Source: an uncultured Gammaproteobacteria bacterium
GTDB lineage: Bacteria > Patescibacteriota > Patescibacteriia > Magasanikbacterales > UBA922
Direction of reading: 5' to 3'
DNA length: 64,000 nt
NCBI GenBank assembly: GCA_964394405.1
Contig: CAYMVY010000001.1
Coordinates: 233,219-297,218, forward strand
In this document: in pieces, positions 1-64,000 of the stretch
Layout of the letters: each line of letters opens with the position of its first letter
How positions within the stretch are numbered: the stretch's first letter is position 1
Translations under genes and position numbers: made by a program
Notes under the pieces: generated by a model
Database searches by the model: none
Seen by the model: only the letters and a program-made list of their open reading frames with translations
Told to the model about the DNA's origin: nothing

Positions 1-474
1 GTAGCTCAGATCCAAGAGCAACTCACCGTGCACGGTGGAGAGGGCGTAAAAACGGTCGATCTAGGAAAAAGTAGATTGGCGTACCCAGTGAAGCACATTC
101 GTTATGGGTATTTTGAATTTTTTACTTTCGATCTAGCCCCAGAAAAGGTGCAAAATCTTGAAAAATCAGTTCGTCTATTAGGAAACATCTTACGGGTGGT
201 AATTCAAGTACATAATCCAAAGCAGAAAGCGACAATCGCTCTCGCTCTTGATCCAACCGCATTAAGCGCTCCACAAAGAGGGGAAGATGCTCCACGAGCA
301 CCACGCAGTCACGAGCGAACCCATGAACCACGAAAAGAAAACAAAGATCGTGAAGAGGTGGCTTCAAAAGTGGGAGAAGAAAAAAAGGTAGAAACCGCAC
401 AGCCAAGCCTAAATTTGGAGAACATCGGAGAAAAACTCGATGAGATATTGCAGAAAGATATTGATAAGGTATAA
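1..474 (+). CDS. rpsF: 30S ribosomal protein S6 (5' end outside window)
   Basis: Frame open from position 1. Contains the RLAYPV...YGYFEFF core of S6 and an acidic C-terminal tail. Sits in the conserved rpsF-ssb-rpsR arrangement. Confidence 0.7.
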   Translation, partial: VAQIQEQLTVHGGEGVKTVDLGKSRLAYPVKHIRYGYFEFFTFDLAPEKVQNLEKSVRLLGNILRVVIQVHNPKQKATIALALDPTALSAPQRGEDAPRAPRSHERTHEPRKENKDREEVASKVGEEKKVETAQPSLNLENIGEKLDEILQKDIDKV

Positions 475-544
475 TAGCACTATAATTCATATACTGCGTT
501 TGCCCACTATATAAGGAGGGGTGTGCGCAATAATATATCTCAAT

Positions 545-991
545 ATGGATCTCAATCGAGTAATGATCCTGGGTCGCCTTACGCGTGACCCCGAGGTCAG
601 ATCAACGCCGTCAGGTCAAAGTGTCGCAAACGTCGGCGTAGCAACAAGCCGTGTATGGAAGGATACGAGCGGGACACGCCAAGAGCGTCCGGAGTATCAC
701 AATGTGGTATTGTGGGGTAAGCTCGCAGATATCGCAGGTCAATATCTAGGAAAAGGCCGAAGAGTATATATCGAAGGACGATTGGAAACTCGCGATTGGA
801 CTGGTCAGGATGGGGTAAAACGCTATCGGACTGAAATAATCGCAGAAAATTTGATCATGCTTGATGCTCCACGGTCTGGGCAAAGTCAGGGGGAATCAAC
901 AAGTGGAATGAGGAGTGATGAAGACCGGGCACCAGCGCCTCCGACCTCCATTCCTGATGATGAAATTAAGGTAGAAGATATACCGTTTTAA
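545..991 (+). CDS. ssb: single-stranded DNA-binding protein
   Basis: OB-fold SSB motifs (ILGRLTRDPEVR, HNVVLWGKLA). C-terminal acidic tail DDEIKVEDIPF. AGGAGG Shine-Dalgarno at 514-519. Start ambiguous between GTG 521 and ATG 545. Confidence 0.85.
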   Translation: MDLNRVMILGRLTRDPEVRSTPSGQSVANVGVATSRVWKDTSGTRQERPEYHNVVLWGKLADIAGQYLGKGRRVYIEGRLETRDWTGQDGVKRYRTEIIAENLIMLDAPRSGQSQGESTSGMRSDEDRAPAPPTSIPDDEIKVEDIPF

Positions 992-1006
992 ATTCTTGAT
1001 TAATGT

Positions 1007-1240
1007 ATGAAGCAAATGAAAGATAATAAACAAAAAAAGCAGAAACAGTGTCATTTCTGCATCAATAAGGACAAGCAAATCGACTATAAGGATAATGAAG
1101 GTTTGCGAAGGTTTACGTCTTCATATATGAAGATACAACCTCGTCGAAGAAGTGGATTGTGCGCAAAGCACCAGCGCCATATCGCTCGAGCGATCAAACA
1201 AGCTCGAATCGTAGGACTTCTCGCATTTGTTCCTAAATAA
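1007..1240 (+). CDS. rpsR: 30S ribosomal protein S18
   Basis: CHFC...IDYKD...LRRF..S....I.PRR.SGLC.K.QR....AIK.AR motif typical of S18. Follows ssb. Confidence 0.85.
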
Positions 1241-1253
1241 GAGAATCAAAAAA

Positions 1254-1285
1254 ACATCCCGACTCAGTCGGGGTGTTTTTGTTTT
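1254..1285 (+). terminator. intrinsic terminator after rpsR (ACATCCCGAC-TCAG-GTCGGGGTGT + T-run)
   Basis: 10-bp stem, 4-nt loop, TTTTTGTTTT tail read directly. Same core hairpin recurs at 32133 and 45009. Confidence 0.6.
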
Positions 1286-1408
1286 GATAAAGATACGATA
1301 TGCATGGAAAAATATACAAAATAAATACATTTGTCTGTATTTTGTTCCATGTGTGTTGTATGTTGTGGTATACTTATCAAAAATTGAATATCTGAAACTA
1401 AAAATTCT

Positions 1409-1852
1409 ATGGAAACCTATGAAAAAAAACAAAGATATGAAAGAGAGCGATCAATTGAATCAAAAGAAGATCACGAAGAAGAATTGACCGAAGAAGCTCG
1501 TGCAGCCGCAACTCGTGAGCGAGCAGAGTATCTGGTAAAGGAAGTAAAATCAGGCACACAACAGATGCAAAATATTATGCTCCATATGCAGCAAGTCCTC
1601 AAGGAACTGCACGACCTCGAAACACAGCTCCAACTGCCATATACGACTGACCCCTCTTCAGTGGTACAGGATAAAAAACGCATAGAAAAATTACGATCAA
1701 AAATTGAACAACACAAAGTAGAACTTCGAGAAATGAAAGACGATTTGCTCGCAATACTCAAATCAGAATCCACACAAAATACACATTCCACAGAAACACA
1801 GAAACGAGCTCAGATAATTCTCGAAGAGGTGGTGAAAGAGATTGATTTTTGA
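1409..1852 (+). CDS. hypothetical coiled-coil protein (E/K/R-rich)
   Basis: 147-aa ORF, charged heptad-like composition, no recognisable domain. Confidence 0.45.
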   Translation: METYEKKQRYERERSIESKEDHEEELTEEARAAATRERAEYLVKEVKSGTQQMQNIMLHMQQVLKELHDLETQLQLPYTTDPSSVVQDKKRIEKLRSKIEQHKVELREMKDDLLAILKSESTQNTHSTETQKRAQIILEEVVKEIDF

Positions 1853-1867
1853 ATATAATTTTATCGG

Positions 1868-3640
1868 ATGAGAAGTCATCGCATACAAGCAGGATTTACC
1901 CTGATAGAATCGCTAATAGCGCTCGGTATTTTTGCGATTTTTGTAGTGGGTATTTACGGGAGCATACAGTTGAGTTTTTCATTGGTCTATCATTCACGTG
2001 TGCGAATTATTGGAACAGCTCTTCTGAATGAACAAATCGAGATTATACGCAACGCGCCATTTGATAGTGTGGGGATAATCAATGGGAGTCCTTCAGGAAT
2101 TTTTGAATATGTGACTACGACCAATAGAAATGGGATGATATTTGAAATCACACGAACCATTAGAAATGTGGATGATCCCTATGATGGAACAATCGGGGGA
2201 ACACCGGGGGACACTGCTCCGGCAGATTACAGATTTGTAGAAATTGAAGCAAGGTGTGTCTCCTGCGATCAGACCGAACCACTTGCAATGTACACCTATG
2301 TTGCACCAAAATACCTAGAAGGAAATCTGAATCATGGCGCACTATTTATACAGGTGATAGATGCATACGGCAATCCTGTTCCTGATGCACGAGTACACGT
2401 AGTTGCAACAAGCACCAACCCGACATATGATTTTTTTGACACTACTGACAATAGTGGTTATTTGAGAGTTTATGATCTTGCTACAGGAACAACGAAGTTT
2501 GTGATAGAGGCGACAAAAGAAGGGTATACTACAGCGACGACCTATTCCCCAAGTTCTACTAACCCAAATCCAACAACTCCGCATGTTACGATTATACAAC
2601 AGGCGGTAAGCAATCTTACATTGTCAATCGATCATATATCCACACTTGCAATTGAAACAAAAAATGCGCAATGCACAGCTGTACCCTCAGTTCCGGTGAC
2701 AATCAAAGGGACACGCCTCATTGGTCTGAATCCGAGTGTGTTTCTGGTGAATGAAGGTCGTATAACGAACAGTCTGGGTACCACAGGAGAAATGCAATTA
2801 CCCTGGGATAGCTATGGAATTACGGTTACAGGATATGATTTGATTGGTACGATTCCTGATGTGCTGATGCCCATATTGCCAGGATCGTCTCAGACGAGCC
2901 AATTGATTGTAGGGACAGATACCACTCGATCTCTCGTGGTTACTGTAGTAAATCAGGGTGCACCCATCGCAAGTGCTACAGTCACGGTCACTGGACCGAA
3001 TGGGTTTTCATCAGTCAAGACAACCGGAGTCGGGAGTATTTCTCAAACGGATTGGTCATCAGGACCAAATCATGAAACTTTTGGAGCAGGACAGGGGTAT
3101 AGTGAAGCGACTGGGGTCGATCCATACACTTCACCTGGAGACCTCACACTCGCACTCAATGGAAATTCATATGTATCAAGTGGGGTACTCGAATCCTCGA
3201 CCATTGATACAGGAGAAAACGCTCGGTATGTCGTCTGGTCGTGGAATCCGATGTCTGAGACACCATCAACAACGGTGCGTTTTCAAATTGCTACTAGTCC
3301 ATCGAGTACAGGACAAATATGGAATTTTGTAGGTCCGGATGGGACTGCAAACACCTATTTCAGTACTACTAGTACCAGTATTTCCAGTGTGCATGATGAT
3401 GAGCCGTATATGAGGTATCGGGTGTATCTAAGTACTATTGATCCGTCAGTCACACCAATAGTATCTGATCTGTCATTTGTATATACCAATGCGTGCACTC
3501 CGCCAGGACAAGTGTATATGGGGGGCTTAAGTCAAGGAGAATATACTATCCAAGTCCAAGCAGAAGGATTCCAGGCATATGAGCAAACAGTTGATGTCAC
3601 TGCTGACCACTTTATCACGACCGAGCTAACTGCCCTATGA
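1868..3640 (+). CDS. large type IV prepilin-like protein (prepilin-type N-terminal cleavage/methylation domain; Thr/Ser-rich)
   Basis: N-terminus MRSHRIQAGFTLIESLIALGIFAIFVVGIYG matches the G|FTLIE prepilin leader with Glu at +5 and a hydrophobic helix. 590 aa, Thr/Ser/Gly-rich body. Confidence 0.7.
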   Translation: MRSHRIQAGFTLIESLIALGIFAIFVVGIYGSIQLSFSLVYHSRVRIIGTALLNEQIEIIRNAPFDSVGIINGSPSGIFEYVTTTNRNGMIFEITRTIRNVDDPYDGTIGGTPGDTAPADYRFVEIEARCVSCDQTEPLAMYTYVAPKYLEGNLNHGALFIQVIDAYGNPVPDARVHVVATSTNPTYDFFDTTDNSGYLRVYDLATGTTKFVIEATKEGYTTATTYSPSSTNPNPTTPHVTIIQQAVSNLTLSIDHISTLAIETKNAQCTAVPSVPVTIKGTRLIGLNPSVFLVNEGRITNSLGTTGEMQLPWDSYGITVTGYDLIGTIPDVLMPILPGSSQTSQLIVGTDTTRSLVVTVVNQGAPIASATVTVTGPNGFSSVKTTGVGSISQTDWSSGPNHETFGAGQGYSEATGVDPYTSPGDLTLALNGNSYVSSGVLESSTIDTGENARYVVWSWNPMSETPSTTVRFQIATSPSSTGQIWNFVGPDGTANTYFSTTSTSISSVHDDEPYMRYRVYLSTIDPSVTPIVSDLSFVYTNACTPPGQVYMGGLSQGEYTIQVQAEGFQAYEQTVDVTADHFITTELTAL

Positions 3641-4260
3641 AACAAAAGATTAAAAAATTCATACGGTATCGCGGCACTAGCCTGGTTGAGGTTACGGTGG
3701 TAGTGGGAATAACAGCGATTGTTACTTTGGGGGCAGCATCTTTTATCATTTTAAGTTTTCGCAATCAACGTGTAATTGATGATCAGCTGTTTGGGCAGAA
3801 AGAAGCGCGACGTATTGTTTCTGAAATTGTAAATACCGTGCGCACTGCAGAGCAATCAAGTATCGGTTCTTATCCAATTGCTGAGGCAACTACTTCTTCG
3901 CTTACGGTGTATACGAATATAGACAAAGATTCACTGAGAGAGCGTGTGCGTTATTGGCTTCTTGGGACTGAGTTAAAAAAAGGGGTTCTCAAGCCAAGCG
4001 GAAACCCGCTTTCGTACACAGGTACTGAGCAAGTAACAACGATTGCCCACAATGTTCAAAATAACGCTCAGGGTACAGCCACATTTGAATATTTTGATGA
4101 ATCATATGCTGGCTCAGGAGTAGGAATGAGCTCACCTGTCGCTATTCCTTCTATACGTATGGTGAAGATTGTAATTGAAATTGAAAGAGATGCATCTGTA
4201 AGTCCAGTACCACTAAAAGTAGAATCACTTACACAAATTAGGAATCTCAAAGAGAATTAG
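3637..4260 (+). CDS. type IV pseudopilin / minor pilin
   Basis: N-terminus RYRG|TSLVEVTVVVGITAIVTLGA is a prepilin-like leader with Glu at +5. Overlaps the upstream gene stop, so likely co-operonic. Confidence 0.65.
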   Translation: MKQKIKKFIRYRGTSLVEVTVVVGITAIVTLGAASFIILSFRNQRVIDDQLFGQKEARRIVSEIVNTVRTAEQSSIGSYPIAEATTSSLTVYTNIDKDSLRERVRYWLLGTELKKGVLKPSGNPLSYTGTEQVTTIAHNVQNNAQGTATFEYFDESYAGSGVGMSSPVAIPSIRMVKIVIEIERDASVSPVPLKVESLTQIRNLKEN

Positions 4261-4365
4261 TGATATTGATTTAGATAAGTAACCACAGTACGTTCAGTGA
4301 TTTGATGAAGTAGGGTTATCAAAAGGCTTAATTAGAAAGTTATTCCTCTCTGACGCAGTCAGCAT

Positions 4366-5730
4366 ATGAGTCACACAAAGCACCATAAGCAACCATATCG
4401 CGGAACAACACTCCTTATTGTGATGATCTTTGGAACCATCGCATTTGTCATAATGGTGCTTGGGGTTTTGGGGTACGCACTATTTGAACACAAAATTTCG
4501 ATGGAAATGTATCGAAGAGATGCTGCATTTCATATCGGAGAGGCAGGGATTAATTATTATCGCTGGCACCTAGCGCATAATACAACTGATTTTACTGATG
4601 GCACTGGATTGCCTGGGCCCTATACACATACAATGAGAGATAAGTTCAATACATCTGTGGGTAGCTACTCAATTACCATTTCCTCCCCACTGCCCAATTC
4701 TTCAGTCATTGAGGTTTCTTCAACAGGAACGATAATAACCTCACCGAACGCAAAGCGCGCCCTCAAGGTACGGCTCGGTTTCCCCTCATTCACAGACAGT
4801 GCATTTCTCATGAATGTAGATATGAGCTTCAGCTCAACAACACAGGTTCATGGCGAGGTATTATCGAATGGGGGCATCAAATTCGATGGCACGACTGACT
4901 CATGGGTGAGAAGTGCTCGTACTACCTACACGTATCAGGGGCAGTCCAAACCAGGGATATGGGGGAATGGTGGTCCGCAGTATTACTGGCAATTTCCAGT
5001 ACCTGCAGCTGATTTTGGATCAGTCACTGCTGATCTTGCTGCCCTAAAAACCATTTCACAACAGAGTGGCGGCAAATATTTGAGCTCTTCAGGAAGAGAG
5101 GGGTATCAGATCATTTTTAATAATACACAATATACAGTATATCGAGTGCGAACTCGCGACTGTTATGCAGGGAGCGGGGTGGATTATTGTTATGATATTG
5201 GTAGCAAGACCCTCATTGGGACATATACACTTCCCACCAATGGGGTAATGTTTATCGAAGACAATGCATGGCTCGAAGGAACTGTGGATGGTAGGGTTAC
5301 GATTGGGGTCGGAACATTTCCTGTACAAGGAACATATAAACAAGTGTATATTTCCAATAATCTGCTACAAAAACAAAAATCAAGTGATGATGTGATTGGA
5401 ATTATAGCGCAGGGCAGTATTATTATTCCCTATGAAGCCCCCAGTACTATGGAGGTAAATGCAGCAGCACTCTCACAATATGCACAAATCTATACACCAT
5501 ACTATAGTCCAAGTCAAAATCCAGGAGCGCTGAAAAATTCTCTTACCTTCTTTGGTTCTCAGATTTCGTATACAGGAGGCGGATGGAAATATATCAATGG
5601 ACAGGGGCAAGTAACTTCTGGATATTTATACACCAATCATGTATATGATGGAAATCTGAAGTACTACCCACCTCCAGGATTTCCGACAGGCTCTACGTAT
5701 GAATTGATTAGCTGGGAAGAGGTGCAATAA
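4366..5730 (+). CDS. pilus-associated protein with prepilin-like N-terminal helix (PilX-like, no Glu5)
   Basis: N-terminus PYRGTTLLIVMIFGTIAFVIMVLGVLGYA is a hydrophobic helix after RG. 454 aa. Third gene of the pilin-like trio. Confidence 0.4.
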   Translation: MSHTKHHKQPYRGTTLLIVMIFGTIAFVIMVLGVLGYALFEHKISMEMYRRDAAFHIGEAGINYYRWHLAHNTTDFTDGTGLPGPYTHTMRDKFNTSVGSYSITISSPLPNSSVIEVSSTGTIITSPNAKRALKVRLGFPSFTDSAFLMNVDMSFSSTTQVHGEVLSNGGIKFDGTTDSWVRSARTTYTYQGQSKPGIWGNGGPQYYWQFPVPAADFGSVTADLAALKTISQQSGGKYLSSSGREGYQIIFNNTQYTVYRVRTRDCYAGSGVDYCYDIGSKTLIGTYTLPTNGVMFIEDNAWLEGTVDGRVTIGVGTFPVQGTYKQVYISNNLLQKQKSSDDVIGIIAQGSIIIPYEAPSTMEVNAAALSQYAQIYTPYYSPSQNPGALKNSLTFFGSQISYTGGGWKYINGQGQVTSGYLYTNHVYDGNLKYYPPPGFPTGSTYELISWEEVQ

Positions 5731-5759
5731 AGTTACAAGTAAAAGAGAAAATTGATTTT

Positions 5760-5788
5760 TTACCTTTTACTTTACAATGTGTTATAAT
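5760..5788 (+). promoter_or_regulatory. candidate sigma70 promoter with extended -10 (TGtTATAAT) upstream of galU
   Basis: TATAAT at 5783-5788 preceded by TG at 5780-5781. Weak -35 TTACCT at 17-nt spacing. Confidence 0.35.
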
Positions 5789-5836
5789 ACGTTCAACTTG
5801 TTTTTAAACACAGATTTTTCGTTAGAACATACGCGT

Positions 5837-6676
5837 ATGGTTACTGTAAAAAAAGGAGTAATTACGGTTGCAGGACTTGGCACTCGCTTTCTACCCGCGA
5901 CCAAGGCAATGCCAAAAGAAATGCTTCCTGTTCTTGATAAACCAGTAGTGCAGTACATTGTGGAAGAAATGGTAATGAGCGGAATAACTGAAATAATTTT
6001 TGTGACTAGTTCGCTCAAACGCGCGATAGAAGATCATTTTGATCGCGACCGCGATTTTGAAGCGTATCTCGAACGCCAGGGAAAATTGGATCGGATACAA
6101 TCTCTGATTGATTTGAGCAAGAAAGTCAGATTTTTTTATACCAGACAGGCAGAACCCCTAGGAAATGGGCATGCACTTCTATGCGCAAAAGAATTTATTG
6201 GAGACGAGGCATTTGCTTTCTCTGACGGGGATAGCATTATTGATAGTAAAGTGCCAGTCATACGCCAGCTAATTCAGATTTTTAATAAAAAAAGTTCATC
6301 TATAATCGGGGTACAAAAGATTGAAGACAAAGAGGAAATGTCAAAAAAATACGGAAATGTGTACGGTAAATCACTAGGACAGGGGATTTATCGCGTGAAG
6401 GAATTTCGAGAAAAGCCACCCATTGCAGAAGTTTCACCTTTGGGTCTTATTATTGGGGGTATGCGCTACATCTTTACCAAAGATATTTGGCCCATGCTCG
6501 AAGCACAGCGCTCTGGCAGAGACGGGGAAATTTGGTTATCAGACGCAGCAAACGCACTTGCAAAGAAAAAAAAGTTTTTTGCCTATGAATACGAAGGAGA
6601 ATATTTTGATACGGGAAATCCACTTGCACTACTAAAAACAACAATCCATTTTGCACAAAAAGAAGGGTTGTTGTAA
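5837..6676 (+). CDS. galU: UTP--glucose-1-phosphate uridylyltransferase
   Basis: N-terminus VITVAGLGTRFLPATKAMPKEMLPV is the GalU/nucleotidyltransferase signature. Start placed at the internal Met (MVTVKKG). Confidence 0.8.
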   Translation: MVTVKKGVITVAGLGTRFLPATKAMPKEMLPVLDKPVVQYIVEEMVMSGITEIIFVTSSLKRAIEDHFDRDRDFEAYLERQGKLDRIQSLIDLSKKVRFFYTRQAEPLGNGHALLCAKEFIGDEAFAFSDGDSIIDSKVPVIRQLIQIFNKKSSSIIGVQKIEDKEEMSKKYGNVYGKSLGQGIYRVKEFREKPPIAEVSPLGLIIGGMRYIFTKDIWPMLEAQRSGRDGEIWLSDAANALAKKKKFFAYEYEGEYFDTGNPLALLKTTIHFAQKEGLL

Positions 6677-6692
6677 TTAAGAATGTATATAG

Positions 6693-7664
6693 TTGCTGAT
6701 AACTATGGAACAAACCTTAAAAGAAATAAGTAAATTAATGGTAGCTTTGTCCACTCTTTTTTTTCTTTTTTTTTCACACACATATACGGTTGTTGCAGCA
6801 ACTCCCAAATATCTCTACTGTGACTGTAGAGTGGAGGTGGGCTTTGCTCTTGAAGAGAATCAGGAAGCGACATTGGATGATAATCTTTTCATCAGGTACG
6901 CCCCGCTCATTGATAATGGTGTAACCAATGACACAATTTTTACTTTTCCAGGTGAGTACTCAAATTCAATTAGTGGGAGAGGGTTTATAAATGGAGATAA
7001 GTTCGGGTATTCTTACGCCAAGAATGTGTTTGAAAAAATTAAAGCAGGTGGGGCGATATTATATGATGAAGCTGGGAATTATTTTAAAAATCAACAGTCA
7101 ACTAACAATAATTTCAATCTCTATCCATTCAAACTTAATCCTCAATTTAAACAGGCAGCATTCGTTATAGAAAATGAGACAGAGGCAATGATTGATTTTA
7201 ATACTCAAGATAAAAATGCTTGTAGCGTAGATATTCCTTCGATAGAAGGGTATCCGAGTGGTATTTATAGTAGAGTCAAAGGCGATACATATATTGGATT
7301 TAAAATGGAGTGTGCCGATCGATATGAGTATGATATAAATGAAGTACCAGACCCGCATGAAAAGGAAAATACTGGTCAATCTCCCAGTAGCACCTCACTT
7401 AAAAAATTCGCAGACCAGCTCAACAAACTAGAGGCAAAAACTCTCCCTGCTTTGATCGGGGTTATCATAAAAGGATTGATGGGTATCATTGGGACTGTGG
7501 CACTAGTCATGATGCTCTACGGAGGAATTCTATGGATGACTGCCCGAGGAAATTCTGAGACTACTACCAAGGCGCGCGATACGATTCTGTGGGCAGGACT
7601 CGGGATCGTCGTGATCTTTGCGAGCTATGCGCTGGTAGACTTTATATTTGAGATATTTAGGTAA
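6693..7664 (+). CDS. secreted protein with C-terminal TrbC/VirB2-like pilin module (array member P0)
   Basis: N-terminal hydrophobic signal. C-terminus LYGGILWMTARGNSETTTKARDTILWAGLGIVVIFASYAL matches the array consensus. Confidence 0.55.
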   Translation: MLITMEQTLKEISKLMVALSTLFFLFFSHTYTVVAATPKYLYCDCRVEVGFALEENQEATLDDNLFIRYAPLIDNGVTNDTIFTFPGEYSNSISGRGFINGDKFGYSYAKNVFEKIKAGGAILYDEAGNYFKNQQSTNNNFNLYPFKLNPQFKQAAFVIENETEAMIDFNTQDKNACSVDIPSIEGYPSGIYSRVKGDTYIGFKMECADRYEYDINEVPDPHEKENTGQSPSSTSLKKFADQLNKLEAKTLPALIGVIIKGLMGIIGTVALVMMLYGGILWMTARGNSETTTKARDTILWAGLGIVVIFASYALVDFIFEIFR

Positions 7665-7734
7665 CATATGACTACAGACAGCGGTCAATATTTTTCTCAG
7701 TAGTCTGTCAACAGTAGTCCGTAGTCCAAAAATT

Positions 7735-9111
7735 ATGAAAAAACGAATACTCATCTCTCTAGCAATGGCCATGGTGCTAACCATTTCTGGTTTTGGCTGC
7801 AAAGGATTGAGTGTGCAAGAGAGATCGGCCGTGAAATCCACCACACTCAATTATTGGACAATATATAATAATGTTGAAGAATTGAAAAAATATGCTGCAG
7901 AGTACAAACAAATTCGTCCGCAGGTCACCATAAACATTAGACAAGTGCGGTATGAGGAATTTGATCAATTATTTACCAATGCGTTGGCTGACGATGTAGG
8001 TCCTGATATTGTGTCTATGCATGTACGCTGGCTACACAAAAATCAGGGAAGACTGTCACCTGCTCCACCATCAGTACAGGTACCTCGATTGATTCAGAAG
8101 AATAAATATACCAAGGAACAAGAGGTGGTAATAGATACTATTGCACTCCCACGTGAGCGAGATATTCGAAATGAATATGTAAAAACAGTACATAAAGATG
8201 TTGTAATTGACGGGTCTATCTACGGGCTACCACTCGCGGTCGACTCTCTCGCTCTATTCTACAATCAGACTCTACTAGATCGTGCGGGCATTCCTGAGCC
8301 ACCAGCGACCTGGGAAGAATTCGTTGATGCAGTGCAACAGACGACGAGGTTCAACGCAACACTCGATATTATCCAATCCGGAGTTGCGCTCGGTACTGCA
8401 AATAATATAGATAATTTTTTTGACATTGTTTCATTATTCATGCTCCAGAGTGGGGTCACGCTGACCGAAGAAAATAATGTATTATTTGGTGTAGGAGTAG
8501 ATCGTGCTCCAGACCGCACACATCCTACCATCCGCGCGCTCGATTTCTATACAGGGTTTGCAAGAGCTACTGCAGATAGATATAGCTGGAATGAGCGCAT
8601 GCAGAATGCATTTGATGAATTTGTGCGTGGTAAAAGCGCATTTTTCTTGGGGTTTGCCTATGACTACCCTCGCATCAAGGAGAGAGCGCCTCAGCTCGAT
8701 ATGCGAATTGCAACAATTCCCCAGCTCAATCCGAGTTCTCCCTCAAATGTCGCGAATTATTGGGTAGAGTCAGTGGTAAAGAAATCCAAATATCAAAACG
8801 AAGCATGGGATTTTGTACGGTTTATCACATCAAAAGAAAAGGTAAAAGAATATACTGCAGCAACTTTCAGACCAAGCCCCTATCGAGAGCAGATAACTGA
8901 GCAACAAGAGGATGAACAACTAGGTCCATTTGCAACCCAGGCATTATTTGCAGAAAACTGGTATCGAGGGAAAGAAGGGGATATTGCAGTCGAAACAATG
9001 AAAGATATGGTAACTGAATTTTTGAGACCAGGAAACGATGAGCAGGAGACACTCAAGAAAGATAAAACAACTATTATCAATAGTGCTGCAAAAATTCAGC
9101 AGACATACTGA
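7735..9111 (+). CDS. extracellular solute-binding protein (ABC-type, family 1-like) lipoprotein
   Basis: Signal plus lipobox-like ISGFGC. Size and composition of a sugar-type SBP. No permease genes adjacent. Confidence 0.4.
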   Translation: MKKRILISLAMAMVLTISGFGCKGLSVQERSAVKSTTLNYWTIYNNVEELKKYAAEYKQIRPQVTINIRQVRYEEFDQLFTNALADDVGPDIVSMHVRWLHKNQGRLSPAPPSVQVPRLIQKNKYTKEQEVVIDTIALPRERDIRNEYVKTVHKDVVIDGSIYGLPLAVDSLALFYNQTLLDRAGIPEPPATWEEFVDAVQQTTRFNATLDIIQSGVALGTANNIDNFFDIVSLFMLQSGVTLTEENNVLFGVGVDRAPDRTHPTIRALDFYTGFARATADRYSWNERMQNAFDEFVRGKSAFFLGFAYDYPRIKERAPQLDMRIATIPQLNPSSPSNVANYWVESVVKKSKYQNEAWDFVRFITSKEKVKEYTAATFRPSPYREQITEQQEDEQLGPFATQALFAENWYRGKEGDIAVETMKDMVTEFLRPGNDEQETLKKDKTTIINSAAKIQQTY

Positions 9112-9119
9112 GCATTGCT

Positions 9120-10295
9120 ATGAAAAAAAGGAATACATTTCTTTTGTCCACGCTATACCTAGGTAGCGTCCTTTTGGGAGTGGTGGTCTTTGGGGTGCAA
9201 AGTATTCACGCGAATCATCTGGTAGTTAATCTGGGGGGCTTCAGATGTCCGATTGCACCAAAACAAGAGGAAGACATGGCAATCTTTAAAATAATCATGC
9301 CCGGAGGTAGATTATTTCCTGCCGAGGCAAGCGAAGATGAGCATTTTGATGGAACAAAAGATCAGCCCAAGGACAGCGAAGGGAAATTTTTCTGTGTACC
9401 TGTCCCCAAAGGAACCAAAGAAATTAATTGGATGCAATTACTTCAAGGGAGGGACGCACAGGGGAAACGAGTGATGGTAGACGATTGGAGTGATGAAGAC
9501 GTAAGAGGGCAAAACAGGGACAAGTGTGCTTCTCCCAACAACTGGGATAGCTTTGAATCAGATCATCGACCTGATACAGCATTCTATAAACTCGAAGAAA
9601 GTAGAAATGTTCGCTGTGACGGCGGAGAATACTACGCCCGTATACGATATTATTTCAATGATTTGGATACAGCAAAAGATGAGTTTTTTATCTATTTCAT
9701 GAAGATAGCTGATCCGGGTGATGTGCCACTGAATAATCAGGGATGTCTCAATAAACATGGTGAGAATAAAGAAGCATGTTCTGCTGATGCAGAATGTTTT
9801 TGGTGGCCAGCCATACCTCGGTGTATGGCAAAAGCAGATCGTACCAATCAGTGCTCGAAATTGGATGTGGAGACATGCAAATTAGCGCAACATTGCAAGG
9901 TGAAGAATAATGCATGCACTGATGTACAAATCGATATGGGAGCTGCGGTAGATGAATATATTGCAGCACGGTATCAGAAGCCAGACGGCTACACTGGACC
10001 ACTACCCGATTGCGCGTTTACCGGGTCATGTCGCAGTATAGAGGATTTACTCGAGCTCGGTGTCAAGGTTGCTGATTGGCTTTTTTCAATCATTGCAGGA
10101 CTGGCATTTGTATTTTTTGTCTACGGCGGATTGACTATGGTATTGTCACTTGGGAATGCAGAGAAAGTGGGACAAGGAAAACAAATTTTAGTTGCAGCGA
10201 CACTCGGACTCATTATCACATTCTCAGCATATATACTCGTAGGATTTGTAGTCAAGGCAATTGGGATTAATGCTGGACTCACACCATTTAATTGA
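9120..10295 (+). CDS. Cys-rich secreted protein with C-terminal pilin-like module (P1)
   Basis: Signal peptide, more than 16 Cys in the ectodomain. C-terminus VYGGLTMVLSLGNAEKVGQGKQILVAATLGLIITFSAYIL. Confidence 0.55.
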   Translation: MKKRNTFLLSTLYLGSVLLGVVVFGVQSIHANHLVVNLGGFRCPIAPKQEEDMAIFKIIMPGGRLFPAEASEDEHFDGTKDQPKDSEGKFFCVPVPKGTKEINWMQLLQGRDAQGKRVMVDDWSDEDVRGQNRDKCASPNNWDSFESDHRPDTAFYKLEESRNVRCDGGEYYARIRYYFNDLDTAKDEFFIYFMKIADPGDVPLNNQGCLNKHGENKEACSADAECFWWPAIPRCMAKADRTNQCSKLDVETCKLAQHCKVKNNACTDVQIDMGAAVDEYIAARYQKPDGYTGPLPDCAFTGSCRSIEDLLELGVKVADWLFSIIAGLAFVFFVYGGLTMVLSLGNAEKVGQGKQILVAATLGLIITFSAYILVGFVVKAIGINAGLTPFN

Positions 10296-10304
10296 TAAAA
10301 AAAT

Positions 10305-10937
10305 ATGCGTAGATTGGTAAAATATATACCCCTATTAGTAGCGATTGTCTTTAGTTTTTTTGCAGGACCGAACGTTTTTGCTCAGACTGGATTTAGTTGT
10401 CAGAGTGATCAGGAATGTTATGAGGCAGGATATACGTGCGATGCGACAACACACACTTGTACCCAGACATTATCACAACCGGCATTGGACCAAACCGCAA
10501 ATACAGTATGTTATGTAAAATCGTCAAAAACATGCTCACAATCCGAAGCTACTTGCAATGAGCCGAATCAGAAATTTCCTGACATGCCTCAATGTGAAGT
10601 CTATAAACAGGCACAAGACACATACGAGGCTACGGCAAATGGGACTACCAACTGTCGTAATGGCGAAGACTGTGTAAGTCTCGTGAACCCGCTCTCGACC
10701 ACTGATATTCGGAAAATAGTCGGGAGTACCATTCAGGTGCTTATTGGAATTATTGGGTCAATTACCTTTGTAATTTTCCTCTATGGAGGGGTGCTCTGGC
10801 TCACCTCAGCGGGGAATTCTGAAAAAATACAAAAAGGTTTACAGGCAATGCTCTGGGCTGGGATAGGAATTATTGTGGTTTTTAGTAGCTATGCTATACT
10901 TACGTTGATTTTGGACGCATTGCAGGCGAGTCCTTGA
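10305..10937 (+). CDS. Cys-rich pilin-like protein (P2)
   Basis: Signal MRRLVKYIPLLVAIVFSFFAGPNVFAQ, Cys-rich middle. C-terminus LYGGVLWLTSAGNSEKIQKGLQAMLWAGIGIIVVFSSYAIL. Confidence 0.6.
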   Translation: MRRLVKYIPLLVAIVFSFFAGPNVFAQTGFSCQSDQECYEAGYTCDATTHTCTQTLSQPALDQTANTVCYVKSSKTCSQSEATCNEPNQKFPDMPQCEVYKQAQDTYEATANGTTNCRNGEDCVSLVNPLSTTDIRKIVGSTIQVLIGIIGSITFVIFLYGGVLWLTSAGNSEKIQKGLQAMLWAGIGIIVVFSSYAILTLILDALQASP

Positions 10938-10997
10938 GTAACTAATTAATGAATGTTATGAAAAAAACATATCAAAAATTGAAGGGAGGTGAGGAGT

Positions 10998-11417
10998 GTG
11001 AGTAACATCAAAGCAAAATTATTAAAGCATCGAAATATCCTTTTGGGAATCGCGGCTTTAGTGAGCGTTTTTGCGTTATCTCCCGCACATGTAGCGTTTA
11101 CCCAAGCAGACGTTGATTTCGGTACTGATGTGGTAAAAGAGAATATTAATATCAGTACTACAGATGACGATGCTCGAGTAGTAGTCGTACGACTTATTAA
11201 TCTCGCGCTAACGTTTCTTGGATTAATCGCTGTAGTATTGATCCTCTGGGGAGGCTTCAAATGGATGACAGCTGGAGGAAATGACGAAAATGTAGAAGCA
11301 GCAAAAAAGATTATCATTGCAGCAGTAATCGGTCTTGCGATCATTATTTCTGCATACGCAATCGCAAACTTCTTTATCAATTCAATCCAGACTGCAGTTG
11401 GAGACGAGCCTATCTAG
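10998..11417 (+). CDS. TrbC/VirB2-like pilin paralog (P3)
   Basis: GTG start 6-8 nt after AGGGAGGTGA Shine-Dalgarno. Signal, then RVVVVRLINLALTFLGLIAVVLILWGGFKWMTAGGNDENVEAAKKIIIAAVIGLAIIISAYAIANFF. Confidence 0.65.
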   Translation: MSNIKAKLLKHRNILLGIAALVSVFALSPAHVAFTQADVDFGTDVVKENINISTTDDDARVVVVRLINLALTFLGLIAVVLILWGGFKWMTAGGNDENVEAAKKIIIAAVIGLAIIISAYAIANFFINSIQTAVGDEPI

Positions 11418-11510
11418 TTGCACGTTCCTTTGGCACCATTATTTGGATGGTGTCAGAGTTTTCTCGGCATTATATATGTGTCGAGAAAGCTTTGACCTCT
11501 TAGATTCTAT

Positions 11511-11924
11511 ATGAGTATAAAAAAAGTTTTTGCTACATTATTTACCGTAATACTCTTTGTGTTGTTAGTCGGTTTCCAGTCTGCCTATGGACAGGGCTGT
11601 TCTGATGAGTCTGATATTCTGGGGCTCGACTGCGCTGATGCATCGGGTCTGAGTAGCGAGGATCCACGGGTACTCACGATCAGGATCGTGAATTTTGCCC
11701 TGAGCCTTCTTGGTATTATCGCAGTATTGATCATACTCTATGCAGGATTCACCTGGATGACAGCTGGGGGGAATGATGAGAAAATAGGCACTGCAAAAAA
11801 GACCTTGTTCGCAGCAGTCGCAGGACTGATTATTATTCTGACAGCATATTCAATCATGAGTTTTGTACTTCGATCACTGTGTACCGCGACTGGGTCATGT
11901 GGGACACAGTACGGTATTCTTTAA
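11511..11924 (+). CDS. pilin paralog (P4)
   Basis: Signal, then LYAGFTWMTAGGNDEKIGTAKKTLFAAVAGLIIILTAYSIMSF. Confidence 0.65.
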   Translation: MSIKKVFATLFTVILFVLLVGFQSAYGQGCSDESDILGLDCADASGLSSEDPRVLTIRIVNFALSLLGIIAVLIILYAGFTWMTAGGNDEKIGTAKKTLFAAVAGLIIILTAYSIMSFVLRSLCTATGSCGTQYGIL

Positions 11925-11938
11925 TTAATCCGGGTATT

Positions 11939-12697
11939 ATGAAAAAGTTTCTGTTCATTGTGGGGATTGCAATCGCATTTTCTATCTTTGCACTTGGCAC
12001 CGCAACATTTGCGCAAAATTTTGGTCTTGATGAGACAGCAGGGTCAGCAGGTCTCAAAGGATATGGGAACAGTGTGCCGACCATTGCAGGAAATATTATT
12101 GGAACCCTGCTTTCGATGATCTCGGTTCTCTTTTTTGTATTGGTTCTATATGGGGGAATTGTCTGGATGACGGCTCGGGGCAATTCTGAACTTACCACCA
12201 AAGCTATGGATACGATTATTGCAGCCGTAATTGGTATTATCATTATCATGGGAGCATACGCGCTTACCAACTTTGTATTCAAACTCGGTGGGACAAATAC
12301 AGGGGGAGGCAATGGTGGCGGAGGAAATACCGACAGTCCAACTCTCACCTGGTGCTTAACACCTGAAAATAACTGTATCCAAGGTGGGGGAAGTGCTTGT
12401 CCGGGAACATTGTATGCAACCGAAGCCATTTGTAATGCTGCAAAAGGAAGTTCGGCAGTATGTACAGCACGTGGGGAAACAATTTGTGGCAATTTTTTGA
12501 CCAGTGCCGAGTGTACGCAGTACAATGATAGCGCTCCATTTATGGGAGGAAACTATGGATGTCGATGGAATACTATCGGACCAAATGCACCTAATTGTGT
12601 TGTGTCACAGCAACAGATAGATCAATGTAAGGCTTTGTCTCCAGTACAATGTCAAAATGCAGGTTATGAAATGAGATGTCAATTAGGGGCAGAATGA
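11939..12697 (+). CDS. pilin paralog with extra C-terminal Gly/Cys-rich domain (P5)
   Basis: Start at MKKFLFIV. Pilin module LYGGIVWMTARGNSELTTKAMDTIIAAVIGIIIIMGAYAL is followed by GGGNGGGGN and a roughly 120-aa segment with 16 Cys. Confidence 0.6.
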   Translation: MKKFLFIVGIAIAFSIFALGTATFAQNFGLDETAGSAGLKGYGNSVPTIAGNIIGTLLSMISVLFFVLVLYGGIVWMTARGNSELTTKAMDTIIAAVIGIIIIMGAYALTNFVFKLGGTNTGGGNGGGGNTDSPTLTWCLTPENNCIQGGGSACPGTLYATEAICNAAKGSSAVCTARGETICGNFLTSAECTQYNDSAPFMGGNYGCRWNTIGPNAPNCVVSQQQIDQCKALSPVQCQNAGYEMRCQLGAE

Positions 12698-12736
12698 TAC
12701 AAAGTTTAAAATAATGAATAATAAAGTAAGGCACAC

Positions 12737-13129
12737 ATGCGCACTAAATCAAAAAATAAACTTATTTTTTTGCACGTCACCCTTGTTTCAATAGGATTGT
12801 TCGTAAACAAAGCAACAGTTCATGCAAAAAAAACTATTGATGATGCAGGGTCTGCTCTTGATTCAGTAGTAAATCCAACAGGACTACCCAAAGGTGAAGT
12901 GGCAACCTACGTCGGAAGCGTAGCACAGTGGATATTTGGCGCATTAGGACTCACATTTTTTGTACTAGCGACCTATGCCGGGATCACCTGGTTCATCGCT
13001 CGTGGAGAGGAAGAAAAAATTACCAAAGCAAAACAAACCCTGATAGCTGCAGTCATCGGTCTCATCATTGCAATAAGCGCGTATGCGATTTCAGTGTTTA
13101 TTACCAATACCTCAGGTTTTGGGGGATAA
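12737..13129 (+). CDS. pilin paralog (P6)
   Basis: Signal, then YAGITWFIARGEEEKITKAKQTLIAAVIGLIIAISAYAISVF. Confidence 0.65.
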   Translation: MRTKSKNKLIFLHVTLVSIGLFVNKATVHAKKTIDDAGSALDSVVNPTGLPKGEVATYVGSVAQWIFGALGLTFFVLATYAGITWFIARGEEEKITKAKQTLIAAVIGLIIAISAYAISVFITNTSGFGG

Positions 13130-13145
13130 TAACGAGCAAATACAT

Positions 13146-13535
13146 ATGAAAATTGTACAGGGAATAAAAAAACAACTACTGTGTGCATATCTTTTGGTGA
13201 TTAGTCTCAGTCTATTGCCGGGAGCAGTGCTTGGTCAGGGGAATTTGGGGGATGCAGGGGATAATCTAGCAAATGTACAGAAAGGTATTGGTGGAAATGT
13301 TCCAACAGATGTATCAGTAGTGGTTGGAAATATTATCAAAACCGTACTGAGTCTCGTGGGAATCATATTCCTCATTCTTACGGTCTATGCGGGCTATCTC
13401 TGGATGACTGCGCGAGGAGAAGATGAGCAGGTGAGCAAGGCAAAAGAAATTATCAAGTCATCGATCGCAGGCTTATTTGTGGTGGTAAGTTCATACGCGA
13501 TTACCGTGTTTATCACTTCTCGTTTTAGTAACTAA
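13146..13535 (+). CDS. pilin paralog (P7)
   Basis: Start at MKIVQGIKK, signal, then VYAGYLWMTARGEDEQVSKAKEIIKSSIAGLFVVVSSYAITVF. Confidence 0.65.
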   Translation: MKIVQGIKKQLLCAYLLVISLSLLPGAVLGQGNLGDAGDNLANVQKGIGGNVPTDVSVVVGNIIKTVLSLVGIIFLILTVYAGYLWMTARGEDEQVSKAKEIIKSSIAGLFVVVSSYAITVFITSRFSN

Positions 13536-13541
13536 TTTTTT

Positions 13542-13955
13542 ATGAATTCTGGATCACTCATGAGAAAAGTAGGGGTAATGCTCGGGGTAGCCACACTGGG
13601 GTTGCTTGTAACCACTGCACACGCCCAAAATCTTGGAATCGATGCAGTACACAAAGCAGGCACAGAAGCCGGATTTGAGCGCGCGACAGAAACCAGTTTT
13701 TCAGAAAATGTAGGCCGAGCGATTACGATTCTTTTCTCAATATTGGGTGTACTCTTCACTATTCTCATTGTCTATGCAGGCTATCTCTGGATGACTGCGC
13801 GAGGAAATGATGAGTTTGTGACTAAGGCAAAAAACATACTCTCTACGTCAATTATTGGTCTCATCATCTTACTCATGGCCTATAGCATTACCCGCTTTGT
13901 AGTGCCTCGACTGCTTCAGGGTTCGGTGAATGTCCCTGTTGAAGAACAGCAATAG
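13542..13955 (+). CDS. pilin paralog (P8)
   Basis: VYAGYLWMTARGNDEFVTKAKNILSTSIIGLIILLMAYSITRF. Confidence 0.65.
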   Translation: MNSGSLMRKVGVMLGVATLGLLVTTAHAQNLGIDAVHKAGTEAGFERATETSFSENVGRAITILFSILGVLFTILIVYAGYLWMTARGNDEFVTKAKNILSTSIIGLIILLMAYSITRFVVPRLLQGSVNVPVEEQQ

Positions 13956-13958
13956 TTA

Positions 13959-14384
13959 ATGACCTATATGAACAAGTTACGCATCTTTCTTGTCGCCATA
14001 TTCGCCACCTGCGCTGTTGTGACGGGCGTTTGTCTACTATATGCACGTAGTGTAGAGGCTGCCACCACTTCGGTGCCAGATGTTCTCGGACAACTCAATG
14101 CAGGATCAAAGGCGGCAGGATTTGGGACCGAAGCTGTCGACCCTCGAATTGCTGTTGCGAATGGTGTTAAGCTTTTTCTTTCATTACTTGGGATTATTTT
14201 TGTTTGTCTGGTGGTGTATGCAGGATTTCTCATATTCACTGCTGCGGGGAATGATGAACGGGTGACACAGGCAAAAGGAATCATCATAACTTCAGTCATA
14301 GGACTGGTAATTATTTTCTCTGCATATAGTATCACGAGCTTTGTTACACGCCGGATTCTGGCAGAAACAGTAGGGAGTTATTAA
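13959..14384 (+). CDS. pilin paralog (P9)
   Basis: DPRIAVANGVKLFLSLLGIIFVCLVVYAGFLIFTAAGNDERVTQAKGIIITSVIGLVIIFSAYSITSF. Confidence 0.65.
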   Translation: MTYMNKLRIFLVAIFATCAVVTGVCLLYARSVEAATTSVPDVLGQLNAGSKAAGFGTEAVDPRIAVANGVKLFLSLLGIIFVCLVVYAGFLIFTAAGNDERVTQAKGIIITSVIGLVIIFSAYSITSFVTRRILAETVGSY

Positions 14385-14391
14385 TCAATAT

Positions 14392-14892
14392 ATGCTACAA
14401 AAAATACAATTGATACTTGTTCTCTGCTTTTCTTTACTCCTTCCAATCGTAGTACATACGCAGACTATTCCACCAGGACAATACCAGGGGTCGGACATGG
14501 AAAAACAATTAAGTGCTTTTGGTGGTAAGAGCGGGGCGCAATTGGGAGAACCTACAGATCCTCGAATTATTGTCGCGCGATTGATTAAAACTGTCCTGGG
14601 AGTGATTGGAATTATCGCCGTGGTTCTCGCCCTTTATGCAGGGTTCCTCATGATGACCTCGAGTGGGAATGAAGAAAAAATAGCCGAAGGGAAGAAAATA
14701 CTCATGTATTGCGCTGTTGGAGTTGCAATCATTTTGGGGGCATATAGCATTACCTACTTCATCTATTATGGCATCTATAGCAGCTGGCAAAATCCTATGG
14801 AAATAGGAAATCAGGATACTATATATATGCAACCGAATGACTACGACCTGTATAATCCTGATCCACTAGAGCAGAACACCACGATCCAGTGA
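14392..14892 (+). CDS. pilin paralog (P10)
   Basis: DPRIIVARLIKTVLGVIGIIAVVLALYAGFLMMTSSGNEEKIAEGKKILMYCAVGVAIILGAYSITYF. Confidence 0.65.
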   Translation: MLQKIQLILVLCFSLLLPIVVHTQTIPPGQYQGSDMEKQLSAFGGKSGAQLGEPTDPRIIVARLIKTVLGVIGIIAVVLALYAGFLMMTSSGNEEKIAEGKKILMYCAVGVAIILGAYSITYFIYYGIYSSWQNPMEIGNQDTIYMQPNDYDLYNPDPLEQNTTIQ

Positions 14893-14902
14893 TACGGCAG
14901 GT

Positions 14903-16018
14903 TTATTGAGAAGAAATAAAATTCAAAATTTCAGTACTAGACTGCGCAAAGGCGCGGTCTTTTTTATGGTAATTACCTGAGAGATAGAATTCGAGCAAGG
15001 GGAGAATTTCTGCCGCTGTTTTGGCATGAGATCCGAGATGGTTTTTTTCTAAAAATTCAATATTATATTCCTCCTGTCCGGGTATAGGATTAATGGCAAT
15101 CATAGGAACACGAGACACCATACATTCAGTGGTGGTGAGACCTCCTGGTTTACTGATGACGACTGTAGCAATCCGCATAAGATCAGAGATTTCATCAGTC
15201 CACCCAAGGGGTGTATATGCGATATGTGGAGGGGGTTTAAGTGCCTTTAGACGTTGATATAGTTTTTTATTGTGACCAGATACTGCAAAAATTGCGAGTG
15301 GTTTTTTGAATGAAGAAAAAAGTTCGGTGACTATTTCTGAAATTTCTATCATACCAGATCCTCCTGAAAGAATGAGGACGCGAGGTATATGTGGAGCGAG
15401 CTTATACCGCGATTCAATACTCGCTACATCCTTTTTTTCAAAGAATTGCGGGTCGATAGGTATACCAAAGGTGTGGACCATGGTTGGTTTAATACCAAAA
15501 TGATTCACGAGTTCATGCTTCATGTCTTTCGTACTTACAATATATGAATCGATTCCTTTAACCAGTAAGACCGGGTGGACTCCATAATCAGTGAGTATTT
15601 CAGTAATTGGGATATGTTTTTTTCGTTTCTTCATGGAGTGCAGGAGAATTTCAGAAGGAAGAAAATGTGTGGAAATGATGTGATCAGGCTCAAATGAATA
15701 TACCTTATTGAGAAATTCAAATGAATTAAGCATTTTGAGATAATCTGTCAATGATCGATAAGCTTTGATAAACGTCTGGTTATCGCTCAAATAGAAGAGG
15801 GATGCCCAAACTTTGGGCAAATGTTCTACGAGAAATCCATAGCCACTCACGGTAGCCTTTTTGAGCAGGGGGGTAATATAATCAGCAATATCAATATGGA
15901 GACATTCCAAGTTGGGAAAATCAAGTCGAGCAGCTTGGGTAAGAGCTCTTGCTGCCTGGACATGTCCTGATCCTGTAGCTAGTGAGACAATTAAAATTTT
16001 CTTTGTTTTTTGGGCCAT
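14903..16018 (-). CDS. glycosyltransferase family 28, MGDG-synthase/UgtP-like diacylglycerol glycosyltransferase
   Basis: N-terminus ILIVSLATGSGHVQAARAL and C-terminal ISKPGGLTTTECMVSRVPMIAINPIPGQEEYNIEFL match the UgtP/MGDG synthase family. Confidence 0.75.
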   Translation of the reverse strand: MAQKTKKILIVSLATGSGHVQAARALTQAARLDFPNLECLHIDIADYITPLLKKATVSGYGFLVEHLPKVWASLFYLSDNQTFIKAYRSLTDYLKMLNSFEFLNKVYSFEPDHIISTHFLPSEILLHSMKKRKKHIPITEILTDYGVHPVLLVKGIDSYIVSTKDMKHELVNHFGIKPTMVHTFGIPIDPQFFEKKDVASIESRYKLAPHIPRVLILSGGSGMIEISEIVTELFSSFKKPLAIFAVSGHNKKLYQRLKALKPPPHIAYTPLGWTDEISDLMRIATVVISKPGGLTTTECMVSRVPMIAINPIPGQEEYNIEFLEKNHLGSHAKTAAEILPLLEFYLSGNYHKKDRAFAQSSTEILNFISSQ

Positions 16019-16152
16019 AGGAGAATAACATGAATAGTATACCCAAATTTTATAAACAATAAAACGCCTGTATGGCGTTATCTATATTGAGAAAGATCCC
16101 CTTCAGGGTAGCTAACCTGCTCGACATGCCAATTGGAGAGGAAGAAATATAC

Positions 16153-16227
16153 TGGGGTGGCTAACGGGGATCGAACCCGTGATAAAGGTACCACAAACCT
16201 CTGTGTTACCACTACACCATAGCCACC
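16153..16227 (-). tRNA. tRNA-His (anticodon GTG), with encoded G-1 and 3' CCA
   Basis: Hand-folded cloverleaf: acceptor GTGGCTA/TAGCCAC, D stem GTGT/ACAC, anticodon stem GAGGT/ACCTT with loop TTGTGGT, T stem ACGGG/CCCGT with loop TTCGATC. Extra 5' G opposite C73. Confidence 0.85.
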
Positions 16228-16304
16228 CCACTATATTCCTTAAGTTGTGCAAAGTACGCGTGTATTGGTTGCTGAAATGGATCCCTGTCCAAAGCGGGCC
16301 TGCC

Positions 16305-16353
16305 TCTGGCGGAGAACCCGTGATAAAAGTACCGCAAACCACTACACCAATAT
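16305..16353 (-). pseudogene. partial degenerate copy of tRNA-His (internal D-arm to T-arm segment)
   Basis: gaacccgtgataaaagtaccgcaaacc..actacacca matches tRNA-His positions 16173-16219. About 36/38 aligned nt identical, with a 9-nt deletion. Confidence 0.5.
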
Positions 16354-16436
16354 CCTCACCTAAACTGACCTTGAGTCAAATGTGAAGACGAGTATAGGAC
16401 AAAATTAGGCTTTTGTCAATGACAAGTATAACACAA

Positions 16437-16462
16437 CCCCACCCTTCGCGAAGGGTGGGGTT
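16437..16462. terminator. perfect 12-bp palindromic hairpin CCCCACCCTTCG/CGAAGGGTGGGG downstream of the SPFH gene
   Basis: Perfect inverted repeat read directly, with A/T-rich flanks. Lies downstream of the minus-strand gene ending at 16489. Confidence 0.55.
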
Positions 16463-16488
16463 GGATAATAAACAGAGAAAATCAATTT

Positions 16489-17220
16489 TTAGTTCTTTTT
16501 CTCAAACGATCGAAGAACTTCGAGGGGCACTGCAAAAATAATAGTATTTGATTGATCAGAGCTGACGTCGTTGATCGTGCTTAGTGTGCGGAGATGGAGT
16601 GCTCCAGGTGCATCAGAGAGCATGCGAGCTGCTTTTGCGATATTTTCAGCAGCAGCGATTTCTCCCTCTGCTTTGATAATTACAGACCGTTTTTCACGTT
16701 CAGCTTCGGCTTGTTTTGCGATGACACGCTGCATATCATCAGGAAGAGTAATGTCTTTCAATTCCACAGTCTCCACTTTGATTCCCCACACATCAGTTGC
16801 GACATCAATGATTTCTCGAATTTTTTTTGCAGCCTCCTCACGTCGTGCGAGTAATTCATCAAGCTCGAGTTGTCCCACAACATTTCGCATAGTAGTTTGT
16901 GCAAGTTGGGAAACTGCAAACCAGAAATTTTCTACTTCGAGTACTGCTTTGGCAGCATCAGCAACACGGTAATAGATTACTGCATTAATTTTTGCTGACA
17001 CATTATCCTTGGTGATTGCTTCTTGGTAGGGTACATCGACTGCTTTGGTACGGATATCCACTTTTTGCATACTCTGGATAATAGGAAATACAAGTCTCCA
17101 TCCAGGTTGTACAATCTTTACGTATTTACCGAGTTGAAATTTGACACCCCGCTGATACTGATTTACCTGACGAACACTGATCAGTATGATAAATAAAATA
17201 ACCGGTATAACTCCCCACAT
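16489..17220 (-). CDS. SPFH/Band-7 (stomatin/prohibitin-like) membrane protein
   Basis: N-terminal TM, then QYQRGVKFQLGKY...VDIRTKAVDVP...AVIYYRV and a coiled-coil C-terminus. Start placed at the internal Met MWGVIPV; 17313 is an alternative. Confidence 0.7.
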   Translation of the reverse strand: MWGVIPVILFIILISVRQVNQYQRGVKFQLGKYVKIVQPGWRLVFPIIQSMQKVDIRTKAVDVPYQEAITKDNVSAKINAVIYYRVADAAKAVLEVENFWFAVSQLAQTTMRNVVGQLELDELLARREEAAKKIREIIDVATDVWGIKVETVELKDITLPDDMQRVIAKQAEAEREKRSVIIKAEGEIAAAENIAKAARMLSDAPGALHLRTLSTINDVSSDQSNTIIFAVPLEVLRSFEKKN

Positions 17221-17385
17221 AAGATATGTGTTTAAGAATAAACGGGAAACTATAGATAGTATTGCGTAAAGTATGTCTAAATGCAAGGGTAGCTCTAATA
17301 CAACACAGACCACCCGTCATAAACATTGTATATCTACAAAATTTATGACGTCGAGGTGGCCTGTGTTTGCTCCCAAGACGTCCCA

Positions 17386-17748
17386 CTAAGGCGCAGTGCT
17401 TTTAGAGCGTCCGCGCGGTTTCTTTTTCCAGGTGATTGGCCGAGGCGCCTTTACTTGGAGTTTTGCTGTTTTGTATTTTTCGGTCTGCGAACCACGTGTA
17501 TCGAGCGAATAATACAACAGCACACAATAGAGGCACGGATCGCCAATTTTGCAGATACGACCTTCTTCCGAAGGAATGTGGCATGTGTCACATTCGAATG
17601 GTTCATCTTCGAAGATGTAGGGTTCGGTAGCATTGCATCGAGGGCATCGGACCTTGCCTCGCGCTGTAAGGAACACCTCCTTTTCGCCAACTGTGGGATT
17701 TTCTTGGTGCTCACAGGGAGCACACCAGTACAATTTGGGTTTTTCCAT
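17386..17748 (-). CDS. zinc-ribbon protein with basic C-terminal tail
   Basis: Paired CxxC motifs (CAPC...CPRC, CDTC...CLYC). Lys/Arg-rich tail. Immediately upstream of the SPFH gene on the same strand. Confidence 0.5.
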   Translation of the reverse strand: MEKPKLYWCAPCEHQENPTVGEKEVFLTARGKVRCPRCNATEPYIFEDEPFECDTCHIPSEEGRICKIGDPCLYCVLLYYSLDTRGSQTEKYKTAKLQVKAPRPITWKKKPRGRSKSTAP

Positions 17749-17882
17749 CTGTTGGTTATCCCTCCTTATCAAAAAATTACCGTAGAAGTAGGTTGTTGTC
17801 AATCAAAAATCCATCCCCGGATTGGGGGATGGATTTCATAGGAGGGGTCGAATCTAGCTTAGCTAGAAGAGACTTTAAACTT

Positions 17883-17954
17883 GTGAGCCCAGCAGGAATC
17901 GAACCTGCGTATCCAGCTTAGAAGGCTAGTGTTCTATCCACTGAACTATGGGCT
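17883..17954 (-). tRNA. tRNA-Arg (anticodon TCT)
   Basis: Hand fold: acceptor GAGCCCA/TGGGCTC, anticodon stem CTAGC/GCTGG with loop CTTCTAA, T loop TTCGATT. No encoded CCA. Confidence 0.8.
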
Positions 17955-17993
17955 CTTAATGCTTGAAGAGTGTAATCTGAAACTGTTCATTTG

Positions 17994-18992
17994 TCAATCA
18001 TCTTTTCGTTTCTTTCCATGAAATTTTTTGTGTATATTAAGCAATTCCTTATCAGTGATGTGTGTATAGATTTGGGTTGTCGTGATTGAAGCGTGCCCGA
18101 GCATAGATTGGACGCTGCGGATATCGGCGCCATTTTGAAGTAAATCAGTGGCATAGGAGTGTCGGAGGGTGTGCGGAGTGACAGCTTTGGTGATCCCAGC
18201 TTCACGCGCATGTTTTTGTACAATACGCTGGACCGAGCGCGTTGTCAGCGGTTCATCATGACCATCTTTTGACTTATTTTTCACAATTTCGTGTTTTTTG
18301 GTCCGTTTATCGTGAGAAACAAAAAGATAGGGATGAATATCATTTCTGAGATCTAGATATTTCTTGAGCCAGTATTTTGCCTGCTCTGATATAAAAACAA
18401 CCCGAGTCTTCCGTCCCTTACCAGTAACCCTAAACTCGTCTCGTTTGAGGTTTACATCATCTTTCTTGAGTTTTACCAGCTCAGATACGCGAAGACCAGT
18501 AGAAAAGAGTAATTCGAGAATAGATTTGTCTCGATAGGCGATCAAGAGGGTCGGTCCAGCTGAAATTTGTTCTGCTTCAAGCTTCTTTACATTGATATTC
18601 TTGAGAGGTGCCTCGAGAATTCGATTCAAATCACTCCCATCAAGAAATGATACCTCGCGATCAGGCATCTTCATGAGCTCTATTTTTTCTGCTGGGAGCG
18701 TTTGTACATCTCTTTTGGCTAGATATTTCAGGAATGTTCGGAGTGCAATCAGGTGGTAATTCTGTGTATTCTTTTTGAGTGGCTCGCCGTGCACATCAAT
18801 GAGACGATTGAGCCATAGTCGGAACTGCCGGATATCTTCGTAGGTTATATCAGCAGGTTTTTTGTTCTCTCCAAACCACTCTACAAAACGTTTGAGATAA
18901 AAATCGTAGTTTTTGGTAGTTTTATCACTCCGATTCTTTTCAATTTCGAGGTGTTCGAGAAAATCAGTTTTGTATTGTGACAAAGTTTGCAT
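17994..18992 (-). CDS. tyrosine site-specific recombinase, XerC/XerD family
   Basis: C-terminal HTLRHSYATDLLQNGADIRSVQSMLGHASITTTQIYTHI catalytic region. N-terminal SAM-like core-binding domain. 332 aa. Confidence 0.8.
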   Translation of the reverse strand: MQTLSQYKTDFLEHLEIEKNRSDKTTKNYDFYLKRFVEWFGENKKPADITYEDIRQFRLWLNRLIDVHGEPLKKNTQNYHLIALRTFLKYLAKRDVQTLPAEKIELMKMPDREVSFLDGSDLNRILEAPLKNINVKKLEAEQISAGPTLLIAYRDKSILELLFSTGLRVSELVKLKKDDVNLKRDEFRVTGKGRKTRVVFISEQAKYWLKKYLDLRNDIHPYLFVSHDKRTKKHEIVKNKSKDGHDEPLTTRSVQRIVQKHAREAGITKAVTPHTLRHSYATDLLQNGADIRSVQSMLGHASITTTQIYTHITDKELLNIHKKFHGKKRKDD

Positions 18993-19071
18993 ATAAGATA
19001 TTTTTTGTGTCGCACAACATAGTATACCGGAAAATTTTTTATTTTTCTAGTAAAAACGTTAAAAAACGGGG

Positions 19072-19100
19072 TTGACAAAACGTGTTTTTTATGGTATAGT
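19072..19100 (+). promoter_or_regulatory. consensus sigma70-like promoter (TTGACA-17-TATAGT)
   Basis: TTGACA 19072-19077, 17-nt spacer, TATAGT 19095-19100. Confidence 0.5.
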
Positions 19101-19147
19101 ATATAACGTTGCAACATACAATATACAAAAAACAAATAAACAAACAT

Positions 19148-19276
19148 ATGCAACATAAATATATGGCCACAGACGCCGTAAAGTCTGAGTTTTCTTTAGT
19201 ATATTACTATCTAGCAGCAGGGATAATGATTGCAACCGCAGTATTTATCTTTGTTCCTCGTCTTACATTAAGGTGA
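19148..19276 (+). CDS. candidate small membrane protein (42 aa, one TM helix)
   Basis: ATG-to-TGA ORF MQHKYMATDAVKSEFSLVYYYLAAGIMIATAVFIFVPRLTLR. Lies between a consensus promoter and the intrinsic terminator at 19286-19310. No clear Shine-Dalgarno. Confidence 0.3.
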   Translation: MQHKYMATDAVKSEFSLVYYYLAAGIMIATAVFIFVPRLTLR

Positions 19277-19285
19277 AAAGTGGAA

Positions 19286-19310
19286 ACAGCCCACCCGGGC
19301 TGTTTTCGTT
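19286..19310 (+). terminator. intrinsic terminator (CAGCCC-ACCC-GGGCTG + TTTTCGTT)
   Basis: Hairpin plus T-run immediately after the small ORF. Confidence 0.5.
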
Positions 19311-19332
19311 ACTCAAATTTTAAAATACCACT

Positions 19333-20250
19333 ATGAATAAAAAAGTATATATGATACTTGCACTAGCCTTCACACTTACATTTTCAGGAATACCTGGACG
19401 TGTGAGCGCGCAGGTTGATCCTGCAATAATAACTACATCTCAAGGGGATGAAGCCAGCTCCACAACCAGTGGAGAGGCTGTAAAACCTACGAGATGGGGG
19501 CTCTTTTTTCTTGGCGTGAGGGAGCGCATTGCGCTTCTGACAACATTTGATCCGGTTGCCAAGGCAGAAAAAGCTCTCAAGTTTGCTAATGAACGAGCCA
19601 ATCTTGCAGAAAGGCTTGCAGATAAGACAGATGACCCCAAAGTTGAGGAGCGTCTGGATAAGATGCTCAAGCGAGCAAGTGAACTCGAAGAACGGGCTGA
19701 CCGTGTAAAAGATACACTCCTCGAAAATCCAGATGCACGGGCAAAATTATTACTTAAAAATTTGTTGAATTTTAAGGAACATAAGGAAGAGGTGTTTTCA
19801 AAAATTGAAGAAAAAGCAACCCCCGAGCAACTTGAGCGTATAAAAAACATGCGTGAACAAGCAGAGGAAAAAAATCAGGCACTCATGAACGCGCTTGAGA
19901 ATAGCAATATTCCTGAAGAAGTCCGAGAACATCTGGAAAAGGTTAAAGATCGAATTAAAGAACAGCAACAAAAAGTTGAGGAATTTAAGGAAGAGCAAAA
20001 AGAATTACTCGATCGGATACAGGCAGGAGATGAGTCTGCAAAAGAAGAATTGGAAACCCTTCGTCGTGAGCGTGCGGATGAGATGAGACAAAGGGCGAGT
20101 GAAAGGAATGTAAGCACCTCGACTGAGCGAAATATTCGACCACTCGAAAAACGTAGGGAGATGTTGCGAGAAAATGCAGAGAGACGTCAAGAAATACGGC
20201 AGACGCAAAAAAGACCACTACTACCACTACAAGAAAGGCCACAAAATTAA
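19333..20250 (+). CDS. secreted alpha-helical E/K/R-rich protein
   Basis: Signal peptide MNKKVYMILALAFTLTFSGIPGRVSAQ. Highly charged repetitive helical body. Terminator GGACCGattgaaaaCCGGTC+T7 at 20258-20287. Confidence 0.5.
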   Translation: MNKKVYMILALAFTLTFSGIPGRVSAQVDPAIITTSQGDEASSTTSGEAVKPTRWGLFFLGVRERIALLTTFDPVAKAEKALKFANERANLAERLADKTDDPKVEERLDKMLKRASELEERADRVKDTLLENPDARAKLLLKNLLNFKEHKEEVFSKIEEKATPEQLERIKNMREQAEEKNQALMNALENSNIPEEVREHLEKVKDRIKEQQQKVEEFKEEQKELLDRIQAGDESAKEELETLRRERADEMRQRASERNVSTSTERNIRPLEKRREMLRENAERRQEIRQTQKRPLLPLQERPQN

Positions 20251-20303
20251 TATAGAAAAGGACCGATTGAAAACCGGTCTTTTTTTCGCTATGCTTATGT
20301 CCT

Positions 20304-20780
20304 ATGAAACCAGAACTCTACCTCATACTTCCCAATATTCGCTCCTGCCACAATGTCGGGGCTATGTTTCGCACCGCTGATGCGTGTGGTTTTACTAAAA
20401 TCTATCTCGTAGGGTATACACCTGTCCCACCACGCCCTGAAATCGATAAAGTGGCTCTAGGGGCTGAAAAAACAGTGCCATGGGAACATAAGAAGAGTCT
20501 GGTACGCTTACTCTCAAGCTTAAAAAAACAAGGGTATACCCTTGTGGCATTGGAAAAAACTGAGGAAAGTGTCGAGCTCAGCTCTTTGGCCGCAAAATCA
20601 CTGGGATCTAGAGTGGCCCTAATTGTAGGAAATGAAGTCGATGGGATTGATACGAAGAGTCTTCGGAAGAGCGATATTATCACGCATATTCCTATGCGAG
20701 GTATGAAGGAAAGTCTAAATGTGTCTGTAGCTGCTGGAATTGGGATGTATCATGTAGCCCGTACAGTATACAATAGTTAA
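20304..20780 (+). CDS. SpoU/TrmH-family RNA 2'-O-methyltransferase
   Basis: 158 aa. SPOUT motifs (LVALEKTE...IVGNEVDGI...THIPMRGMKESLNVSVAAGI). Confidence 0.7.
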   Translation: MKPELYLILPNIRSCHNVGAMFRTADACGFTKIYLVGYTPVPPRPEIDKVALGAEKTVPWEHKKSLVRLLSSLKKQGYTLVALEKTEESVELSSLAAKSLGSRVALIVGNEVDGIDTKSLRKSDIITHIPMRGMKESLNVSVAAGIGMYHVARTVYNS

Positions 20781-20794
20781 TTATCGAGGTGTAC

Positions 20795-21703
20795 TCACAT
20801 GTCCATGAATGCTTTTGCTAATTTTTCGTACAGTATTGCAAAAATTGGATCGTCACTGATGGGGGATAAACCAACCTCAGAATTCATTTCAATAATTTTA
20901 GGACCATCTGTGGTATAGCCAAAATCAATACTATAAAAACGATGTCCACATTCAGAGAACTCTAAATCAATATTACGCGCAATGGTGAATAATTCTTGCG
21001 GTAAGCGTTTGAGGTCAACCATGTGTAAAGTACCTCCTTGGGCAACATTGGCGAGTAAGCTCCCTTTCGGAGGAGTCCTCACGTACGAAAACAACACTTC
21101 TCCATCAAAAATTGCCAATCGCAGATCATGTATCCCATCGACAATATCTTGAATACCACCCGAAGTATCCAAAAATTCTGAAACCACACCGGGGAATAAG
21201 AGTGAGGTGGAAGATTGGGTGAAATATTGTTTTTCTTTTATTTTTACACCAATACCTTCGGCACCTAAATAAGGCTTGAATACTGTATAAGGAGTAGTAA
21301 TCTGGTCTAATATTGCGTGCAATTCATCGATGGTAGTGACAAAGAATGTCTTGGGGCAATATTCAGAAAATTTTTGATAAGTAAGCCATTTGTTGTCACA
21401 AGTTTCTTTTATTTTTCGGCAATTAAGTACAGGAATATCGTCATTTGTCTCAAGTCTACCTTTATTAAAGATGACATCAGCGACTATCGGCCCTGTTTCT
21501 ATAAGACCTGTTTCAGTAATGATCCATGATTGGGAAAAATGTCCGTTTCCTAAGTAACTTTTTTGATCCCTGGTAACATATAGTTGTCCGCCCTGTTTGT
21601 TGAGGGCCTGGGATAGTTCCAAATAGCAGGTTAAATATTCGGGTGTAAAAACAGGGGTGCCTTGTTCATGTTTCGTGTCAGTAAATACGGCAATTTTTTT
21701 CAT
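20795..21703 (-). CDS. ATP-grasp ligase (RimK/YheC-like), paralog A
   Basis: ATP-grasp C-terminal signature RFYSIDFGYTTDGPKIIEMNSEVGL. Tandem paralog of 21805-22719. Confidence 0.6.
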   Translation of the reverse strand: MKKIAVFTDTKHEQGTPVFTPEYLTCYLELSQALNKQGGQLYVTRDQKSYLGNGHFSQSWIITETGLIETGPIVADVIFNKGRLETNDDIPVLNCRKIKETCDNKWLTYQKFSEYCPKTFFVTTIDELHAILDQITTPYTVFKPYLGAEGIGVKIKEKQYFTQSSTSLLFPGVVSEFLDTSGGIQDIVDGIHDLRLAIFDGEVLFSYVRTPPKGSLLANVAQGGTLHMVDLKRLPQELFTIARNIDLEFSECGHRFYSIDFGYTTDGPKIIEMNSEVGLSPISDDPIFAILYEKLAKAFMDM

Positions 21704-21804
21704 ACGGGGTTGTGTGAAGGATGAGGTGATGCCGCTATATTTTTGAAATATAGTGTATTCTGTTAGTGCGGTATGAGTTATGGATTAATTCAATGAGTGT
21801 GTAT

Positions 21805-22719
21805 CTATAATTCCATAAATACATGTGCCAATTTTTCTTTTAACGTTTTAAAAATAGGATGATCCTTGTTGGGTAGTAAGCCAAGCATACCATTTGTTTC
21901 AATAATTTTAGGACCATCTGTGGTATAGCCAAAATCAATACTATAAAAACGATGTCCACAATCACGAAAATCAGCATCAACAGAATTCACAATATCGATT
22001 AATTCGCGAGGTAGTTTAGAGAGTTCAACCATTCTAAAGGTGCCACCTTTTGCTACATTGGCGAGCAGACTCCCTTTCGGAGGAGTTCTCACATACGAAT
22101 AGAGCACTTCTCCATCAAACACCGCCAGTCTCAGATCATGTATTCCTTCGACAATACCAGGAATTCCGACAGACATATCTAGAAATTCTGAAACCACAGC
22201 GGGGAATCGAAGGTCAACGGAGTCTTGAGTGAAGTATTTTTTTTCTTCTATCTTGACCCCATCGCCACCGCCATCCAAATAGGGCTTAAAAACAGCTCGA
22301 TCTGTTGAAATTTTTGGGAGTATGGCATGTAATTGAACTGTATTTTCAACATAAAAAGTTTGGGGGCAATATTTAGAAAGACGTTCATACATGACCCATT
22401 TATTGTCAAAATGGTGAGTGATTGTTTCATTGTTAAAAATGGGTATGGTCCTATCAGTGGTAAATATTCCCTTATCGTAGAGCACGGCAACAGTGACTGG
22501 CCCAGTCTCTACCAGTTTATCATTTTCAATAACCCATGATTTCGAAAACGAGCCATTGCCTAGATACGTTTCTTGACCACGCACAATATACAATTGTCCA
22601 CCCAGACGGGATACCTCGGCCGTTAATTCGCTATATGCAGTCCAATAATCAGGTGTTGCAAGCGGTGGGTCCATGGCCCCAGGCAATTTAAAAAATACCG
22701 CAATTTTTTTCATACTCAT
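21805..22719 (-). CDS. ATP-grasp ligase, paralog B
   Basis: Same architecture, RFYSIDFGYTTDGPKIIETNGMLGL. Shares a 64-nt identical tract with paralog A. Confidence 0.6.
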   Translation of the reverse strand: MSMKKIAVFFKLPGAMDPPLATPDYWTAYSELTAEVSRLGGQLYIVRGQETYLGNGSFSKSWVIENDKLVETGPVTVAVLYDKGIFTTDRTIPIFNNETITHHFDNKWVMYERLSKYCPQTFYVENTVQLHAILPKISTDRAVFKPYLDGGGDGVKIEEKKYFTQDSVDLRFPAVVSEFLDMSVGIPGIVEGIHDLRLAVFDGEVLYSYVRTPPKGSLLANVAKGGTFRMVELSKLPRELIDIVNSVDADFRDCGHRFYSIDFGYTTDGPKIIETNGMLGLLPNKDHPIFKTLKEKLAHVFMEL

Positions 22720-22831
22720 ATATTACATTACCGCTCTAAAAGGGATGAACAAGTCAGTCTATCCTAGCATTTTTTTGCAAAAAATCAACTGGTATCGTAT
22801 AGTTGAGTAAAATCAGCTTAATCGCTAATCT

Positions 22832-23500
22832 ATGAATACTGTAGTATTTGATATCGAAACCATTCCAGTACATTTTGATGAACTAGACAGTGAACAGAAA
22901 AATTATTTGCTAAAATTCGCCGAAAATGGGGAAGATGAAGAAAAAATAAAGCAACAAATGGCGCTGTGGGCCCCGACGAATAGGATTGTCGCAATTGGTA
23001 TGCTCTCAGTCGAGAGCGGGAAAGGAGCAGTCTATTTCCAAGCACCAAGACAGAGTGTTGACCCTTATGAAAAAGACGGGATCAAATATGAGTCTGGCAC
23101 AGAAAAAGAAATTCTCGAAAAATTTTGGAAAGCTATTTCTTTTTCTCATAAATTCGTGACATTTAATGGTCGAGGTTTTGATTGTCCGGTGCTTATGCTC
23201 AGATCAGCAATGCTTGGAGTAAAGCCAACCAAAAATTTGGCACCCTACCGCTATAGTACGGATGCACACGTAGATCTGCTTGAGCAATTGACCTTCTATA
23301 ATGCCTATCGAAAATTTAATCTCGATTTTTATTGCAAAGCATTTGGGATTGAGTCACCTAAAGCAAATGGGGTGACTGGCCATGATGTGTTACCTATGTT
23401 TGAGTCGGGGAAATATACAGAAATCGCAGAGTATTGCGCCGGGGATCTGCATGCAACAAAGGAATTGTATATACGGTGGAAAGATAACTTATCGTTCTAG
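22832..23500 (+). CDS. RNase H-like 3'-5' exonuclease (PolB-exonuclease-like, YprB-type)
   Basis: FDIETIP Exo I motif (D-x-E) near the N-terminus, FNGRGFDCPVL Exo II-like, YCAGDLHAT Exo III-like. Confidence 0.55.
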   Translation: MNTVVFDIETIPVHFDELDSEQKNYLLKFAENGEDEEKIKQQMALWAPTNRIVAIGMLSVESGKGAVYFQAPRQSVDPYEKDGIKYESGTEKEILEKFWKAISFSHKFVTFNGRGFDCPVLMLRSAMLGVKPTKNLAPYRYSTDAHVDLLEQLTFYNAYRKFNLDFYCKAFGIESPKANGVTGHDVLPMFESGKYTEIAEYCAGDLHATKELYIRWKDNLSF

Positions 23501-23624
23501 AACTCAAAACTAAAAACTCAAAAGTTAAAACAATAACTTAAATCTCAAAATTTATTTTGTGTCTGAGAGATTTTAGTTCTTTAGTTACAGCTTTGAGTTT
23601 TGAATTTTACGTTTTGAGTTTACC
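23501..23624. repeat. intergenic AAAACTCAAA-type imperfect palindromic repeat element (copy A)
   Basis: Left arm of AACTCAAAAC/AAAAACTCAAAAG units, right arm of CTTTGAGTTTT/CGTTTTGAGTTT units. Confidence 0.6.
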
Positions 23625-23645
23625 TCAATTTTGTCGTATACTTAG

Positions 23646-24356
23646 GTGACTATGCAACCCATCATCCAACACACTCTCTCAATTTACGAAACGATTCTTA
23701 ATCGAATTCCTCCTTTGGTACCGCGAAATATAAAGCAAAGTTTTGAAGTAGAATTGGATCGTCTTCATAGAACAAGAGATATTTCTCTTGATGAAGTGGA
23801 ACAGTCGATGGTAGAGCATGGTAGGAAGCTGTGGCCGTATATCAAAGCATTCGAAGAAATGGTCGCTGTCCATGAAAAAGCGATGGGTAATAAATTTCTT
23901 TTGCAGAAAGCTTCTCCAGGTCTAAGGAAAAAATACGCACTCGTGTGCGAACTCGGCGGAGAGTTTGGGCCCATGTGTTATGGCGCATCACTTGAGCATT
24001 TTGATCATGATGAAAGGCGCGAGTTGAATGAACTTCTTGTAGAATTGAAGCGCGATATACGTACGTTTGCGATGCAGGCAGTCCTGACCCATGATCGAAA
24101 GACGTATGAAGAGAAAATAGAATATTATGGGGGCATGGTTGAGGAAATCAATGCTATTATTGAATCACTACGAACTTTTGCTAGAAATCACGCAGAAAAT
24201 CACAGTAATTTGGCACGCGATGTGGAAAGCAAGATTACAGCGATCGAGCAGAGTTTGGTATTTCTAGGACCACCGATACATATTGAAGAAATCAGGAAAA
24301 CACCAGAATACTATCAAGGCAGACGAGAAGAGAGGAAAGTGCGATGGGGAATATAA
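23646..24356 (+). CDS. hypothetical protein
   Basis: 236-aa ORF, no recognisable motif. Confidence 0.4.
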   Translation: MTMQPIIQHTLSIYETILNRIPPLVPRNIKQSFEVELDRLHRTRDISLDEVEQSMVEHGRKLWPYIKAFEEMVAVHEKAMGNKFLLQKASPGLRKKYALVCELGGEFGPMCYGASLEHFDHDERRELNELLVELKRDIRTFAMQAVLTHDRKTYEEKIEYYGGMVEEINAIIESLRTFARNHAENHSNLARDVESKITAIEQSLVFLGPPIHIEEIRKTPEYYQGRREERKVRWGI

Positions 24357-24387
24357 ATAAAACCCTGTACTAGAAAGGTACAGGGTT

Positions 24388-25191
24388 TTATTTCCAGTTG
24401 AGACTGGTCGGAAGCTCAGAAGGTTTCAACACTGAAGTCTCGAAGTATTTATTTGAAAAAAGTATTGGAAATTGTTTTTGTAGATCTTCTTTGGGTTTTT
24501 CTGATACGAGAATTGCTTGCTCAGCAAAAATTTCAAAATCATCGCCGAGCAATAGAAACATGTCATGGGAAAACTCGGGGAGTGTATGCAGTATTTCATT
24601 GGGCTCATGTGACGTTATTTTATATCTCGGAATGAAAGGTTTGCCACCAACCTGGATTTTGTAACATGCGAGACCTATCGATGAGTGGTAGCCATAGATA
24701 TTTCGGTCATAACCATGGCTGACATGCGAGCAACCAAGAGAAATACTGTGAGAGTAAAAATAAGAGTCTGCGACAAAGCTCACACTAATGGGTATTTTTT
24801 CAGGAATTTCATGAGGAAAAACCTTGTATGCTGAAGCTAAGAAATCATTAGAAGGGGTAATACTAAAAATTATTCCGCCGAGATATTCATCATGTTTATA
24901 CAGCGAGACTACCTGATATCTTTTGCCAGATTTTTCTCCTTCAGCTATTCGTGCACGAACAGGGAATACTGTACCCCGCTCTTTTGAAAGAATGTTTTTT
25001 TCGTATAAGGGGATAAATCTATCGAGATAGTCAGAAGTTACATCCTCGATAATAAATCGGTATCCATATTGGGATAATAGCTGATCTGCCTTTTTAATAC
25101 GTGATGTTGTCTGTTTTCCAAACGCAGAAAATGGGTCATTATTCTGGAGATGGATTCTCCAGCTAATATATCGAGGAAAGGAAATATCCAT
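24388..25191 (-). CDS. hypothetical protein (first gene downstream of the ATP-grasp/PfkB genes)
   Basis: 267-aa ORF co-directional with and 10 nt from the ATP-grasp gene. No confident domain. Confidence 0.4.
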   Translation of the reverse strand: MDISFPRYISWRIHLQNNDPFSAFGKQTTSRIKKADQLLSQYGYRFIIEDVTSDYLDRFIPLYEKNILSKERGTVFPVRARIAEGEKSGKRYQVVSLYKHDEYLGGIIFSITPSNDFLASAYKVFPHEIPEKIPISVSFVADSYFYSHSISLGCSHVSHGYDRNIYGYHSSIGLACYKIQVGGKPFIPRYKITSHEPNEILHTLPEFSHDMFLLLGDDFEIFAEQAILVSEKPKEDLQKQFPILFSNKYFETSVLKPSELPTSLNWK

Positions 25192-25201
25192 ATAGGTATG
25201 T

Positions 25202-26485
25202 TTATCCCACTTCTATCTCAACCATCTGTTCCAGTCGTCGTATATCTGCGAGTAATTCTGATTTTTCTATATTAAACAGTAAGATGTTAAATACACTCGT
25301 ACCCCCATTTTTGGCATACGTACACATATCTCCAATCTTTTTATTCACACTAATCTCTTTAAATGATTGAAGCTCTTGTGCACGTTTGATACCTGTCAGT
25401 TTCGTGAGGTGCCCTTCTTTCTTTGCAAAAAATTTCATGTATGCGGTATACCCTTTTACCTTTCGTTTGATACGAACTTCTTCTGGAATGCGAATGAGAA
25501 TATCATTCATCGTGTGATTGATTCCATATGAGTGCTCGTAAATATGGTGGCGGTATCCTCCTGCCCGAGCAGCTACTTCTATGATTTTCCAACCTTTTTC
25601 TGTTTTCATGAGCTCGATGTGCACCACCGTACTCCGGAGCGCCAGGGCATGTACCGCTTGTCGCGCCACATCTCGAGCCGCAAGAACACTTTCGGTATTG
25701 AGATTGGTGGGAGACATCTGGATATATCCAAAGAAGTCATCAAAACCAATGGTGCGACCAGTCTGAATATGGACGAGAGGGGCGAATTGGACTTTACCCC
25801 GGGCTGATACATATCCATCAATCGAATACATATCTCCTTCCATGAATTGTTCTACCAGAACTTGGGGGGTCCAATTTCCTCCAGTTTCTTGGTATAGAGT
25901 ATTAATTTTTTTAAAAACTTTTTTCAGACTCGCCTCCAACTCTTCTTTGTGAAAACAGATAGTTACCAATCGGCTTGCTGCAAGACCAGTAGGTTTCACC
26001 ACTAGAGGGAAACCTACTTTTTGTTCAATTTTTTGGAGTGAGGCTTCGGTAGTATCGGTAACGACAGTATATGCCGGGGTAATTTTTTTATTATAGGTAA
26101 ATAGACGTCTACGCATACTCAATTTATCCGATGCCCATCGTAATGACTCACTAGTTGGTGTGCGAAGATAGGGAACAAAGGGGATAATACGCGCAAACAT
26201 CTCTATATAGTCCTCACCTCTACACGAAATTGCAAGTAGTTCATCTTCATATGGCAGAAGAGTTTCCTGGATTGAGCTTTCAGATAATGTGTTGCACGAT
26301 AATACCAGATCAATGTTTTTGATAATATCATCAGTCGGAATATTTCTTTTTTCTTTGAGGTCAATTAATAATGCAATACGAAATTTTCGTCTGCTTTGTT
26401 TTTCGTACGCTCGAATTGCTGTAATCATGTAGGGAAGAATTTTCCCTACGTAGAGGATAATATTCTGTCTATTTTTTACAGACAT
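25202..26485 (-). CDS. ATP-grasp domain carboxylate-amine ligase
   Basis: FPLVVKPTGLAASRLV...EQFMEGDMYSIDGYV...IIEVAARAGG pattern of ATP-grasp enzymes. Confidence 0.6.
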   Translation of the reverse strand: MSVKNRQNIILYVGKILPYMITAIRAYEKQSRRKFRIALLIDLKEKRNIPTDDIIKNIDLVLSCNTLSESSIQETLLPYEDELLAISCRGEDYIEMFARIIPFVPYLRTPTSESLRWASDKLSMRRRLFTYNKKITPAYTVVTDTTEASLQKIEQKVGFPLVVKPTGLAASRLVTICFHKEELEASLKKVFKKINTLYQETGGNWTPQVLVEQFMEGDMYSIDGYVSARGKVQFAPLVHIQTGRTIGFDDFFGYIQMSPTNLNTESVLAARDVARQAVHALALRSTVVHIELMKTEKGWKIIEVAARAGGYRHHIYEHSYGINHTMNDILIRIPEEVRIKRKVKGYTAYMKFFAKKEGHLTKLTGIKRAQELQSFKEISVNKKIGDMCTYAKNGGTSVFNILLFNIEKSELLADIRRLEQMVEIEVG

Positions 26486-26549
26486 ACCATGAATAAATAA
26501 TCAAAAAATGTTCGCTATTTGTACCACACAATAGCGTTTTTGTCAAGGA

Positions 26550-27521
26550 TTAGGGAAGAAGTTTTGGCTCAATTGAGCTATATTTTTTGAGAAGTTGTTG
26601 GATTTGTTTTGTAGTAAGGAGACCTCGCTGTCCTCCAAAATAGTGGATTACTCCTGCTGCATTTGCAGTACCCCAGCGCATAGCGTCGAGAATACTGTAC
26701 CCTTTGAGTCTCGCACCCATAAATCCGCTTGCGTAGGCATCTCCAGCACCAGTGCGTGAACGCGCTGGGACAGGAAAACAAGGCATCATGTAGACTCCGT
26801 TTCCCTCAGATACATAGGAACCTTTGCGACCATCGGTAAGTACGACGAGCTTCACTCCTTTTTTATGCAGAGAATGTATAAGCTCGGGGATTGATGTTTG
26901 TTTCTGTGTTAATTTTTGCGCTTCTTCCTTGTTTACAAATAAGATATCAATAAACGGGAGTATTTCACGTGTTTTTTTGATTCCCTCATTATATTGATAT
27001 GATCCAGGATTACAGACAAGAATTGTTGAAGGATGTTTTTGTTTATATATGAGTATTTTGTTTTGAACATACTCAAATGTTTTTCCAAGTGAGCTGTAGT
27101 AGAGTATACGTGTCTTTGGTAATGCAGGGAGTTTGTACGTGCGTGGCGCATGATATGAGAGAATAGTTCGTTCACTCTTATAATTCAGTACTACTGCATA
27201 ACGCGTCTCTTTTCCTTTACATATACGAACATACCGAGTATCGACCCCCATTTTTTTTAAATCATCTGCTATAAGCAATCCATTGATATCATCTCCCACC
27301 TCGGTCACAATCGCGCTTCGTAGGCCTAATTTCTGGGCTCCCACGGCCACATTGGCAGCATTACCTCCAATCGATTGATGCGCCCCGGTAATTGGAATTT
27401 TTTCGGAATAGTTAAAACACAGCTGACATTCATTGGTTTTGACATCGCAATTGAGTGTAGCTTCATCAATTTCGAGAAACATGTCGATCGTCGAATCTCC
27501 AATCGTCACAATATCGTACAT
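26550..27521 (-). CDS. PfkB-family carbohydrate/nucleoside kinase (ribokinase-like)
   Basis: GGNAANVAVG N-terminal motif and C-terminal TGAGDAYASGFM anion-hole motif. Confidence 0.75.
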   Translation of the reverse strand: MYDIVTIGDSTIDMFLEIDEATLNCDVKTNECQLCFNYSEKIPITGAHQSIGGNAANVAVGAQKLGLRSAIVTEVGDDINGLLIADDLKKMGVDTRYVRICKGKETRYAVVLNYKSERTILSYHAPRTYKLPALPKTRILYYSSLGKTFEYVQNKILIYKQKHPSTILVCNPGSYQYNEGIKKTREILPFIDILFVNKEEAQKLTQKQTSIPELIHSLHKKGVKLVVLTDGRKGSYVSEGNGVYMMPCFPVPARSRTGAGDAYASGFMGARLKGYSILDAMRWGTANAAGVIHYFGGQRGLLTTKQIQQLLKKYSSIEPKLLP

Positions 27522-27527
27522 ATGAAA

Positions 27528-27845
27528 TTATTTCAGTTTTTTTATGTGTTCGAGGCGATTCGGGTCATGCTTGTGGAGTCCAGTCAGAATTTCAATAAAT
27601 TCAATCAGTGAATTGAGTCCAAAAGCGGCAAAGGCAATAACAAAGATGAGGTTCTGTATATAGAGAGCGTACGTGAGGAGGCATGCAGATCCAAGGACAA
27701 AGACTAGGTCCTGCCTCCGTTCAGCTTCAAGAAATACTCCATAGGAGAGAAGAATGATGCCGAGTCCTGCTACGACGTAAATAACTATCTGTAGTGTGGA
27801 TGAAGGTAGTGTGGGGAACCAAGACTCGAGAAGCATAGGTTTCAA
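27528..27845 (-). CDS. small integral membrane protein (3 TM)
   Basis: 105-aa hydrophobic ORF in the operon gap. Confidence 0.35.
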   Translation of the reverse strand: MKPMLLESWFPTLPSSTLQIVIYVVAGLGIILLSYGVFLEAERRQDLVFVLGSACLLTYALYIQNLIFVIAFAAFGLNSLIEFIEILTGLHKHDPNRLEHIKKLK

Positions 27846-27966
27846 ATTTAAAACTCAAAAGTAAAAACTCAAAATTTTTAAATACAATTTTAAGTATAGC
27901 ATACGATATACGACACATGGAATACGATACAAAATTTTGAGTCGTATTATGTCTATCGTGAGTCGT
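27846..27966. repeat. repeat element copy B
   Basis: AAAACTCAAAAGTAAAAACTCAAAA ... AAAATTTTGAGTCGT. Confidence 0.5.
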
Positions 27967-27972
27967 GTCAGT

Positions 27973-28941
27973 TTAACCCTCCCACTTATTAATATACTCA
28001 ATTGCAGAGAGTGCTGCGGTGACTCCTTGTCCTGCGGCAATGACGATTTGTTTATAAGGAACCGTAGTCACATCTCCTGCAGCGAATATACCAGGAACTG
28101 AGGTGGCACATTTGAGGTCTACGATGATTTCTCCCAGAGGTGTACGATCAACAATAGTCGCGAAACTCGAATTTGGAATATTTCCAATATGTACCATTGC
28201 TCCATTAATTGAAATTTGTTTTGTCTCGTTGGTATTGAGATCAAGATAGCTGAGACCCTCGACAACGTCTTTTCCGAGTATTTCTGTTGTTTGTGCTGAA
28301 TAAATAATTTCAACATTTGGTGCTTTTTTGACTTTATCAATCAAAATATTTTCTCCCTTAGGAAATCCGCCTTTGGTCTCTTTGGTATTGGGAAATTTGG
28401 TAATAAAATACACTTTGGTTGCAAGCTCAGCCATCATAAGCGCTGACTCGAGCCCTGCATTCCCAGCCCCAATTGTTGCAGTAATCTTTCCCTTGTATAG
28501 AGGACCATCACACACCGTACAATAGGTAACCCCTTTTCCTCGGAGTTCTTTTTCTCCAGGAATACCAAGTTCACGAGGGTGAATACCACTTCCGATAAGT
28601 ACCGTCTTGGTATAGTATATTTTTTCCTGTTTTGAGTAGTTTTCAGTTTTTACAATAAAATAGTTTTTTTCTTTGGTAATCTCGGTAACCGCAAATCCGA
28701 TGTCCGCTTGTACTCCGTAGGACGCTGCATGTTTGTAGAATTGATCTGCTAATGCAAAACCTGTGGTATGAATAATGCCGGGCCAATTATCTACATCGCC
28801 AGAGAGCGCAACTTCACCACCAATATCTTTTGCAACAATAACAAATTTTAGATTTCTCCTGGCAGCATAGACCGCAGCAGCACATCCAGCAGCAGCAGCT
28901 CCGATAATCACGAGATCGAGCAGATTATTTTTTTGGGCCAT
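27973..28941 (-). CDS. trxB: thioredoxin-disulfide reductase
   Basis: FAD motif DLVIIGAAAAGCAAAVYAARR, redox-active CTVCDG, NADPH site GAGNAG. Confidence 0.85.
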   Translation of the reverse strand: MAQKNNLLDLVIIGAAAAGCAAAVYAARRNLKFVIVAKDIGGEVALSGDVDNWPGIIHTTGFALADQFYKHAASYGVQADIGFAVTEITKEKNYFIVKTENYSKQEKIYYTKTVLIGSGIHPRELGIPGEKELRGKGVTYCTVCDGPLYKGKITATIGAGNAGLESALMMAELATKVYFITKFPNTKETKGGFPKGENILIDKVKKAPNVEIIYSAQTTEILGKDVVEGLSYLDLNTNETKQISINGAMVHIGNIPNSSFATIVDRTPLGEIIVDLKCATSVPGIFAAGDVTTVPYKQIVIAAGQGVTAALSAIEYINKWEG

Positions 28942-28952
28942 ATAGTAGTTTT

Positions 28953-29603
28953 CTAGTTATCTAGTTTTTCTAGTTGATTTTTGATGTATAAAATTTGTTC
29001 ACTCGGTGTATGTTTTCGTTTGAATACCAAGCTTCCTGGACAGATCGCATGTACCCCGCTTCGCACAATCGCTTCAAGTGTGTCTTCATGCACTCCGCCA
29101 TCAAGTTCCGTATATATTTCGGGATATTTTTTTCTACACTCAGAAATTTTTTCAAGAACACTCGGGATGAGTTTCTGTCCTTGGAATCCAGGATTGACGC
29201 CCATGAAAAGAATGCCATCTATATTTTGTTCTACACCCTGTATATCTTCAAGTGAAGTGTCTGGGTTAAGTGCGATAAAAATTTGTCGAGTGTACGTACG
29301 TGCATGGGCAATCGTCTCGACTACATTATCTACTGATTCAGCGTGTATAATAAAACGAGTGACAGATGGTATGTTACTCCATTCAGCTATAACCTCGAGA
29401 GGGGAAGCGACCATGAGATGTAGTTCAAACGTGTAGCCCTCTATGTGTGTGACTGTGGCAGTTTCTGCCCAGGTAGTATTTGGTACAAATGTACCGTCTG
29501 CAATATCCAATTGAACATGTGTTACCGCGTGATCAAGTAGATTGAGCTGTGTAAGAAATTCCTGCTCGGATTTGACGAGAACTGAAGGAATGATATCAAT
29601 CAT
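28953..29603 (-). CDS. rpe: ribulose-phosphate 3-epimerase
   Basis: IIPSVL...HLMV...GFQGQKLIP, typical Rpe TIM-barrel motifs. 4-nt overlap with rpiB. Confidence 0.75.
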   Translation of the reverse strand: MIDIIPSVLVKSEQEFLTQLNLLDHAVTHVQLDIADGTFVPNTTWAETATVTHIEGYTFELHLMVASPLEVIAEWSNIPSVTRFIIHAESVDNVVETIAHARTYTRQIFIALNPDTSLEDIQGVEQNIDGILFMGVNPGFQGQKLIPSVLEKISECRKKYPEIYTELDGGVHEDTLEAIVRSGVHAICPGSLVFKRKHTPSEQILYIKNQLEKLDN

Positions 29604-30073
29604 ATTCCTTTTTCAAAATTTTCAATTTTTTCAAGTCTCTGAACATGGCGTTCTTGGCCTGGGAAATCTGTCTCAAGCCAGCGCTTTACAATTGCCATAG
29701 CAAAGTCTTCGGATAAGTGATCAGAAGCGAGGCATAAAATATTGGTATTATCATCAGTTACCATAGATTCTGCAGCAGCAATATTGTATCCAATACCTGC
29801 GCGGACACCTTTGACCTTATTTGCTGCCATACACACGCCCACTCCATTGCGACAAATGAGGATTCCACGCGCATTTTCTGCAACTACCCGAGTAGCTAGA
29901 GGAAAAGCATAGTCTGGATAATCATCATCCTCAACATGGTCCATAGGGCCAAGATCAGTAACAGGACGGGAGAGTTCATTTTCAATAAAACGAACCAAAC
30001 GCTTTTTGAGTGCGTATCCACCGTGGTCTCCCGAAATATAGAGTGCCCCAGAATACATAGAAATAAAAGTCAA
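29600..30073 (-). CDS. rpiB: ribose-5-phosphate isomerase B
   Basis: GILICRNGVGVCMAANKVKGVRA, the RpiB/LacAB signature. Confidence 0.8.
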   Translation of the reverse strand: MTFISMYSGALYISGDHGGYALKKRLVRFIENELSRPVTDLGPMDHVEDDDYPDYAFPLATRVVAENARGILICRNGVGVCMAANKVKGVRAGIGYNIAAAESMVTDDNTNILCLASDHLSEDFAMAIVKRWLETDFPGQERHVQRLEKIENFEKGI

Positions 30074-30112
30074 AATTCAAAGCTTAAAACTCAAAACCAT
30101 TTGAGTTGAATT
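30064..30112. repeat. repeat element copy C (short)
   Basis: AAAAGTCAAAATTCAAAGCTTAAAACTCAAAACC-ATTTGAGTTGAA. Confidence 0.45.
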
Positions 30113-30178
30113 GTAGTTAGTTAGTATAAGAAAGTATACCGCCTTTGGATACTTAGGTAAAGAGACTGTCCACATAAT

Positions 30179-30207
30179 TTGACGGTTACACAAGTTGTCG
30201 CTATGAT
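30179..30207 (+). promoter_or_regulatory. candidate promoter TTGACG-17-TATGAT for the CBS gene
   Basis: Read directly: TTGACG 30179-30184, TATGAT 30202-30207. Confidence 0.4.
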
Positions 30208-30273
30208 AGAAATATAGTGAAAATTCTTCTGTCTTCTTCCATATTTTTTTCTTTACTTTTAATCACCCTCTTT

Positions 30274-30723
30274 ATGAAAGTCAAAGAATTGATGGATACA
30301 AATGTGGTGTCTGTAACTCCTGGCACCACATATGAAGATGTGGCGCGACTACTCTATGCGCACCAGGTAAGTGGTGCGCCAGTTTTGGATGAAAAAGAAC
30401 GTGTAGTGGGATTTGTCTCAGAAAAAGATATCGTCAGAATTTTATACCCTTGGTATAAGAGCTTCTATGAAAGTCCAGAAAGTTATACAGACATGGAGGC
30501 GCGGGAATCAAAGGCGGGTGATATCAGACATACCAAAGTCGAAGTGTTCATGAAGAGGGATATTCTGACAGTCACACCCAATGATCCGATTATGAAGGCA
30601 GGAGCACTCATGCTCGCGCATGATGTGAATCGACTTCCTGTGGTGGAAAATGGAAAAGTAGTAGGAATAGTGAGCCGGGACAGTATTTATAAGGCAGTAC
30701 TTAAAAAGAATTTTGGGCTGTAG
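30274..30723 (+). CDS. CBS-domain pair protein
   Basis: Two CBS repeats (MDTNVVSVTPGTTYEDVARLL...VSGAPVLDE; ILTVTPNDPIMKAGALMLAHDVNRLPVVENGKVVGIVS). Start at the internal Met preferred. Confidence 0.65.
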   Translation: MKVKELMDTNVVSVTPGTTYEDVARLLYAHQVSGAPVLDEKERVVGFVSEKDIVRILYPWYKSFYESPESYTDMEARESKAGDIRHTKVEVFMKRDILTVTPNDPIMKAGALMLAHDVNRLPVVENGKVVGIVSRDSIYKAVLKKNFGL

Positions 30724-30735
30724 ATTGAAAAAATA

Positions 30736-30768
30736 CAAAAAAGAGTGGTTTTCTTCCACTCTTTTTTG
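30736..30768 (+). terminator. intrinsic terminator AAGAGTGG-ttttctt-CCACTCTT + T-run
   Basis: Hairpin plus TTTTTTG after the CBS gene. Confidence 0.55.
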
Positions 30769-30885
30769 TATTTAATGGCTGTATTGACACAAAAATAATG
30801 ATATGATATGTTGTGCGACCGTCTTACAGAGAGATCTGTGAGAAGCGGTGAGAAAGGCAAGGGCAACCAATCGTGGAGGACAGAC

Positions 30886-31848
30886 ATGGCTCTGACAATC
30901 AGTTTTAGCGGAATCGAGGGGAGGAAGCAATTCGATGAAACGCAGAATCGAGCGCTCCTGTTCCGCATCTTCGAAGAAGCAGGGTTCTCTGGCGAGTTCG
31001 AGATGCGTCTGCATCGGCAGGTCTCGGCGAGCGGCGGCGGGCATCATCAGGGACTTCAAGGGGTGCAGTTCAACCAGAAGGGTGATCGCACTCTCAAGGT
31101 CTGCGTTCAAGTCGGGGACAGTAGTACCCGGCATGAGCTGCACCTGCCGGTCTCGAGGGAGAAGCTCCAGGAGATGATCCGGAGGCTCAAGGGAGCTCAG
31201 GGGCGTCTCGTCGAGCGCGAGAAGGCAGTGGTGTCGCGTACGAACGGGAAGTCGCGGGAAAGCGTGCTCGATCCGAAGGCTCCAGTGAATGGGACCAAGC
31301 AGAAGCATGATGAAGAAGCTACACTCACGACTATGGGTCAACCTGTGGCTGTGATGGACGAACTGTCGGCGGATGAGCTCAACATGTGTCGCCACATCGT
31401 CGAGGAGGAGGGTGCGAAGATCGAGGAGATCGATCAGAGGCTCAGGGAGACGGAAGATCAGATCTCCAGTCATGAGCATGAGCACATGCGACTCATCCAT
31501 GACCTCAGGGAATCTGCTCTGACAGCAGAAGATCTCGAGCACGAGATTCTCCGACTCGAAGAGAAGCTCAACTCCGCGAAGGAGAAGCTTCTCAGGGTGC
31601 GCGGGAATCAGATCGAGATGGAGCTCGCGGACGCAGAGCATGTCTCTGCGCTCGAAGAACTGCGACGACTGGTCTCTGACCTCAATCAGAAGAGGTCCAA
31701 GGCAGAGGCGAACCGTACCAACGCGGCTGAGGAGGTGTCCAAGGCAGAGGCGCGGGCCGAAGCAGGCCTCCGGGCGCTGCTGCGGATGCTCAGTCCGGAC
31801 CGTCTGGTCCGGATCGTCGCCACACTGGGCGATGGGGCATCCAAGTAG
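30886..31848 (+). CDS. GC-rich coiled-coil protein (compositional outlier, possible horizontally acquired gene)
   Basis: GGAGGA Shine-Dalgarno 6 nt before ATG 30886. 321-aa charged helical protein. Region is visibly GC-rich relative to its neighbours. The antisense ORF 30772-31902 has junk-like L/R-rich composition. Confidence 0.55.
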   Translation: MALTISFSGIEGRKQFDETQNRALLFRIFEEAGFSGEFEMRLHRQVSASGGGHHQGLQGVQFNQKGDRTLKVCVQVGDSSTRHELHLPVSREKLQEMIRRLKGAQGRLVEREKAVVSRTNGKSRESVLDPKAPVNGTKQKHDEEATLTTMGQPVAVMDELSADELNMCRHIVEEEGAKIEEIDQRLRETEDQISSHEHEHMRLIHDLRESALTAEDLEHEILRLEEKLNSAKEKLLRVRGNQIEMELADAEHVSALEELRRLVSDLNQKRSKAEANRTNAAEEVSKAEARAEAGLRALLRMLSPDRLVRIVATLGDGASK

Positions 31849-31938
31849 TGGAGAGGGATTTGGACGGGGGGTGGCACGCGCTGCCTCCCGTCCAAAAAGC
31901 ATACCAATATATTGGTATTTTTTATTTTTAGAACTATT

Positions 31939-31967
31939 TTGACTTTTTGGTTAGATACTTGTATATT
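31939..31967 (+). promoter_or_regulatory. promoter TTGACT-17-TATATT for the ileS leader
   Basis: Read directly. Confidence 0.45.
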
Positions 31968-31974
31968 TAGAACA

Positions 31975-32185
31975 CAATTGTATCAGCGTATTTTCTGCAA
32001 TCAACAGAAATTCTCTATATGAGAAGCGCTAGAGGAAGAAATCCGCGAATAGTGGAAAGTAGAACCTCTCGGGTATGCCCGTAATAGCTGCAAATAAGTG
32101 CTACCAATCGTAGAAGCAGGATGGTACCGTCCCGACTCAGTCGGGATTCCTGCAGATAGGGTAGCTTTTTGTTTTTTTAGTCTCC
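31975..32185 (+). promoter_or_regulatory. candidate T-box-like leader/attenuator upstream of ileS
   Basis: AGGATGGTACCGTC (32118-32131) resembles the T-box AGGGTGGNACCGCG. Nested terminator GCAGGA..CCCGAC-TCAG-GTCGGG..TCCTGC, then CTTTTTGTTTTTTT. About 280-nt leader before ileS ATG 32255. Confidence 0.35.
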
Positions 32186-32254
32186 AATCTTTACTTTTAG
32201 ACTTTTGCCGTGCCTGCCGGCAGGCAGGACTTTACGACTTTTGACTATTTTTAT

Positions 32255-35140
32255 ATGCCGTATAATGCACAAGAACAAGAGCTTGAAATATTGAAACATT
32301 GGGATACAACCGATGCGTTTCGAAAATCTGTAGAAAATCGACCGCTTGATAGACAGTATGTTTTTTATGATGGTCCTCCCTTTGCAACAGGTTTACCTCA
32401 TTACGGACATTTTGGACCTAGTGTGATGAAAGATGCCGTACCTCGCTACTGGACGATGCGGGGGCGACGCGTTGAGCGTGTATGGGGATGGGATTGTCAT
32501 GGGCTTCCGATTGAAAATATTGTTGAAAAAGAACTGGGGATCAAAAGTAAAAAAGAAATTGAAGAAATGGGTGTTGCGGAATTTAACGAAAAATGTCGCG
32601 GAAAAGTTTTGAGCTATGTAGGTGAATGGGAAAAAACGATTCATCGTCTTGGTCGCTGGGTAGATATGAAAAATGCCTATCGCACCATGGATAATAATTA
32701 CATGGAGTCAGTGTGGACCGTATTCAAACAACTTTGGGACAAAGATCTGATTTATCATGGATACAAACCCATGCATATCTGCCCTCGATGTGAGACAACT
32801 TTGTCACAGCAGGAAGTCACTGAAGGATATAAAGATATCAAAGATATTTCGGTAACGGCGAAGTTTAAAGTGAAAAATGCTAAAGAAAAATTAGGAATTG
32901 ATGGTGATGTATTTATTCTTGCATGGACGACAACTCCATGGACATTGCCAGGAAATGTATTACTCGCAGTGGGAAGTGAAATCGAATATTCACTCGTTAA
33001 AAGCGGGGAGGAATATTATATTCTTGCATCAGAATTAGTCGAAGTTAATTGTGAAGAAAAAGAATATGAAGTGGTAAAAAAACTTTCAGCTGATGAATTA
33101 GTCGGTCTCGAGTATGAACCACTATTTCCATACTTTGCAGATAGTAAAAATTCTTTCCGAGTTGTCACTGCGGATTTTGTGACTACTGAAGATGGGACTG
33201 GTGTAGTGCATCTCGCACCTGCATTTGGTACTGATGATTATGAGGTGTTCAAAAAAGAACATGTACCGTTTATTCAACATGTAAAAATGGATGGGACGTT
33301 TATTGATAAAGTGATAGATTTTGCGGGTATGCATGTGAAGCCGGCAGCAGATCATATGGCAACTGATGTGGAAATAGTGAAATGGCTGGCGCACAATGGA
33401 AAATTATTTTCAAAGAAAAAATATGAACACAGCTATCCACATTGTTGGCGTTGTGATACTCCACTCATTAATTATGCGACGAGTAGTTGGTTTGTAAATG
33501 TTACGAAGATCAAAGCAAAAGCATTGAAACAAGCAGAAAAAATCAATTGGTCTCCTGAGCATATTAAGGAAGGAAGATTTGGAAAATGGCTTGAAGGAGC
33601 TCGTGATTGGTCAATCTCACGACAGCGTTTTTGGGCTACGGTAATCCCTGTCTGGCAGAGTGCTGATGGCGATTCAATATGTATTGGCTCTATGAAAGAG
33701 CTTGAAGAATTATCTGGAAAAAAAGTGGATGATTTGCACAAGCATATTGTCGACACCATTACATTTGAAAAAGATGGTAAGACCTATACGCGGGTGCCTG
33801 ACGTACTCGACACCTGGTTTGATTCAGGTTCGATGCCCTATGCAGAAGTACATTATCCATTTGAAAATAAAGAAAAATTCGAAGCAAGTTTCCCCGCAGA
33901 ATTTATTGCGGAATCTCAGGACCAAACTCGCGCGTGGTTTTATTATTTGCATGTACTTGCTGTAAGTTTGTTTGGAAAACCAGCGTATAAAAATGTGATT
34001 GTCAACGGAATTGTGCTTGCAGAAGACGGGAAAAAGATGAGTAAGAAATTACAGAATTATCCAGATCCTAATACACTTCTTGAAAAATATGGAGCAGATG
34101 CACTTCGTTACTATTTGTTAACATCTCCAGTCATGATGGCAGAGAATCTGAACTTCTCAGAAGCAGGAGTGCGAGAAATGTATAATAAACTCGTGAATAC
34201 ATTGTGGAATGTATGTGAGTTTTATGAACTCTTTGCAGAGAAAGGTAAAAGCAAAAACGTAAAAGTAAAAAGAGAGAATATTTTAGATCGCTGGATTATA
34301 ACAAAGTTGAATATATTGGTTAAAGAAGTCACTGAGGGGATGGAAGCGTACAAACTTGCTGAGGCGAGTCGTCCGATTGTGGAATTTGTGACTGAATTAT
34401 CGCAGTGGTACGTACGACGTAGTCGCGATCGTTTCAAAGGTGATGATGCGAGTGATAAAGAAGCTGCGCTTCAGACACTTCAGACTGTGCTTCTAACTCT
34501 TTCAAAAGTCATGGCACCATTCACTCCATTTATTGCAGAAACACTGTATCAGAAAGTAGGAGGAGAGATGGAGAGTGTGCACCTCGAAGATTTTCCCGTG
34601 TATAATAAAAAAGAAGTTGATGGGGGTGTACTTGAAGAAATGACACATGTACGAAAAGTGGTGGAAATGGGTCTTGCACTTCGTGCGTCAGCTGGGATAA
34701 AAGTACGCCAGATATTATCAAAACTATATTTCAGTGGCGTCACACTTTCAGATGCGGCCAAGGAAATCGTCGCAGATGAAATGAACGTAAAAAAAGTTGT
34801 AGAAGAAATGCCCGGAACATCTGAGTTCATTACTCTGAAAGAAGACGGAAGCGTAACAGTTGGTCTAGATACTCAAATGACAGATGAATTGAAAAAAGAA
34901 GGATTGGTTCGAGAAATCATTCGCGCAGTGAATCAGATGAGAAAAGAGCAGGGGCTTACGGTGGAGGATATGGTTACACTGTATTGGCATACCGAAGATA
35001 CACAATTACAGTCAGTGTTTGAAAATTATGGAAAAGAAATTGCAACTGGAGTATTAGCCTATGAAATGGTAGAAAAGAACAATGAGGGTAAGTTAGAAAT
35101 TGAAGGAGTTACATTATCATTAACTATTGAAAAGAAATAA
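32255..35140 (+). CDS. ileS: isoleucyl-tRNA synthetase (type with KMSKK, no C-terminal Zn finger)
   Basis: HIGH-type PHYGH motif, KMSKKLQNYPDP, CP1 editing domain. 961 aa from Met 32255. Confidence 0.9.
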   Translation: MPYNAQEQELEILKHWDTTDAFRKSVENRPLDRQYVFYDGPPFATGLPHYGHFGPSVMKDAVPRYWTMRGRRVERVWGWDCHGLPIENIVEKELGIKSKKEIEEMGVAEFNEKCRGKVLSYVGEWEKTIHRLGRWVDMKNAYRTMDNNYMESVWTVFKQLWDKDLIYHGYKPMHICPRCETTLSQQEVTEGYKDIKDISVTAKFKVKNAKEKLGIDGDVFILAWTTTPWTLPGNVLLAVGSEIEYSLVKSGEEYYILASELVEVNCEEKEYEVVKKLSADELVGLEYEPLFPYFADSKNSFRVVTADFVTTEDGTGVVHLAPAFGTDDYEVFKKEHVPFIQHVKMDGTFIDKVIDFAGMHVKPAADHMATDVEIVKWLAHNGKLFSKKKYEHSYPHCWRCDTPLINYATSSWFVNVTKIKAKALKQAEKINWSPEHIKEGRFGKWLEGARDWSISRQRFWATVIPVWQSADGDSICIGSMKELEELSGKKVDDLHKHIVDTITFEKDGKTYTRVPDVLDTWFDSGSMPYAEVHYPFENKEKFEASFPAEFIAESQDQTRAWFYYLHVLAVSLFGKPAYKNVIVNGIVLAEDGKKMSKKLQNYPDPNTLLEKYGADALRYYLLTSPVMMAENLNFSEAGVREMYNKLVNTLWNVCEFYELFAEKGKSKNVKVKRENILDRWIITKLNILVKEVTEGMEAYKLAEASRPIVEFVTELSQWYVRRSRDRFKGDDASDKEAALQTLQTVLLTLSKVMAPFTPFIAETLYQKVGGEMESVHLEDFPVYNKKEVDGGVLEEMTHVRKVVEMGLALRASAGIKVRQILSKLYFSGVTLSDAAKEIVADEMNVKKVVEEMPGTSEFITLKEDGSVTVGLDTQMTDELKKEGLVREIIRAVNQMRKEQGLTVEDMVTLYWHTEDTQLQSVFENYGKEIATGVLAYEMVEKNNEGKLEIEGVTLSLTIEKK

Positions 35141-36652
35141 TTGTCTATGAAATACACCGTACAAACCAATATCAACGAGTTACAGTCATGCGATGTAGTA
35201 CTATTTCCAGTCTTCGAAGATCAGAAAGTAGAATCTGAGCTCAAAACATTTGGGATGTTTGATAATAAAAGAAAAAAAATCGTGGATATAATTGAACTCG
35301 AAGAATTCAAAGGAAAAAAATTGGAAAAATTGGTATTGCATACTGAAGAGAAAAATCATCCACGCATCATGCTTGTGGGTTTAGGAAAAGATAAGGAATG
35401 TTCGGTAAAAAAAATACGTGAATGTGTGGGTGCGGCGTTTGTTGTAGTACAGAATAAAAAATGGAAAAAAGTTTCCGTAGTGCTTACAAGTGCTCTCAAA
35501 AAGAAAGAAACAATCGAAGAGTTAGGTTCTCTCTTGGTGCGTGCGGCTGAAATTTCTACGTATGCATATGACGAACATAAGACTGACAAAGATGCTCGTA
35601 GTGTAGTTCTCGAAGAAGTTCAGTTCATTGGGCTTGCAAATGCAAGTGAGAAAAAAACGTTTGAAAAAGGCGTTGCGCATGGAAGAATACTTGCTGGGGG
35701 TGTGAATTTTGCGCGTCACCTAGGGAACACCCCGCCAAGTACCATGACACCGACCTATCTTGCTGAAGCTGCAGTTGAAATGGCAAAAAAGAGTAAGATC
35801 AAAGCTACGATACTTGGAAAAACAGAAATCAAAAAATTAAAAATGGGATGTTTGTTGGGCGTAGCGCAAGGATCTGAACATGAACCAAAATTTATTATCG
35901 TAGAATATTGGGGAGCTGCTAAAACTCAGAAACCTACAGTATTGGTTGGCAAAGGAATTACGTTTGATTCTGGTGGATTATCAATCAAACCAGCAAACTG
36001 GATGTCTGAAATGAAATATGACATGCTTGGAGGAGCTGCGGTACTTGGTGCGATCAAAGCTGCAGCAGAACTTAAACTGAAAAAAAATATTGTGGGACTG
36101 ATTCCTGCAGCAGAAAATATGCCGAGCGGGAGTGCATTCCGACCTGATGATATTCTCGTTGCGATGAACGGAAAAACGGTTGAAATTCTAAATACTGATG
36201 CAGAAGGACGACTCATTCTCGCTGATGCTCTGTGCTACGCAAAGAAATATGAACCAGCTGAAGTGATTGATCTTGCTACTCTTACGGGTGCATGTATGGG
36301 TGCTCTCGGAGTAGAGCGTTCAGGAATATTTACCCCAGATGATAAGATGTGTGAAAAGTTGATTGAGGCGGGGAATGGAGTGGGTGAGCAATTATGGAGA
36401 TTACCACTCGGTGAAGAATATAGTGAAGCTATGAAGAGTGAGATTGCGGATATCAAAAATTTGGGTGGTGTAGGAAATCCTGCGTTTGGTGGGGCCTCAA
36501 CTGCTGCTGCATTCCTCCAATTCTTCGTCGATTACAAATGGGCGCATATCGATCTTGCGAGTGCTATATTCATGGGTAAAGCCAAGCCATGGCTACGCCC
36601 TGGTGCCAATGGGTTTGGTGTTGAGACCCTTGTTGCATATTTGTCTCGGTAA
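35141..36652 (+). CDS. pepA: leucyl aminopeptidase (M17)
   Basis: NTDAEGRLILADAL M17 signature. Immediately follows the ileS stop. Confidence 0.85.
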   Translation: MSMKYTVQTNINELQSCDVVLFPVFEDQKVESELKTFGMFDNKRKKIVDIIELEEFKGKKLEKLVLHTEEKNHPRIMLVGLGKDKECSVKKIRECVGAAFVVVQNKKWKKVSVVLTSALKKKETIEELGSLLVRAAEISTYAYDEHKTDKDARSVVLEEVQFIGLANASEKKTFEKGVAHGRILAGGVNFARHLGNTPPSTMTPTYLAEAAVEMAKKSKIKATILGKTEIKKLKMGCLLGVAQGSEHEPKFIIVEYWGAAKTQKPTVLVGKGITFDSGGLSIKPANWMSEMKYDMLGGAAVLGAIKAAAELKLKKNIVGLIPAAENMPSGSAFRPDDILVAMNGKTVEILNTDAEGRLILADALCYAKKYEPAEVIDLATLTGACMGALGVERSGIFTPDDKMCEKLIEAGNGVGEQLWRLPLGEEYSEAMKSEIADIKNLGGVGNPAFGGASTAAAFLQFFVDYKWAHIDLASAIFMGKAKPWLRPGANGFGVETLVAYLSR

Positions 36653-36654
36653 GT

Positions 36655-37233
36655 ATGATCGCACATATTCAAGGAACTATTATTGGAAGTACCAAACAAA
36701 GTGTGATTGTGGCAACACAATCAGGGCTTGGATATGAAGTCGTACTTCCGACATATAAACTCCTTGAATTAAATACTGGAGTCCCGGTGTCATTCTTTTT
36801 GTATCATAAAGTAAGTGAGAGTAGTCAGGAACTATTTGGGTTCACGAGTATTCTTGAACGAGAATTCTTTATACTTCTTATGACGGTGTCAGGTATTGGG
36901 CCAAAGAGTGCTATGAATATCATGTCTCTCGGTTCGATTGAAGACATTCGCGATGCAATTGCAAGAGGAGATGTGGGTTACCTTACCTCTATCCAAGGCA
37001 TGGGAAAGAAAACAGCAGAGAGGCTTGTCGTTGAGCTCAAAAGTAAAATTGAATTGGGTACGAGAGTGGCTGTTCGTTCCAAACCAGAGGATGGAGTACT
37101 CGATGATGTGGTTGAAGGACTGATTTCTATGGGGTATACTAAGGATGAATCGAGAAGTATGCTTCAGAATATTGAGGGTGAAGGAAAAAATGCTGCTGAA
37201 ATTCTGAAAGAAGTGTTATCCAAAAAACGTTAA
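36655..37233 (+). CDS. ruvA: Holliday junction DNA helicase RuvA
   Basis: MIAHIQG...GLGYEV N-terminal OB domain, HhH region LMTVSGIGPKSAMNI, C-terminal RuvB-interaction domain. Confidence 0.8.
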   Translation: MIAHIQGTIIGSTKQSVIVATQSGLGYEVVLPTYKLLELNTGVPVSFFLYHKVSESSQELFGFTSILEREFFILLMTVSGIGPKSAMNIMSLGSIEDIRDAIARGDVGYLTSIQGMGKKTAERLVVELKSKIELGTRVAVRSKPEDGVLDDVVEGLISMGYTKDESRSMLQNIEGEGKNAAEILKEVLSKKR

Positions 37234-37253
37234 TTATTTTTTTAGATACCTAT

Positions 37254-37814
37254 ATGGGAGAAAGACCATCGTCACCGGATAAATTAAAAGCAGCAGGTAT
37301 TCATAGTGAAGTCCAAGGTTGGGCAGAGCAGATAGATGAGGAATCTGCAGCTGAGAAAGTGAAACTTCAGCTTGAAAAGAAGGGGGCTCTCAGCAAGAAA
37401 AGCCTCTGGGAACTCGTAGAACCGCTCGATGAACTCGTAAAGCAGGGTGGTTGGCTTGATGATAAGTCAAAAGAAAAAACACTTGAACGATTGGCTACAG
37501 CACATAATAAATTTTCAAAAGAAGGGAATACAGATCCTGACACACTCGCACTTCTGGAAAAGATTGAAGAATTAATCGATACAGTGCCTCAGATTCAAAC
37601 TGAAGTAGATATTCCACAAATGAGAGCAAAGCAAGGAAGAGAAGATATGGCGAGGCAAGCAGGTGTTCGTTCAAAAATTGAAAAGATGGATCAGGAAACA
37701 GAGATGAAGCTAGAAGTAGCAGAAACTGATTGGAATGCAGTAAAGAATAGTATCCCTGTCCCTCAAAAACCAAAGAAGAAAGGATTTTTTGGAAGATTAT
37801 TTGGTGGAGCATAA
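37254..37814 (+). CDS. hypothetical charged protein
   Basis: 186-aa ORF, no motif. Confidence 0.4.
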   Translation: MGERPSSPDKLKAAGIHSEVQGWAEQIDEESAAEKVKLQLEKKGALSKKSLWELVEPLDELVKQGGWLDDKSKEKTLERLATAHNKFSKEGNTDPDTLALLEKIEELIDTVPQIQTEVDIPQMRAKQGREDMARQAGVRSKIEKMDQETEMKLEVAETDWNAVKNSIPVPQKPKKKGFFGRLFGGA

Positions 37815-37834
37815 AGAAAAAATATTTCAGAAAC

Positions 37835-37863
37835 AAAAAACCACCCATATTGGGTGGTTTTAG
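37835..37863. terminator. bidirectional terminator AAAAACCACCCA-tat-TGGGTGGTTTT between convergent genes
   Basis: Perfect stem with A-run and T-run flanks. Confidence 0.6.
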
Positions 37864-37875
37864 TTTGTTTATTTT

Positions 37876-40410
37876 CTACACCTCCTCATCTTCTTTTCCT
37901 GCTTCAAGCAGTGCAAGGCTCGCTACTTTGTCACCTTCTTGCTTGAATCGCATGATACGTACTCCCTGAGTTGCTCGTCCAAGAGTAGAGATGGTTTTGA
38001 TCGGAGTCCGGATTACCTGGCCTTTGACTGAAATAATCATAAGATCTTGTGTCTCCGTATTATTTACCACTCGCGCACTCATGATGCGTCCGGTTTTATC
38101 AGTGATTGCCATAGTCTTGATACCACTTCCCCCACGACCTTGCACTTTGTATTCAGTGATACTCGTACGTTTACCCAATCCTTTTTCAGAAATGACGAGA
38201 AGCTCAAGCACTTTTTTCTTTACCAAGTCGCTTGAAACCACATCCATACCAACGACCACATCATTTGATTTGAGCTTAATCGCGCGGACTCCACTTGCGG
38301 TTCTGCCCATTGCGCGAACTTCTTTTTCCTGGAATCGAATTGCCTGCCCCTGGCTCGTAACAACTAATACATCATTGCTCCCTGTTGATGGTCTGACCCA
38401 CTCAAGTAGGTCGTCTTCTTTGAGTTTGAGAGCAATAAGACCTGATCGGCGGACATTTTTGAAATCATCGAGTCTGGTTTTTTTGATAGTCCCTTTGTTC
38501 GTCAACATAATCAAGTATTCATACTTGGTCATGTCACTCATAGAGAGAATAGTAGATACTTTCTCATTGGGCGCAAGCTGGAGGAAATTGACCAATGCCT
38601 GACCTTTTGCAGTACGAGATCCCTGGGGGATATCATAGGCCATGAGCTGGAACAATCGGCCTCTCGTAGTAAAGAAGAGGATACTGTCATGTGTGTTGGT
38701 GGAGATAATATGTTCCACCACATCTTCTTCCTTGGTGGTAAGCCCCATCACACCTTTTCCACCACGACTCTGTTGTCGGAAGGTGTCTGGGGGAAGGCGT
38801 TTGATATATCCATCAGCTGTTGAAATAATCAGGGTGGGTTCATTGGGAACGAGATCCTCAATTGAAAATTCTTTGACCCCGTGGGCAATAATTTTGGTTC
38901 GTCGATCTTCTGCAAATCGCTCACGGATTTCAGTGACTTCAGCTTTAATAATATTCAATATTTTGGTTGTACTTTTTAAAATAGATTCAAGTTCGGCAAT
39001 AAGTTTCATTTTTTCCTTAAGTTCATCTTCAATTTTTTGTCTCTCAAGGTTGGCGAGCTGCTGGAGGCGCATTTCAAGAATCGCAACCGTCTGTCTTTCA
39101 GTAAAATCAAACTTCTTCATGAGGTTTACTTTTGCCTCGTCTTTATCCTTTGATTTGCGGATAGTTGTAATAATCAAATCAATTTTATCCAGTGCTTTTT
39201 TCAAACCCTCGAGAATATGTGCGCGATCTTTTGCTTTTTCGAGATCAAACTCAGTTCGTCTTCGAATAACAACTTGGCGGTGCTTGATAAATTCTTCAAG
39301 CACTGATTTCAAATTCAATACACGTGGCTGAATACCATCGACGAGCGCCAACATGTTGACATGGAATGTTGTTTGGAGTTCAGTCATCTTGAATAGCTGA
39401 TTCAAGACTTTTTTTGGATATGAATCTTTTTTGAGTTCCACTACAATTCTGACTCCATCTTTGTTTGATTCATCGCGTAAGTCTTTGATACCATCAAGTT
39501 TTTTTTCTTGCACCAGCGTGGCAATTTTTTCAATCAAGGTTGCTTTGTTCACTTGATAGGGGACTTCACTCACAATGATATTGAATCGATCTCCTGAGAG
39601 TTCGACAATCTCAGTTTTGGCTCGCATGACAATTCCACCACGTCCAGTCGCATATGCGGCGAGAATATCGTTTTTACTATAAATAATTCCACCAGTTGGA
39701 AAATCAGGACCTTTGATATGTCCCACTAATTCTTCAATCGTAATTGTAGGGTTTTCGATTAAGGCCGAGATACCATCACACAGTTCTCCCAGATTATGAG
39801 GGGGAATATTTGTTGCCATACCAACAGCAATTCCCATGCTTCCGTTCAAGAGCAGATTCGGAAATTTACTTGGAAGGACTCGAGGTTCTTTGTGGCTTCC
39901 GTCATAGGTAGGAGTAAAGTCTACGGTATTTTTATCAATATCGAGAAGCATTTCTTCTGCAAGCGCTCGAAGTTTTACCTCGGTATAACGCATAGCAGCA
40001 GCGCTATCACCATCCATAGACCCAAAGTTTCCTTGCCCGTGCACGAGCATATGACGCATATTGAATTCCTGGGCCATACGTACCAAAGAATCGTAGATGG
40101 CTGAATCTCCGTGAGGATGATATTTACCCATCACGTCTCCAACCACGTGTGCTGATTTTTTGAACTTCGCGCTATGCTTCAAACCAATTCCCCACATGGC
40201 ATAGAGAATACGGCGGTGCACTGGTTTGAAACCATCGCGAACGTCAGGTAGTGCACGAGAAACGATAACACTCATCGCATAATCCAGGTACGAAGTGCGC
40301 ATCTCCTCGACCAAATTAATCGGTTCGATTTTTCCATCAGTGAGACTGGGTTGTACAGGCTTTAATTCTCTACTAGCTTCTGGCGTTTCTTTGGTGTCTT
40401 TTTTGATCAT
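37876..40410 (-). CDS. gyrA: DNA gyrase subunit A
   Basis: [28 protein letters not shown] active-site region, C-terminal beta-pinwheel repeats, acidic tail EDEEV. 844 aa. Confidence 0.85.
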
Positions 40411-40419
40411 AGAAATTAA

Positions 40420-40902
40420 TTATTCTTGTGTAGTGGTTGCCCCAGGAGTGCTCGTCACTGCACTCGATGAGGTGAAGAAGGGGAGAATTGCATGAGCAAC
40501 CATTGCCTTCAGTTCATCAGGAGTCTTTAAATCATCTTTCAGATCATCCTCCATTTTACTAAACGTGGCGACTAACATTGATAAATCCTTGCCCCCGCTG
40601 TCAGTAAAGGAAGACGTGGGGTTGATAGTGCTTTTATTTTTTTGTATCAAGTCAGATATATATACTACCCAGAATCCAAATATGCATAGAGTGCACGCGA
40701 CTACGCCTACAAACATCCATCGTCTGCTATTTTTGGGCGACTGGTATACATGTTGCGTTTTCTTTGCAGACTGTCCTACCACTTGCGTCTCTCGGTGAGA
40801 GAGTGAGGATAGTTCTTTTTTCCGAATTTCCTCAATAATAAGGGTCGGTATTTCTTTTACCGCCTGCGAAATTTCAGAAGATGTAGTGTTTTTTCTTGGC
40901 AT
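40420..40902 (-). CDS. hypothetical bitopic membrane protein
   Basis: Single TM (WMFVGVVACTLCIFGFWVVYI). Start uncertain. Confidence 0.35.
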   Translation of the reverse strand: MPRKNTTSSEISQAVKEIPTLIIEEIRKKELSSLSHRETQVVGQSAKKTQHVYQSPKNSRRWMFVGVVACTLCIFGFWVVYISDLIQKNKSTINPTSSFTDSGGKDLSMLVATFSKMEDDLKDDLKTPDELKAMVAHAILPFFTSSSAVTSTPGATTTQE

Positions 40903-40958
40903 ACCCTGCATGAGAATAACAAAATTGAATATCGTAACTTTCAATTTTATTATTTTTT

Positions 40959-41573
40959 CTATTCTTTGCCCAAAAGTATTACCCTCGTCTCTTCTTCAGG
41001 AAGGTCTCTTTTTTTAATAATAACTTTCTTTTCTTCTTTGGGTACCTGGAGTCCGAGCGCACGGATGAATGCATCAGGGGTACTAGCATCTGGATCATTG
41101 TCAGACTTGAAGGCAATGGGCACTACAATCCGGGGTTCAATACTGTTTATGGTTTTTATTGCAGCTTCAGTTTCAAACGCTGCTTTGGTGCCAACTGGGA
41201 TAAAGATAATATCAACTCCAGACAGAATCTCGAGCTGTGCTGCAGTAAGGGGCTCCTTGATCAGCCCCAAGTGAGCCATACTGATTCCCTCAATATCAAT
41301 TCGGAACATGATTGAATCTTCGGTATGGCCGGCAACACCGGTGACGAGCACTCCTTTTGAATCAATCTCACCTGGAGTGTCGAGTACAAATGGATTCTGG
41401 GAAAGGGTAAAGAGGTCTTTATTTCCACGAGTGAGTAATACTACATCAGCAGTAAGGCTACGAGGAGAGGATCCCTGAGCTGCTTTATAGGGGTCAATAA
41501 GTGCGACTACATCTGATTCGAGATATTTTGTCTGAAGCTTTATCGTGGTGCCTCCAAGCCAGGAAATATGCAT
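40959..41573 (-). CDS. metal-dependent hydrolase, MBL-fold/UPF0173-like
   Basis: MHISWLGGTTIKL...VLLTRGNKD pattern of the YtkL-like family. No canonical HxHxDH motif visible. Confidence 0.4.
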   Translation of the reverse strand: MHISWLGGTTIKLQTKYLESDVVALIDPYKAAQGSSPRSLTADVVLLTRGNKDLFTLSQNPFVLDTPGEIDSKGVLVTGVAGHTEDSIMFRIDIEGISMAHLGLIKEPLTAAQLEILSGVDIIFIPVGTKAAFETEAAIKTINSIEPRIVVPIAFKSDNDPDASTPDAFIRALGLQVPKEEKKVIIKKRDLPEEETRVILLGKE

Positions 41574-41647
41574 AGAACAAGGGTAAATTCATTACAAATA
41601 TGAGAGTAGTATACCGACTTTTGGGGAGATAAGCAAGAGGAGGGTGT

Positions 41648-41745
41648 AGTCAAAAGTCGAAAGTCATAAAGTCCAAAAGTCAAAGTTCAACCTGTATTTT
41701 TGTATTTACTTTCGACTTTGTGACTTTATAGACTTTCTGACTCCT
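41648..41745. repeat. repeat element copy D (AAAGTC-unit variant)
   Basis: GTCAAAAGTCGAAAGTCATAAAGTCCAAAAGTCAAAG ... ACTTTCGACTTTGTGACTTTATAGACTTTCTGAC. Confidence 0.5.
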
Positions 41746-41751
41746 AACCTC

Positions 41752-41780
41752 TTGCCAAAATCAAAACCCTGTGCTACACT
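41752..41780 (+). promoter_or_regulatory. promoter TTGCCA-17-TACACT for rpsA
   Basis: Read directly. Confidence 0.4.
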
Positions 41781-41851
41781 AAGCCCACTTTATTTACCCA
41801 GGCAAAAGCCAGGGGCCAGTCTTATAACAAAGCTGGTTAATGTGTATGTAT

Positions 41852-43012
41852 ATGGCACAAACACAGAATTTTGAAGAATTATTAAAGGATTACTTTGCTC
41901 AAATCCCGCAAGTTGGGGATTTGGTAAAAGGCCGCGTTATTTCAATCGATCGAGGAGAGGTACGAGTTGACATCAATGGAATTATCATTGGTGTAGTTCG
42001 TGGTGAAGAGCTATTTAGCGAATCGAAAGAGTTTGCACATATCAAAATCGGGGATGAGGTAGAAGCGACCGTTGTCGAAGATGAGAATGAGAACGGAGAA
42101 ATGGAGCTTTCATTCCGAGTTGCCGGACATCGCCTCGTGTGGGAGCGTATGGCAAAATATGTAAAGGAAGGTACTGTAATCAAGGCAAAGATTATCCAGG
42201 CAAACAAAGGTGGTCTTATGCTTCAGGCAGACGCACTCACTGGATTCATGCCAGTTTCTCAGCTCAATCCTGATAACTACCCACGTGTACAGGGTGGAGA
42301 CAAAAATAGAATTCTTGAACACTTAAAAAAGTTTGTGGGAACTACCATCAAAGTAAAAGTACTTGATGCAAATCCTGATGACGAAAAACTTATCTTCTCT
42401 GAAAAAGAAGTATGGGAAGAAGAACAGAAAAACATCCTCGACTCATATAAGGTAGGAGACAAAATCGACGGTGAAGTATCAGCGCTTACTCCATTCGGGG
42501 CATTCGTCAAATTTGGTGAAGGTCTCGAGGGTCTTGTCCATATTTCAGAAATCGTGTGGCAGAGAATTGATCATCCAAAAGATATTTTGAAAGTGGGTGA
42601 CAAAGTAAAAGCACAGATTATTGACCTCAACAAATCAAAAATCTATCTCTCGCTCAAGCGTCTCGTAGACGATCCATGGAAATCAGTAAAAGAGAAATAT
42701 ACGATTGGGCAGATTGTAAAAGGAGAGGTACACAAAGTTGAATCATTTGGTCTCATGGTCAAGCTCGATAATGAAATTCATGGGCTTGCGCACATCTCTG
42801 ATCTTTCAGAGAAGCGTGTAGCAGATCCAAAAGAACTATTGGTCAAGTTTGAAATCGGAAAACCATACAACTTTGAAATCATCTCTATCGAACCAACTGA
42901 GCACCGCCTCGGACTCCGACTCGAAGGAGTGAAGAAGCGAGAAGCGAAGAAAGAGGATGAAAAAGTTGAAGAGAAAAAGGAAGAAAAACCAAGCGAAGAA
43001 AAAACAGCGTAA
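41852..43012 (+). CDS. rpsA: 30S ribosomal protein S1 (four S1 repeats)
   Basis: Repeated S1 OB motifs (GDLVKGRVISI, VIKAKIIQANKGGLML, DKIDGEVSALTPFGAFVKF, QIVKGEVHKVESFGLMVKL). Terminator CCCCACA..TGTGGGG at about 43040-43072. Confidence 0.8.
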   Translation: MAQTQNFEELLKDYFAQIPQVGDLVKGRVISIDRGEVRVDINGIIIGVVRGEELFSESKEFAHIKIGDEVEATVVEDENENGEMELSFRVAGHRLVWERMAKYVKEGTVIKAKIIQANKGGLMLQADALTGFMPVSQLNPDNYPRVQGGDKNRILEHLKKFVGTTIKVKVLDANPDDEKLIFSEKEVWEEEQKNILDSYKVGDKIDGEVSALTPFGAFVKFGEGLEGLVHISEIVWQRIDHPKDILKVGDKVKAQIIDLNKSKIYLSLKRLVDDPWKSVKEKYTIGQIVKGEVHKVESFGLMVKLDNEIHGLAHISDLSEKRVADPKELLVKFEIGKPYNFEIISIEPTEHRLGLRLEGVKKREAKKEDEKVEEKKEEKPSEEKTA

Positions 43013-43139
43013 CTGTGTATCGTAAGGGTACATAGTGAACAACCCCACATTACCCGTGTGGGGTTTTGTTTTACCATTGACAACCACGCTATTTTTGCTT
43101 ATACTCACTCTATTATCTTCTTATTGAAAAAACTGTACT

Positions 43140-44984
43140 ATGAAGCAATTATTGAAGAATTTTTTTATCGTTTTTGTCACATTATTTGCAATCGCGGCAG
43201 TAGTGTCCATGATCAATGTCTCAGGCACTCAGCCCGAGTCTGCGAGCATCTCAAAATTAGTAACTGAAATCAAAGCTGATCAGGTATCTTCGGTTGAAGT
43301 ACGTGGTGACACCCTTTTGGTCAAGCTGAAAGACGAGGCGGCAAAGCCACTTGAAGTAAAACGTGAACTTGGTACGTCATTTGGTGAACTCATGACCTCG
43401 TATGGGGTGACCTCAGAAGAATTAAACAAGATTTCAGTTGAGATCAAGGAAGAATCAGGGTGGAGATTCTGGGTCGGTATTATAGCTCCGTGGATTATTC
43501 CTCTCGGATTATTCTTGGTCTTAATTTTTTTCTTTACTCGTCAGGTACAGGGCGCCAATAGTCGCGCAATGGGATTTGGCGAAAGTAAGGCAAAAGAGGC
43601 AAAACCTGATGATAGTAACCGAAAAACATTTGCGGATGTAGCTGGTGCAAAAGAGGCAAAAGAAGAGTTGGCAGAGGTCGTAGATTTTCTAAAAGAACCA
43701 AAAAAATTTACTGACATGGGCGCAAAAATTCCACGTGGGGTATTGCTCATGGGGTCTCCAGGAACAGGAAAAACATTGCTTGCGAAGGCGGTTGCAGGAG
43801 AAGCAGGCGTACCATTCTTTCATATCTCAGGATCTGAATTCGTAGAGATGTTTGTGGGCGTGGGAGCATCACGAGTTCGTGACTTATTTAATAAAGCAAA
43901 AAAATCAGCCCCAGCGATTGTATTCATCGATGAAATTGATGCAGTAGGACGAAAACGAGGAGCAGGGCTTGGAGGTAGTCATGATGAACGTGAACAAACC
44001 CTCAATCAAATTCTGGTTGAGATGGATGGATTTGATCCCAACCTGGGGGTCATTGTAATGGCTGCTACTAATCGACCGGATGTACTTGATCCAGCACTCC
44101 TTCGACCAGGACGCTTTGATCGCCGTGTGGTGATTGATCTGCCAGATATCAATGATCGAGAAGAAATTTTGACCGTGCATGCAAAAAATAAGAAATTGTC
44201 TCCATCAGTCTCTCTCAAAAAGATAGGTGAACGTACCCCTGGATTTTCGGGAGCTGATCTGGAAAATTTATTGAACGAGGCTGCGATCCTGGCCGTGCGA
44301 CGGGGCAAACAAATTATTGATGAAATTGAGATTTTGGAAAGTATTGAAAAAGTGATTTTGGGACCAGAAAAAAAATCTCGACTCATGACACAAAAAGATC
44401 GAGAAATGACTGCATACCATGAAGCAGGACATGCAATTGTCGGGCATTTCCTACCCAATTGTGATCCGGTACGCAAAGTGTCGATCATTGGCCGCGGAAT
44501 GGCAGGAGGATACACCCTCAGTATGCCAGACAGTGATGTGCGCTATCGTACACGTGCAAAATTCAAAGACGAGTTGGCAATGATGCTCGGAGGGTATGTG
44601 ACTGAGCGTATGATCTATGGGGCAGACCAGCTTTCAACGGGCCCATCGAGTGACCTCAAAAAAGCAACGTCGACTGCGCGCGCAATGGTTCTCCGCTACG
44701 GAATGAGTGACAAACTCGGTCCTCGTCAGTATGGAGAAAACGAAGAGCTTATTTTCTTGGCGCAAGAAATCCATGATAAGAAAAATTATAGTGAAAAAAC
44801 TGCTGAGGTGATTGACGCTGAAATCAGTCGAGTGCTTGATGATGCGCTGAAGAGTGCTGAGCACGTAATTACGACGCATCGAAAACAGATGGATGACTTG
44901 GTAAAAGTATTGCTTGAAAAAGAAACTGTTGAACAAGAAGAGTTTAAGGCTATCATGGGGGAGACGAGTGCGGCAGCGAGTTAA
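43140..44984 (+). CDS. ftsH: ATP-dependent zinc metalloprotease FtsH
   Basis: Two N-terminal TM, Walker [19 protein letters not shown] zinc site. Confidence 0.9.
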
Positions 44985-45004
44985 AGTAAATTAATGTCTT
45001 ACAC

Positions 45005-45036
45005 AAAAACATCCCGACTCAATCGGGATGTTTTTG
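45005..45036 (+). terminator. intrinsic terminator ACATCCCGA-ctcaa-TCGGGATGT + T-run after ftsH
   Basis: Perfect 9-bp stem. Same family as 1254-1285. Confidence 0.6.
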
Positions 45037-45043
45037 TGTATCT

Positions 45044-45144
45044 CAAAACGTAAAACTCAAAGCTCAAAACTGAAGCTAAAAACTCAAAAGTTTTAAGATT
45101 TAAGTTATCGTTTTGCGTTTTGACATTTGAGTTTTGAGTTACGC
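45044..45144. repeat. repeat element copy E
   Basis: CAAAACGTAAAACTCAAAGCTCAAAACTGAAGCTAAAAACTCAAAAG ... CGTTTTGCGTTTTGACATTTGAGTTTTGAGTTACG. Confidence 0.6.
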
Positions 45145-45219
45145 ATTAAGCATATTTATTCCGTGTACAGAGTATCTTATGGTATACTATTACCACTACT
45201 ATCATCTAACCGTATTTGT

Positions 45220-46221
45220 ATGCAGGAGCCGACCCTTCGCGATGTATTTAGTGCAAGTTGGAAATTGACCAAGCGCCACAAAGGACTATGGATTTTGGGA
45301 TTATTTGCCCTCGTATTTGGTCAGCTGGGGATTCTTGACGTGGTCACTGGTGTTGTCAAAGGAACTGCACTCCAGGGAGCCTCGGGAATATCGTCGCAAC
45401 TCATCTATATTTTTAGCCCCTCAACATTTGCAGAGATAGGGAGTGCGCTTAATTTTTCATTTGACTCATGGGCAGCATTTGCCTGGCTATTGGTAATGAT
45501 TTTTGCGCTCGGAGTAGCTGTTATCGTCGTGGGGGCGATTGCACAAGGAGGAATTGTGCATGCAGCTACACTTTCAATCGAACATGGGTTGAAATCAGTA
45601 GAAAAATTTCATGAATCATGGCATGCAGGAGCGCGCCATGCATCATCAATTCTGGTGTTAAATATTGTAAAAAAATGCCTATTATTTGCGTTATCACTCA
45701 TGGTGGCCGCATCTGCATTTGCTGCGCTGGTGTATGGAAGCACAATCTCAATTTTGGTTTTTATCTTGGTTTTTGTACTTGCAATAATGCTCGGAATGAC
45801 GCTCTCAATGCTCACACTCTTTACTGTCGGATATCTAGTGGTTGAGAATAAATCTCTCTTTCAGGCAATACGACTAGGGTGGAAATTGTTGATAAAACAT
45901 TGGGTAGTATCTTTTGAAGTAGGATTAATTTTGTTGCTGTTTAATGTAGTAGTTTTTGTACTTCTGCTGGTCGGTGTATACGTATTGGTGGTCCCAAGTC
46001 TGGCACTTAATGCATACGGAGCATTAATTGGAAGCACTGCACTGTCTCAGTTTGCCATATCAATGGGGGTAATACTATTCGTGTCACTATCAGCAATTAT
46101 TGGCTCCATTTTTACTGTATTTGTGACCACTGCATGGACCTATCTTTTTGCAATTATGCATCACTGGGGATTCAGAAGCAGAATCCATGCATTCATTACT
46201 CGATTCCACTCCCATAAGTAG
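45220..46221 (+). CDS. polytopic membrane protein (about 8 TM), unknown function
   Basis: Very hydrophobic 333-aa ORF immediately upstream of pilB. Start at the internal Met after TATACT. Confidence 0.45.
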   Translation: MQEPTLRDVFSASWKLTKRHKGLWILGLFALVFGQLGILDVVTGVVKGTALQGASGISSQLIYIFSPSTFAEIGSALNFSFDSWAAFAWLLVMIFALGVAVIVVGAIAQGGIVHAATLSIEHGLKSVEKFHESWHAGARHASSILVLNIVKKCLLFALSLMVAASAFAALVYGSTISILVFILVFVLAIMLGMTLSMLTLFTVGYLVVENKSLFQAIRLGWKLLIKHWVVSFEVGLILLLFNVVVFVLLLVGVYVLVVPSLALNAYGALIGSTALSQFAISMGVILFVSLSAIIGSIFTVFVTTAWTYLFAIMHHWGFRSRIHAFITRFHSHK

Positions 46222-46224
46222 CGT

Positions 46225-47964
46225 ATGTCTGATTTCCCTTCAATTAATGACCTCACCCAGAATTCTTCAGGAGTCAGCCCACGAAATATATCAGAAGCCG
46301 GAGAAAAACAAACGAAAACTTTGGGCAAGAAGATGGGGGAGATCAAAGAAAAAGAGCTCGAAATAAAAGCAGCTCGTTTTGCTGCGAGTATTGGGGTACC
46401 ACATATTGATCTGTCCAAATTTCCGGTCACCAATGAAGCTCTAAAGCAGATAACCCGGGAAGAAGTTGAAACCTACGGGGTAGTGTGTTTTTTTGCTAAT
46501 TCAGATGAAGTAAGAATTGGTGCTCTTGATCCCACAAAACCAGATGTTGAGCGAATACTAAAAACAGTCGAAGCGCGAAAGCATGCAACAGGTGCGGTAT
46601 ATGTGATTTCTGAAGTGAGTCTGAAACATATGCTTGAACTCTACGACAAACTTCCCACCATAAAACCCCTAACCAAAGATGTCGAGATAACGGCTGAAAA
46701 TTTGTCACAAGTTCAGGCATCAGTAAACGATTTTAAATCTGTGGCTCAGCTACTCTCACAGGCGACCACGACTGACATGCTTACCGTAATACTCGGAGCT
46801 GCACTCAAGGTCAATGCATCAGATGTACACATTGAAGCAGAACAGGAAAAAATAATAGTAAGATATCGACTCGACGGAATTTTGCACGATGTGTCAGATA
46901 TCTCAAAAGAGGCATACCATAAATTATTATCACGTATAAAATTGTTTTCCTCGCTTAAGATAAATATTACCTCAAAACCACAAGATGGCCGGTTTACCAT
47001 TAAGGGTCCTAGTGGAGATATTGATGTGCGTGTTTCCACAATCCCCACAGTGTTTGGAGAGAGTGTAGTAATGCGTCTCCTAATTCAAGGAACGCAGGGA
47101 ATTAGTCTAGAGGAGCTTGGGTTTAGTGCGGATACACTTGCAGTCTTGAAAGAACAAATCAAGCGTCCTACAGGTATGATTATTACGACTGGTCCGACCG
47201 GATCGGGTAAGTCGACTACACTCTATGCAATACTCCAGATTATCAATGAGCCAGGGGTAAAAATTATAACTCTCGAAGATCCTGTAGAATATCGAGTCGA
47301 AGGAATTAATCAAAGTCAGGTAGATCATAGCAAAGGGTACACATTTGCCTCAGGACTCCGCTCAATTCTTCGCCAAGATCCGGATATTGTAATGGTGGGA
47401 GAAATTCGTGATGAAGAAACAGCTGAAATTGCCGTCCAGGCAGCACTCACGGGTCACCTCATGCTTTCAACACTTCATACCAATTCTGCAGCAGGTTCGA
47501 TCTCTCGTCTATTATCCATGGGGGTCGCTCCGTACCTACTATCCCCGGCGCTTAATTGTGTTATGGGTCAGCGTCTTGTGCGTCGAGTGTGCCCCACGTG
47601 TAGAACAAAGGTAACTATTGATGAATTGGATGAGTCGCTCCGCGAGCGTGTACGAGCAGTGATTGGACAGATGAATACAGAAGATGTGGAGCGAGCTCAG
47701 GGTGGGGATCAAACATTCTTTATTGCTTCTCTCGAAGGGTGCAGTGAGTGCAATGGGATTGGATACAAAGGGAGAGTCGGAATTTGTGAAATGTTTATTG
47801 TGCATGAGGAGATCAAACAATTAATTCTTGCAGGCTCAGTCGGCGAGGGAGATATTGAGAAGATCGCGCGTCAGCGCGGTATGCGGACGATGGTCGAGGA
47901 TGGAGTCCTGAAAGCGATTGAGGGAGTTACCACACTTGAAGAAGTATTTAGAGTAATTGAGTAA
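46225..47964 (+). CDS. pilB: type IV pilus / type II secretion assembly ATPase (PilB/GspE family)
   Basis: N-terminal GSPII_E_N-like region, Walker A TGPTGSGKSTT, Asp and His boxes, C-terminal tetracysteine CPTC...CSEC. Confidence 0.85.
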   Translation: MSDFPSINDLTQNSSGVSPRNISEAGEKQTKTLGKKMGEIKEKELEIKAARFAASIGVPHIDLSKFPVTNEALKQITREEVETYGVVCFFANSDEVRIGALDPTKPDVERILKTVEARKHATGAVYVISEVSLKHMLELYDKLPTIKPLTKDVEITAENLSQVQASVNDFKSVAQLLSQATTTDMLTVILGAALKVNASDVHIEAEQEKIIVRYRLDGILHDVSDISKEAYHKLLSRIKLFSSLKINITSKPQDGRFTIKGPSGDIDVRVSTIPTVFGESVVMRLLIQGTQGISLEELGFSADTLAVLKEQIKRPTGMIITTGPTGSGKSTTLYAILQIINEPGVKIITLEDPVEYRVEGINQSQVDHSKGYTFASGLRSILRQDPDIVMVGEIRDEETAEIAVQAALTGHLMLSTLHTNSAAGSISRLLSMGVAPYLLSPALNCVMGQRLVRRVCPTCRTKVTIDELDESLRERVRAVIGQMNTEDVERAQGGDQTFFIASLEGCSECNGIGYKGRVGICEMFIVHEEIKQLILAGSVGEGDIEKIARQRGMRTMVEDGVLKAIEGVTTLEEVFRVIE

Positions 47965-48038
47965 TCATGCATTTTTGTGTATACTATCAGTTGAACTATT
48001 AATTTTGTATTTTCTTTTTACTTTGATAAGTCCTGTCT

Positions 48039-49178
48039 ATGCCACTTGATGCTACTCCACTCCAATCCGAACAGCCCGTTCGTTTTTACAAATTTATTGC
48101 GCTTACTTTTTTATTTATTACGCTTGCTCTTGTGGGGACGATTATTTTCATGTCCTCAAAACGAGCATCAATCACCATTATCACCAAATCAGAACCACTT
48201 GAGGTGACTGAGACAGTCACGCTTGATGAGAAAGATCCCAAAGCTCCAGTACCTGGATTTGCCACCACAACCATTGTCGAGTATTCAAAGGTTTTTTCTC
48301 CTGAAGGGACGCGAACCGAAGATGCATCAGCAGTGGGCGAGGTTATTCTGGTGAATGAGAGTGATATACCACAATCTCTCATAGCAACTACGCGGGTATT
48401 ATCAAAAGAAGGAGTATTATTCCGTCTTACTAATGGAGTGACTGTTCCAGCAGCTGGGTCAATCAAAGCTGAAGTATATGCTGATGTAAAAGGAGTATCA
48501 GGAAATATTGCGCCTACAACATTCAGTATCCCAGGACTGAGCGCAGACAAGCAAAAAGTAATTTATGCAAAAAGTGAAAATCCTATGAGCGGCGGAGTGC
48601 GAACATTCGGAGTGGTTGCAGTTGCTGATGTGACAAAAGCAGAAAAAATAATGCTCGAAGAGATGAAAGCAAAAGGGTCTAAAACACTTGAGTCAGCGGC
48701 AGATGAGGGGATGACTGGAGTATTTGATGTAGTCCAATATACCTTCGAACCCATTGCAGAAGTCGGAAAAGAGGTTGATTCTTTTACACTCAAAGGCAAG
48801 GCAACGGTAGTTGGTGTCTGGTATGATGCAGCAAAAGCAAAAACATATGCAGAAGAAGTATTGAAGAAACGAGTAGTGGATAATAGTGAAATTCTTTCAT
48901 CAATGGAGCCTGAGCCGAGTATTACACTTGGGGAATATGATTTGCTTGGGAGTACTGCACAACTCACGATTACGCATCGTGGACTCGTAAATATTGATGA
49001 AAACAGTGCTGAATTGCAAAAAGTTAATTTTTTTGGAAAATCAGAGGATGAGGTCAAGCGCTATGTCATGTCTTTGAAGCATGTAGAAGGGGTGGAGATG
49101 GTGTTCAAACCACTCTGGAACCGGAGTGTACCTCGTGTTGCTGATAATGTAGAAGTTATCATTCGGGAAGTTGAGTAG
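48039..49178 (+). CDS. hypothetical bitopic membrane protein downstream of pilB
   Basis: N-terminal TM FIALTFLFITLALVGTIIF, then a 340-aa extracytoplasmic domain. Confidence 0.4.
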   Translation: MPLDATPLQSEQPVRFYKFIALTFLFITLALVGTIIFMSSKRASITIITKSEPLEVTETVTLDEKDPKAPVPGFATTTIVEYSKVFSPEGTRTEDASAVGEVILVNESDIPQSLIATTRVLSKEGVLFRLTNGVTVPAAGSIKAEVYADVKGVSGNIAPTTFSIPGLSADKQKVIYAKSENPMSGGVRTFGVVAVADVTKAEKIMLEEMKAKGSKTLESAADEGMTGVFDVVQYTFEPIAEVGKEVDSFTLKGKATVVGVWYDAAKAKTYAEEVLKKRVVDNSEILSSMEPEPSITLGEYDLLGSTAQLTITHRGLVNIDENSAELQKVNFFGKSEDEVKRYVMSLKHVEGVEMVFKPLWNRSVPRVADNVEVIIREVE

Positions 49179-49180
49179 TC

Positions 49181-49209
49181 TTGACCGCAAATCGTATTTT
49201 CAGTATAGT
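49181..49209 (+). promoter_or_regulatory. promoter TTGACC-17-TATAGT for the thrS leader
   Basis: Read directly, immediately after the stop of the upstream gene. Confidence 0.5.
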
Positions 49210-49215
49210 TTCTCT

Positions 49216-49395
49216 ACTAAAGCGCAATTACGAGAACCTGCCCAGCTCCGACGTTACGTCGGAGCATGGTACCACTCTCGGAGCTTTATACAAATTTGAA
49301 AAAGGTAAATAACGGGTGGAACCGTCCTGACATAACAGTCTAGACCCCGGCGCTATCGAGAGTGAAGTCTCAGGTGCTGGGGTTTTTGTTTAAGT
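49216..49395 (+). promoter_or_regulatory. candidate T-box-like leader upstream of thrS
   Basis: AACGGGTGGAACCGTCC (49311-49327) matches the T-box core GGGTGGNACCG. Terminator CCCCGGCGC..GTGCTGGGG + TTTTTGTTT at 49343-49391. ACC threonine codon present in the upstream hairpin region. Confidence 0.4.
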
Positions 49396-49468
49396 AAAAG
49401 TGCAAAAGGAAAAAGTCAAAAGAAAATTCTCAATCTTTTTACTTTTACCTTTTTACTTTTTACTTGTG
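49395..49468. repeat. repeat element copy F (AAAAGT-unit variant)
   Basis: GTAAAAGTGCAAAAGGAAAAAGTCAAAAG ... TTTTTACTTTTACCTTTTTACTTTTTACTTG. Confidence 0.45.
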
Positions 49469-49473
49469 AATGT

Positions 49474-51219
49474 ATGGAAAAAGAACAACTTGAACATCTA
49501 CGCCATTCCGCTGCACATCTACTTGCTGCAGCAGTGGAAGAATTATACCCACATGCAAAGCGAACGATTGGTCCGGCTATTGAGGATGGGTTTTATTATG
49601 ATTTCGACTTTGGGGTTGAAAAAATTAATGATGAAGATTTGAAGAAAATTGAGAAGCGAATGGGTGAAATCGTCAAACATTGGAAAGAGTTTGAACACCG
49701 AGAAGTGACTGCTGACGAAGCAAAAGAGTTTTTCAAAGACAATGAATATAAGAAAGAATTGATTGAGGAATTCGCAGGCGAGGGCGCAACACTTACGTTC
49801 TATACTGCAGGAAAATTTACTGACTTATGTCGTGGTGGACATAGTGAGAATCCTTCAAAAGAACTCCGCAATTTCAAATTGTTGAGTGTGGCAGGAGCAT
49901 ACTGGAGAGGGGATGAAAAAAATAAAATGTTGACTCGAATTTATGGCACTGCATTTCCTACCAAGGATGAATTGCAGAAATATCTGGAAATGCGAGAAGA
50001 AGCAAAGAAGCGAGATCATCGAAAAATCGGTAAAGACCAGGAATTATTCCTGATTGATGATCGAGTAGGAAAAGGTCTTGTGATGTGGCTCCCAAATGGA
50101 ACCATAATTCGAAATGAGATTGAAAAATTTGCGACTGAAATGGAAGAAGCATATGACTATCAGAGAGTAGTCACCCCGCATATGGCAAAGGAGGATCTGT
50201 ACCTCACTTCAGGACACCTGCCATACTATAAAGAAGGAATGTACCCTGCAATGGTCATGGATGATGGCACCTACTATCTCCGCGCCATGAATTGCCCCCA
50301 TCACCATATCATCTATGGATCAAGTCCTCGCAGTTATCGTGAACTTCCACTTCGACTTGCTGAATATGGCACGGTGTATCGCAATGAATTGTCAGGAACC
50401 CTTGCAGGCCTGCTTCGCGTACGCGGACTTACCATGAATGACGCGCATATCTACTGTACCAAAGAGCAGATCAAAGATGAGTTCAAACGAGTGATGGAAT
50501 TAACCATGAATTATTTCAAGACGTTTGGACTTGAAAATTACTGGTTCCGCCTTTCAAAATGGAGTCCGGAACACAAAGACAAATATATTGATCAACCAGA
50601 AAATTGGGAAATGGCTGAGGCTGTGCTCCGCGATGTATTGACTGAGATGCATGTAACATTTGTGGAGGCTGAAGACGAGGCTGCCTTCTACGGACCAAAA
50701 GTGGATGTACAGTTCAAATCAGTAATAGGTCGCGAGGAAACCATGTCGACCATACAACTCGACTTCCTTGCACGCGAGAGATTCAAATTGAACTATATTG
50801 ATGAAGAAGGAAAAGAAAATAACCAAGTATTTGTCATTCATCGGGCACCTCTGTCGACCCACGAGAGGTTCACTGCATTCCTCATTGAGCATTATGCCGG
50901 AATCTGGCCTACCTGGCTCTCTCCGGTCGCTGTAGCGCTCGTACCAGTGTCTGAGAAGCATGTCGTGGGAGCTGAATCACTTGCGAGAGAATTTCGGGCA
51001 GAGGGAATCAGAGTATCTATTGATAGAGCTGACGAAACAGTAGGGAAGAAAATCAGAAAAGCTGCTCAGAGCAAGGTTCCGTATATGCTGGTCATTGGTG
51101 ACAAAGAACTCGAAGGTGGGGATTTCATGGTCCGTATGCGAGGGGTTGAAGAACAGGTGAGTATTTCAAAGAGTGAGTTTGTCGCGAAGGTGAAGGCTGA
51201 AATTAGAGAGAGGAAGTAA
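49474..51219 (+). CDS. thrS: threonyl-tRNA synthetase (no N-terminal TGS domain)
   Basis: HxxxH editing-domain motif HSAAHLL, class II motifs, zinc site RAMNCPHH, C-terminal anticodon-binding domain. Confidence 0.85.
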   Translation: MEKEQLEHLRHSAAHLLAAAVEELYPHAKRTIGPAIEDGFYYDFDFGVEKINDEDLKKIEKRMGEIVKHWKEFEHREVTADEAKEFFKDNEYKKELIEEFAGEGATLTFYTAGKFTDLCRGGHSENPSKELRNFKLLSVAGAYWRGDEKNKMLTRIYGTAFPTKDELQKYLEMREEAKKRDHRKIGKDQELFLIDDRVGKGLVMWLPNGTIIRNEIEKFATEMEEAYDYQRVVTPHMAKEDLYLTSGHLPYYKEGMYPAMVMDDGTYYLRAMNCPHHHIIYGSSPRSYRELPLRLAEYGTVYRNELSGTLAGLLRVRGLTMNDAHIYCTKEQIKDEFKRVMELTMNYFKTFGLENYWFRLSKWSPEHKDKYIDQPENWEMAEAVLRDVLTEMHVTFVEAEDEAAFYGPKVDVQFKSVIGREETMSTIQLDFLARERFKLNYIDEEGKENNQVFVIHRAPLSTHERFTAFLIEHYAGIWPTWLSPVAVALVPVSEKHVVGAESLAREFRAEGIRVSIDRADETVGKKIRKAAQSKVPYMLVIGDKELEGGDFMVRMRGVEEQVSISKSEFVAKVKAEIRERK

Positions 51220-51236
51220 TAAGACATTTAGAGAAT

Positions 51237-51270
51237 AATAAACAGCCTATCTCTAGGCTGTTTATTATTA
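51237..51270. terminator. bidirectional terminator AACAGCCTA-tctc-TAGGCTGTT between thrS and the convergent transporter
   Basis: Perfect 9-bp stem with AT-rich flanks. Confidence 0.55.
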
Positions 51271-51285
51271 GTAAGATTGTTTGTT

Positions 51286-52245
51286 TTATCCTCGCATCAC
51301 CAGATACCCTACATATCCGACATAGATAAGTACAAACATAAGTCCTTGCCAGCGGTTGAGACGATGCTTGGTGCCAATAAACATAAAGAAGAAGAGAAGA
51401 AGTGTTGCGCCAATATTCACAAGGACATCGATTTGCCCTGCAGGTGATATAGGAAGAGGTAGGATAGATGAGGTGAGTCCAAGTATCCAGAGAATATTGA
51501 AAATATTTGATCCCACGATATTTCCGACTGCGAGATCATCTTGTCCGTGACGAACTGCAATAATTGAGGTTACGAGCTCGGGCAACGAAGTGCCTACTGC
51601 TACAATCGTGAGACCGATAAGTGCCTCGGACATGCCTGCTAATTGCGCAAGTACAATCGCATTGTCGACCAATAATTTTCCACCAAGCACTAGACCAGTG
51701 AGCCCTCCTAAAATAAGGAGAATGGAGATAGGTGTGGAATACAGTTTTACCTCGTCTTTATCTGCATCACCACTCACTTTTGCAATACCGAATGTGTAAT
51801 ACAGGAAGATTGCAAAAATCCCCATGAGCGCAAAACCATCGGTGCGGGTAAGTGCATTGGCGATACCTCCATCGAGAATGCGGTCATGCGACATAGCAAA
51901 TACAAGTAGTACTGCAAGGAGTGCTAATGGAATTTCTTTCCATACGGTATTTTTCTGTACCCGTATAGTGCGTATCATGGCACAGATTCCAAGAATGAGA
52001 AGAATGTTCGCGATATTGCTTCCGATAACGTTTCCAATCGCAATATCAGTCGAGCCTTTGAATGCTGAGAAGAGATTCACCGCAAGCTCGGGGGCAGAAG
52101 TACCAAAGGCAACAATCGTGAGCCCTATGACAATGGGAGCAACTTTGAGACGTTTGGCAATAGACGACGCTCCTCGAACGAGTGATTCACCACCAACAAT
52201 GAGAATACCGAGGCCGACAAGTACGAGAAAAATAGAGAGAATCAT
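51286..52245 (-). CDS. Na+/Ca2+ exchanger family (CaCA/YrbG-like) membrane protein
   Basis: Two alpha-repeat motifs GNVIGSNIANILLILG and GNIVGSNIFNILWILG. 10 TM. Confidence 0.75.
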   Translation of the reverse strand: MILSIFLVLVGLGILIVGGESLVRGASSIAKRLKVAPIVIGLTIVAFGTSAPELAVNLFSAFKGSTDIAIGNVIGSNIANILLILGICAMIRTIRVQKNTVWKEIPLALLAVLLVFAMSHDRILDGGIANALTRTDGFALMGIFAIFLYYTFGIAKVSGDADKDEVKLYSTPISILLILGGLTGLVLGGKLLVDNAIVLAQLAGMSEALIGLTIVAVGTSLPELVTSIIAVRHGQDDLAVGNIVGSNIFNILWILGLTSSILPLPISPAGQIDVLVNIGATLLLFFFMFIGTKHRLNRWQGLMFVLIYVGYVGYLVMRG

Positions 52246-52307
52246 ACCATGTATGTATTAGAATATTGCACTAGTATAGAGATAAAATTGATTTTTTACA
52301 AGATAGT

Positions 52308-52351
52308 GGTTAGAACAAAAAACCATGCTTCATCAGCATGGTTTTTTGTTT
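52308..52351. repeat. direct repeat 1 (hairpin-containing) flanking the GC-rich cassette
   Basis: GGTTAGAACAAAAAACCATGCTtcatcAGCATGGTTTTTTGTTT. 22+13 nt identical to 53069-53114. Confidence 0.7.
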
Positions 52352-52423
52352 GTTCGTAGGGTTGACAAAATGGATATTTTGTAGTAGCGTGCGTCTAACG
52401 CATGGGACTATAAGGAGGTATAT

Positions 52424-52939
52424 ATGCGTACGTCTGTTCAGAAACGAACGATCGCTCTCTCAATCGCTACGACTGTCGCGGTGATGATGGGGGTGCTCTT
52501 GGGCAACTTCATCCTGTGGAGTCTGGTCGCTAAAGGCGACCCGAAGTACCTGTTGCGCGATTCGTTCAATCCGATTCTCGCACTGGGCTTCTTCTCCTGC
52601 GGAATGTTCTTCTTCGACCGAGTGATCGGCAAGGGGAATCCTACGCGTTCAGCACTTGGTGCGCTGTGTGCCATCATACTGATGGGGATCTGGCTGACCG
52701 TCACTATGCAGGTAGTGTCACATGAGCTGAACGAAGTGGTCGGGGCAGTCGCTATGATCACTGGGCTGTTCACGGTGGTCAACTTCGCCTTCGTGTACTA
52801 CCTCGGGAAAATATACGGGGAAGAATATCGGCGACAGGTCAAGGATCAGCAGGACGAGCGCGTGCGACGAGCGAAGCTCCAGAAAGAGGGGGCTAAGCCG
52901 CAGTCATCGGCCATGATCTTCGAGGATGGTCGCGGCTGA
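52424..52939 (+). CDS. GC-rich 4-TM membrane protein (compositional outlier)
   Basis: AGGAGG Shine-Dalgarno 6 nt upstream. 171 aa. Coding DNA visibly GC-rich versus its flanks. Bracketed by direct repeats. Confidence 0.55.
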   Translation: MRTSVQKRTIALSIATTVAVMMGVLLGNFILWSLVAKGDPKYLLRDSFNPILALGFFSCGMFFFDRVIGKGNPTRSALGALCAIILMGIWLTVTMQVVSHELNEVVGAVAMITGLFTVVNFAFVYYLGKIYGEEYRRQVKDQQDERVRRAKLQKEGAKPQSSAMIFEDGRG

Positions 52940-53068
52940 CATTTGGACGAGCTTAATGTCTAGAAAAATGTAGCTCGGAACCAGAAGCAGAATTCGCCGG
53001 CGGAAGTCGGTAGTGCGCCCCACACTCAAAAAGGGGCATGCTAAACATGTTTGTAAATTTTGCAAATA

Positions 53069-53114
53069 GGTTAGAACAAAAAACCATGCTGATGAAGAAT
53101 GGTTTTTTGTTTAT
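53069..53114. repeat. direct repeat 2 flanking the GC-rich cassette
   Basis: GGTTAGAACAAAAAACCATGCTgatgaagaATGGTTTTTTGTTT. Its loop is the reverse complement of the repeat-1 loop. Confidence 0.7.
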
Positions 53115-53122
53115 ACAAATTT

Positions 53123-54442
53123 TTATGCAAGGCTAAGCACACACAACCCCTCAATATGTGGTGTTCGTGGAAAGAAATTGTAGAGTCGAGAAAAAGAAAT
53201 ATTGTAGGTAGGATGAAGAAGCGAAATATCTCGTGCTTGAGTAGAAAGATCACATGACAAATAAATAATAGTCTTTGGTTTTGCTTCAAGAATTTTTTCC
53301 ACTACCCGATGATGGAGTCCTACACGAGGCGGGTCGAGAATGACGATCGAGTCTGGTGTGATGAGTGAGAGAATATCTTCAGTTGGTTTGCAGATTGCTG
53401 TCGCATTTTTTATCTTATTCAATTCAATATTCTCTGTCGCATATTGAATTGCTTCAGTATTATTATCCACGAGCGTTAATTCTTTTGCACGTGCGTGAAC
53501 TGGTAGTCCGATTGACCCGACTCCAGAATAGAGATCGAGTAGATTAGATTTTTTTGGAATATATTCGTAGATGTCATCAAGAGCACGCTCAAACACTGGC
53601 AAATGTACTTGGAAAAAACTAAGCAGACCAACTTTGAATTCAATATCTCGGAGTGTGATGATAATATAGTCCTGTCCCTTGGTATAGAGCGTATCAGTAG
53701 GGACAGAAGCAGGGGATTTGTGGGTAGAGTAGTAGAGTTGGAACCCAATCATCTGGTCATTGAGTTCTGGATAATCCGGAAATTTCAATCGGTCTTTGAT
53801 AAATAATGCAGCAATAGTTTTTCCATTGCCATCACTCCGGACCATGAGACTCTTCAGGCTTCGCATAGGAATCTGGTGCTTCCTGACCCAGGCAAGAATG
53901 TATGCAGAAGTTTCATTGATTGCACTGTCCGCAAGCTCAGAGCCTTCTACGGCAAATCGGACTTTCTTGCCACGCTCAAAAAACCCAAGACACGTGCGTC
54001 CAGTCTTATCGACAGCAAAACTAAATTCCATCTTGTTTCGATAGCTGTAATATTTTTCTGGATCAAATACGAGTTCTGGAGAAATGTCGGCAAAAGCTTC
54101 TTTGCCAATACGTTTGTATACTTCAATCGCGATCTCTTTTTTCCATTCATTTTCTTTTTCATAGCTCATGATCTGCCACGGACTAGTCGAGAGAAAATGC
54201 GCGTCTTTTGGCTCCACTCGAAAGGGAGAAGGGGTGATGATTTTGGTCGCAACTGCTTCGATATATTCTTTCTTCTTTTTCAATATTTCAATTTCAACCG
54301 TCTCACCAGGAAGTGCATTCCAGACAAAATAGACCTTGCTTGCCGGCCGTACCCCGAGCGGAGTCGAGGGGGAAGGCTGGCCGTCTACTCGAGCAAATCC
54401 TTGTCCGCCGAAGATGAGTTTTTCAATCGTAATTTGTTGCAT
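53123..54442 (-). CDS. SAM-dependent RNA (uracil-C5)-methyltransferase, TrmA/RlmD family with N-terminal TRAM domain
   Basis: TRAM-like N-terminus (KLIFGGQGFARVDG), SAM-binding LLDLYSGVGSIG, catalytic DPPRVGLH. Confidence 0.7.
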   Translation of the reverse strand: MQQITIEKLIFGGQGFARVDGQPSPSTPLGVRPASKVYFVWNALPGETVEIEILKKKKEYIEAVATKIITPSPFRVEPKDAHFLSTSPWQIMSYEKENEWKKEIAIEVYKRIGKEAFADISPELVFDPEKYYSYRNKMEFSFAVDKTGRTCLGFFERGKKVRFAVEGSELADSAINETSAYILAWVRKHQIPMRSLKSLMVRSDGNGKTIAALFIKDRLKFPDYPELNDQMIGFQLYYSTHKSPASVPTDTLYTKGQDYIIITLRDIEFKVGLLSFFQVHLPVFERALDDIYEYIPKKSNLLDLYSGVGSIGLPVHARAKELTLVDNNTEAIQYATENIELNKIKNATAICKPTEDILSLITPDSIVILDPPRVGLHHRVVEKILEAKPKTIIYLSCDLSTQARDISLLHPTYNISFSRLYNFFPRTPHIEGLCVLSLA

Positions 54443-54453
54443 ATTTTTTTGTA

Positions 54454-54506
54454 CGTCATCCCCGTGAAAACGGGGATCTTAGATTCCCGCTTCCGCGGGA
54501 ATGACG
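54454..54506. other. compact structured element: outer stem CGTCAT/ATGACG enclosing two 6-bp hairpins (GNRA GAAA loop; TTCC loop)
   Basis: CGTCAT CCCCGT-GAAA-ACGGGG ATCTTAGAT TCCCGC-TTCC-GCGGGA ATGACG read directly. Lies in the 78-nt gap between nth and the methyltransferase gene. Confidence 0.45.
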
Positions 54507-54520
54507 CAGAGGGGCTAAAG

Positions 54521-55159
54521 TTAATACAATTCTTTCTTTTTTAATATCTGCACAATCGGGCAGTCTACATGTTTACACCGTGCAGGACAATATTTCCGTC
54601 CATATTCAATCATCCGATTCGTCAACTGAAACCACTCACTCTTCGGAAACAATTTTTTCAAATCTTTCTCAATTTTTTCAGGAGTGCTTTGTTTCGTTAG
54701 CTTGAAAACTTTTGATAATCGCTGTACATGCGTATCGACTGCAATCCCTTCAACAATATTATGCGCATTTCCGAGGACTACAATCGCAGTTTTACGTCCG
54801 ACTCCAGGGAAAGACATCATTTCCTCAACTGTTTTTGGTAGCTTTCCTTTGAAATCCAGATGAAGCTTCCGGGCAGTTGCGAGTATGTGTTTTGCCTTGG
54901 TTTTGTAATAATTTATAGACGAAACATCCTTGGTAAAAACCGCATCTTTTGCTTCGATGTAATGCGTGAGCTTTGGATATTTTTTAAACAGTGCTTTTGT
55001 AACCACATTCACCTGTTTATCAGTTGTTTGAGCTGATAACATGACTGCAAATAGTAATTCAACATGATTCCCAAACTCTAATATAGTTTTTGACTCAGGG
55101 AAAAGCTTTTTGAGTTCTCGCAAAACTATATTCGCGCGCTGGCGGTATAGGGGGTCCAT
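54521..55159 (-). CDS. nth: endonuclease III
   Basis: HhH-GPD motif plus 4Fe-4S cluster loop CPARCKHVDCP at the C-terminus. Confidence 0.85.
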   Translation of the reverse strand: MDPLYRQRANIVLRELKKLFPESKTILEFGNHVELLFAVMLSAQTTDKQVNVVTKALFKKYPKLTHYIEAKDAVFTKDVSSINYYKTKAKHILATARKLHLDFKGKLPKTVEEMMSFPGVGRKTAIVVLGNAHNIVEGIAVDTHVQRLSKVFKLTKQSTPEKIEKDLKKLFPKSEWFQLTNRMIEYGRKYCPARCKHVDCPIVQILKKKELY

Positions 55160-55215
55160 AGTTGATTTATCATAACAGTTCTCCTATACTACAGACAGAA
55201 ATCTTAAAAAGCAAG

Positions 55216-55941
55216 TCTATGGCTATCGAATACAATAAGGAGTATATCCATCATAGTAACCCAGGAAGCGCATCGTTGATCCGGGAAATTGTGTTTGGAA
55301 TGGAAGATGGAATGGTCTCGACTTTGGGTTCAGTCACGGGTATTGCTGCTGCAACCCAGGATCCGTTTACGACCGTACTTGCAGGACTGGTTATCATCTC
55401 GGTTGAATCAATTTCCATGGGAGTAGGATCATATTTATCCAATAAGTCAGAACGCGAAATTGATGAGCGTAAGATTTTTGAGGAACGCGAGGAAATCAAG
55501 AATCATCCGGAAGAAGAACGAGAAGAGCTTCGCGACATGTATGTGCACGATGGTTGGCCCAAGGATTTGGCAGAGAAAATGGCAGATGCTGCAAAAGCAA
55601 ATCCTGAGATTATGTTGAAAGAAATGGCATTTCGAGAACTCGAGGTTATTCCCGAGGGTTTGGGAAGTCCGATTCGTAACGGATTTGCAATGCTTATATC
55701 ATATATTATTGGTGGTGCCATACCATTAACACCATACCTAGTATTGCCTGTTGAAAAGGCAATTCCACTTTCAATCATAATTACTCTCATAGGACTGTTT
55801 ACTTTGGGAGTGGTGACTACTCGATTCACGAAACGTAGTTGGTGGAAAGCAGGACTTGAGATGCTTGCACTTGCGAGCGCAGCGGCCGCAATTGGGTATT
55901 TTGTAGGACAAGCGGTGGACACGTGGTGGTTGAAAAAATAA
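55216..55941 (+). CDS. VIT1/CCC1-family membrane protein (putative Fe/Mn transporter)
   Basis: VFGMEDGMVSTLGSVTGIAAA motif, acidic middle loop, C-terminal TM bundle. Start at the internal Met preferred. Confidence 0.6.
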   Translation, partial: SMAIEYNKEYIHHSNPGSASLIREIVFGMEDGMVSTLGSVTGIAAATQDPFTTVLAGLVIISVESISMGVGSYLSNKSEREIDERKIFEEREEIKNHPEEEREELRDMYVHDGWPKDLAEKMADAAKANPEIMLKEMAFRELEVIPEGLGSPIRNGFAMLISYIIGGAIPLTPYLVLPVEKAIPLSIIITLIGLFTLGVVTTRFTKRSWWKAGLEMLALASAAAAIGYFVGQAVDTWWLKK

Positions 55942-56011
55942 CAGCGTCAGAGGGCGTATATACAAGAGAGCCCGGTCACTCGAGAAGGAGGCCGGGCTTT
56001 TTGGTGCAGTG

Positions 56012-56287
56012 TCACCAGTGGTGGTGTTTGCGGGATGGGGCGATGAGAAAAGAGGCGATGAGACATCCAAATCCCACGAAGAAGGTATGGTCGGTCTCGG
56101 TGTTCGTCCGCAGTTCGTTCGCGCTGTCTTGGTCAATGGCAGTCGCAATGATCACGATCCCAGCGATGAGAAGCAAGACTGCCAGCACGGTAGCAAGAGT
56201 GGGGAGTTTTGACACTGAAAACATGCAGAATCCCTCCAACATAAAGGTCTGTAGAAGTTTATACCGCACTGCCACTACCATTGTCAA
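56012..56287 (-). CDS. candidate small 2-TM protein in a GC-elevated patch
   Basis: Hydrophobic 70-91-aa ORF (LPTLATVLAVLLLIAGIVIIATAI...FFVGFGCLIASFLIA). Overlaps a junk-looking plus-strand ORF. Confidence 0.3.
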   Translation of the reverse strand: MTMVVAVRYKLLQTFMLEGFCMFSVSKLPTLATVLAVLLLIAGIVIIATAIDQDSANELRTNTETDHTFFVGFGCLIASFLIAPSRKHHHW

Positions 56288-56290
56288 TGA

Positions 56291-57139
56291 TTACGCTATT
56301 GAGAAGATATTTTTTTGTTTTGTTATCATTCCTTCTTTGGTGAGTCTAAGTAACACCTCATGTATATGTGATTCATCGTATTCTTCAAGATAGAGATCAG
56401 AGAGCGATTCAAGTGTGGTGTGCCCTTTTGAAATGTCGCGGAGGATCATGCCACGCAATTTTCTATTTGACCCTTCAAATTTACTTTGTTTCGAATAATG
56501 TTTACTTCGTCTGCTTGGATTTTTGTTTGTCTCTTTCAGCCACGTACCATAATCCATAAGCGCATTGTACCAGTCGCGTGGATTTTTTTTATCGAGAGCT
56601 GCCTCTACATAGGGCAATAATTCTTTGTCAGTCACTTCAGTTTTATCACCAAAAAATTCATGTATAAATACACTTCGTATATTTGTTTCAATAAAGACAC
56701 TTGGGTAATTATAGGCGTATGCTGCGATTGATCCAGCAGTGTGGGGACCAATCCAGGGGAGACCCACTAATTTTTCTGGAGTTTTGGGTAATTTTCCTTT
56801 GTATTCAGAAATAATAATTTCAGCAAGTTTTTTCAATCCCATTGCGCGACGATTGTACCCCAGTCCCTGCCACACGGCGAGAATATCCTTAAAAGGAGCT
56901 TTTGCTAATGCTTCAAAATTAGGAAATGTTTTGATAAATAATGTAAATTTCTCTACCACTCTCGGAGCCTGTGTTTGTTGCAACATGATTTCAGAAACTA
57001 CTATTTTGTACGGCGTAATTCCTTTTCTCCAGGGGAAGTCACGCTTATTTTTGTGGTAGTAAGTGTAGATTTTATTTTGAAATTGTTGAATCTGTTTTTT
57101 GGATAGGGGAGATTTCATATTACGTAACTCAAAACTCAA
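56291..57139 (-). CDS. HhH-GPD DNA glycosylase, MutY/EndoIII-like, lacking Fe-S cysteines
   Basis: DFPWRKGITPYKIVVSEIMLQQTQAPRV...WQGLGYNRRA matches the MutY N-terminal core. No Cys cluster in the C-terminal half. Confidence 0.55.
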   Translation of the reverse strand: MSFELRNMKSPLSKKQIQQFQNKIYTYYHKNKRDFPWRKGITPYKIVVSEIMLQQTQAPRVVEKFTLFIKTFPNFEALAKAPFKDILAVWQGLGYNRRAMGLKKLAEIIISEYKGKLPKTPEKLVGLPWIGPHTAGSIAAYAYNYPSVFIETNIRSVFIHEFFGDKTEVTDKELLPYVEAALDKKNPRDWYNALMDYGTWLKETNKNPSRRSKHYSKQSKFEGSNRKLRGMILRDISKGHTTLESLSDLYLEEYDESHIHEVLLRLTKEGMITKQKNIFSIA

Positions 57140-57250
57140 ATGTCAAAACTTAAAACTGTAACTAAAAACTTAAAACCAATACTCTATCTAAATTAAGTTT
57201 TAAAATTTACGTTATAGTTTTGAACTTTGAGTTTTACGTTTTGAGTTTTA
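57121..57250. repeat. repeat element copy G
   Basis: CGTAACTCAAAACTCAAATGTCAAAACTTAAAACTGTAAC ... GTTTTGAACTTTGAGTTTTACGTTTTGAGTTTTAG. Positions 57123-57149 are the reverse complement of 45117-45143. Confidence 0.6.
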
Positions 57251-58033
57251 GATATCTATTTCAATCCCTACCGGACAATGGTCTGATCCATACACCTGAT
57301 CCAGAATAAACGCACTTGTTACTTTTTTCTGAAGAGATTTACTCACCAATACATAATCAATACGCCACCCCACGTTTCGTACACGTGCTCCAGCCATCGG
57401 ACTCCACCAGCTATACTGCACTTTTTCTGGATGAAGGGTACGGAAGGTATCAACGAGACCATTCTTGAGAAATGTAGTCATGTCCTCACGTTCTTCTGCG
57501 GTAAATCCATGAGTTTTGTGATTGCTATCTGGGCGTGCGAGATCAATTTCATTATGTGCCACATTATAATCACCAACAACAATCACGGGTTTTTTCTTTT
57601 CCAGTTTTTGTACTTTTTTCAAAACCATTGCATTGAATTCTTGCTTGAACGGAATACGGGACAAGTCAGGTTTCGCATTCGGAAAATAGATATTGATAAA
57701 ATAAAACTTGGGGAATTCAAGGGTGTGTACTCGACCTTCAAAATCAAATTCTTTTTTTCCAAGACCAACTTCATGTGAAAGCACTTTCAAAGATCCATTT
57801 TTTTGCTCGTTCACCAGTGTCATAGTACCCGAATATCCAGGACGTTCAGCTGAATTCCAATATTCAGTATAGTTGGGAAAATCAAATGTTTCTTTTTCAC
57901 GCGCATCATCTGAAATTTTTACTTCTTGAATTCCCAAGATATCAGGTTTTTGTTTGGCGAGAAATGTTGCGAATCCTTTTTTTACTGCTGCGCGGATACC
58001 GTTAACGTTCCATGAGATGATAGATATAGACAT
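57248..58033 (-). CDS. xth: exodeoxyribonuclease III
   Basis: ISWNVNGIRA...LGIQEVK...WRIDYVLVS...GSDHCPV motifs. Confidence 0.85.
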   Translation of the reverse strand: MSISIISWNVNGIRAAVKKGFATFLAKQKPDILGIQEVKISDDAREKETFDFPNYTEYWNSAERPGYSGTMTLVNEQKNGSLKVLSHEVGLGKKEFDFEGRVHTLEFPKFYFINIYFPNAKPDLSRIPFKQEFNAMVLKKVQKLEKKKPVIVVGDYNVAHNEIDLARPDSNHKTHGFTAEEREDMTTFLKNGLVDTFRTLHPEKVQYSWWSPMAGARVRNVGWRIDYVLVSKSLQKKVTSAFILDQVYGSDHCPVGIEIDI

Positions 58034-58126
58034 AGATAATTGTTTAGTTCAAGGGTTATTCTAGCAAGTAGAGTAAATTTTAACAACAAAAAAACAGGGT
58101 TGTGCGTCCCTGTCTTTCGTCTCGCT

Positions 58127-58405
58127 TTAGCGATCGTTTCGGCGTGGTGGGCGATCCTCGAGTGGTCGAGCCTCGTTAACTTTGAGACGTCGTCCTTCGA
58201 ATTCTTTGCCATCCCACATTTCGATTGCAGATGCGGCACCGGCTTCATCAGCCATTTCCACAAATCCGAATCCTCGTGAGCGACCGGTAAACTTATCGGT
58301 CATGATCTTTACTGAACTTACTGCACCAGCCTGCTCGAAAGCAGCGCGTACAGAATCTTCAGTACTTGAGTATGGCAGTCCGCCAACGTAGAGCTGTTTT
58401 GACAT
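58127..58405 (-). CDS. RRM-domain RNA-binding protein
   Basis: RNP2 LYVGGL and RNP1 RGFGFVEM. Confidence 0.8.
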   Translation of the reverse strand: MSKQLYVGGLPYSSTEDSVRAAFEQAGAVSSVKIMTDKFTGRSRGFGFVEMADEAGAASAIEMWDGKEFEGRRLKVNEARPLEDRPPRRNDR

Positions 58406-58594
58406 AATTTACAATTTGCTTGCTTTCCTCTGAATGAGGAAATAAATATTACATTGTAAGGTTCATGTTCTCGTCGATTGATCCCCAAGCTCTTAGTCGA
58501 GCGGCGCCGCACAAGCGCATTAGTCGGTACCGTTATTAGACGAAAGTTCGATAAAACCTACACAAGAGAACTATAGCATGTACAAAGAAAGAAA

Positions 58595-59329
58595 TCAAGC
58601 CTCGTCCCTCATATGCATGTAGTGGGTCCGTTCTTTTTTGGGGAAGTGTTCTATGGCGTAGCGGAGGGCAGTTCGGGGCATCTGAGGGGCGTGGGAATGG
58701 AGAAATTCGACAAGTGTTCCGCGGTCTCGTTTTCCAACTTCCCGGAGCATCCAGCCAACAGCTTTGTGTATGAGGTCATGAGTGTCGGTGAGTAGCATTC
58801 GGGAGAGTTTCAGTGTGTCTGCAAATTGATTTTTTCTAATAAAAGCCCAGGTAGCGACGATCGCAATACGACGTTCCCAGAGGTTTTCTGATTGTGCGAG
58901 TTTGTATAGTATGGTTTTTTCTATCGGGTGATCGAGGAGATATTCACCGACAATATCTCTAGCCGACGCGTCAACGAGATCCCAATTGTTAATCCGTTTT
59001 GTTTTGGAAAGATAGTAGGTATATATTTTTTTACGGGTCAGTGGATTCCCGCGGTTGAATTGGTATACCAGAATAATGAGCGCTGTCAGTCGGTATTCAT
59101 GGATTTTGCTTGCAAGTAAAAAGGTGAGGTCATCTTCCGGGGTATCAATATACATCCGAGCAATAGAGCGCTGTACCGGAACAGTGACTCCGATAAATTC
59201 ATCCCCGTGCCCATATTGTCCTTTTTCAGTTTTAAAAAACCGTTTGAGGAATACGGCTTTTTCTCGGTTACCTGCTTTTTGAAGAGCTTTTTCAATCCGT
59301 TTATACATTGTGTGTCCGATCGTAGACAT
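58595..59329 (-). CDS. DNA alkylation repair protein (AlkD/AlkC-like HEAT repeat)
   Basis: REKAVFLKRFFKTEKGQYGHGDEFIGVTVP...WDLVD pattern of the AlkD family. Start uncertain (59308 or 59329). Confidence 0.55.
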   Translation of the reverse strand: MSTIGHTMYKRIEKALQKAGNREKAVFLKRFFKTEKGQYGHGDEFIGVTVPVQRSIARMYIDTPEDDLTFLLASKIHEYRLTALIILVYQFNRGNPLTRKKIYTYYLSKTKRINNWDLVDASARDIVGEYLLDHPIEKTILYKLAQSENLWERRIAIVATWAFIRKNQFADTLKLSRMLLTDTHDLIHKAVGWMLREVGKRDRGTLVEFLHSHAPQMPRTALRYAIEHFPKKERTHYMHMRDEA

Positions 59330-59876
59330 AGGTCGGCATTGCGATTTTTTTGGTGACAAATCCACTGTGTTGTATCTGTTCATAGAGCGCCTGACTTTCA
59401 TCTAGTTCTGCACTGGGTAATTGTCGTATGGTATCAAATACATGTTCACGAATAAAAAATGTTCCATGCACTGGCGAGCGGTGGAGATGTGTATCACCGA
59501 TATAGGGACTACCTATGATTGTAGGTTTCCCGAGGATCATATCGAGCCGAGGATTAGAGGCGAAAAAATCATGGTGAACCTGAAGATGGGTCGGAGAAAA
59601 ATAATCATTGCTTTCTAAAAAAGTGATAATGTCGCCCCGCGCTGCGCTAATTCCCCAGGCTCTGGCTTCACCTAGGTTCTTGAATGGTTTTTTGAGGTAT
59701 CGAATTCGCCGGTCCTGATTGAGTAGTGGTTGGATAGTCGATGCGACATTATTCGGTGAATCAGTATCGAGAACAATTGCTTCCCAGTATGGATGCGTCT
59801 GAAGGATAAGCGAAGAAAGCGCATGGGCAATTCCACGCGTACGATGATGTGTGGGAATGATAACTGAAATAAGCAT
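59301..59876 (-). CDS. glycosyltransferase family 2 (short, GtrB/DPM-synthase-like)
   Basis: MLISVIIPTHHRTRGIAHALSSLILQT...VLDTDS Rossmann-like GT-A N-terminus with a DxD-like motif. Confidence 0.65.
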   Translation of the reverse strand: MLISVIIPTHHRTRGIAHALSSLILQTHPYWEAIVLDTDSPNNVASTIQPLLNQDRRIRYLKKPFKNLGEARAWGISAARGDIITFLESNDYFSPTHLQVHHDFFASNPRLDMILGKPTIIGSPYIGDTHLHRSPVHGTFFIREHVFDTIRQLPSAELDESQALYEQIQHSGFVTKKIAMPTYVYDRTHNV

Positions 59877-59887
59877 ACCATGAAGAA

Positions 59888-60121
59888 CTATAATTCTTTG
59901 ATTTCATCAAGATCTTTATCTGGGACATAGAGGAGTGCAAATCCAAACATCACACCAAGTACTGCGGTTACAATGTGTTGTCCACCAAAGACAAGAGTAT
60001 CAATATAATCAAGCGCATACCAAATACCTCGCCATATAAATACCATGCCGAGGACAATAGCAAAGTTTTTTGAAAAATATCTCAAGAGATGGACACGTCG
60101 TCTAGTTTTTTTCTTTTTTGG
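59888..60121 (-). CDS. small 2-TM membrane protein
   Basis: MPKKKKTRRR basic N-terminus, then two hydrophobic helices. Between the GT2 and GT-C genes. Confidence 0.4.
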   Translation of the reverse strand, partial: PKKKKTRRRVHLLRYFSKNFAIVLGMVFIWRGIWYALDYIDTLVFGGQHIVTAVLGVMFGFALLYVPDKDLDEIKEL

Positions 60122-60209
60122 CATACAAAAAGATTGAATATAGTATACCAAATTATTACCAAATGGTCGAAATGACCGGGCATATTATTCAAAAAATTCG
60201 GTGCGCAAG

Positions 60210-61928
60210 TTAAAATTTCTCAAGTAGTTTGATTTTTTCTTCATAACTAATATCTTGGCGCCAGTCAAAATAGTTAGTTGCTTCTTCAAGTCGTCCCAGT
60301 TTATACAGGTTGAACGCCATGAGATAGCGTAGTTCTGGGTCTAGTGGCGCGATTTTGAGATACGACACAAGTCGGGTAACACTTTCTTCATGTCTGCCTT
60401 GTTTGGATAACGCCCGGACATATAATTTGTGACTTTCCGGAAGTGTAGGTTTGAGAGCGATTGATCGGATAAAAAATTGCTCTGCTTGTCGAAAATTTCC
60501 GGATGCCATTTCTAATTTTCCTAATAAATTGAGCACTCGCGGGTGGTCAGGGTAAATATCAAAAGCCTTAAGTGCCTCTATTTGTGCATTATTGTACAAC
60601 TTATTTCTAAAATACCAGTCAGCCATAAAAAGATGGCCTGAGATACTATGGGGCGCGGACTCAATCATTGACGTATAAAGTGTTTTTTCGTTGCGCCACA
60701 CACGATTTCGTACAATAGTAGTTGCACCATAAATAGATAGGATTACGAGAAGGGATATGACGGCTATTTTCTTTTTGAATTGATATATACGAAATAATAT
60801 GTGGCCAAATATCAAACTTAATCCTAATGATGGGAGATACATCCAGTGTTCTTCAACAATCTCTCCTGAATCTTTGAAAATAAATCTCGAAAAAGGAAAA
60901 TAACAAAGTAAAAATATTGTTGTCCCATACCATAGGGGGGTATTTTTGGTTTTTTTAAAAAAGATGATACCAATACAGAGGCTGAGGAGGGTAAGTCCGG
61001 CTAAGGACTCCCAAGAAAGAAATAGATTTGAAACATATGGAAGGTGGTTATAGGTATAGGTTGCTGATAAATTGAGGGGTATGAACGTTTTACTAATGTA
61101 TATGAACGCAATGGTAAATGCAGTAAAAATATGTGTCCAAAATTCAGCATCCTGTAGAGGGTTAGAGGTAAAGTATACGTCACTCTTACCGAAGGCGTAT
61201 TCTTTTAAGATAAGAAATCGGAGTGATAGATATAGAATACTGATTGTTATGTATGGCACTATGGTGACGAGTAAAGATCGGATTGAAGAGATTGTTGGCT
61301 TGAAACCTCGTTGTAAAATGTCTAGTCCGAAGAAAAAAAATGGTATAAATATAGCCTGTTCTTTGGTAAGTGTTGCAAGAAAAAAGAGACCGCCACTGAT
61401 CCATAGATTTTTTTTGAAATTATGCGTACTTTCCCGGGTTTTTAAGAAGAAAATCCATGAGGATAGTGCTAATATTGTATACAAAATTTCATCTCGAGAT
61501 TTAATAAATGCTACTGCACTAGTATGAATAGGTAAAAAAGCAAAAATAAGAGAAGAAAAATATGCGAGGGTTGTATTTTTGGTGAGTTTTTTTGTAAATG
61601 TATAGACAAGAAATGTAGCCACTCCATTGAGAAGAATATTGGTTAGGTGAAAACTAATGGGTTTTTCTCCGAAGAATATGAAGTTAAGAGCAAAAGAAAA
61701 AGTGGTTAGTGGTCTCCATACTCCACTAGTTGGGTTGTCGGGATGAAAAGGGTCTTTCCATACCTGCAGCAGGTATGAAGGATCTCTAAGCTCTTGTCGT
61801 GGTACAAAGAAAAAATCATCATACACAAATTCAGCGGAGATTGTATTGCTGTACAATGTAATACTAATAAAAAGACAAGAAAAAAATACGAGTATGTTAT
61901 GCGCTCGAGAAAGAAATGTAGCATGCAT
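60210..61928 (-). CDS. polytopic membrane glycosyltransferase (GT-C fold, PMT/ArnT-like) with C-terminal TPR repeats
   Basis: About 11 TM N-terminal region with a conserved acidic loop early on, then 4-5 TPR-like repeats. Confidence 0.5.
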   Translation of the reverse strand: MHATFLSRAHNILVFFSCLFISITLYSNTISAEFVYDDFFFVPRQELRDPSYLLQVWKDPFHPDNPTSGVWRPLTTFSFALNFIFFGEKPISFHLTNILLNGVATFLVYTFTKKLTKNTTLAYFSSLIFAFLPIHTSAVAFIKSRDEILYTILALSSWIFFLKTRESTHNFKKNLWISGGLFFLATLTKEQAIFIPFFFFGLDILQRGFKPTISSIRSLLVTIVPYITISILYLSLRFLILKEYAFGKSDVYFTSNPLQDAEFWTHIFTAFTIAFIYISKTFIPLNLSATYTYNHLPYVSNLFLSWESLAGLTLLSLCIGIIFFKKTKNTPLWYGTTIFLLCYFPFSRFIFKDSGEIVEEHWMYLPSLGLSLIFGHILFRIYQFKKKIAVISLLVILSIYGATTIVRNRVWRNEKTLYTSMIESAPHSISGHLFMADWYFRNKLYNNAQIEALKAFDIYPDHPRVLNLLGKLEMASGNFRQAEQFFIRSIALKPTLPESHKLYVRALSKQGRHEESVTRLVSYLKIAPLDPELRYLMAFNLYKLGRLEEATNYFDWRQDISYEEKIKLLEKF

Positions 61929-61937
61929 AATTCTGTA

Positions 61938-62564
61938 CTATTTCTTGGGCATTCTGATGTATGGTTTGATCGGCCAGAGTAATAAACTACCGATTACGGA
62001 AACCATGACAATAATCATAATCAATGTCGGGAACCCCTGACTCGATGCGACATATCCTCCAATAACCGCAAGAAGCGCACTTGAGAGATCGGTCGTGGTG
62101 AAGTATACCCCCCACTCAGTGCCTTCTTTTGACTTATCGATATGTCTGGTAAATATTGCCATATAAGTCGGGAACGTAAAGGCGGTTCCAATACCGAGTA
62201 TTAATTGAACAATATATAGTTGTAGTGGAGTATGTACAAAGAGGTAGCACAGTGGAATGAGTGCAACCACTATGCTTGATATAAATAAAATTACAAAATC
62301 ATCTTTTTCTCCACGTATCCGATCGATAAATTCAGCAATCGGAATTTGCATAATGCTCTTGGTGAGTAGAAAGGCTCCCATAGCAATTCCTGCCACTACT
62401 TCAGTATTATCGGTAATGATAAAATCTTCAATAAATAATGCGAATATAGGGGCCAATAATCCGGCTGCACCTCTGAGAACTGTGTCAGAAAGTATTAAAA
62501 AACGCACTGCTGGATTGATATCAAGTAGGAAATAATTTTTTAATTTTTGGGCGCGTCGAGACAT
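61938..62564 (-). CDS. half-size MFS-like transporter (6 TM)
   Basis: 208-aa ORF with MFS-like TM repeats. May be a truncated or split gene. Confidence 0.35.
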   Translation of the reverse strand: MSRRAQKLKNYFLLDINPAVRFLILSDTVLRGAAGLLAPIFALFIEDFIITDNTEVVAGIAMGAFLLTKSIMQIPIAEFIDRIRGEKDDFVILFISSIVVALIPLCYLFVHTPLQLYIVQLILGIGTAFTFPTYMAIFTRHIDKSKEGTEWGVYFTTTDLSSALLAVIGGYVASSQGFPTLIMIIVMVSVIGSLLLWPIKPYIRMPKK

Positions 62565-62591
62565 AGTATGCGCACTAGGGGGAGTGTGGTT

Positions 62592-63605
62592 TTATTGTGA
62601 ATAATCAAATTCAAATGTGGTTTTTGCAATACGCTGTATAGTATTCGACATAGCAGTGTAGTCACTACCTTCAGTCATGATGCAGATGACATAGGGATTA
62701 TTGGGTGCGTATACAATCCCACAATCATGGAGAATGCGTGAAGCAACAGATCCGTCTTCTGCGTATCTCGTAGCTTCTCCGAATTTGTGTGCGATCGGTA
62801 TACCCTCAGGTATTGCTTTACCTATACCCTCACTAAAGGTGGTGCGGGATAAGTATTCTAGTAGGGTATTTGAGTATTCGAGGTTCAAATATGATGCATT
62901 GTACAAAAAGCGCAATATATTTGAATAAATTCGGACATTCACATACCGCTCAGGCGATGTGGGATCATTCGTTGATTCCTCAATACCGAGGTCGTGAAGA
63001 ATATCAGAGCGAAATATAGGGTCAATACGACTGTCGAGTACTGCAACAGGATTATTGTCAGAGTCGATAATCATTCCCTCGATCAATTGTTGGATAGTGT
63101 ACTCAGTACCTGGAGTTAGAATTTTTTTGTGTGATGGAAAAAATTCATTCTTATTTCGATCTTCTTTTGGCAGGGTCAATTTTTGATTGAGTACGTCGGG
63201 GGCAATTTCTGCGAATTTGAAATATATGATTGATAGGGGGAGCTTGAGGAGACTGGCGCCATAGAAATCAGCGGTATCGTCAACTCCAAACCATCTGCGT
63301 GTATTAAGATCGCGGTAGAAAACACTGGCACGGGTAATATTTTTTTGTTCTTTCTCCTCCTCGATGATTTTGCGTACTTGTATATCAATATTCCTGATGC
63401 GGGAGATATTCTGGTCGATCTCCCCACAATCAAGAGTAGGGTTGATAAAGGGATAGTCGGTACAATTATCAGAGATAGAGACGTCTGAAGGTTCGTTTAC
63501 GTGGTGAAACAGAATATACCCTATGCCTAGACCGGAGATGAGGGTGAGGAAGCTGACTGCAAGAGCAAAGCGGTATGTCTTGAAGTAAGTGGAAAAATTG
63601 CCCAT
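62592..63605 (-). CDS. class A beta-lactamase-like serine hydrolase
   Basis: N-terminal TM/signal, SxxK (GASLLKLP), SDN loop (IDSDNNP), KTG-like HKFG. Confidence 0.5.
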   Translation of the reverse strand: MGNFSTYFKTYRFALAVSFLTLISGLGIGYILFHHVNEPSDVSISDNCTDYPFINPTLDCGEIDQNISRIRNIDIQVRKIIEEEKEQKNITRASVFYRDLNTRRWFGVDDTADFYGASLLKLPLSIIYFKFAEIAPDVLNQKLTLPKEDRNKNEFFPSHKKILTPGTEYTIQQLIEGMIIDSDNNPVAVLDSRIDPIFRSDILHDLGIEESTNDPTSPERYVNVRIYSNILRFLYNASYLNLEYSNTLLEYLSRTTFSEGIGKAIPEGIPIAHKFGEATRYAEDGSVASRILHDCGIVYAPNNPYVICIMTEGSDYTAMSNTIQRIAKTTFEFDYSQ

Positions 63606-63674
63606 ATGCAGAATAGTATACCACCGGACACAACTTATTCAAGGTAGCTGTGAGTCTATCCAGGAGTGTGTGAA

Positions 63675-63707
63675 ATAAAAAAAGCCCTCCGAAGAGGGCT
63701 TTTTTTA
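63675..63707. terminator. bidirectional terminator AAGCCCTC-cgaa-GAGGGCTT flanked by A7/T7
   Basis: Perfect 8-bp stem downstream of cspA. Confidence 0.65.
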
Positions 63708-63717
63708 TTCTCACGTA

Positions 63718-63915
63718 TTAAACGCGAGAAACGTTTACTGCAGCTGGACCTTTTTCACCATCAACTACTTCAAAAGTGACGGTATCGCCAACTTTTAATT
63801 CGTCGTATGAAACACCAACCAATGACTTTGAATGAAAGAAGAGATCTTTTGACTCACCTTCGCGAGCAATAAATCCGAATCCTTTATCAGTAAGAGTCTT
63901 GATAGTACCTGTCAT
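63718..63915 (-). CDS. cspA: cold-shock protein
   Basis: GTIKTLTDKGFGFIAREGESKDLFFH RNP motifs. 65 aa. Confidence 0.9.
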   Translation of the reverse strand: MTGTIKTLTDKGFGFIAREGESKDLFFHSKSLVGVSYDELKVGDTVTFEVVDGEKGPAAVNVSRV

Positions 63916-64000
63916 AATATTGTTTTTATGAGCTTAGTTAGACCGAGAAACTCGACTACGTTTTTCGTATGTGGTTAGACATAATGAGGACTATACACTA

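Follow-up and report, generated by a model that had tools for sequence, protein, structure and literature searches.

Tandem arrays of VirB2-like pilin genes, 2-11 genes in size, were catalogued in the Patescibacteria in 2025 (Quinonero-Coronel, PMC12102498). [quoted passage not shown] A T4SS pilus of any Patescibacterium has not been reported as seen or purified in the literature surveyed. The array described here is a well-preserved example of this published type and not a discovery, because the catalogued Patescibacteria arrays and the essential Saccharibacteria pilin series already make its kind known.

The array lies in a 64,000-nucleotide stretch of DNA (the window) from a relative of Candidatus Magasanikbacteria (Patescibacteria, class ABY1) with a tiny genome, a placement that fits an earlier guess of an episymbiotic small-genome bacterium. 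It shares with the published Patescibacteria arrays the Pfam family (PF18895), the phylum and the layout of tandem genes in which one intervening non-pilin gene is tolerated. Indeed, the catalogue's definition of an array (at least two pilin genes in tandem or with one non-pilin gene between them; PMC12102498) describes the order P0, SBP, P1-P10. Paralog identity is similarly low (mean 33% and maximum 48% over the hairpin, against 25% and 54% in the published arrays), and eleven genes is the top of the published size range. The array differs in that the Saccharibacteria arrays lie in a virB4 cluster and this one does not, and in belonging to ABY1, whereas Microgenomatia and Saccharimonadia are the classes with the most arrays according to published work. 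The surrounding cluster of GalU, pilin, solute-binding protein (SBP), pilins and MGDG synthase goes unmentioned in the 2025 paper (PMC12102498). We did not find in the literature surveyed the 1:1 orthology of such an array, a conserved cluster without VirB4/VirB6, the P3 signals or the multi-hairpin fusions reported below.

The preliminary description had claimed eleven tandem secreted paralogs, and eleven same-strand (+) ORFs, P0-P10, are indeed present at 6705-14892, each encoding a signal peptide and a two-helix hairpin (Table 1). Gene starts were refined using signal-peptide logic together with an independent gene call; for P7, an alternative upstream ATG at 13083 overlaps P6. By inspection and hydropathy, each protein begins with basic residues and a hydrophobic run that leads to an AxA-like cleavage site, and beyond this signal peptide it has two more hydrophobic helices. 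Spacing within the array is tight and operon-like (7-93 nt), and no invertible or repeat elements were found in it. Several details required correction: ten genes are contiguous (P1-P10, 9120-14892) rather than nine (10305-14892); the module is C-terminal as claimed in the other proteins, but in P5 and P10 it is followed by tails of 136 aa (Cys-rich) and 39 aa, respectively; and 'DPR(I/V)', proposed as the conserved start of the module, occurs in only ∼4 of the 11 proteins. The flanking type IV prepilin, galU and GT28 genes were borne out by Pfam, and an N_methyl motif is also weakly present in 3637-4260. We rejected a type IV (T4P) pilin identity for P0-P10 themselves, which have no N_methyl (PF07963) match and carry ordinary type I signal peptides at their N-termini.

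Table 1. The pilin array and neighbouring features, with positions counted from the first nucleotide of the window
Feature	Coordinates	Strand	Remarks
Prepilin-type N_methyl protein	1868-3640		N_methyl E 8e-7
galU-like UTP-glucose-1-phosphate uridylyltransferase	5777..6676	+	Pfam NTP_transferase E 4e-25; cluster head
P0	6705..7664	+	PF18895 36.0 bits; 218-aa N-terminal ectodomain, 4 Cys
Orphan family-1 extracellular solute-binding protein (SBP)	7735..9111	+	Pfam SBP_bac_8, SBP_bac_1; inside array
P1	9120..10295	+	PF18895 35.7 bits; 281-aa ectodomain: beta-rich domain, then 14-Cys region
P2	10305..10937	+	PF18895 36.4 bits; 111-aa ectodomain, 10 Cys
Strong Shine-Dalgarno site of P3, GGAGGTGA	10985..10992	+	Only strong one in array
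P3	10998..11417	+	PF18895 39.1 bits, highest in array; short paralog
Double RNA hairpin in 93-nt P3-P4 spacer	11435..11496	+	GC hairpin 11435-11451; 18-19 bp hairpin ∼11452-11496
P4	11511..11924	+	PF18895 37.7 bits; short paralog, one Cys pair per extracellular end
P5	11939..12697	+	PF18895 27.8 bits; hairpin near N-terminus, 136-aa C-terminal tail
P6	12737..13129	+	PF18895 37.0 bits; short paralog; 1:1 ortholog in relatives
P7	13146..13535	+	PF18895 36.0 bits; short paralog; 1:1 ortholog in relatives
P8	13560..13955	+	PF18895 37.7 bits; short paralog; AF2-modelled
P9	13968..14384	+	PF18895 36.7 bits; short paralog; 1:1 ortholog in relatives
P10	14392..14892	+	PF18895 33.3 bits; 39-aa acidic C-terminal tail; 1:1 ortholog in relatives
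MGDG-synthase-like (GT28-type) glycosyltransferase	14903..16018	-	MGDG_synth E 9e-28, Glyco_tran_28_C; convergent, cluster end

The eleven modules align ungapped over 82 columns, with a mean pairwise identity of 33% (range 18-48%). This conservation goes beyond hydrophobic composition, the point on which the preliminary description had proposed that its claim should fall: relative to 1000 shuffles made within segments, which preserve the hydrophobic profile, the observed identity has a z score of 52, and at the 35 mostly non-hydrophobic columns it is 36%, compared to 10% in the shuffles (maximum 12.7%). Gly, Glu and Tyr positions in the module are invariant, and the loop between the helices is short, charged and conserved (G-N-x-E ... 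K-A-K). An HMM of the module detected exactly these 11 ORFs in the window, with no other below E = 0.3, and a library of 1.84 billion proteins holds 75,272 relatives at E ≤ 1e-3. The membrane topology is predicted to be N-out/C-out. In support, the Cys counts are even in the predicted outside segments on either side of the hairpin (P0, 4; P1, 14; P2, 10; P4, 2+2; P5, 12); the only remaining cysteines are single ones in P7, P9 and P10, which lie in hydrophobic parts of the signal peptide or the helices.

Judged by sequence, the array is a chromosomal set of eleven anciently diverged VirB2/TrbC-type pilin paralogs belonging to PF18895 (T4SS_pilin, 'Type IV secretion system pilin'). All 11 proteins score above the gathering score of that family (27.8-39.1 versus 26.6 bits), the precomputed annotation of an identical Logan contig agrees on these calls, and the family architecture of a signal peptide and two hydrophobic helices with a short loop is evident from hydropathy, from inspection of cleavage sites and from AF2 models of P8 and P1, both of which show the hairpin. 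With TrbC/VirB2 (PF04956), sub-threshold matches were obtained for 9 of 11 (P4 best at 25.8 bits, eight others at 11.6-20), but none of the 11 reaches the gathering score of 27.9 bits and P1 and P9 have no match. Comparison of A4 and A1 by hhalign with six VirB2/TrbC proteins from MPF_T plasmids, all annotated with a VirB1-type gene on one side and a VirB3-type gene on the other, gave probabilities of 78-80% and E values of 1.4e-5 to 1.9e-5 over 60-63 columns, in an alignment that covers the whole hairpin in register. The real score was 32.6, while controls made from reversed profiles and from 60 global and 60 local column shuffles scored ∼9-11 ± 2.5 (maximum 23.1), and 0 of 120 shuffles reached it. 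Thus, the VirB2/TrbC-like identity first proposed from the sequence is upheld by the PF18895 scores of all 11 proteins and by a full-hairpin hhalign match beyond controls.

The MPF_T pilins (Agrobacterium VirB2, PF04956) have the same signal peptide, two hydrophobic helices and short loop, and the conserved motif with which helix 1 of the array proteins ends, aromatic-G-G/A...W-M, aligns with G-x-x-W-M-F-G-R of VirB2. The array differs from this Gram-negative group in a loop that is 7 residues longer and carries the G-N-x-E...K-A-K signature, in its monoderm host, in the large extra domains on several members and in having no evidence of cyclisation. Moreover, its genes do not adjoin virB1, virB3 or virB4, the location of a pilin gene in a T4SS operon. 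Archaeal conjugation-type (Ced/Ted-associated) pilins (PDB 8dfu, Aeropyrum pernix; 8dft, Pyrobaculum calidifontis) show 12-14% identity and no sequence-level match, and structural matches to them are not clearly separated from those to generic helical hairpins and are not specific. The pilin-like conjugal transfer protein of Mycoplasma ICEs (Mbov_0395/MMCAP2_0565, NF045849) is likewise VirB2-like and comes from a wall-less or monoderm background; ten array proteins give partial matches over most of its 80-position model, with scores of 20.5-33.2 bits that all fall below the 40-bit cut-off (P1 had no match; P9 was outside the scan). Unlike the array, that family is a single gene inside an integrative conjugative element.

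Between species, the hairpins are 70-88% identical (dN 0.08-0.24), whereas the large ectodomains and tails have dN of 0.36-0.74 and are alignable only in part. The ectodomain of P0, a positional ortholog of which is present in all relatives, is hypervariable, with only 17% alignable to orthologs beside a hairpin that is 79% identical. The P2 ectodomain is 51% identical and 53% alignable (hairpin 79%), and the P5 tail, which is Gly-rich and then carries its 12 cysteines, is 37% identical and 52% alignable (hairpin 88%). In P1, the cysteines are invariant in an alignment of 29 homologs and the juxtamembrane motif PDGYTGPLPDCAFTGSCR is conserved; its AF2 model (pLDDT 83) places strands at residues 51-196, the Cys-rich part at 200-270 and the hairpin at 307-380.

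Two signals set P3 apart. Its Shine-Dalgarno site is kept as GGGGGGTGA, GGGAGGTGA or GGGGGTGA upstream of 8 of 8 P3 orthologs and also in locus L040, and a match of at least 5 bases precedes only 2 of the 25 other + strand genes of the window. The P3-P4 spacer folds into a double hairpin (MFE -34.7 kcal/mol) that is unique within the window and has the same two-hairpin shape in 8 related genomes; RNAalifold on 9 spacer sequences gave 18 pairs, 7 of them with compensatory double changes, and no Rfam family matches. A terminator scan flags 11428-11458 as terminator-like, and downstream of the P3-type gene L040 has a terminator-like hairpin and L042 a canonical intrinsic terminator. The P3 hairpin also has the lowest dN (0.08; 87% identity across species), and P3 is the best match for many pilins of distant arrays. 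With the array's only strong and conserved Shine-Dalgarno site before it and a covarying double hairpin after it, P3 is in our view the likely major subunit, a call based on these translation and RNA-structure signals.

The order GalU, pilin, orphan SBP, pilins, MGDG-synthase-like glycosyltransferase is conserved. L001-L007, L019, L040, L041 and L042 likewise have GalU immediately before the SBP/pilin array, and the glycosyltransferase gene has the same position in L001-L005, L007, L008, L040 and L042. In every evaluable CPR locus, a pilin gene lies downstream of the SBP ortholog (32-83% identity); it follows immediately in most loci and after ∼0.7 kb in L021. Among distant loci, P1-like is the commonest type of pilin in the position right behind the SBP. 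The search of the window revealed neither a permease nor an ATPase of the ABC type. An SPFH/Band_7 gene is found near the array in Magasanikbacteria-like loci and in L038.

Pfam searches of ORFs of at least 130 aa in the 64-kb window found no VirB4, VirB6, VirB3/PrgI or coupling protein (VirD4); the window represents 64 kb of a 597-kb contig. Similarly, no VirB4-like gene lies within ±10 kb of the array in L038 or L040-L042, based on precomputed Pfam gene calls, and none was seen among the largest ORFs scanned in L009-L022; L001-L008 were compared only for synteny with the neighbours in the window. GCA_001783045.1 (L042), which has the same cluster layout, is listed as VirB4-positive in Table S1 of PMC12102498, as are the Magasanikbacteria among the rows of that table examined.

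On balance, we favour the reading that the array encodes a heteromeric VirB2-like surface filament with a P3 core and domain-bearing host-recognition subunits, served by a T4SS encoded elsewhere. In this model, a VirB4-driven monoderm-type (MPF-FATA-like) T4SS, with its genes at another site in the genome, would extract the hairpins from the membrane and polymerise them, probably together with lipid, into a single heteromeric filament or conduit at the surface. Its abundant core subunit would be P3; P4 and P6-P10, which are short (P10 adds just a 39-aa tail), would be minor subunits; and P0, P1, P2 and P5, with fast-evolving disulfide-rich extracellular domains at the outside end, would act as host-recognition or adhesin subunits. 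More speculatively, the embedded SBP may supply a ligand-binding partner, and GalU and the glycolipid synthase may supply a glycolipid or glycan for the structure. We infer both the pilus itself and its T4SS dependence, and a role as filament, as adhesin or in transfer is putative for this array as it is for the published ones. Against this reading stand the lack of T4SS genes found near the array and the failure of 11 of 11 proteins to reach the PF04956 cut-off.

That no T4SS machinery was seen in the 64 kb, or in the ±10 kb around the arrays of those relatives for which gene content was inspected, would also suit a model in which the hairpin is a membrane-resident oligomerisation or anchor module, and the eleven proteins and the SBP form a fixed, heteromeric, T4SS-independent complex in the cytoplasmic membrane that displays variable ectodomains or serves as a channel or uptake platform. 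The conserved position beside an orphan SBP, the nearby SPFH/Band_7 gene and the unspecific structural match to pilins point the same way. Furthermore, fusion proteins of other genomes chain 2-17 hairpins after one signal peptide, among them a 7-module protein in a syntenic SBP-led array; such chains resemble polytopic membrane proteins, and up to 17 chained hairpins are hard to square with one-by-one extraction of subunits. However, N-out/C-out chaining fits neighbouring filament subunits geometrically as well, the profile homology to genuine VirB2/TrbC pilins exceeds composition controls, and the helices are longer than a bilayer needs. The essential Saccharibacteria pilins are predicted within a T4SS cluster, and the Magasanikbacteria genomes seen in Table S1 carry VirB4. 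We therefore consider a fixed membrane complex unlikely.

A further reading is that the paralogs substitute for one another, with the cell using only one or a few at once to vary its antigens or host range; this has been proposed for the multiple VirB2 copies of Bartonella and Anaplasma and suggested for Patescibacteria. The published discussion favours this explanation (PMC12102498), the P0 and P2 ectodomains and the P5 tail do differ strongly between species, and four pilins of another lineage, L038, are near-identical through recent duplication. However, all 11 genes have strict, order-preserving 1:1 orthologs with conserved hairpins in seven related genomes, in which the SBP is only 73-83% identical, and no pseudogenes, gains, losses or gene-conversion tracts were found among these arrays, which argues against rapid turnover. 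The operon-like spacing and the lack of invertible or repeat elements also speak against alternative use, and the fusion of several distinct hairpins in one protein implies simultaneous use and argues for co-assembly. We find alternative use very doubtful, and the strict orthology, the conserved hairpins and the multi-hairpin fusions instead point to one co-assembling set. That the family is an artefact of the hydrophobic composition shared by secreted two-helix membrane proteins is almost certainly wrong: the hairpins are short and hydrophobic and give many weak Pfam matches to unrelated membrane families at E > 0.001, but the shuffle tests, the invariant residues, the specificity of the module HMM in the window and the 75,272 relatives refute it.

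A broader extension of the filament reading, which we regard as quite unlikely in its entirety, is that in Patescibacteria of class ABY1 and their relatives the GalU - SBP - pilin array - MGDG-synthase cluster encodes a surface organelle of its own, self-contained and distinct from the virB4-linked Saccharibacteria pilin series. This organelle would be a heteromeric VirB2-like tube with a P3 core, in which the domain-bearing paralogs provide host recognition, the flanking enzymes make the glycolipid that serves as structural lipid and the SBP captures host-derived sugars or lipids at the tube. If so, the poly-pilin fusions, with up to 17 hairpins per chain, would be pre-assembled segments of the tube, and the structure would be a nutrient-scavenging conduit rather than a pilus for secretion of DNA or effectors.

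The locus carries eleven ORFs on the + strand, P0–P10, found by an ORF scan of the window. Each product starts with basic residues, followed by a hydrophobic stretch and then a cleavage site of the AxA-like type, with Gln as the residue after the predicted cleavage site in 6 of the 11, and all eleven have two further hydrophobic helices after the signal peptide. The hairpin formed by these helices aligns among the paralogs over 82 columns with no gaps, which bears out the preliminary description of same-strand paralogs with a signal peptide and a shared hairpin; mean pairwise identity is 33% (range 18–48%), and five residues never vary, three of them (Gly, Gly and Glu) around the loop and the other two (Gly and Tyr) in helix 2. 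The genes are in tandem as described, but the contiguous run comprises ten genes, P1–P10, rather than nine. Likewise, the module is C-terminal in most members but not in P5 and P10, which have tails of 136 and 39 aa, and the DPR motif described as part of it is present in only about four members. Starts were refined by signal-peptide logic and by an independent gene call on the identical public contig; the public record holds the 131-aa form of P8, an identical copy being encoded on an NCBI contig of 596,879 bp, and exact look-up of the longer 137-aa start gave no match. A module HMM run against the six-frame translation of the window matched the eleven pilin ORFs and none besides. Three − strand ORFs of 123–223 aa overlap pilin genes, are without support and were taken as by-products of sense-strand coding.

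Coordinates of the pilin array and neighboring features in the window (for the pilin genes, refined starts)
Feature	Start	End	Strand
Interval of the eleven pilin ORFs	6693	14892	+
P0	6705		+
P1	9120		+
P2	10305		+
P3	10998		+
P4	11511		+
P5	11939		+
P6	12737		+
P7	13146		+
P8	13560		+
P9	13968		+
P10	14392		+
Shine-Dalgarno of P3	10985	10992	
P3–P4 double hairpin	11435	11496	
GalU	5777	6676	+
Solute-binding protein (SBP)	7735	9111	+
MGDG-synthase-like glycosyltransferase	14903	16018	−
Glycosyltransferase through SPFH/Band_7	14903	17313	
tRNA gene	16156	16226	−
RimK/ATP-grasp ligase gene group	20795	26485	
Type IV pilus-related genes, first group	1868	5730	
Type IV pilus-related genes, second group	45127	49178	
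PilB-type ATPase	46225	47964	
Antisense ORF	10946	11380	−
Antisense ORF	11854	12525	−
Antisense ORF	13964	14335	−

The conservation of the hairpin exceeds what its hydrophobicity would impose. In 1000 shuffles in which residues were permuted only within short segments, so that the hydrophobic profile was kept, identity was 11.1 ± 0.4%, compared to 33.8% observed; at 35 mostly non-hydrophobic columns, identity is 36% observed versus 10% shuffled (maximum 12.7%). All eleven proteins pass the gathering score of the Pfam family PF18895, ‘Type IV secretion system pilin’ (27.8–39.1 bits versus 26.6), the kind of HMM match that the preliminary description had called for. The TrbC/VirB2 family that it named, PF04956, is itself sub-threshold in 9 of 11 (best score 25.8 versus a cut-off of 27.9), as are ten matches to the Mycoplasma ICE pilin-like family NF045849, but the VirB2-like reading stands on profile–profile comparison. 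For this comparison, we aligned into a profile six annotated VirB2/TrbC proteins from MPF_T plasmids, each encoded between a lytic-transglycosylase/VirB1-type gene and a VirB3 gene. The whole hairpin matched in register (probability 78–80%, E 1.4e-5 to 1.9e-5), although the loop of the window family is 7 residues longer. The real comparison scores 32.6, whereas reversed-alignment controls score 9–10 and 120 column-shuffled controls 10–11 ± 2.5 (maximum 23); thus, the resemblance is homology-grade, and a composition artefact is excluded by the shuffle controls. P0–P10 may serve in a filament, in adhesion or in transfer. A sequence search of the PDB with two profiles gave only spurious matches, to designed ‘Pizza’ propellers via a short repeated motif, and Foldseek found no significant match in the PDB. 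Type IV pilus (T4P) pilin identity was ruled out for P0–P10 because the N_methyl motif is absent. The window also holds two groups of type IV pilus-related genes; the first includes a protein of 590 aa that combines an N_methyl prepilin motif with CarboxypepD_reg and PEGA domains, adjoined by two genes with hydrophobic N-termini and no family match or a weak N_methyl match, and in the second the PilB-type ATPase gene has on each side an ORF of about 370 aa without a Pfam match.

An N-out/C-out topology is established for VirB2/TraA-type propilins. Cysteine counts in the predicted outside segments are even, both N-terminal to the hairpin (4 in P0, 14 in P1, 10 in P2 and 2 in P4) and C-terminal to it (2 in P4 and 12 in P5); the remaining cysteines, in P7, P9 and P10, are singles within hydrophobic parts of the signal peptide or of a helix. 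This pattern fits a predicted N-out/C-out hairpin whose conserved charged loop is on the inner side. Neither the P5 tail nor the ectodomain of P0, P1 or P2 has a Pfam match. In an AF2 model of P1 (pLDDT 83), a beta-rich domain is modelled with confidence and is followed by a Cys-rich region, a short helix and the hairpin, and an alignment of P1 homologs has invariant cysteines and a PDGYTGPLPDCAFTGSCR motif; the homolog search returned no self-match, and the best matches were 49–56% identical. Support for a Cys motif common to the P5 tail and P1 is weak (pairwise E 0.004), and we do not claim it.

The eleven genes are individually conserved among related genomes. In each of the seven with complete loci, the module occurs in exactly eleven ORFs, arranged alike as one pilin, the SBP gene and ten pilins. 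Every ORF scores best against the window gene at the corresponding position, with about twice the score of the next paralog for P1–P10 and a smaller lead for P0. This 1:1 positional orthology indicates that the paralogs are old and individually maintained. Across species the hairpins are 70–88% identical (dN 0.08–0.24); the P0, P1 and P2 ectodomains have dN 0.53–0.61, and only 17%, 86% and 53% of them, respectively, can be aligned, and the P5 tail is 37% identical. Since dS is saturated (1.1–2.5) between the compared genomes, these figures are dN and alignability, and we make no claim about dN/dS. In the array L038, from another lineage, four of the five short pilins behind a protein with several modules (11966–14262 of that locus) are near-identical 106-aa copies; thus, recent duplication does enlarge some arrays, in contrast to the stable set of eleven genes.

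Several signals single out P3. It alone in the array has a strong Shine-Dalgarno sequence, GGAGGTGA, which is kept in 8 of 8 orthologs and in the related array L040, while a match of at least 5 bases occurs in only 2 of 25 other genes checked. Its hairpin is the most conserved of the eleven across species. Directly 3′ of P3 lies the longest spacer (93 nt), which folds into a short GC hairpin and an 18–19 bp hairpin, a shape that is common to nine genomes with compensatory changes in 7 of 18 pairs and is unique within the window; Rfam has no family for it. In the related array L042, a textbook intrinsic terminator follows the P3-type gene. From these signals of translation, RNA structure and conservation, all read from sequence, we infer that P3 would be the abundant core subunit. 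The P3–P4 hairpins may mark a transcript end or terminator, or may act as an attenuator or an mRNA stabiliser that sets pilin stoichiometry. A promoter scan was uninformative (24 sites versus 23.8 expected).

A profile of the eleven modules retrieved 75,272 representative proteins at E ≤ 1e-3, and in the best-scoring relatives one signal peptide precedes a single chain of 2–17 modules, with linkers of 20–60 residues between them (for example, 555 aa with 6 modules, 1147 aa with 11 and 1775 aa with 17). These poly-pilins come from several independent sources; one, with 7 modules, is encoded inside the L038 array (10001–11821), which is led by an SBP gene and lies next to Band_7. We did not find them described in the literature on Patescibacteria pilin arrays. 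By the argument from gene fusion, since distinct hairpins are fused in one protein elsewhere, P0–P10 are most likely neighbors within one assembly.

The gene order GalU, pilin(s), SBP, pilins, the − strand glycosyltransferase, Band_7 and XerC is found in all close relatives. The same cluster occurs in L040 and L042, with up to about 13 array genes, and L041 has GalU, SBP and then seven pilins. In distant CPR loci the other neighbors all differ, but there too, as in every evaluable CPR locus (L009–L022, L038, L040–L042), a pilin, most often P1-like, is just downstream of SBP; the large ORFs beside the distant loci are housekeeping genes (SMC, ComM-like Mg-chelatase, GroEL, GyrA), not VirB4. GalU upstream and the MGDG-synthase-like and SPFH/Band_7 genes downstream are linked to the array across Magasanikbacteria-like genomes, and the pilins might conceivably be linked to the metabolism of glycolipids or UDP-sugars. 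Between the glycosyltransferase and Band_7 genes is a tRNA gene (Rfam RF00005, 61.9 bits), and ATP-grasp genes similar to the group found a few kb from the array occur near those of L040, L041 and L042. Pfam searches of ORFs of at least 130 aa found no VirB4, VirB6, VirB3, coupling protein or relaxase in the 64-kb window. The SBP, a family-1 protein encoded at the head of the array, is an orphan, as no ABC permease or ATPase for it was found within 64 kb. GCA_001783045.1 (L042), which carries this cluster, is VirB4-positive (PMC12102498), and the T4SS ATPase is thus probably encoded elsewhere in these genomes.

The array thus combines Sec-type signal peptides, hairpins homologous to VirB2/TrbC pilins and predicted to be N-out/C-out, and extra domains predicted to face outward. 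We consider it reasonably likely that the products form a heteromeric filament or conduit extruded by a T4SS. A VirB4-type, monoderm-style T4SS encoded elsewhere would extract the hairpins and polymerise them into one structure, with P3 as core, P4 and P6–P10 as minor subunits and P0, P1, P2 and P5 as fast-evolving subunits for host recognition; more speculatively, SBP, GalU and the glycolipid synthase might provide it with a binding partner and with a glycolipid or glycan. Alternatively, the heteromeric complex might reside in the membrane and never leave it, as the missing T4SS machinery nearby, the linkage to SBP and Band_7 and the poly-hairpin proteins would suggest; we regard this as possible, if rather unlikely. 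That the paralogs serve surface variation, one at a time, is improbable given their strict orthology, operon-like spacing and the fusion proteins.

The window contains housekeeping genes (S6, SSB, IleRS, GyrA, FtsH, ThrRS), and its SBP has orthologs (73–83% identical) in Candidatus Magasanikbacteria MAGs, a lineage in GTDB class ABY1 (Table S1, PMC12102498). This kind of system is already published. McLean 2020 described 4–6 small Sec-signal proteins arrayed beside VirB4 and VirB6 in Saccharibacteria and across CPR (PMC7427843). Wang 2023 showed that Southlakia requires a series of predicted pilins from its T4SS cluster, which are essential, and T4SS genes and predicted pilins are essential in the sole genetically tractable Patescibacteria species (PMC10633639). 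Quinonero-Coronel 2025, searching with PF18895 and PF04956, reported 441 arrays of 2–11 pilin genes in 383 assemblies, with a mean identity of 25% (maximum 54%) and a pilin gene close to virB4 in 1135 of 1948 assemblies (PMC12102498), array findings that a 2025 review restates; Quinonero-Coronel 2025 makes no mention of a solute-binding protein, galU or fused pilins. With eleven genes, the window array equals the largest of the published ones in size, and the locus is a clean, evolutionarily stable example. What makes it of interest is the conserved SBP/GalU/glycolipid-synthase context away from virB4, the poly-pilin fusions found among relatives, and a candidate major subunit with a structured RNA.

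Much of bacterial diversity belongs to Patescibacteria, which live attached to other microbes; to our knowledge, how they contact and feed on their hosts is little understood. The locus yields hypotheses for T4SS pili in monoderms and for the host specificity of episymbionts: that P3 may be the core, that P0, P1, P2 and P5 may be outward and fast-evolving, that the paralogs, to judge by the fusions, probably assemble together, and that an SBP and sugar- or glycolipid-making enzymes, but not the T4SS ATPase, would travel with the array.

Follow-up and report, generated by a model that had tools for sequence, protein, structure and literature searches.

The 64-kb stretch of DNA analysed here (the window) encodes an array of 11 tandem VirB2-like pilin paralogues, in which cysteine-rich domains are joined to the N-terminal or C-terminal end of a common two-helix anchor. 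We consider it probable that this array displays disulfide-bonded modules at either end of the pilin and that these are exchanged by recombination. The shuffling of disulfide-rich modules onto a common anchor, put forward in the original prediction, was borne out by sequence comparisons, which show movement from one anchor to another and from one end of an anchor to the other. Such exchange between gene copies, species and strains probably leads to a varied surface display.

An array of eleven pilin genes

The array is chromosomal and belongs to an ultrasmall Patescibacteria bacterium, a near relative of Candidatus Magasanikbacteria, with a genome of ~0.6 Mb (about 597 kb). It occupies positions 6693-14892 and is larger than the span first singled out (9120-12697): P0 is followed by a solute-binding-protein gene and then by P1-P10 (9120-14892; Table 1). 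The open reading frames originally proposed for P1, P2, P4 and P5 were confirmed on the + strand. All 11 products score 28.0-39.1 bits (35.7 for P1, 36.4 for P2, 37.7 for P4 and 28.0 for P5) against the HMM for PF18895 T4SS_pilin, the VirB2-like pilins of Patescibacteria and monoderms, for which the gathering score is 26.6 bits. Their pilin modules share 25-52% pairwise identity. The position of the solute-binding-protein gene is conserved in related species, and the arrays of two of these, L006 and L007, show the same gap. P0 carries a beta-rich, cysteine-poor N-terminal ectodomain of 210 aa (4 Cys). At the other end of the array, P10 orthologues in L005 and L007 have a cysteine pair in the C-terminal extension, unlike the Cys-free P10 of the window.

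Table 1. Genes, domains and variable block of the pilin array (aa, residues of the encoded protein).
Feature	Position	Strand	Description
P0, pilin paralogue	6693..7664	+	PF18895 36 bits; database start 6705
Solute-binding protein gene	7735..9111	+	interrupts array; SBP_bac_8 and SBP_bac_1 matches
P1	9120..10295	+	signal peptide, distal beta-rich domain, 8-Cys stalk, helix and CAFTGSC motif, pilin hairpin
P1 distal ectodomain, aa ~40-200	9237..9719	+	mostly beta strands
P1 membrane-proximal 8-Cys 'CxW' stalk domain, aa 205-268	9732..9923	+	
P1 two-helix pilin hairpin, aa 307-381	10038..10262	+	modelled helices 307-342, 347-381
P2	10305..10937	+	signal peptide, 10-Cys ectodomain (aa 27-125 = 10383-10679), pilin hairpin
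P3, plain pilin paralogue without Cys	10989..11417	+	PF18895 39.1 bits
P4, pilin	11511..11924	+	Cys pair on each side of hairpin (C30/C41; C124/C130)
P5	11939..12697	+	signal peptide, pilin hairpin, Gly-rich linker, C-terminal 12-Cys domain
P5 Gly/Asn/Thr-rich linker, aa 117-131	12287..12331	+	read from sequence
P5 'WCL' 4-Cys module, aa 138-165	12350..12433	+	WCLTPENNCIQGGGSACPGTLYATEAIC
Strain-variable block	~12400..12830	+	P5 3' part, intergenic spacer, P6 signal-peptide part
P5 orphan 8-Cys tail, aa 166-252	12434..12694	+	
P6, plain pilin paralogue	12737..13129	+	PF18895 37 bits
P7, plain pilin paralogue	13146..13535	+	PF18895 36.4 bits
P8, plain pilin paralogue	13542..13955	+	PF18895 37.7 bits
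P9, plain pilin paralogue	13959..14384	+	PF18895 36.7 bits
P10, pilin	14392..14892	+	40-aa Cys-free C-terminal extension; PF18895 33.3 bits

Cysteine-rich heads and their exchange

As had been predicted, the cysteine-rich part precedes the pilin module in P1 and P2 and follows it in P5, the latter because all 12 of its cysteines lie within aa 139-247. The counts first reported were too high. P1 contains 14 cysteines rather than more than 16 (at aa 43, at three positions of the distal domain, at eight between aa 209 and 266, and at 298/304), P2 contains 10 rather than about 15 (within aa 32-123), and the P5 domain was credited with 16. The cysteine pairs noted at both ends of P4 were found, as was the glycine run of P5 (GGGNGGGGN, aa 122-130). 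The P1, P2 and P5 segments are 9.8-10.1% cysteine, whereas the value for 28 housekeeping proteins encoded in the window is 0.71%; an enrichment of this size is far from what chance would give (binomial P, 1e-10 to 3e-9). Every mature ectodomain of the array has an even number of cysteines, as do 74 of the 76 C-terminal tails of P5 homologues and 27 of the 31 tails in an independent locus survey. The sequences thus read support the view that the cysteine-rich domains of P1, P2 and P5 are of a disulfide type, fused to a common two-helix pilin anchor. HMM searches gave no match to EGF, knottin or granulin models for any of the three segments (the sole trace, granulin in P2, reached 13.7 bits against a cut-off of 20.9); no Pfam or NCBIfam model was matched, and DUF4215 (PF13948) gave no hit even at E<=10. 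Nor are the three parts detectably homologous to each other, and the idea that they represent the same type of cargo within the window was not supported.

The individual heads differ in how far their relatives keep them. P1, modelled by AlphaFold with a mean pLDDT of 84.6, has 42 homologues, 16 of them full length; PF18895 matches its aa 316-377. Stalk and anchor are common to the homologues and the cysteine columns of the stalk are conserved in the 42-sequence alignment; the distal ectodomain gives way to other domains in about 25 of them, including L007, and the modelled ectodomain found no fold match in the PDB (Foldseek, no hit at E<0.1). The P2 orthologues of L006 and L007 retain just the CRNGEDC...NPL motif and the anchor. 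Both cysteine pairs of P4 are conserved in these two species, and proteins identical to P4 occur in four other samples. In P5, the hairpin is modelled as helices 46-78 and 83-117 and is followed by a linker with pLDDT <50; Gly-rich-type linkers are general in the family. The model of the tail is likewise unreliable (pLDDT <50) and too poor for a structure search. For the tail from about aa 190 onwards, neither a set of 1.84 billion representative proteins nor a word-indexed search yielded a homologue, and the orphan portion (aa 166-252) has no Pfam hit.

Comparison across the family shows that modules are mobile. The 76 tails of the P5 family form 45 unrelated (BLAST-unlinked) clusters, carried on anchors that are 40-83% identical. 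The WCL module is present in one to three copies in P5-family tails and also stands N-terminal of P2-type anchors in three proteins, P0145-P0147 (55% identity over 40 aa; E 1e-4 to 3e-4 in a search of 1.84e9 proteins). Similarly, a profile of the P1 stalk gives 12.9-29.3 bits with C-terminal tails in the P5 family, the best score among 3800 shuffles being 12.2 bits. At the P0 position, L006 and L007 have proteins with anchors 78% and 75% identical to that of P0 in the window but with other, cysteine-rich ectodomains. The ectodomain of the L006 protein aligns with P2 of the window and bears its cysteine modules (30% identity over 255 columns, E 3e-37), which is the kind of domain swap for which a comparison of orthologous loci had been suggested.

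Replacement also occurs between strains. In L001 and L002, identity is 98.3-98.8% on both flanks of the block at ~12400-12830, the sequence inside is unalignable, and at the left edge identity decays through 77% and 60%. Because this block is replaced, P5 of L001 and L002 has a DUF4215 repeat at its end (PF13948, 30.2 bits, cut-off 27; TIGR02232, 48.6 bits, cut-off 20.8). Only two P5-tail alleles were recovered for the window's species. The L001/L002 tail is a bona fide member of this cysteine-rich acidic (Myxococcus-type) repeat family, in contrast to the window's own P1, P2 and P5 segments; several other P5-family tails contain one or two copies of the repeat. The cassette-like mechanism of the original prediction therefore stands as regards allele replacement between strains, but not as regards a dedicated apparatus: the 64 kb contain no template/variable repeats, silent copies or invertase sites, and no reverse transcriptase was found among the open reading frames scanned. 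Since no programmed cassette machinery lies in the window, ordinary recombination is the likeliest mechanism.

Alternative explanations

Programmed switching within the genome, whether by pilE/pilS-like gene conversion, a diversity-generating retroelement or site-specific inversion, might nonetheless act on the P5 tail and perhaps on other heads. The replacement of a block between strains that are ~98.5% identical, the extreme diversity of tails on a conserved anchor and a tyrosine recombinase gene 3 kb downstream (17994-18992) would all fit such a system. We regard it as improbable, however. Tail and ectodomain DNA is not repeated, whether in full, in part or in inverted form, within 64 kb of the 597-kb genome, and the lack of a reverse transcriptase among the open reading frames scanned there also counts against it. 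What distinguishes the alleles is their length and entire unrelated modules, not adenine-specific substitutions; the swapped block takes in the signal peptide of P6; and the recombinase, conserved in L001 together with the genes around it, resembles a housekeeping Xer-type enzyme. The proposal that P5 is an artefact, two genes joined by a sequencing frameshift, has nothing in its favour beyond the unusual architecture, and it is refuted by three observations: a C-terminal cysteine-rich tail is found in 76 of the 97 P5 homologues, syntenic orthologues with such a tail, of 208 aa in L006 and 308 aa in L007, occupy the equivalent place in the array, and an independent assembly carries an identical P5 gene. 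P5 is accordingly a genuine single gene. It is also unlikely that the tail is a pro-region or cargo cleaved at the Gly-rich linker and released as a soluble cysteine-rich peptide, leaving a short mature pilin. RP4 TrbC does lose C-terminal residues during maturation, and a flexible Gly/Asn linker of the kind general in the family separates the P5 anchor from its tail. On the other hand, no protease or cyclase gene lies nearby, and where modules of these types (WCL and stalk) serve as N-terminal heads, no such linker lies between them and the anchor; display rather than release is therefore favoured.

The original prediction also held that a cysteine-rich domain placed before or after the anchor implies opposite topologies in the membrane, or else display at the tip as against the base. 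Opposite membrane sides or filament ends have nothing in their favour but the place of the domain in the primary sequence, and we consider this reading very unlikely, because the signals in P5 and in P1 and P2 indicate the same side. Each protein begins with a Sec-type signal peptide-like N-terminus followed by two hydrophobic helices that form a hairpin (modelled confidently in P1 and P5), and most of the lysine and arginine is found in the inter-helix loops (29 residues, compared with 10 and 8 in the flanking parts). After the two spans of a hairpin the chain is back on its starting side, which the signal peptides and K/R-rich loops set as outside, and both termini are therefore predicted to be extracytoplasmic in N- and C-terminally loaded paralogues alike. 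Moreover, disulfide-type domains with even cysteine numbers would be unstable in the cytoplasm, and several relatives bear cysteine-rich domains at both ends of one anchor. A more serious alternative, though one to which we give distinctly less weight than to the preferred reading, is that the hairpin is simply a membrane anchor for surface adhesins or receptors: P0, P1, P2 and P5 would never polymerise, and only the short paralogues, if any, would form a filament. The ectodomains are large, at up to 280 aa in P1 and 337 aa in P2 of L007, and a tightly packed VirB2-type filament may have no room for 280 aa of ectodomain on each of its subunits. There is no solved PF18895 filament, and a PDB profile search gave spurious hits only, with no solved pilin among them. 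The literature searched contained no demonstration of extracellular filament polymerisation for any Patescibacteria pilin. The array is moreover linked to type IV secretion by family name only, because no match to VirB4, VirB6 or VirD4 was found among the open reading frames scanned across the 64-kb window; in this it differs from many published arrays, which have a virB4 neighbour. Against the anchor-only explanation, the conserved hairpin and loop motif are common to long and short forms, and the geometry of the F pilus leaves both termini free on the outside (PMC5018250). Pilin arrays stand beside virB4 in 1135 of 1948 assemblies (PMC12102498), a proportion which also means that proximity to virB4 is not an absolute requirement.

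Possible role and relation to known systems

In the mechanism that we favour, the display of exchangeable modules by a pilin array, each product would be exported by its Sec signal peptide and held by the conserved two-helix hairpin, with the short basic loop facing the cytoplasm (in an assembled filament, the lumen) and both chain ends outside the cell. P1 and P2 would present their modules N-terminally, P5 C-terminally behind the Gly-rich linker, and P4 one cysteine loop on each side. Anchors and membrane-proximal motifs evolve slowly; distal modules are gained, lost, duplicated and exchanged between paralogues, anchor ends, species and strains. We infer that the exchange occurs by homologous or illegitimate recombination, for which conserved anchor- and module-coding DNA could provide homology arms, without a dedicated cassette machine. 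The assignment of a pilus, of disulfides and of a binding role to the array products is likewise drawn from sequence; the modules may be variable surface-recognition or adhesion heads of an episymbiont, carried on a T4SS-type pilus or on the membrane. More tentatively, the array could be a 'display rack', a pilus or membrane scaffold with interchangeable disulfide-rich heads on both termini that act as host-range determinants and represent new domain families. If so, strains that exchange heads, as happened with the P5 tail, would thereby fix or alter the range of host cells to which the episymbiont can attach; the modules would be host-range determinants of a Patescibacteria lineage; and the WCL module, the 8-Cys CxW stalk and the orphan P5 tail would be new, as yet unnamed cysteine-rich domain families.

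Pilin arrays in Patescibacteria have already been published; modular cysteine-rich cargo was not found in the literature searched. VirB2 arrays of 2-11 genes were described in 383 Patescibacteria assemblies, in tandem or split by one non-pilin gene, with a mutual identity of 25% on average and 54% at most (Quinonero-Coronel et al., 2025; PMC12102498), and the epibiotic growth of Ca. Southlakia epibionticum requires a pilin cluster (Wang et al., 2023; PMC10633639). The present array resembles those in its PF18895 pilins, tandem order, single interrupting non-pilin gene, low identity and chromosomal location in a small genome, and its 11 genes place it at the top of the published range. It differs in that both descriptions, as far as they were searched, portray small divergent pilins and contain no mention of fused cysteine-rich ectodomains, C-terminal cargo or module exchange. 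The tandem VirB2 genes of Bartonella and Anaplasma (cited in PMC12102498) are similar in that multiple divergent copies share one locus and are read as surface variation or host-range adaptation; there, however, it is the pilin body itself that varies, whereas here disulfide-rich modules are appended to either terminus. Signal peptide, two-helix hairpin, basic loop and outside termini are shared with TraA of the F pilus and VirB2 of the T pilus (PF04956; Costa et al., 2016; PMC5018250). Scores against PF04956 TrbC/VirB2 (25.8 bits at best, for P4, and 14-20 for the others) stay below the gathering score of 27.9, and the relationship is thus at the superfamily level only; classical TraA/VirB2 pilins, in contrast, are 60-80 residues when mature and lack extra domains. 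The hairpins of P0, P2, P4 and P5 also align to nearly the whole 80-residue model of the 'Mbov_0395 family pilin-like conjugal transfer protein' of Mycoplasma ICEs (NF045849; E 3e-8 to 2e-4), but at 20.7-33.2 bits they fall under its cut-off of 40, and NF045849 proteins are short and come from conjugative elements. Conserved anchors with variable C-termini are known from the disulfide-bonded variable region of type IV pilins with Neisseria pilE/pilS, from the CT domains of polymorphic toxins and from phage receptor-binding tips. These are unrelated families, and the window contains no silent cassettes, immunity genes or phage context; by analogy, however, they would share with this array a slow assembly module joined to a rapidly exchanged distal one, with breakpoints at the conserved junction.

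The pilin array and its surroundings

The 11 paralogues P0 to P10 occupy 6693-14892 on the + strand, and all 11 match PF18895 ('T4SS_pilin') at 28.0-39.1 bits (gathering score 26.6). Their likeness to TrbC/VirB2 (PF04956) stays below threshold, at a maximum of 25.8 bits vs 27.9, as does their resemblance to the Mycoplasma ICE pilin-like family NF045849. The remaining genes of the window are housekeeping (tRNA synthetases, GyrA, FtsH, RuvA, SSB, S1 and a type IV pilus ATPase), and Pfam scans of the 64 kb turned up none of VirB4, VirB6, VirD4, reverse transcriptase or Dsb. The proteins are recorded from a contig of 596,879 bp. The nearest species-level relatives are annotated as Candidatus Magasanikbacteria, which makes this a chromosome of Patescibacteria (CPR). 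Two type IV pilus components are encoded here: one, of 590 aa, combines an N-terminal methylation motif with CarboxypepD_reg and PEGA domains, and the other is a PilB-like T2SSE ATPase. Two ORFs that have no annotation (3637-4260 and 4366-5730) are located between the gene for the 590-aa protein and the array. Searching PDB sequences with the pilin-module profile returned only spurious 'Pizza' designed repeat proteins.

Arrays in which 2-11 VirB2-like pilin genes stand in tandem, in some cases with one foreign gene between them, have been described in 383 Patescibacteria assemblies and were read as serving host-range or antigenic variation (PMC12102498). Epibiotic growth of Ca. Southlakia depends on its pilins (PMC10633639; reviewed in PMC12857230). 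The present array is itself of this already described type. In the literature searched, we found no account of disulfide-rich domains appended to pilins, of Cys-rich domains placed on either pilin terminus, or of such domains being exchanged from one paralogue, species or strain to another.

Coordinates of features in the window
Feature	Position	Strand	Remark
Type IV pilus component, 590-aa protein	1868-3640		
Solute-binding-protein gene	7735-9111		between P0 and P1
P1	9120-10295	+	Cys-rich head
P2	10305-10937	+	Cys-rich head
P5	11939-12697	+	Cys-rich tail
MGDG-synthase-like glycosyltransferase gene	14903-16018		convergent; closes array
Two tandem ATP-grasp (GSH-S_ATP/RimK-like) paralogues	20795-21703 and 21805-22719	-	
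Dispersed intergenic repeats	23486-23620, 27830-27966, 30052-30101, 45040-45148, 57118-57261		
Type IV pilus component, PilB-like T2SSE ATPase	46225-47964		

Cysteine-rich domains on either side of a hairpin anchor

The ORF coordinates of the original prediction are correct and the cysteine enrichment that it described is real, but its counts were too high: cysteines number 14 in P1, 10 in P2 and 12 in P5, where every one of them follows the pilin module. The Cys pair on either side of the P4 hairpin and the Gly run GGGNGGGGN in P5 are both present. Cysteine makes up 9.8-10.1% of P1 aa 205-305, P2 aa 27-125 and P5 aa 131-252, compared with a background of 0.71% across 28 housekeeping proteins encoded in the window (P from 1e-10 to 3e-9), and every mature ectodomain has an even number.

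Placement of such domains before or after the anchor had been taken to imply opposite membrane topologies, or display at tip versus base, a reading that we find unsupported. Each paralogue has a Sec-type signal peptide at its start and two hydrophobic helices at its end, and AlphaFold models the hairpins confidently (H307-342/H347-381 in P1, H46-78/H83-117 in P5). Summed over the paralogues, K/R residues number 29 in the connecting loops, each 15 residues long, and 10 and 8 in the outer flanks; this is the positive-inside signature typical of a loop on the cytoplasmic side. A two-span hairpin brings the chain back to the side on which it started, so that the P1 and P2 heads and the P5 tail would both be extracytoplasmic, which matches the requirement of disulfide-type domains. 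Some relatives, moreover, carry Cys-rich domains at both ends of one anchor.

Within the window the Cys-rich parts of P1, P2 and P5 are not one fold, and the proposal of a single cargo type is not supported here, since they lack significant mutual similarity. P1 has a conserved membrane-proximal 8-Cys 'stalk' (C-x9-10-C-x5-C-x-W-x5-7-C-..-C-x2-L-x4-C-x5-C-x6-C), followed by a helix and by the invariant loop C-A-F-T-G-S-C; in P2 a C-x5-C-x6-C-x6-C knot is accompanied by another unit with 4 Cys and by a CRNGEDC loop; and the P5 tail consists of a single 4-Cys 'WCL' module (WCLTPENNC...C...C) and then an 8-Cys stretch. A common origin of the P1 stalk, P2 ectodomain, WCL module and orphan P5 tail was rejected as unproven: the one BLAST hit among these four segments was weak and uncorrected (E 0.006), iterated profiles scored 4-9 bits where shuffles reach 14, and hhalign probabilities were <1%. 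Nor did the suggested EGF-like or knottin folds find support, as no Pfam (E<=10) or NCBIfam family, granulin and DUF4215 included, matched the isolated ectodomains of P1, P2 and P5. The AlphaFold model of P1 (pLDDT 84.6) retrieved nothing from the PDB at E<0.1 with Foldseek, leaving the ectodomain without a PDB neighbour, and that of the P5 tail (pLDDT <50) is unusable. The P5 tail by itself gave no match in a word-indexed search for homologues; exhaustive phmmer against 1.84 billion representative proteins matched only the WCL module, and the last ~60 residues (aa ~190-252) had no homologue there.

Exchange of modules between anchors, species and strains

P5 is a genuine gene. Searching with the flanking glycosyltransferase (59% and 57% identity in that protein) retrieved loci from two syntenic species, L006 (Ca. 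Magasanikbacteria) and L007, which keep the entire array in unchanged order and have at the P5 position a pilin with a Cys-rich tail (a protein of 208 aa with 8 Cys in L006 and of 308 aa with 19 Cys in L007). Of 97 P5 homologues, 76 extend for 40 aa or more beyond the hairpin; 74 of these 76 tails have an even Cys count, and the mean Cys content of the tails is 9.5%. An independent assembly also holds the identical P5 ORF. Together these results refute the alternative of two genes separated by a sequencing frameshift. The database call for P5 (P0006, 266 aa) begins at an upstream ATG overlapping P4 (11879-11938), which is probably too far upstream, because orthologues begin at the signal peptide (MKK...) corresponding to 11939, from which P5 is 252 aa. 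Neither this exact 252-aa protein nor the exact P2 protein is on record in the protein database.

Domain swapping in related loci, which had been anticipated, is real and is seen at four levels. The initial observation, its counts corrected, is real and more general than first described. At the level of anchor ends, the P5 tail retrieved three proteins (P0145-P0147; E 1e-4 to 3e-4) with the WCL module N-terminal of a P2-type anchor, at up to 55% identity and with 'WCLTPENNC' letter-for-letter in P0146. A P1-stalk profile built without the window sequence scored 12.9-29.3 bits against C-terminal tails of the P5 family, where the best of 3800 composition-matched shuffles reached 12.2. Between paralogues, the anchor at the P0 position of L006 is 78% identical to that of P0 and its ectodomain aligns with that of P2 (E 3e-37), being unrelated to the beta-rich P0 ectodomain. 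Between species, P2 orthologues of 162, 210 and 414 aa have only the anchor and a CRNGEDC...NPL motif in common; some 25 P1 homologues share stalk and anchor and differ in the distal domain; and the 76 P5-family tails fall into 45 BLAST-unlinked clusters on anchors 40-83% identical. In 24 related loci, obtained from a metagenome scan for near-identical P5 anchors, 74 of 130 pilin-module ORFs are plain, 24 have Cys-rich C-terminal tails and 20 have long Cys-rich N-terminal heads (4 of these have both); about 40% of array members carry extra domains. The metagenome scan for further P5-tail alleles of the same species found no anchor closer than 67%, and its loci entered the architecture survey alone. 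Further architectures among relatives (P0027; P0146, P0147; L022 1276-2079, L032 210-998, L035 588-1571, L036 601-1380) include two tandem pilin modules in one protein and several anchors that are Cys-rich at both ends.

The fourth level is that of strains. Two near-identical strains (L001 and L002) match the window at 98.3-98.8% identity on either side of a replaced block at ~12400-12830. At its left edge identity falls from 100% to 77%, 60% and then nothing inside the WCL module; at its right edge it returns in P6, just past the signal peptide. P5 in these strains has 215 aa, with a canonical DUF4215/TIGR02232 repeat at its end. 'Cassette-like' is a fair term for this outcome, but nothing in the 64 kb inspected (~11% of the genome) speaks for a dedicated cassette system; a distant donor may lie elsewhere in the genome. 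We rejected a DGR, as the 64 kb hold neither a reverse transcriptase nor a template/variable repeat pair and the alleles are whole unrelated modules, and a shufflon, as the same 64 kb hold no inverted-repeat switch; nor does any ectodomain DNA occur in them a second time. A nearby tyrosine recombinase gene and the genes next to it are conserved together in the variant strain. The alleles differ by entire unrelated modules of unequal length, and the block crosses a gene boundary; together with the graded edges, this points to recombination with a diverged donor, in which conserved anchor or module DNA would provide the homology arms. Diversification by ordinary recombination is thus most likely. 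L003 and L004, short metagenome contigs from this species, stop at 12288 and 12106, inside P5 just ahead of the variable block, consistent with assembly fragmentation from allele heterogeneity there. In L001, the spacer of the P2 and P3 orthologues (170-280) holds an extra 111 bp that enclose an inverted repeat (TCGAGCCGAGGGATAGCTCGA) and are missing at 10937-10940 of the window; this insertion may be a small mobile element.

Proposed display of modules, and repeats in the window

We read the VirB2-like part as a conserved anchor that displays exchangeable disulfide-stabilised surface modules, whose function, we infer, is most likely the recognition of hosts or surfaces. Host recognition by ultrasmall episymbiotic bacteria is little understood, and VirB2-like pilins are essential in the sole genetically tractable relative. 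Should many of the 'pilins' serve to anchor exchangeable, disulfide-stabilised surface heads, the heads become concrete candidates for host-recognition determinants: they are short domains that could be expressed separately, and the natural allele swaps of near-identical strains could serve as a test. Caution is also warranted with the 'T4SS pilin' annotation, which in metagenomes covers heterogeneous architectures.

The window also contains repeats. A dispersed intergenic family, with units like AAAACTCAAAA and TTTTGAGTT, consists of imperfect palindromes (50-60 nt per arm, 76-86% complementary between sites) and could be REP/MITE-like or regulatory. Two near-identical pairs of G+C-rich hairpins followed by T runs, at 1247-1282 and 45002-45037 (92% identity) and at 52308-52351 and 53069-53112 (86%), resemble terminators of which copies have reached distant intergenic sites. 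The two ATP-grasp paralogues are 73-80% identical in DNA across about 400 nt.

Follow-up and report, generated by a model that had tools for sequence, protein, structure and literature searches.

The stretch of DNA analysed here (64 kb, hereafter the window) raises the question of whether the short, imperfectly palindromic repeats dispersed among its intergenic gaps belong to one family, and of what they do at the gene boundaries that they occupy. Its source is a tiny-genome, Magasanikbacteria-like Patescibacterium. Period-7 tandem arrays are found by TRF at all seven sites reported in the initial annotation (Table 1), which had also given every gene boundary and gene name correctly, and the sole further period-7 match in the window is a two-copy array in coding sequence at 42933. 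The repeat unit is a heptamer (7 nt, locally 8 nt) and not the 9–11 nt first proposed; the units are degenerate (63–83% match) and their spacing drifts from 7 to 9 nt. In its general layout, an element is made up of degenerate 7-nt units in tandem (here A4N3) and, after them, an inverted T-rich array. The original description of the elements as a dispersed REP/MITE-like set, imperfectly palindromic, placed at gene boundaries, and periodic on the scale of a short unit, is supported. This periodicity is not foreign to described families, as had been supposed, since Xanthomonas and Nostoc are known to carry intergenic heptamers, some in inverted pairs (PMC4692102), and further intergenic heptamers are known from Beggiatoaceae, cyanobacteria, and Bacteroidetes (PMC4679880). 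An eighth copy lies at L130:1190-1291, ∼190 bp left of the window start.

Table 1. Heptamer-array elements and associated signals, in window coordinates.
Feature	Position	Strand	Description	Basis	TRF period-7 arrays
e23	23501–23624		AAAACTC-family hairpin; A-rich arm 23501–23550, T-rich arm 23580–23621	inverted repeat I3; z −3.7/−4.8	23501–23550, 23592–23621
e23 promoter-like	23614–23642	+	TTGAGT (23614–23619)-17-TATACT (23637–23642)		
e27-left	27846–27880	−	one-armed T-rich (mRNA U-rich) heptamer array, 5′UTR of 102-aa gene	TRF	27850–27874
Extended −10 promoter	27893–27901	−	TGCTATACT, 102-aa gene (27528–27836)	motif scan	
e27-inner	27900–27968	−	ACGACTC/ACGAYAC-family heptamer palindrome	inverted repeat I5; fold	
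e30	30064–30112	−	mostly one-armed T-rich array plus short stem, rpiB 5′UTR	TRF; weak hairpin	30065–30097
e41	41648–41745		AAAGTC-family hairpin between divergent promoters	TRF; z −6.2/−6.9	41648–41684, 41714–41742
e45	45042–45146	+	AAAACTC-family hairpin, reference orientation	inverted-repeat scan, TRF, fold, homology	45042–45089, 45110–45140
Putative T-box-like thrS leader	49181–49390	+	promoter, invariant ACGGGTGGAACCGTC, terminator with alternative antiterminator pairing		
e49	49392–49468	+	AAAGTA/AAAGTC-family hairpin, thrS 5′UTR	TRF; fold	49392–49422, 49435–49465
e57	57121–57250	−	AAAACTC-family hairpin; orientation relative to transcription as e45	inverted repeat I1; TRF; fold	57126–57184, 57193–57250

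The elements do not form the single family first envisaged: their units fall into three or more families, and homology over the full length can be demonstrated only for e23, e45, and e57. The AAAACTC family includes these three and parts of e27 and e30, the AAAGTC/AAAGTA family e41 and e49, and the ACGACTC family the inner part of e27. When folding energies are compared with those of 200 dinucleotide-preserving shuffles, six of the seven elements fold far better on both strands (z −3 to −7, RNA parameters), which counts against the motif being no more than the general AT-rich intergenic composition; e27 is somewhat weaker under DNA parameters and e30 is marginal (z −1.4 to −3.4). The longest inverted repeats returned by an unbiased scan of the window are e57, e23, and e45. 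A long imperfect hairpin, originally ascribed to every element, holds for e23, e41, e45, e49, and e57, whereas e27 is a composite of an ACGACTC-type palindrome, a promoter, and a one-armed T-rich array, and e30 is mostly one-armed. The complementarity resides at the level of the unit, with native arm pairs no more complementary than chimeric pairs, and no compensatory substitutions were seen, so that neither result points to selection on the stem itself.

Each element stands in close relation to the signals of its neighboring genes. Element e23 immediately follows the TAG stop codon of the exonuclease gene (22832–23500), and the last heptamer of its T-rich arm is the −35 box TTGAGT; the −10 box and ATG context downstream are conserved in five relatives, and as the ATG at 23652 comes 9 nt after the −10 box, the mRNA would be nearly leaderless. 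The inner palindrome of e27 starts 4 nt past the trxB stop and abuts the extended −10 of the 102-aa gene, which is kept as TGYTATACT in 6/6 genomes, and the leader array of this gene (TRF array ending ∼13 nt before the ATG at 27836; leader ending ...TTTGAAAYYT-ATG) is conserved in 5/6. The rpiB leader array, found in 4/6 genomes with variable copy number, ends in e30 5 nt before the ATG (30058–30056), and the rpiB promoter GGTATACT at 30133–30140(−) is conserved. Element e41 is flanked by a leftward −10 near 41608–41614 and by the rightward rpsA promoter (TTGCCA at 41752–41757 and TGCTACACT at 41772–41780). The distance from the end of the element to the −35 box is 6–10 bp for e41 (rpsA) and the eighth copy (rpsF). 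The ftsH intrinsic terminator (45000–45040) and the extended −10 TGGTATACT (45180–45188) of the gene starting at 45220 bracket e45. Element e49 lies between the leader terminator (49343–49388) and the thrS ATG (49474) and is transcribed, as it is inside the thrS leader transcript, 3′ of the promoter TTGACC-17-TATAGT (49181–49209); this leader, with its invariant motif at 49312–49326, appears to be T-box-like, Rfam giving no call for it. The entire xth-mutY gap, from the TAA stop (57248–57250) to 2 nt before the mutY-like ATG (57118), is filled by e57, whose predicted stem ends ∼7 nt before that ATG.

No single role fits all copies. The suggested terminator or insulator role suits e23, e27, and e57, whose gaps hold no canonical terminator and whose hairpins occupy the slot where relatives carry an ordinary one. 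It would be superfluous at e45, which follows the perfect canonical terminator of ftsH, and as an efficient terminator e49 is ruled out, since it must be transcribed through between the T-box-like leader terminator and the thrS AUG; e41 lies between divergent genes, a setting that requires no terminator. The elements resemble intrinsic (bidirectional) terminators in lying directly behind a stop codon and ahead of the following promoter and in their succession of A-rich side, hairpin, and T-rich side, and a canonical terminator replaces them in orthologous L128 slots, but their stems are long, AU-rich, and bulged, with neither a clean GC-rich base nor a terminal U-tract. A role as UP-element-like promoter modules, also proposed, fits e23, which provides a −35 box, and e41 and the rpsF copy, which lie just upstream of promoters, but not all copies.

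The analysis also covered 1.25 Mb of related Patescibacteria (CPR) loci (87% coding), in which period-7 arrays are the commonest tandem repeats (n = 90, 71% intergenic). Among SSRs, 7 nt is the modal period throughout the sampled CPR loci, and unit sequences differ by lineage; 30 of the 90 arrays stand in inverted pairs, whereas arrays of periods 5, 6, and 9–12 in the same loci form none. Elements abut the upstream stop codon in 17 of 42 cases against 9.1 expected (P = 0.0025); their proximity to start codons is not above random placement. Within the window, each of the seven arms lying ≤120 nt before a start is T-rich when read in the sense direction (7/7, p = 0.016), and 7-nt-phased T-tracts outnumber A-tracts upstream of starts (17 vs. 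4), but this bias is not general over CPR (12 vs. 8, not significant), and A-rich one-armed arrays precede mutY in L131 and L132.

Each element fills a slot that runs from a stop codon or terminator to the following promoter or start codon; orthologous slots hold other heptamer families, an ordinary terminator, or nothing. Across the genomes compared, the e23 and e27 slots contain hairpins of four families or a canonical GC-rich terminator (L128), the xth-mutY slot invariably opens with a heptamer array that begins at the stop codon and belongs to one of four kinds, and the thrS-leader slot is empty in L133, so that the element is dispensable there. Element e49 differs from its L002 counterpart by two substitutions in ∼77 nt (97% identity) and is the most conserved stretch locally, and e41 is 88–97% (∼90%) identical to that of L003, exceeding the rpsA coding sequence; because four-fold sites are only 43–63% identical across the species compared, both elements are under selection.

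The closest precedents are the inverted heptamer pairs of Xanthomonas, the TAACTGA leader repeats, and the tandem heptanucleotides of cyanobacteria, those of Calothrix PCC 7601 being the STRR. Xanthomonas genomes each contain 70–75 inverted pairs of intergenic GGGAATC heptamers (Rehm et al., 2015, PMC4692102). Like the elements described here, these are tandem, mostly intergenic, and often present as convergent pairs of arrays, which can fold into a stem-loop or cruciform, and their position and single or inverted-pair status are kept between species while length and sequence vary. Their units, however, are G-rich, form G-quadruplexes, and are dominated by one unit per genome, whereas here the units are A4N3 or otherwise AT-rich and several families share one genome. 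Here, moreover, homology between loci extends over whole elements, one family can replace another in a given slot, and conservation in some copies exceeds that of coding DNA. The Calothrix PCC 7601 repeats, cited in PMC4692102, and the Nostoc GGGGAYT repeats are similarly short tandem heptamers with many dispersed intergenic copies and lineage-specific units, but they come from a different phylum, differ in unit, and are mainly one-armed direct arrays, only few inverted pairs being reported for Nostoc (PMC4692102). TAACTGA arrays, too, stop just short of the AUG, by a few nt, in SD-poor genomes, including at ribosomal-protein genes, and show 7-nt-step indels between strains (MacGregor, 2015, PMC4679880); their layout matches the one-armed e27-left and e30 and the right arms of e49 and e57, although they are direct, perfect, unstructured, and built from one unit, whereas the units here are degenerate, usually accompanied by an inverted arm, and in several copies upstream of promoters rather than in leaders. 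With REP/REPIN sequences (Bertels and Rainey, 2011, PMC3116915) and MITEs, the elements share extragenic imperfect hairpins of 70–130 bp with two inverted halves, dispersed in both orientations, in several flavors per genome, and with no evident coding capacity; unlike REP/REPINs, they have degenerate heptamer arrays as arms in place of conserved palindromic REP cores, show no compensatory changes, and are not known to be associated with RAYTs, and unlike MITEs, they lack terminal inverted repeats plus target-site duplication.

It is rather unlikely that the elements are purely selfish, that is, non-autonomous REPIN- or MITE-like elements mobilized in trans and kept where a self-folding insert is harmless, with incidental promoter and terminator effects. 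Such an origin would account for the homology of e23, e45, and e57 over 105–130 bp at unrelated sites and in both orientations, the X and Y arms being distinct and conserved, for paralogues as similar to each other as orthologues, for the occurrence of the ACGACTC family at non-orthologous sites in two species (e27-inner is 80% identical to L003:16195-16275), for the turnover of families within one slot and the empty slot, and for the contig of an independent assembly that breaks off at 45139, inside e45. The check for target-site duplications as a sign of mobility found none, which would suit an IS200/RAYT-type Y1 transposase because it leaves no target duplication, and L133 encodes a Y1_Tnp gene (29 bits vs. 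cutoff 23). This gene has no flanking arrays, however, and no transposase occurs in the window or adjoining any element; no pair of filled and empty sites with a clean insertion boundary was found, and it is entire gaps that differ between relatives; REPINs are defined by conserved palindromic cores (PMC3116915), whereas the arms here are degenerate arrays; and at fixed orthologous positions e49, e41, and one leader array have diverged far less than synonymous sites, which is unexpected for host-neutral DNA.

This sequence conservation also bears on a distinctly unlikely reading, in which the arrays are binding sites for a candidate protein reading one heptad per unit. On RNA, a cold-shock (OB-fold), S1, or RRM protein would tune SD-independent translation, on DNA, a cooperative heptad binder would tune promoters of translation genes, and the partner arm would be an anti-sequence or a second, oppositely oriented set of sites. 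An equal proposal has been made for the TAACTGA heptamers, and B. subtilis CspB reportedly binds one protein per heptamer (PMC4679880). Primary sequence, and not structure alone, is conserved at e41 and e49, the three AAAGTC-family copies lie at rpsA, rpsF-ssb-rpsR, and thrS, U-rich arrays end 5–13 nt from AUGs in a genome where Shine-Dalgarno sites are almost absent (∼3/61 genes), the window encodes a CSD protein (63718–63915) and an RRM_1 protein (58127–58405), and family switching at a slot could mirror a changed reader specificity. Degenerate units of drifting spacing are nevertheless poorly suited to cooperative phased binding, several families coexist in one genome, and no single molecular level fits all copies, with e41 and the rpsF copy apparently untranscribed and e49 deep in a transcript. 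Very doubtful is an origin in which slippage during replication of AT-rich spacers (giving heptameric SSRs), with occasional fold-back duplication, left neutral by-products that have neither function nor mobility: the modal period 7 with lineage-specific units, the varying copy number of orthologous leader arrays, the expansion of arrays right up to stop codons, and the bacterial excess of heptamer SSRs, ascribed to polymerase slippage in a passage of PMC4692102 citing earlier work, agree with it, but specific multi-unit sequences common to distant loci cannot arise independently, active slippage would not leave units as degenerate as these, the two assemblies of this organism show no difference in length, and e41, e49, and one leader array are strongly conserved, so that slippage is largely refuted for e23, e45, and e57 by homology and for e41 and e49 by selection.

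The reading preferred here, a plausible but tentative one, is that the heptamer-array hairpins form a REP-like "punctuation" class, small repeats dispersed between genes and recurring in the Patescibacteria loci sampled, some members having been co-opted as promoter-upstream or 5′-leader modules. It, too, draws on the homology of e23, e45, and e57, on the ACGACTC element at non-orthologous sites of two species, and on the assembly break within e45. Such elements may originate through amplification of units in 7-nt steps and REP/REPIN-like copy-and-paste spread of whole elements. A self-folding hairpin starting at the stop codon would cap the upstream mRNA instead of, or besides, an intrinsic terminator; the T-rich arm would give the next promoter an A/T-rich upstream region and −35-like TTGAC/TTGAG boxes and, where transcribed, would provide a U-rich leader just before the start codon in a genome nearly without SD sites. 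Most copies would be replaceable, whereas co-option is probable for a few that purifying selection maintains, namely e41 at rpsA, e49 at thrS, and the array in the leader of the 102-aa gene.

At seven intergenic stretches of the window (e23, e27, e30, e41, e45, e49, and e57, named by kilobase position), direct reading reveals short A-rich units and, after them, an approximate reverse complement of these, as the initial annotation had described; the unit length of 9–11 nt proposed there was mistaken, since a blind TRF run on the whole window returned period-7 arrays at all seven sites (3.6–8.7 copies, 63–83% matches), and the unit is therefore a heptamer. Five of the seven sites carry two arrays with complementary units, i.e., an inverted pair of the same unit on opposite strands, and the sole further period-7 match in the window is a two-copy coding array at 42933. 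The units (CTCAAAA, GTCAAAA, GTAAAAA, and others) are degenerate and lack the near-perfect identity of an SSR, and in e41 their length wanders from 7 to 9 nt. A period-14 A-rich repeat within the ileS coding region (AAACGTAAAAGCAA; equivalent at 254–286 of L003, a locus from a relative) resembles AAAGTA units, and is Lys-rich coding sequence, not an intergenic element. The longest inverted repeats of the window in an unbiased scan are e57, e23, and e45. Folding of the elements, compared with 200 dinucleotide-preserving shuffles, gave z scores of −3 to −7 on both strands under RNA parameters, with e30 marginal (−1.4 to −3.4) and the excess of e27 somewhat smaller under DNA parameters, which removes the possibility that arm-to-arm complementarity is no greater than in shuffled sequence.

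The copies had been taken for a single family and instead separate into several. The elements e23, e45, and e57 (AAAACTC family) align across 105–130 bp, with e45(+) matching e57(−) and e23(−), and their arms are of two sequence types, arm X reading CTCAAAACGTAAAAYTCAAAG... and the complement of arm Y reading CGTAACTCAAAACTCAAATGTCAAAAC. The units of e41 and e49 are AAAGTC/AAAGTA, and e27 is a composite of a heptamer palindrome (e27-inner, ACGACTC/ACGAYAC units), an extended −10 promoter, and a one-armed T-rich array in a 5′UTR (e27-left), while e30 is mostly a one-armed T-rich array within the rpiB leader. An eighth element was found beyond the left end of the window, and its T-rich arm stops ∼10 bp short of the TTGACA-17-TGCTATAGT promoter of rpsF-ssb-rpsR. 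Native left and right arms form duplexes with a mean of −25.8 kcal/mol, weaker than the mean of −33.9 kcal/mol for chimeras that combine arms of different copies (−52.8 kcal/mol for e57-left with e45-right), so complementarity is a property of the unit and the family; the mismatches between arms come with the family, and one arm is not being homogenised against the other. The weaker native duplexes likewise speak against correction of one arm by the other and against stem selection at individual loci, and both are rejected. The orthologue pairs of e41 (window/L003) and e49 (window/L002, from another relative) showed no double compensatory substitutions, no stem-preserving covariation was seen, and orthologues did not cluster by locus against paralogues, the AAAACTC-family paralogues inside the genome being as alike as orthologues across genomes.

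Positions of features in the window and on related contigs, and occupants of the orthologous slots (L130 and L129 extend the window's genome; the other L numbers are loci of relatives)
Feature	Position	Strand	Remarks
e27-inner	27900-27968		heptamer palindrome
e27-left	27846-27880		one-armed T-rich array
e27 extended -10 promoter	27893-27901	minus	TGCTATACT; TGnTATACT example
Extended -10 promoter (TGnTATACT)	1366-1374		
Extended -10 promoter (TGnTATACT)	41772-41780		
Extended -10 promoter (TGnTATACT)	45180-45188		TGGTATACT
Extended -10 promoter (TGnTATACT)	63615-63623	minus	
Eighth element	L130:1190-1291		AAAGTC-type; ~190 bp left of window start; divergent gap
thrS leader	49181-49390		T-box-like; promoter, motif, terminator
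ileS leader	31985-32209		T-box-like; promoter, motif, terminator
Period-14 repeat in ileS	34241-34271		
Strong promoter and peptide ORF region	19068-19332		
PF18895 (T4SS_pilin) block	~6700-13640 (L130:8183-15118)		
HEPN_AbiU2 and Amidase_2 genes	L129:1207-1857		~600 bp right of window end
bAvd / 23S_rRNA_IVP genes	L128:8959-9330; L127:12157-12561		
Cold-shock-domain protein gene	63718-63915	minus	65 aa
RRM_1 protein gene	58127-58405	minus	92 aa
Y1_Tnp-domain gene	L133:7039-7638	minus	199 aa
rpsA upstream slot			window and L003 share one element; L002 has like architecture with GCCTAAAA-type units
ftsH downstream slot			AAAACTC family in window and L002 at low conservation (55-70%); L003 has a T-rich arm only
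thrS leader slot			window and L002 share one hairpin; L134 ATACAAA-type hairpin; L133 empty; L003/L132 and L131 ACGACTC hairpin homologous to e27-inner
e23 slot (from exonuclease stop codon to following promoter)			two genomes with the AAAACTC hairpin, three with three other families, and L128 with a compact GC-rich terminator
e27 slot (after trxB)			hairpin from either of two families; L124 and L126 with other sequence; L128 with a canonical terminator
e57 slot (xth to mutY)			in 5/5 genomes a heptamer array begins at the stop codon; hairpin in three (all different), one-armed and A-rich in two

Elements occupy seven of the 36 intergenic gaps in the window, of which five are tandem and two divergent; the eight convergent gaps hold none, a depletion significant neither there nor across Patescibacteria. 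In a terminator scan, convergent gaps carry clean bidirectional terminators with one exception, and canonical terminators also follow ftsH and rpsA; the elements themselves form no compact GC-rich stem with a U-tract, apart from a weak inner stem in e23, and are thus not canonical intrinsic terminators. The elements e23 and e57 start directly 3′ of a stop codon (TAG followed by AACTCAAAAC and TAA followed by AACTCAAAAC, respectively) and e27-inner starts 4 nt 3′ of one, and in these three gaps no other terminator is present, leaving the element as the only candidate 3′ structure. A position at the 3′ end of a transcription unit holds for these three and not for e49, which lies in a leader, or e41, which lies in a divergent gap. 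On the downstream side, TTGAGT in the last heptamer of e23 stands 17 bp from TATACT, e41 is flanked by divergent promoters, its end 6 bp 5′ of the rpsA −35 box, and e45 lies between a perfect ftsH terminator (45000–45040) and an extended −10 promoter. The element e49 follows a promoter (49181–49209) and a ∼180-nt leader and ends 5 nt before the thrS AUG, and thrS must be transcribed through it.

The array ends 5–13 nt from the ATG at e27-left, e30, e49, and e57, and not at e23, e41, or e45. All seven arms lying within 120 nt upstream of a start codon in the window are T-rich in the sense direction (p = 0.016), and 7-nt-phased T-tracts upstream of starts outnumber phased A-tracts by 17 to 4; with the seven elements masked this signal was gone, so the window holds no hidden extra arrays, and as a general rule for Patescibacteria the T-rich orientation toward the start was significant only in the window's genome. 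Shine-Dalgarno-like sequence precedes only ∼3 of 61 genes. The −10 box of promoters is recurrently TATACT, in many cases in the extended form TGnTATACT, and lies 12–35 nt 5′ of the ATG. At the gene starting at ATG 23652, the −10 box is just 9 nt from the start codon, a spacing kept in five relatives that renders the mRNA nearly leaderless. Elsewhere, a strong promoter (TTGACA-17-TGGTATAGT) is followed by ∼230 nt before the gene at 19333, a stretch that contains a small hydrophobic-peptide ORF (∼35–40 aa) and a terminator-like hairpin; a 42-aa gene is annotated in a similar neighbourhood in relatives. The tightly packed PF18895 block consists of at least nine consecutive paralogues, broken by one solute-binding-protein gene, and is without any heptamer element. 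The HEPN_AbiU2 gene near the right end of the window is of the abortive-infection type, and small four-helix-bundle bAvd / 23S_rRNA_IVP genes occur in relatives, the L128 copy being inserted between rpiB and rpe, where the window has none.

Heptamer elements disrupt assemblies and mislead start-codon calling. Four ORFs were over-called into elements (corrected starts 27836, 30058, 45220, and 57118), and an independent assembly of the same organism, 100% identical, yet ends inside e45 (Logan contig L001, terminating at window position 45139). In a relative's MAG, the slot downstream of trxB (L124:11070–11190) contains an N run between a duplicated promoter and leader array.

Two leaders, those of thrS and ileS, combine a promoter, a T-box-type motif (ACGGGTGGAACCGTC, invariant, in thrS; GGATGGTACCGTC in ileS), and a terminator. 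In thrS the CGGG of the motif is an alternative pairing partner for the 5′ strand of the terminator, an antiterminator-type arrangement, and the leader architecture is conserved in at least five genomes. The T-box label for this leader is inferred, since Rfam does not call it; the Rfam T-box model matched neither leader, thrS not even in permissive mode. Across the whole window Rfam returned only two tRNAs at the gathering threshold, and its E-value mode around e49 gave just sub-threshold, chance hairpins resembling miRNA precursors, so none of its RNA families accounts for the elements. A short T-rich heptamer run (ATCTTTA CTTTTAG ACTTTTG) follows the ileS leader directly 5′ of the start codon.

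Six slots, i.e., gaps between the end of one transcription unit and the promoter or start codon of the next, were compared in three to six genomes each. Relatives of FtsH and TrxB assign the window to Patescibacteria, close to Candidatus Magasanikbacteria, and FtsH identity to the closest sampled genomes is ∼90%. The position of an element is conserved among related species while its sequence and length vary, so that slot occupancy is persistent and the occupant is interchangeable and sometimes dispensable. At the e27 slot the downstream promoter is conserved in all six genomes and the U-rich leader array in five of them. Where one element is retained, as for e49 and e41, it is the most conserved sequence locally: e49 differs from its L002 counterpart by 2 substitutions in ∼77 nt (95–97% in 40-nt windows), against 72–95% for the thrS coding sequence and 50–57% for the leader terminator, and e41 is 88–97% identical to that of L003, against 78–85% for most of the rpsA coding sequence. 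Identity at four-fold degenerate sites of ftsH, rpsA, and thrS is just 43–63%, and the probability of so few differences at the four-fold rate is ∼10^-12 to 10^-14. This excess of identity points to purifying selection on the primary sequence of e49 and e41, with which the leader array of a 102-aa gene is grouped; for at least three copies, purifying selection exceeds that on adjacent coding sequence.

A survey of 81 loci from diverse Patescibacteria (1.25 Mb, 87% coding) gave period 7 as the commonest tandem repeat (90 arrays; period 6 gave 35 and period 8 gave 38), with 71% of the period-7 arrays intergenic. Inverted pairs account for 30 of these 90, compared with six paired at period 8 and none at periods 5, 6, and 9–12, and the unit differs between lineages (CATAAGC, AGATAAC, AGTAAAT, and others). 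Elements abut the upstream stop codon in 17 of 42 cases against 9.1 by random placement (P = 0.0025), and start-codon proximity across these loci was not above random placement. A search with a 20-mer of arm X brought up comparable inverted A4N3 arrays in metagenome contigs whose GC spans 0.29 to 0.65; it matched no viral contigs, and a viral origin was rejected.

Intergenic heptamer repeats have been noted as over-represented in bacteria, and the tandem heptanucleotides of Calothrix PCC 7601 are known as STRR. Three tandem heptanucleotides are reported for this cyanobacterium (cited in PMC4692102). The closest architecture to the window elements is that of the inverted GGGAATC heptamer pairs of Xanthomonas, with 70–75 inverted pairs per genome, position and pair status conserved across species, and function unknown (PMC4692102). 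The one-armed leader arrays match TAACTGA repeats, for which MacGregor proposed a role of the U-rich-leader type near the AUG in genomes without Shine-Dalgarno sequences (PMC4679880), and the function of intergenic heptamer repeats was left unresolved in both the Xanthomonas/Nostoc and the TAACTGA studies (PMC4692102; PMC4679880). REPINs share with the window elements an extragenic location and a hairpin of two inverted halves (PMC3116915), whereas their conserved palindromic cores and compensatory changes are absent here; the halves are degenerate heptamer arrays, and native arms pair no better than chimeric ones. TIGR arrays have repeat-spacer periodicity and associated tas genes (PMC12045711), and both CRISPR and TIGR arrays are excluded by a period of 7 nt instead of ∼28–37 nt and by the lack of cas/tas genes among the flanking ORFs scanned. 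A phase-variation contingency locus is ruled out, the units being too degenerate and two assemblies of the organism identical. None of the Patescibacteria papers listed in a literature search mentions heptamers, and what is new here is the A4N3 and other AT-rich units, the coexisting families, the homologous whole-element copies, the swapping of families within a slot, and the selected copies.

The explanation that best accommodates these observations, held tentatively, is a composite one, a REP-like class of heptamer-array hairpins that occupies the free slot between transcription units. Its functional steps, drawn from position and conservation, would begin with self-folding punctuation as the generic behaviour, suggested by elements that sit where relatives keep an ordinary terminator (the e23 and e27 slots) and that begin at stop codons. 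At e23, e41, the rpsF copy, and the L002/L003 counterparts of e45, the T-rich arm may give the next promoter a −35-like box and A/T-rich DNA upstream of it. Where transcribed (e27-left, e30, e49, and e57), it may provide a U-rich leader beside the AUG in a genome that lacks Shine-Dalgarno sites. No one role suits all copies: transcription must pass through e49, e45 follows a terminator that makes it redundant, and at e41 none is needed.

Purely selfish, transposase-driven spread is a rather unlikely alternative, weakened by the evidence for selection and by the absence of a transposase and of clean insertion sites. Comparison with relatives gave no clean empty sites or clean insertions, whole gaps being replaced, and target-site duplication, suggested initially as a sign of mobility, was not found on direct reading of the flanks of e23, e45, and e57, which share none; the MITE pattern of terminal inverted repeats plus such a duplication is lacking. 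No Y1 transposase gene is present in the 64-kb window; out of a contig spanning at least 597 kb, the sequence read was the window and ∼4 kb of flanks (∼1.5 and 2.3 kb, added from short Logan contigs). In one relative, L133, the gene directly downstream of thrS encodes a protein carrying an IS200-like Y1_Tnp domain (29 bits against a cutoff of 23), and the thrS-leader slot is empty; heptamer arrays do not flank this gene, which gives no support for a transposase link.

That the arrays are sites for a heptad-reading protein is distinctly unlikely as an explanation in itself; the window encodes a cold-shock-domain (CSD) protein and an RRM_1 RNA-binding protein, which is in its favour. Both genes are syntenic in L131–L134, the proteins are candidate binders of single strands, U-rich or heptamer, and upstream of the RRM gene lies a long stretch (∼190 nt) that includes a TGCTATAGT promoter. 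Very unlikely, too, is a selection-maintained ‘heptad code’, in which lineage-specific boundary arrays would be read unit by unit by a small nucleic-acid-binding protein (CSD, S1, or RRM if RNA is read, a cooperative heptad binder if DNA is), coupling promoter strength and mRNA ends to SD-independent translation initiation; co-evolution of unit and reader, if real, would yield different unit families per slot in sister species, each near-invariant within a lineage. Neutral slippage is highly improbable, being contradicted by the homology between loci and by conservation.

Patescibacteria are a favourable test bed, having minimal genomes, scarce intergenic space, and a near absence of Shine-Dalgarno sites. 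Heptamer repeats are there the dominant tandem-repeat class and lie in defined slots between transcription units, which raises the question of whether they are functional punctuation (termination, promoter, and leader modules) or tolerated selfish DNA, and offers a compact system for testing what intergenic heptamer repeats do.
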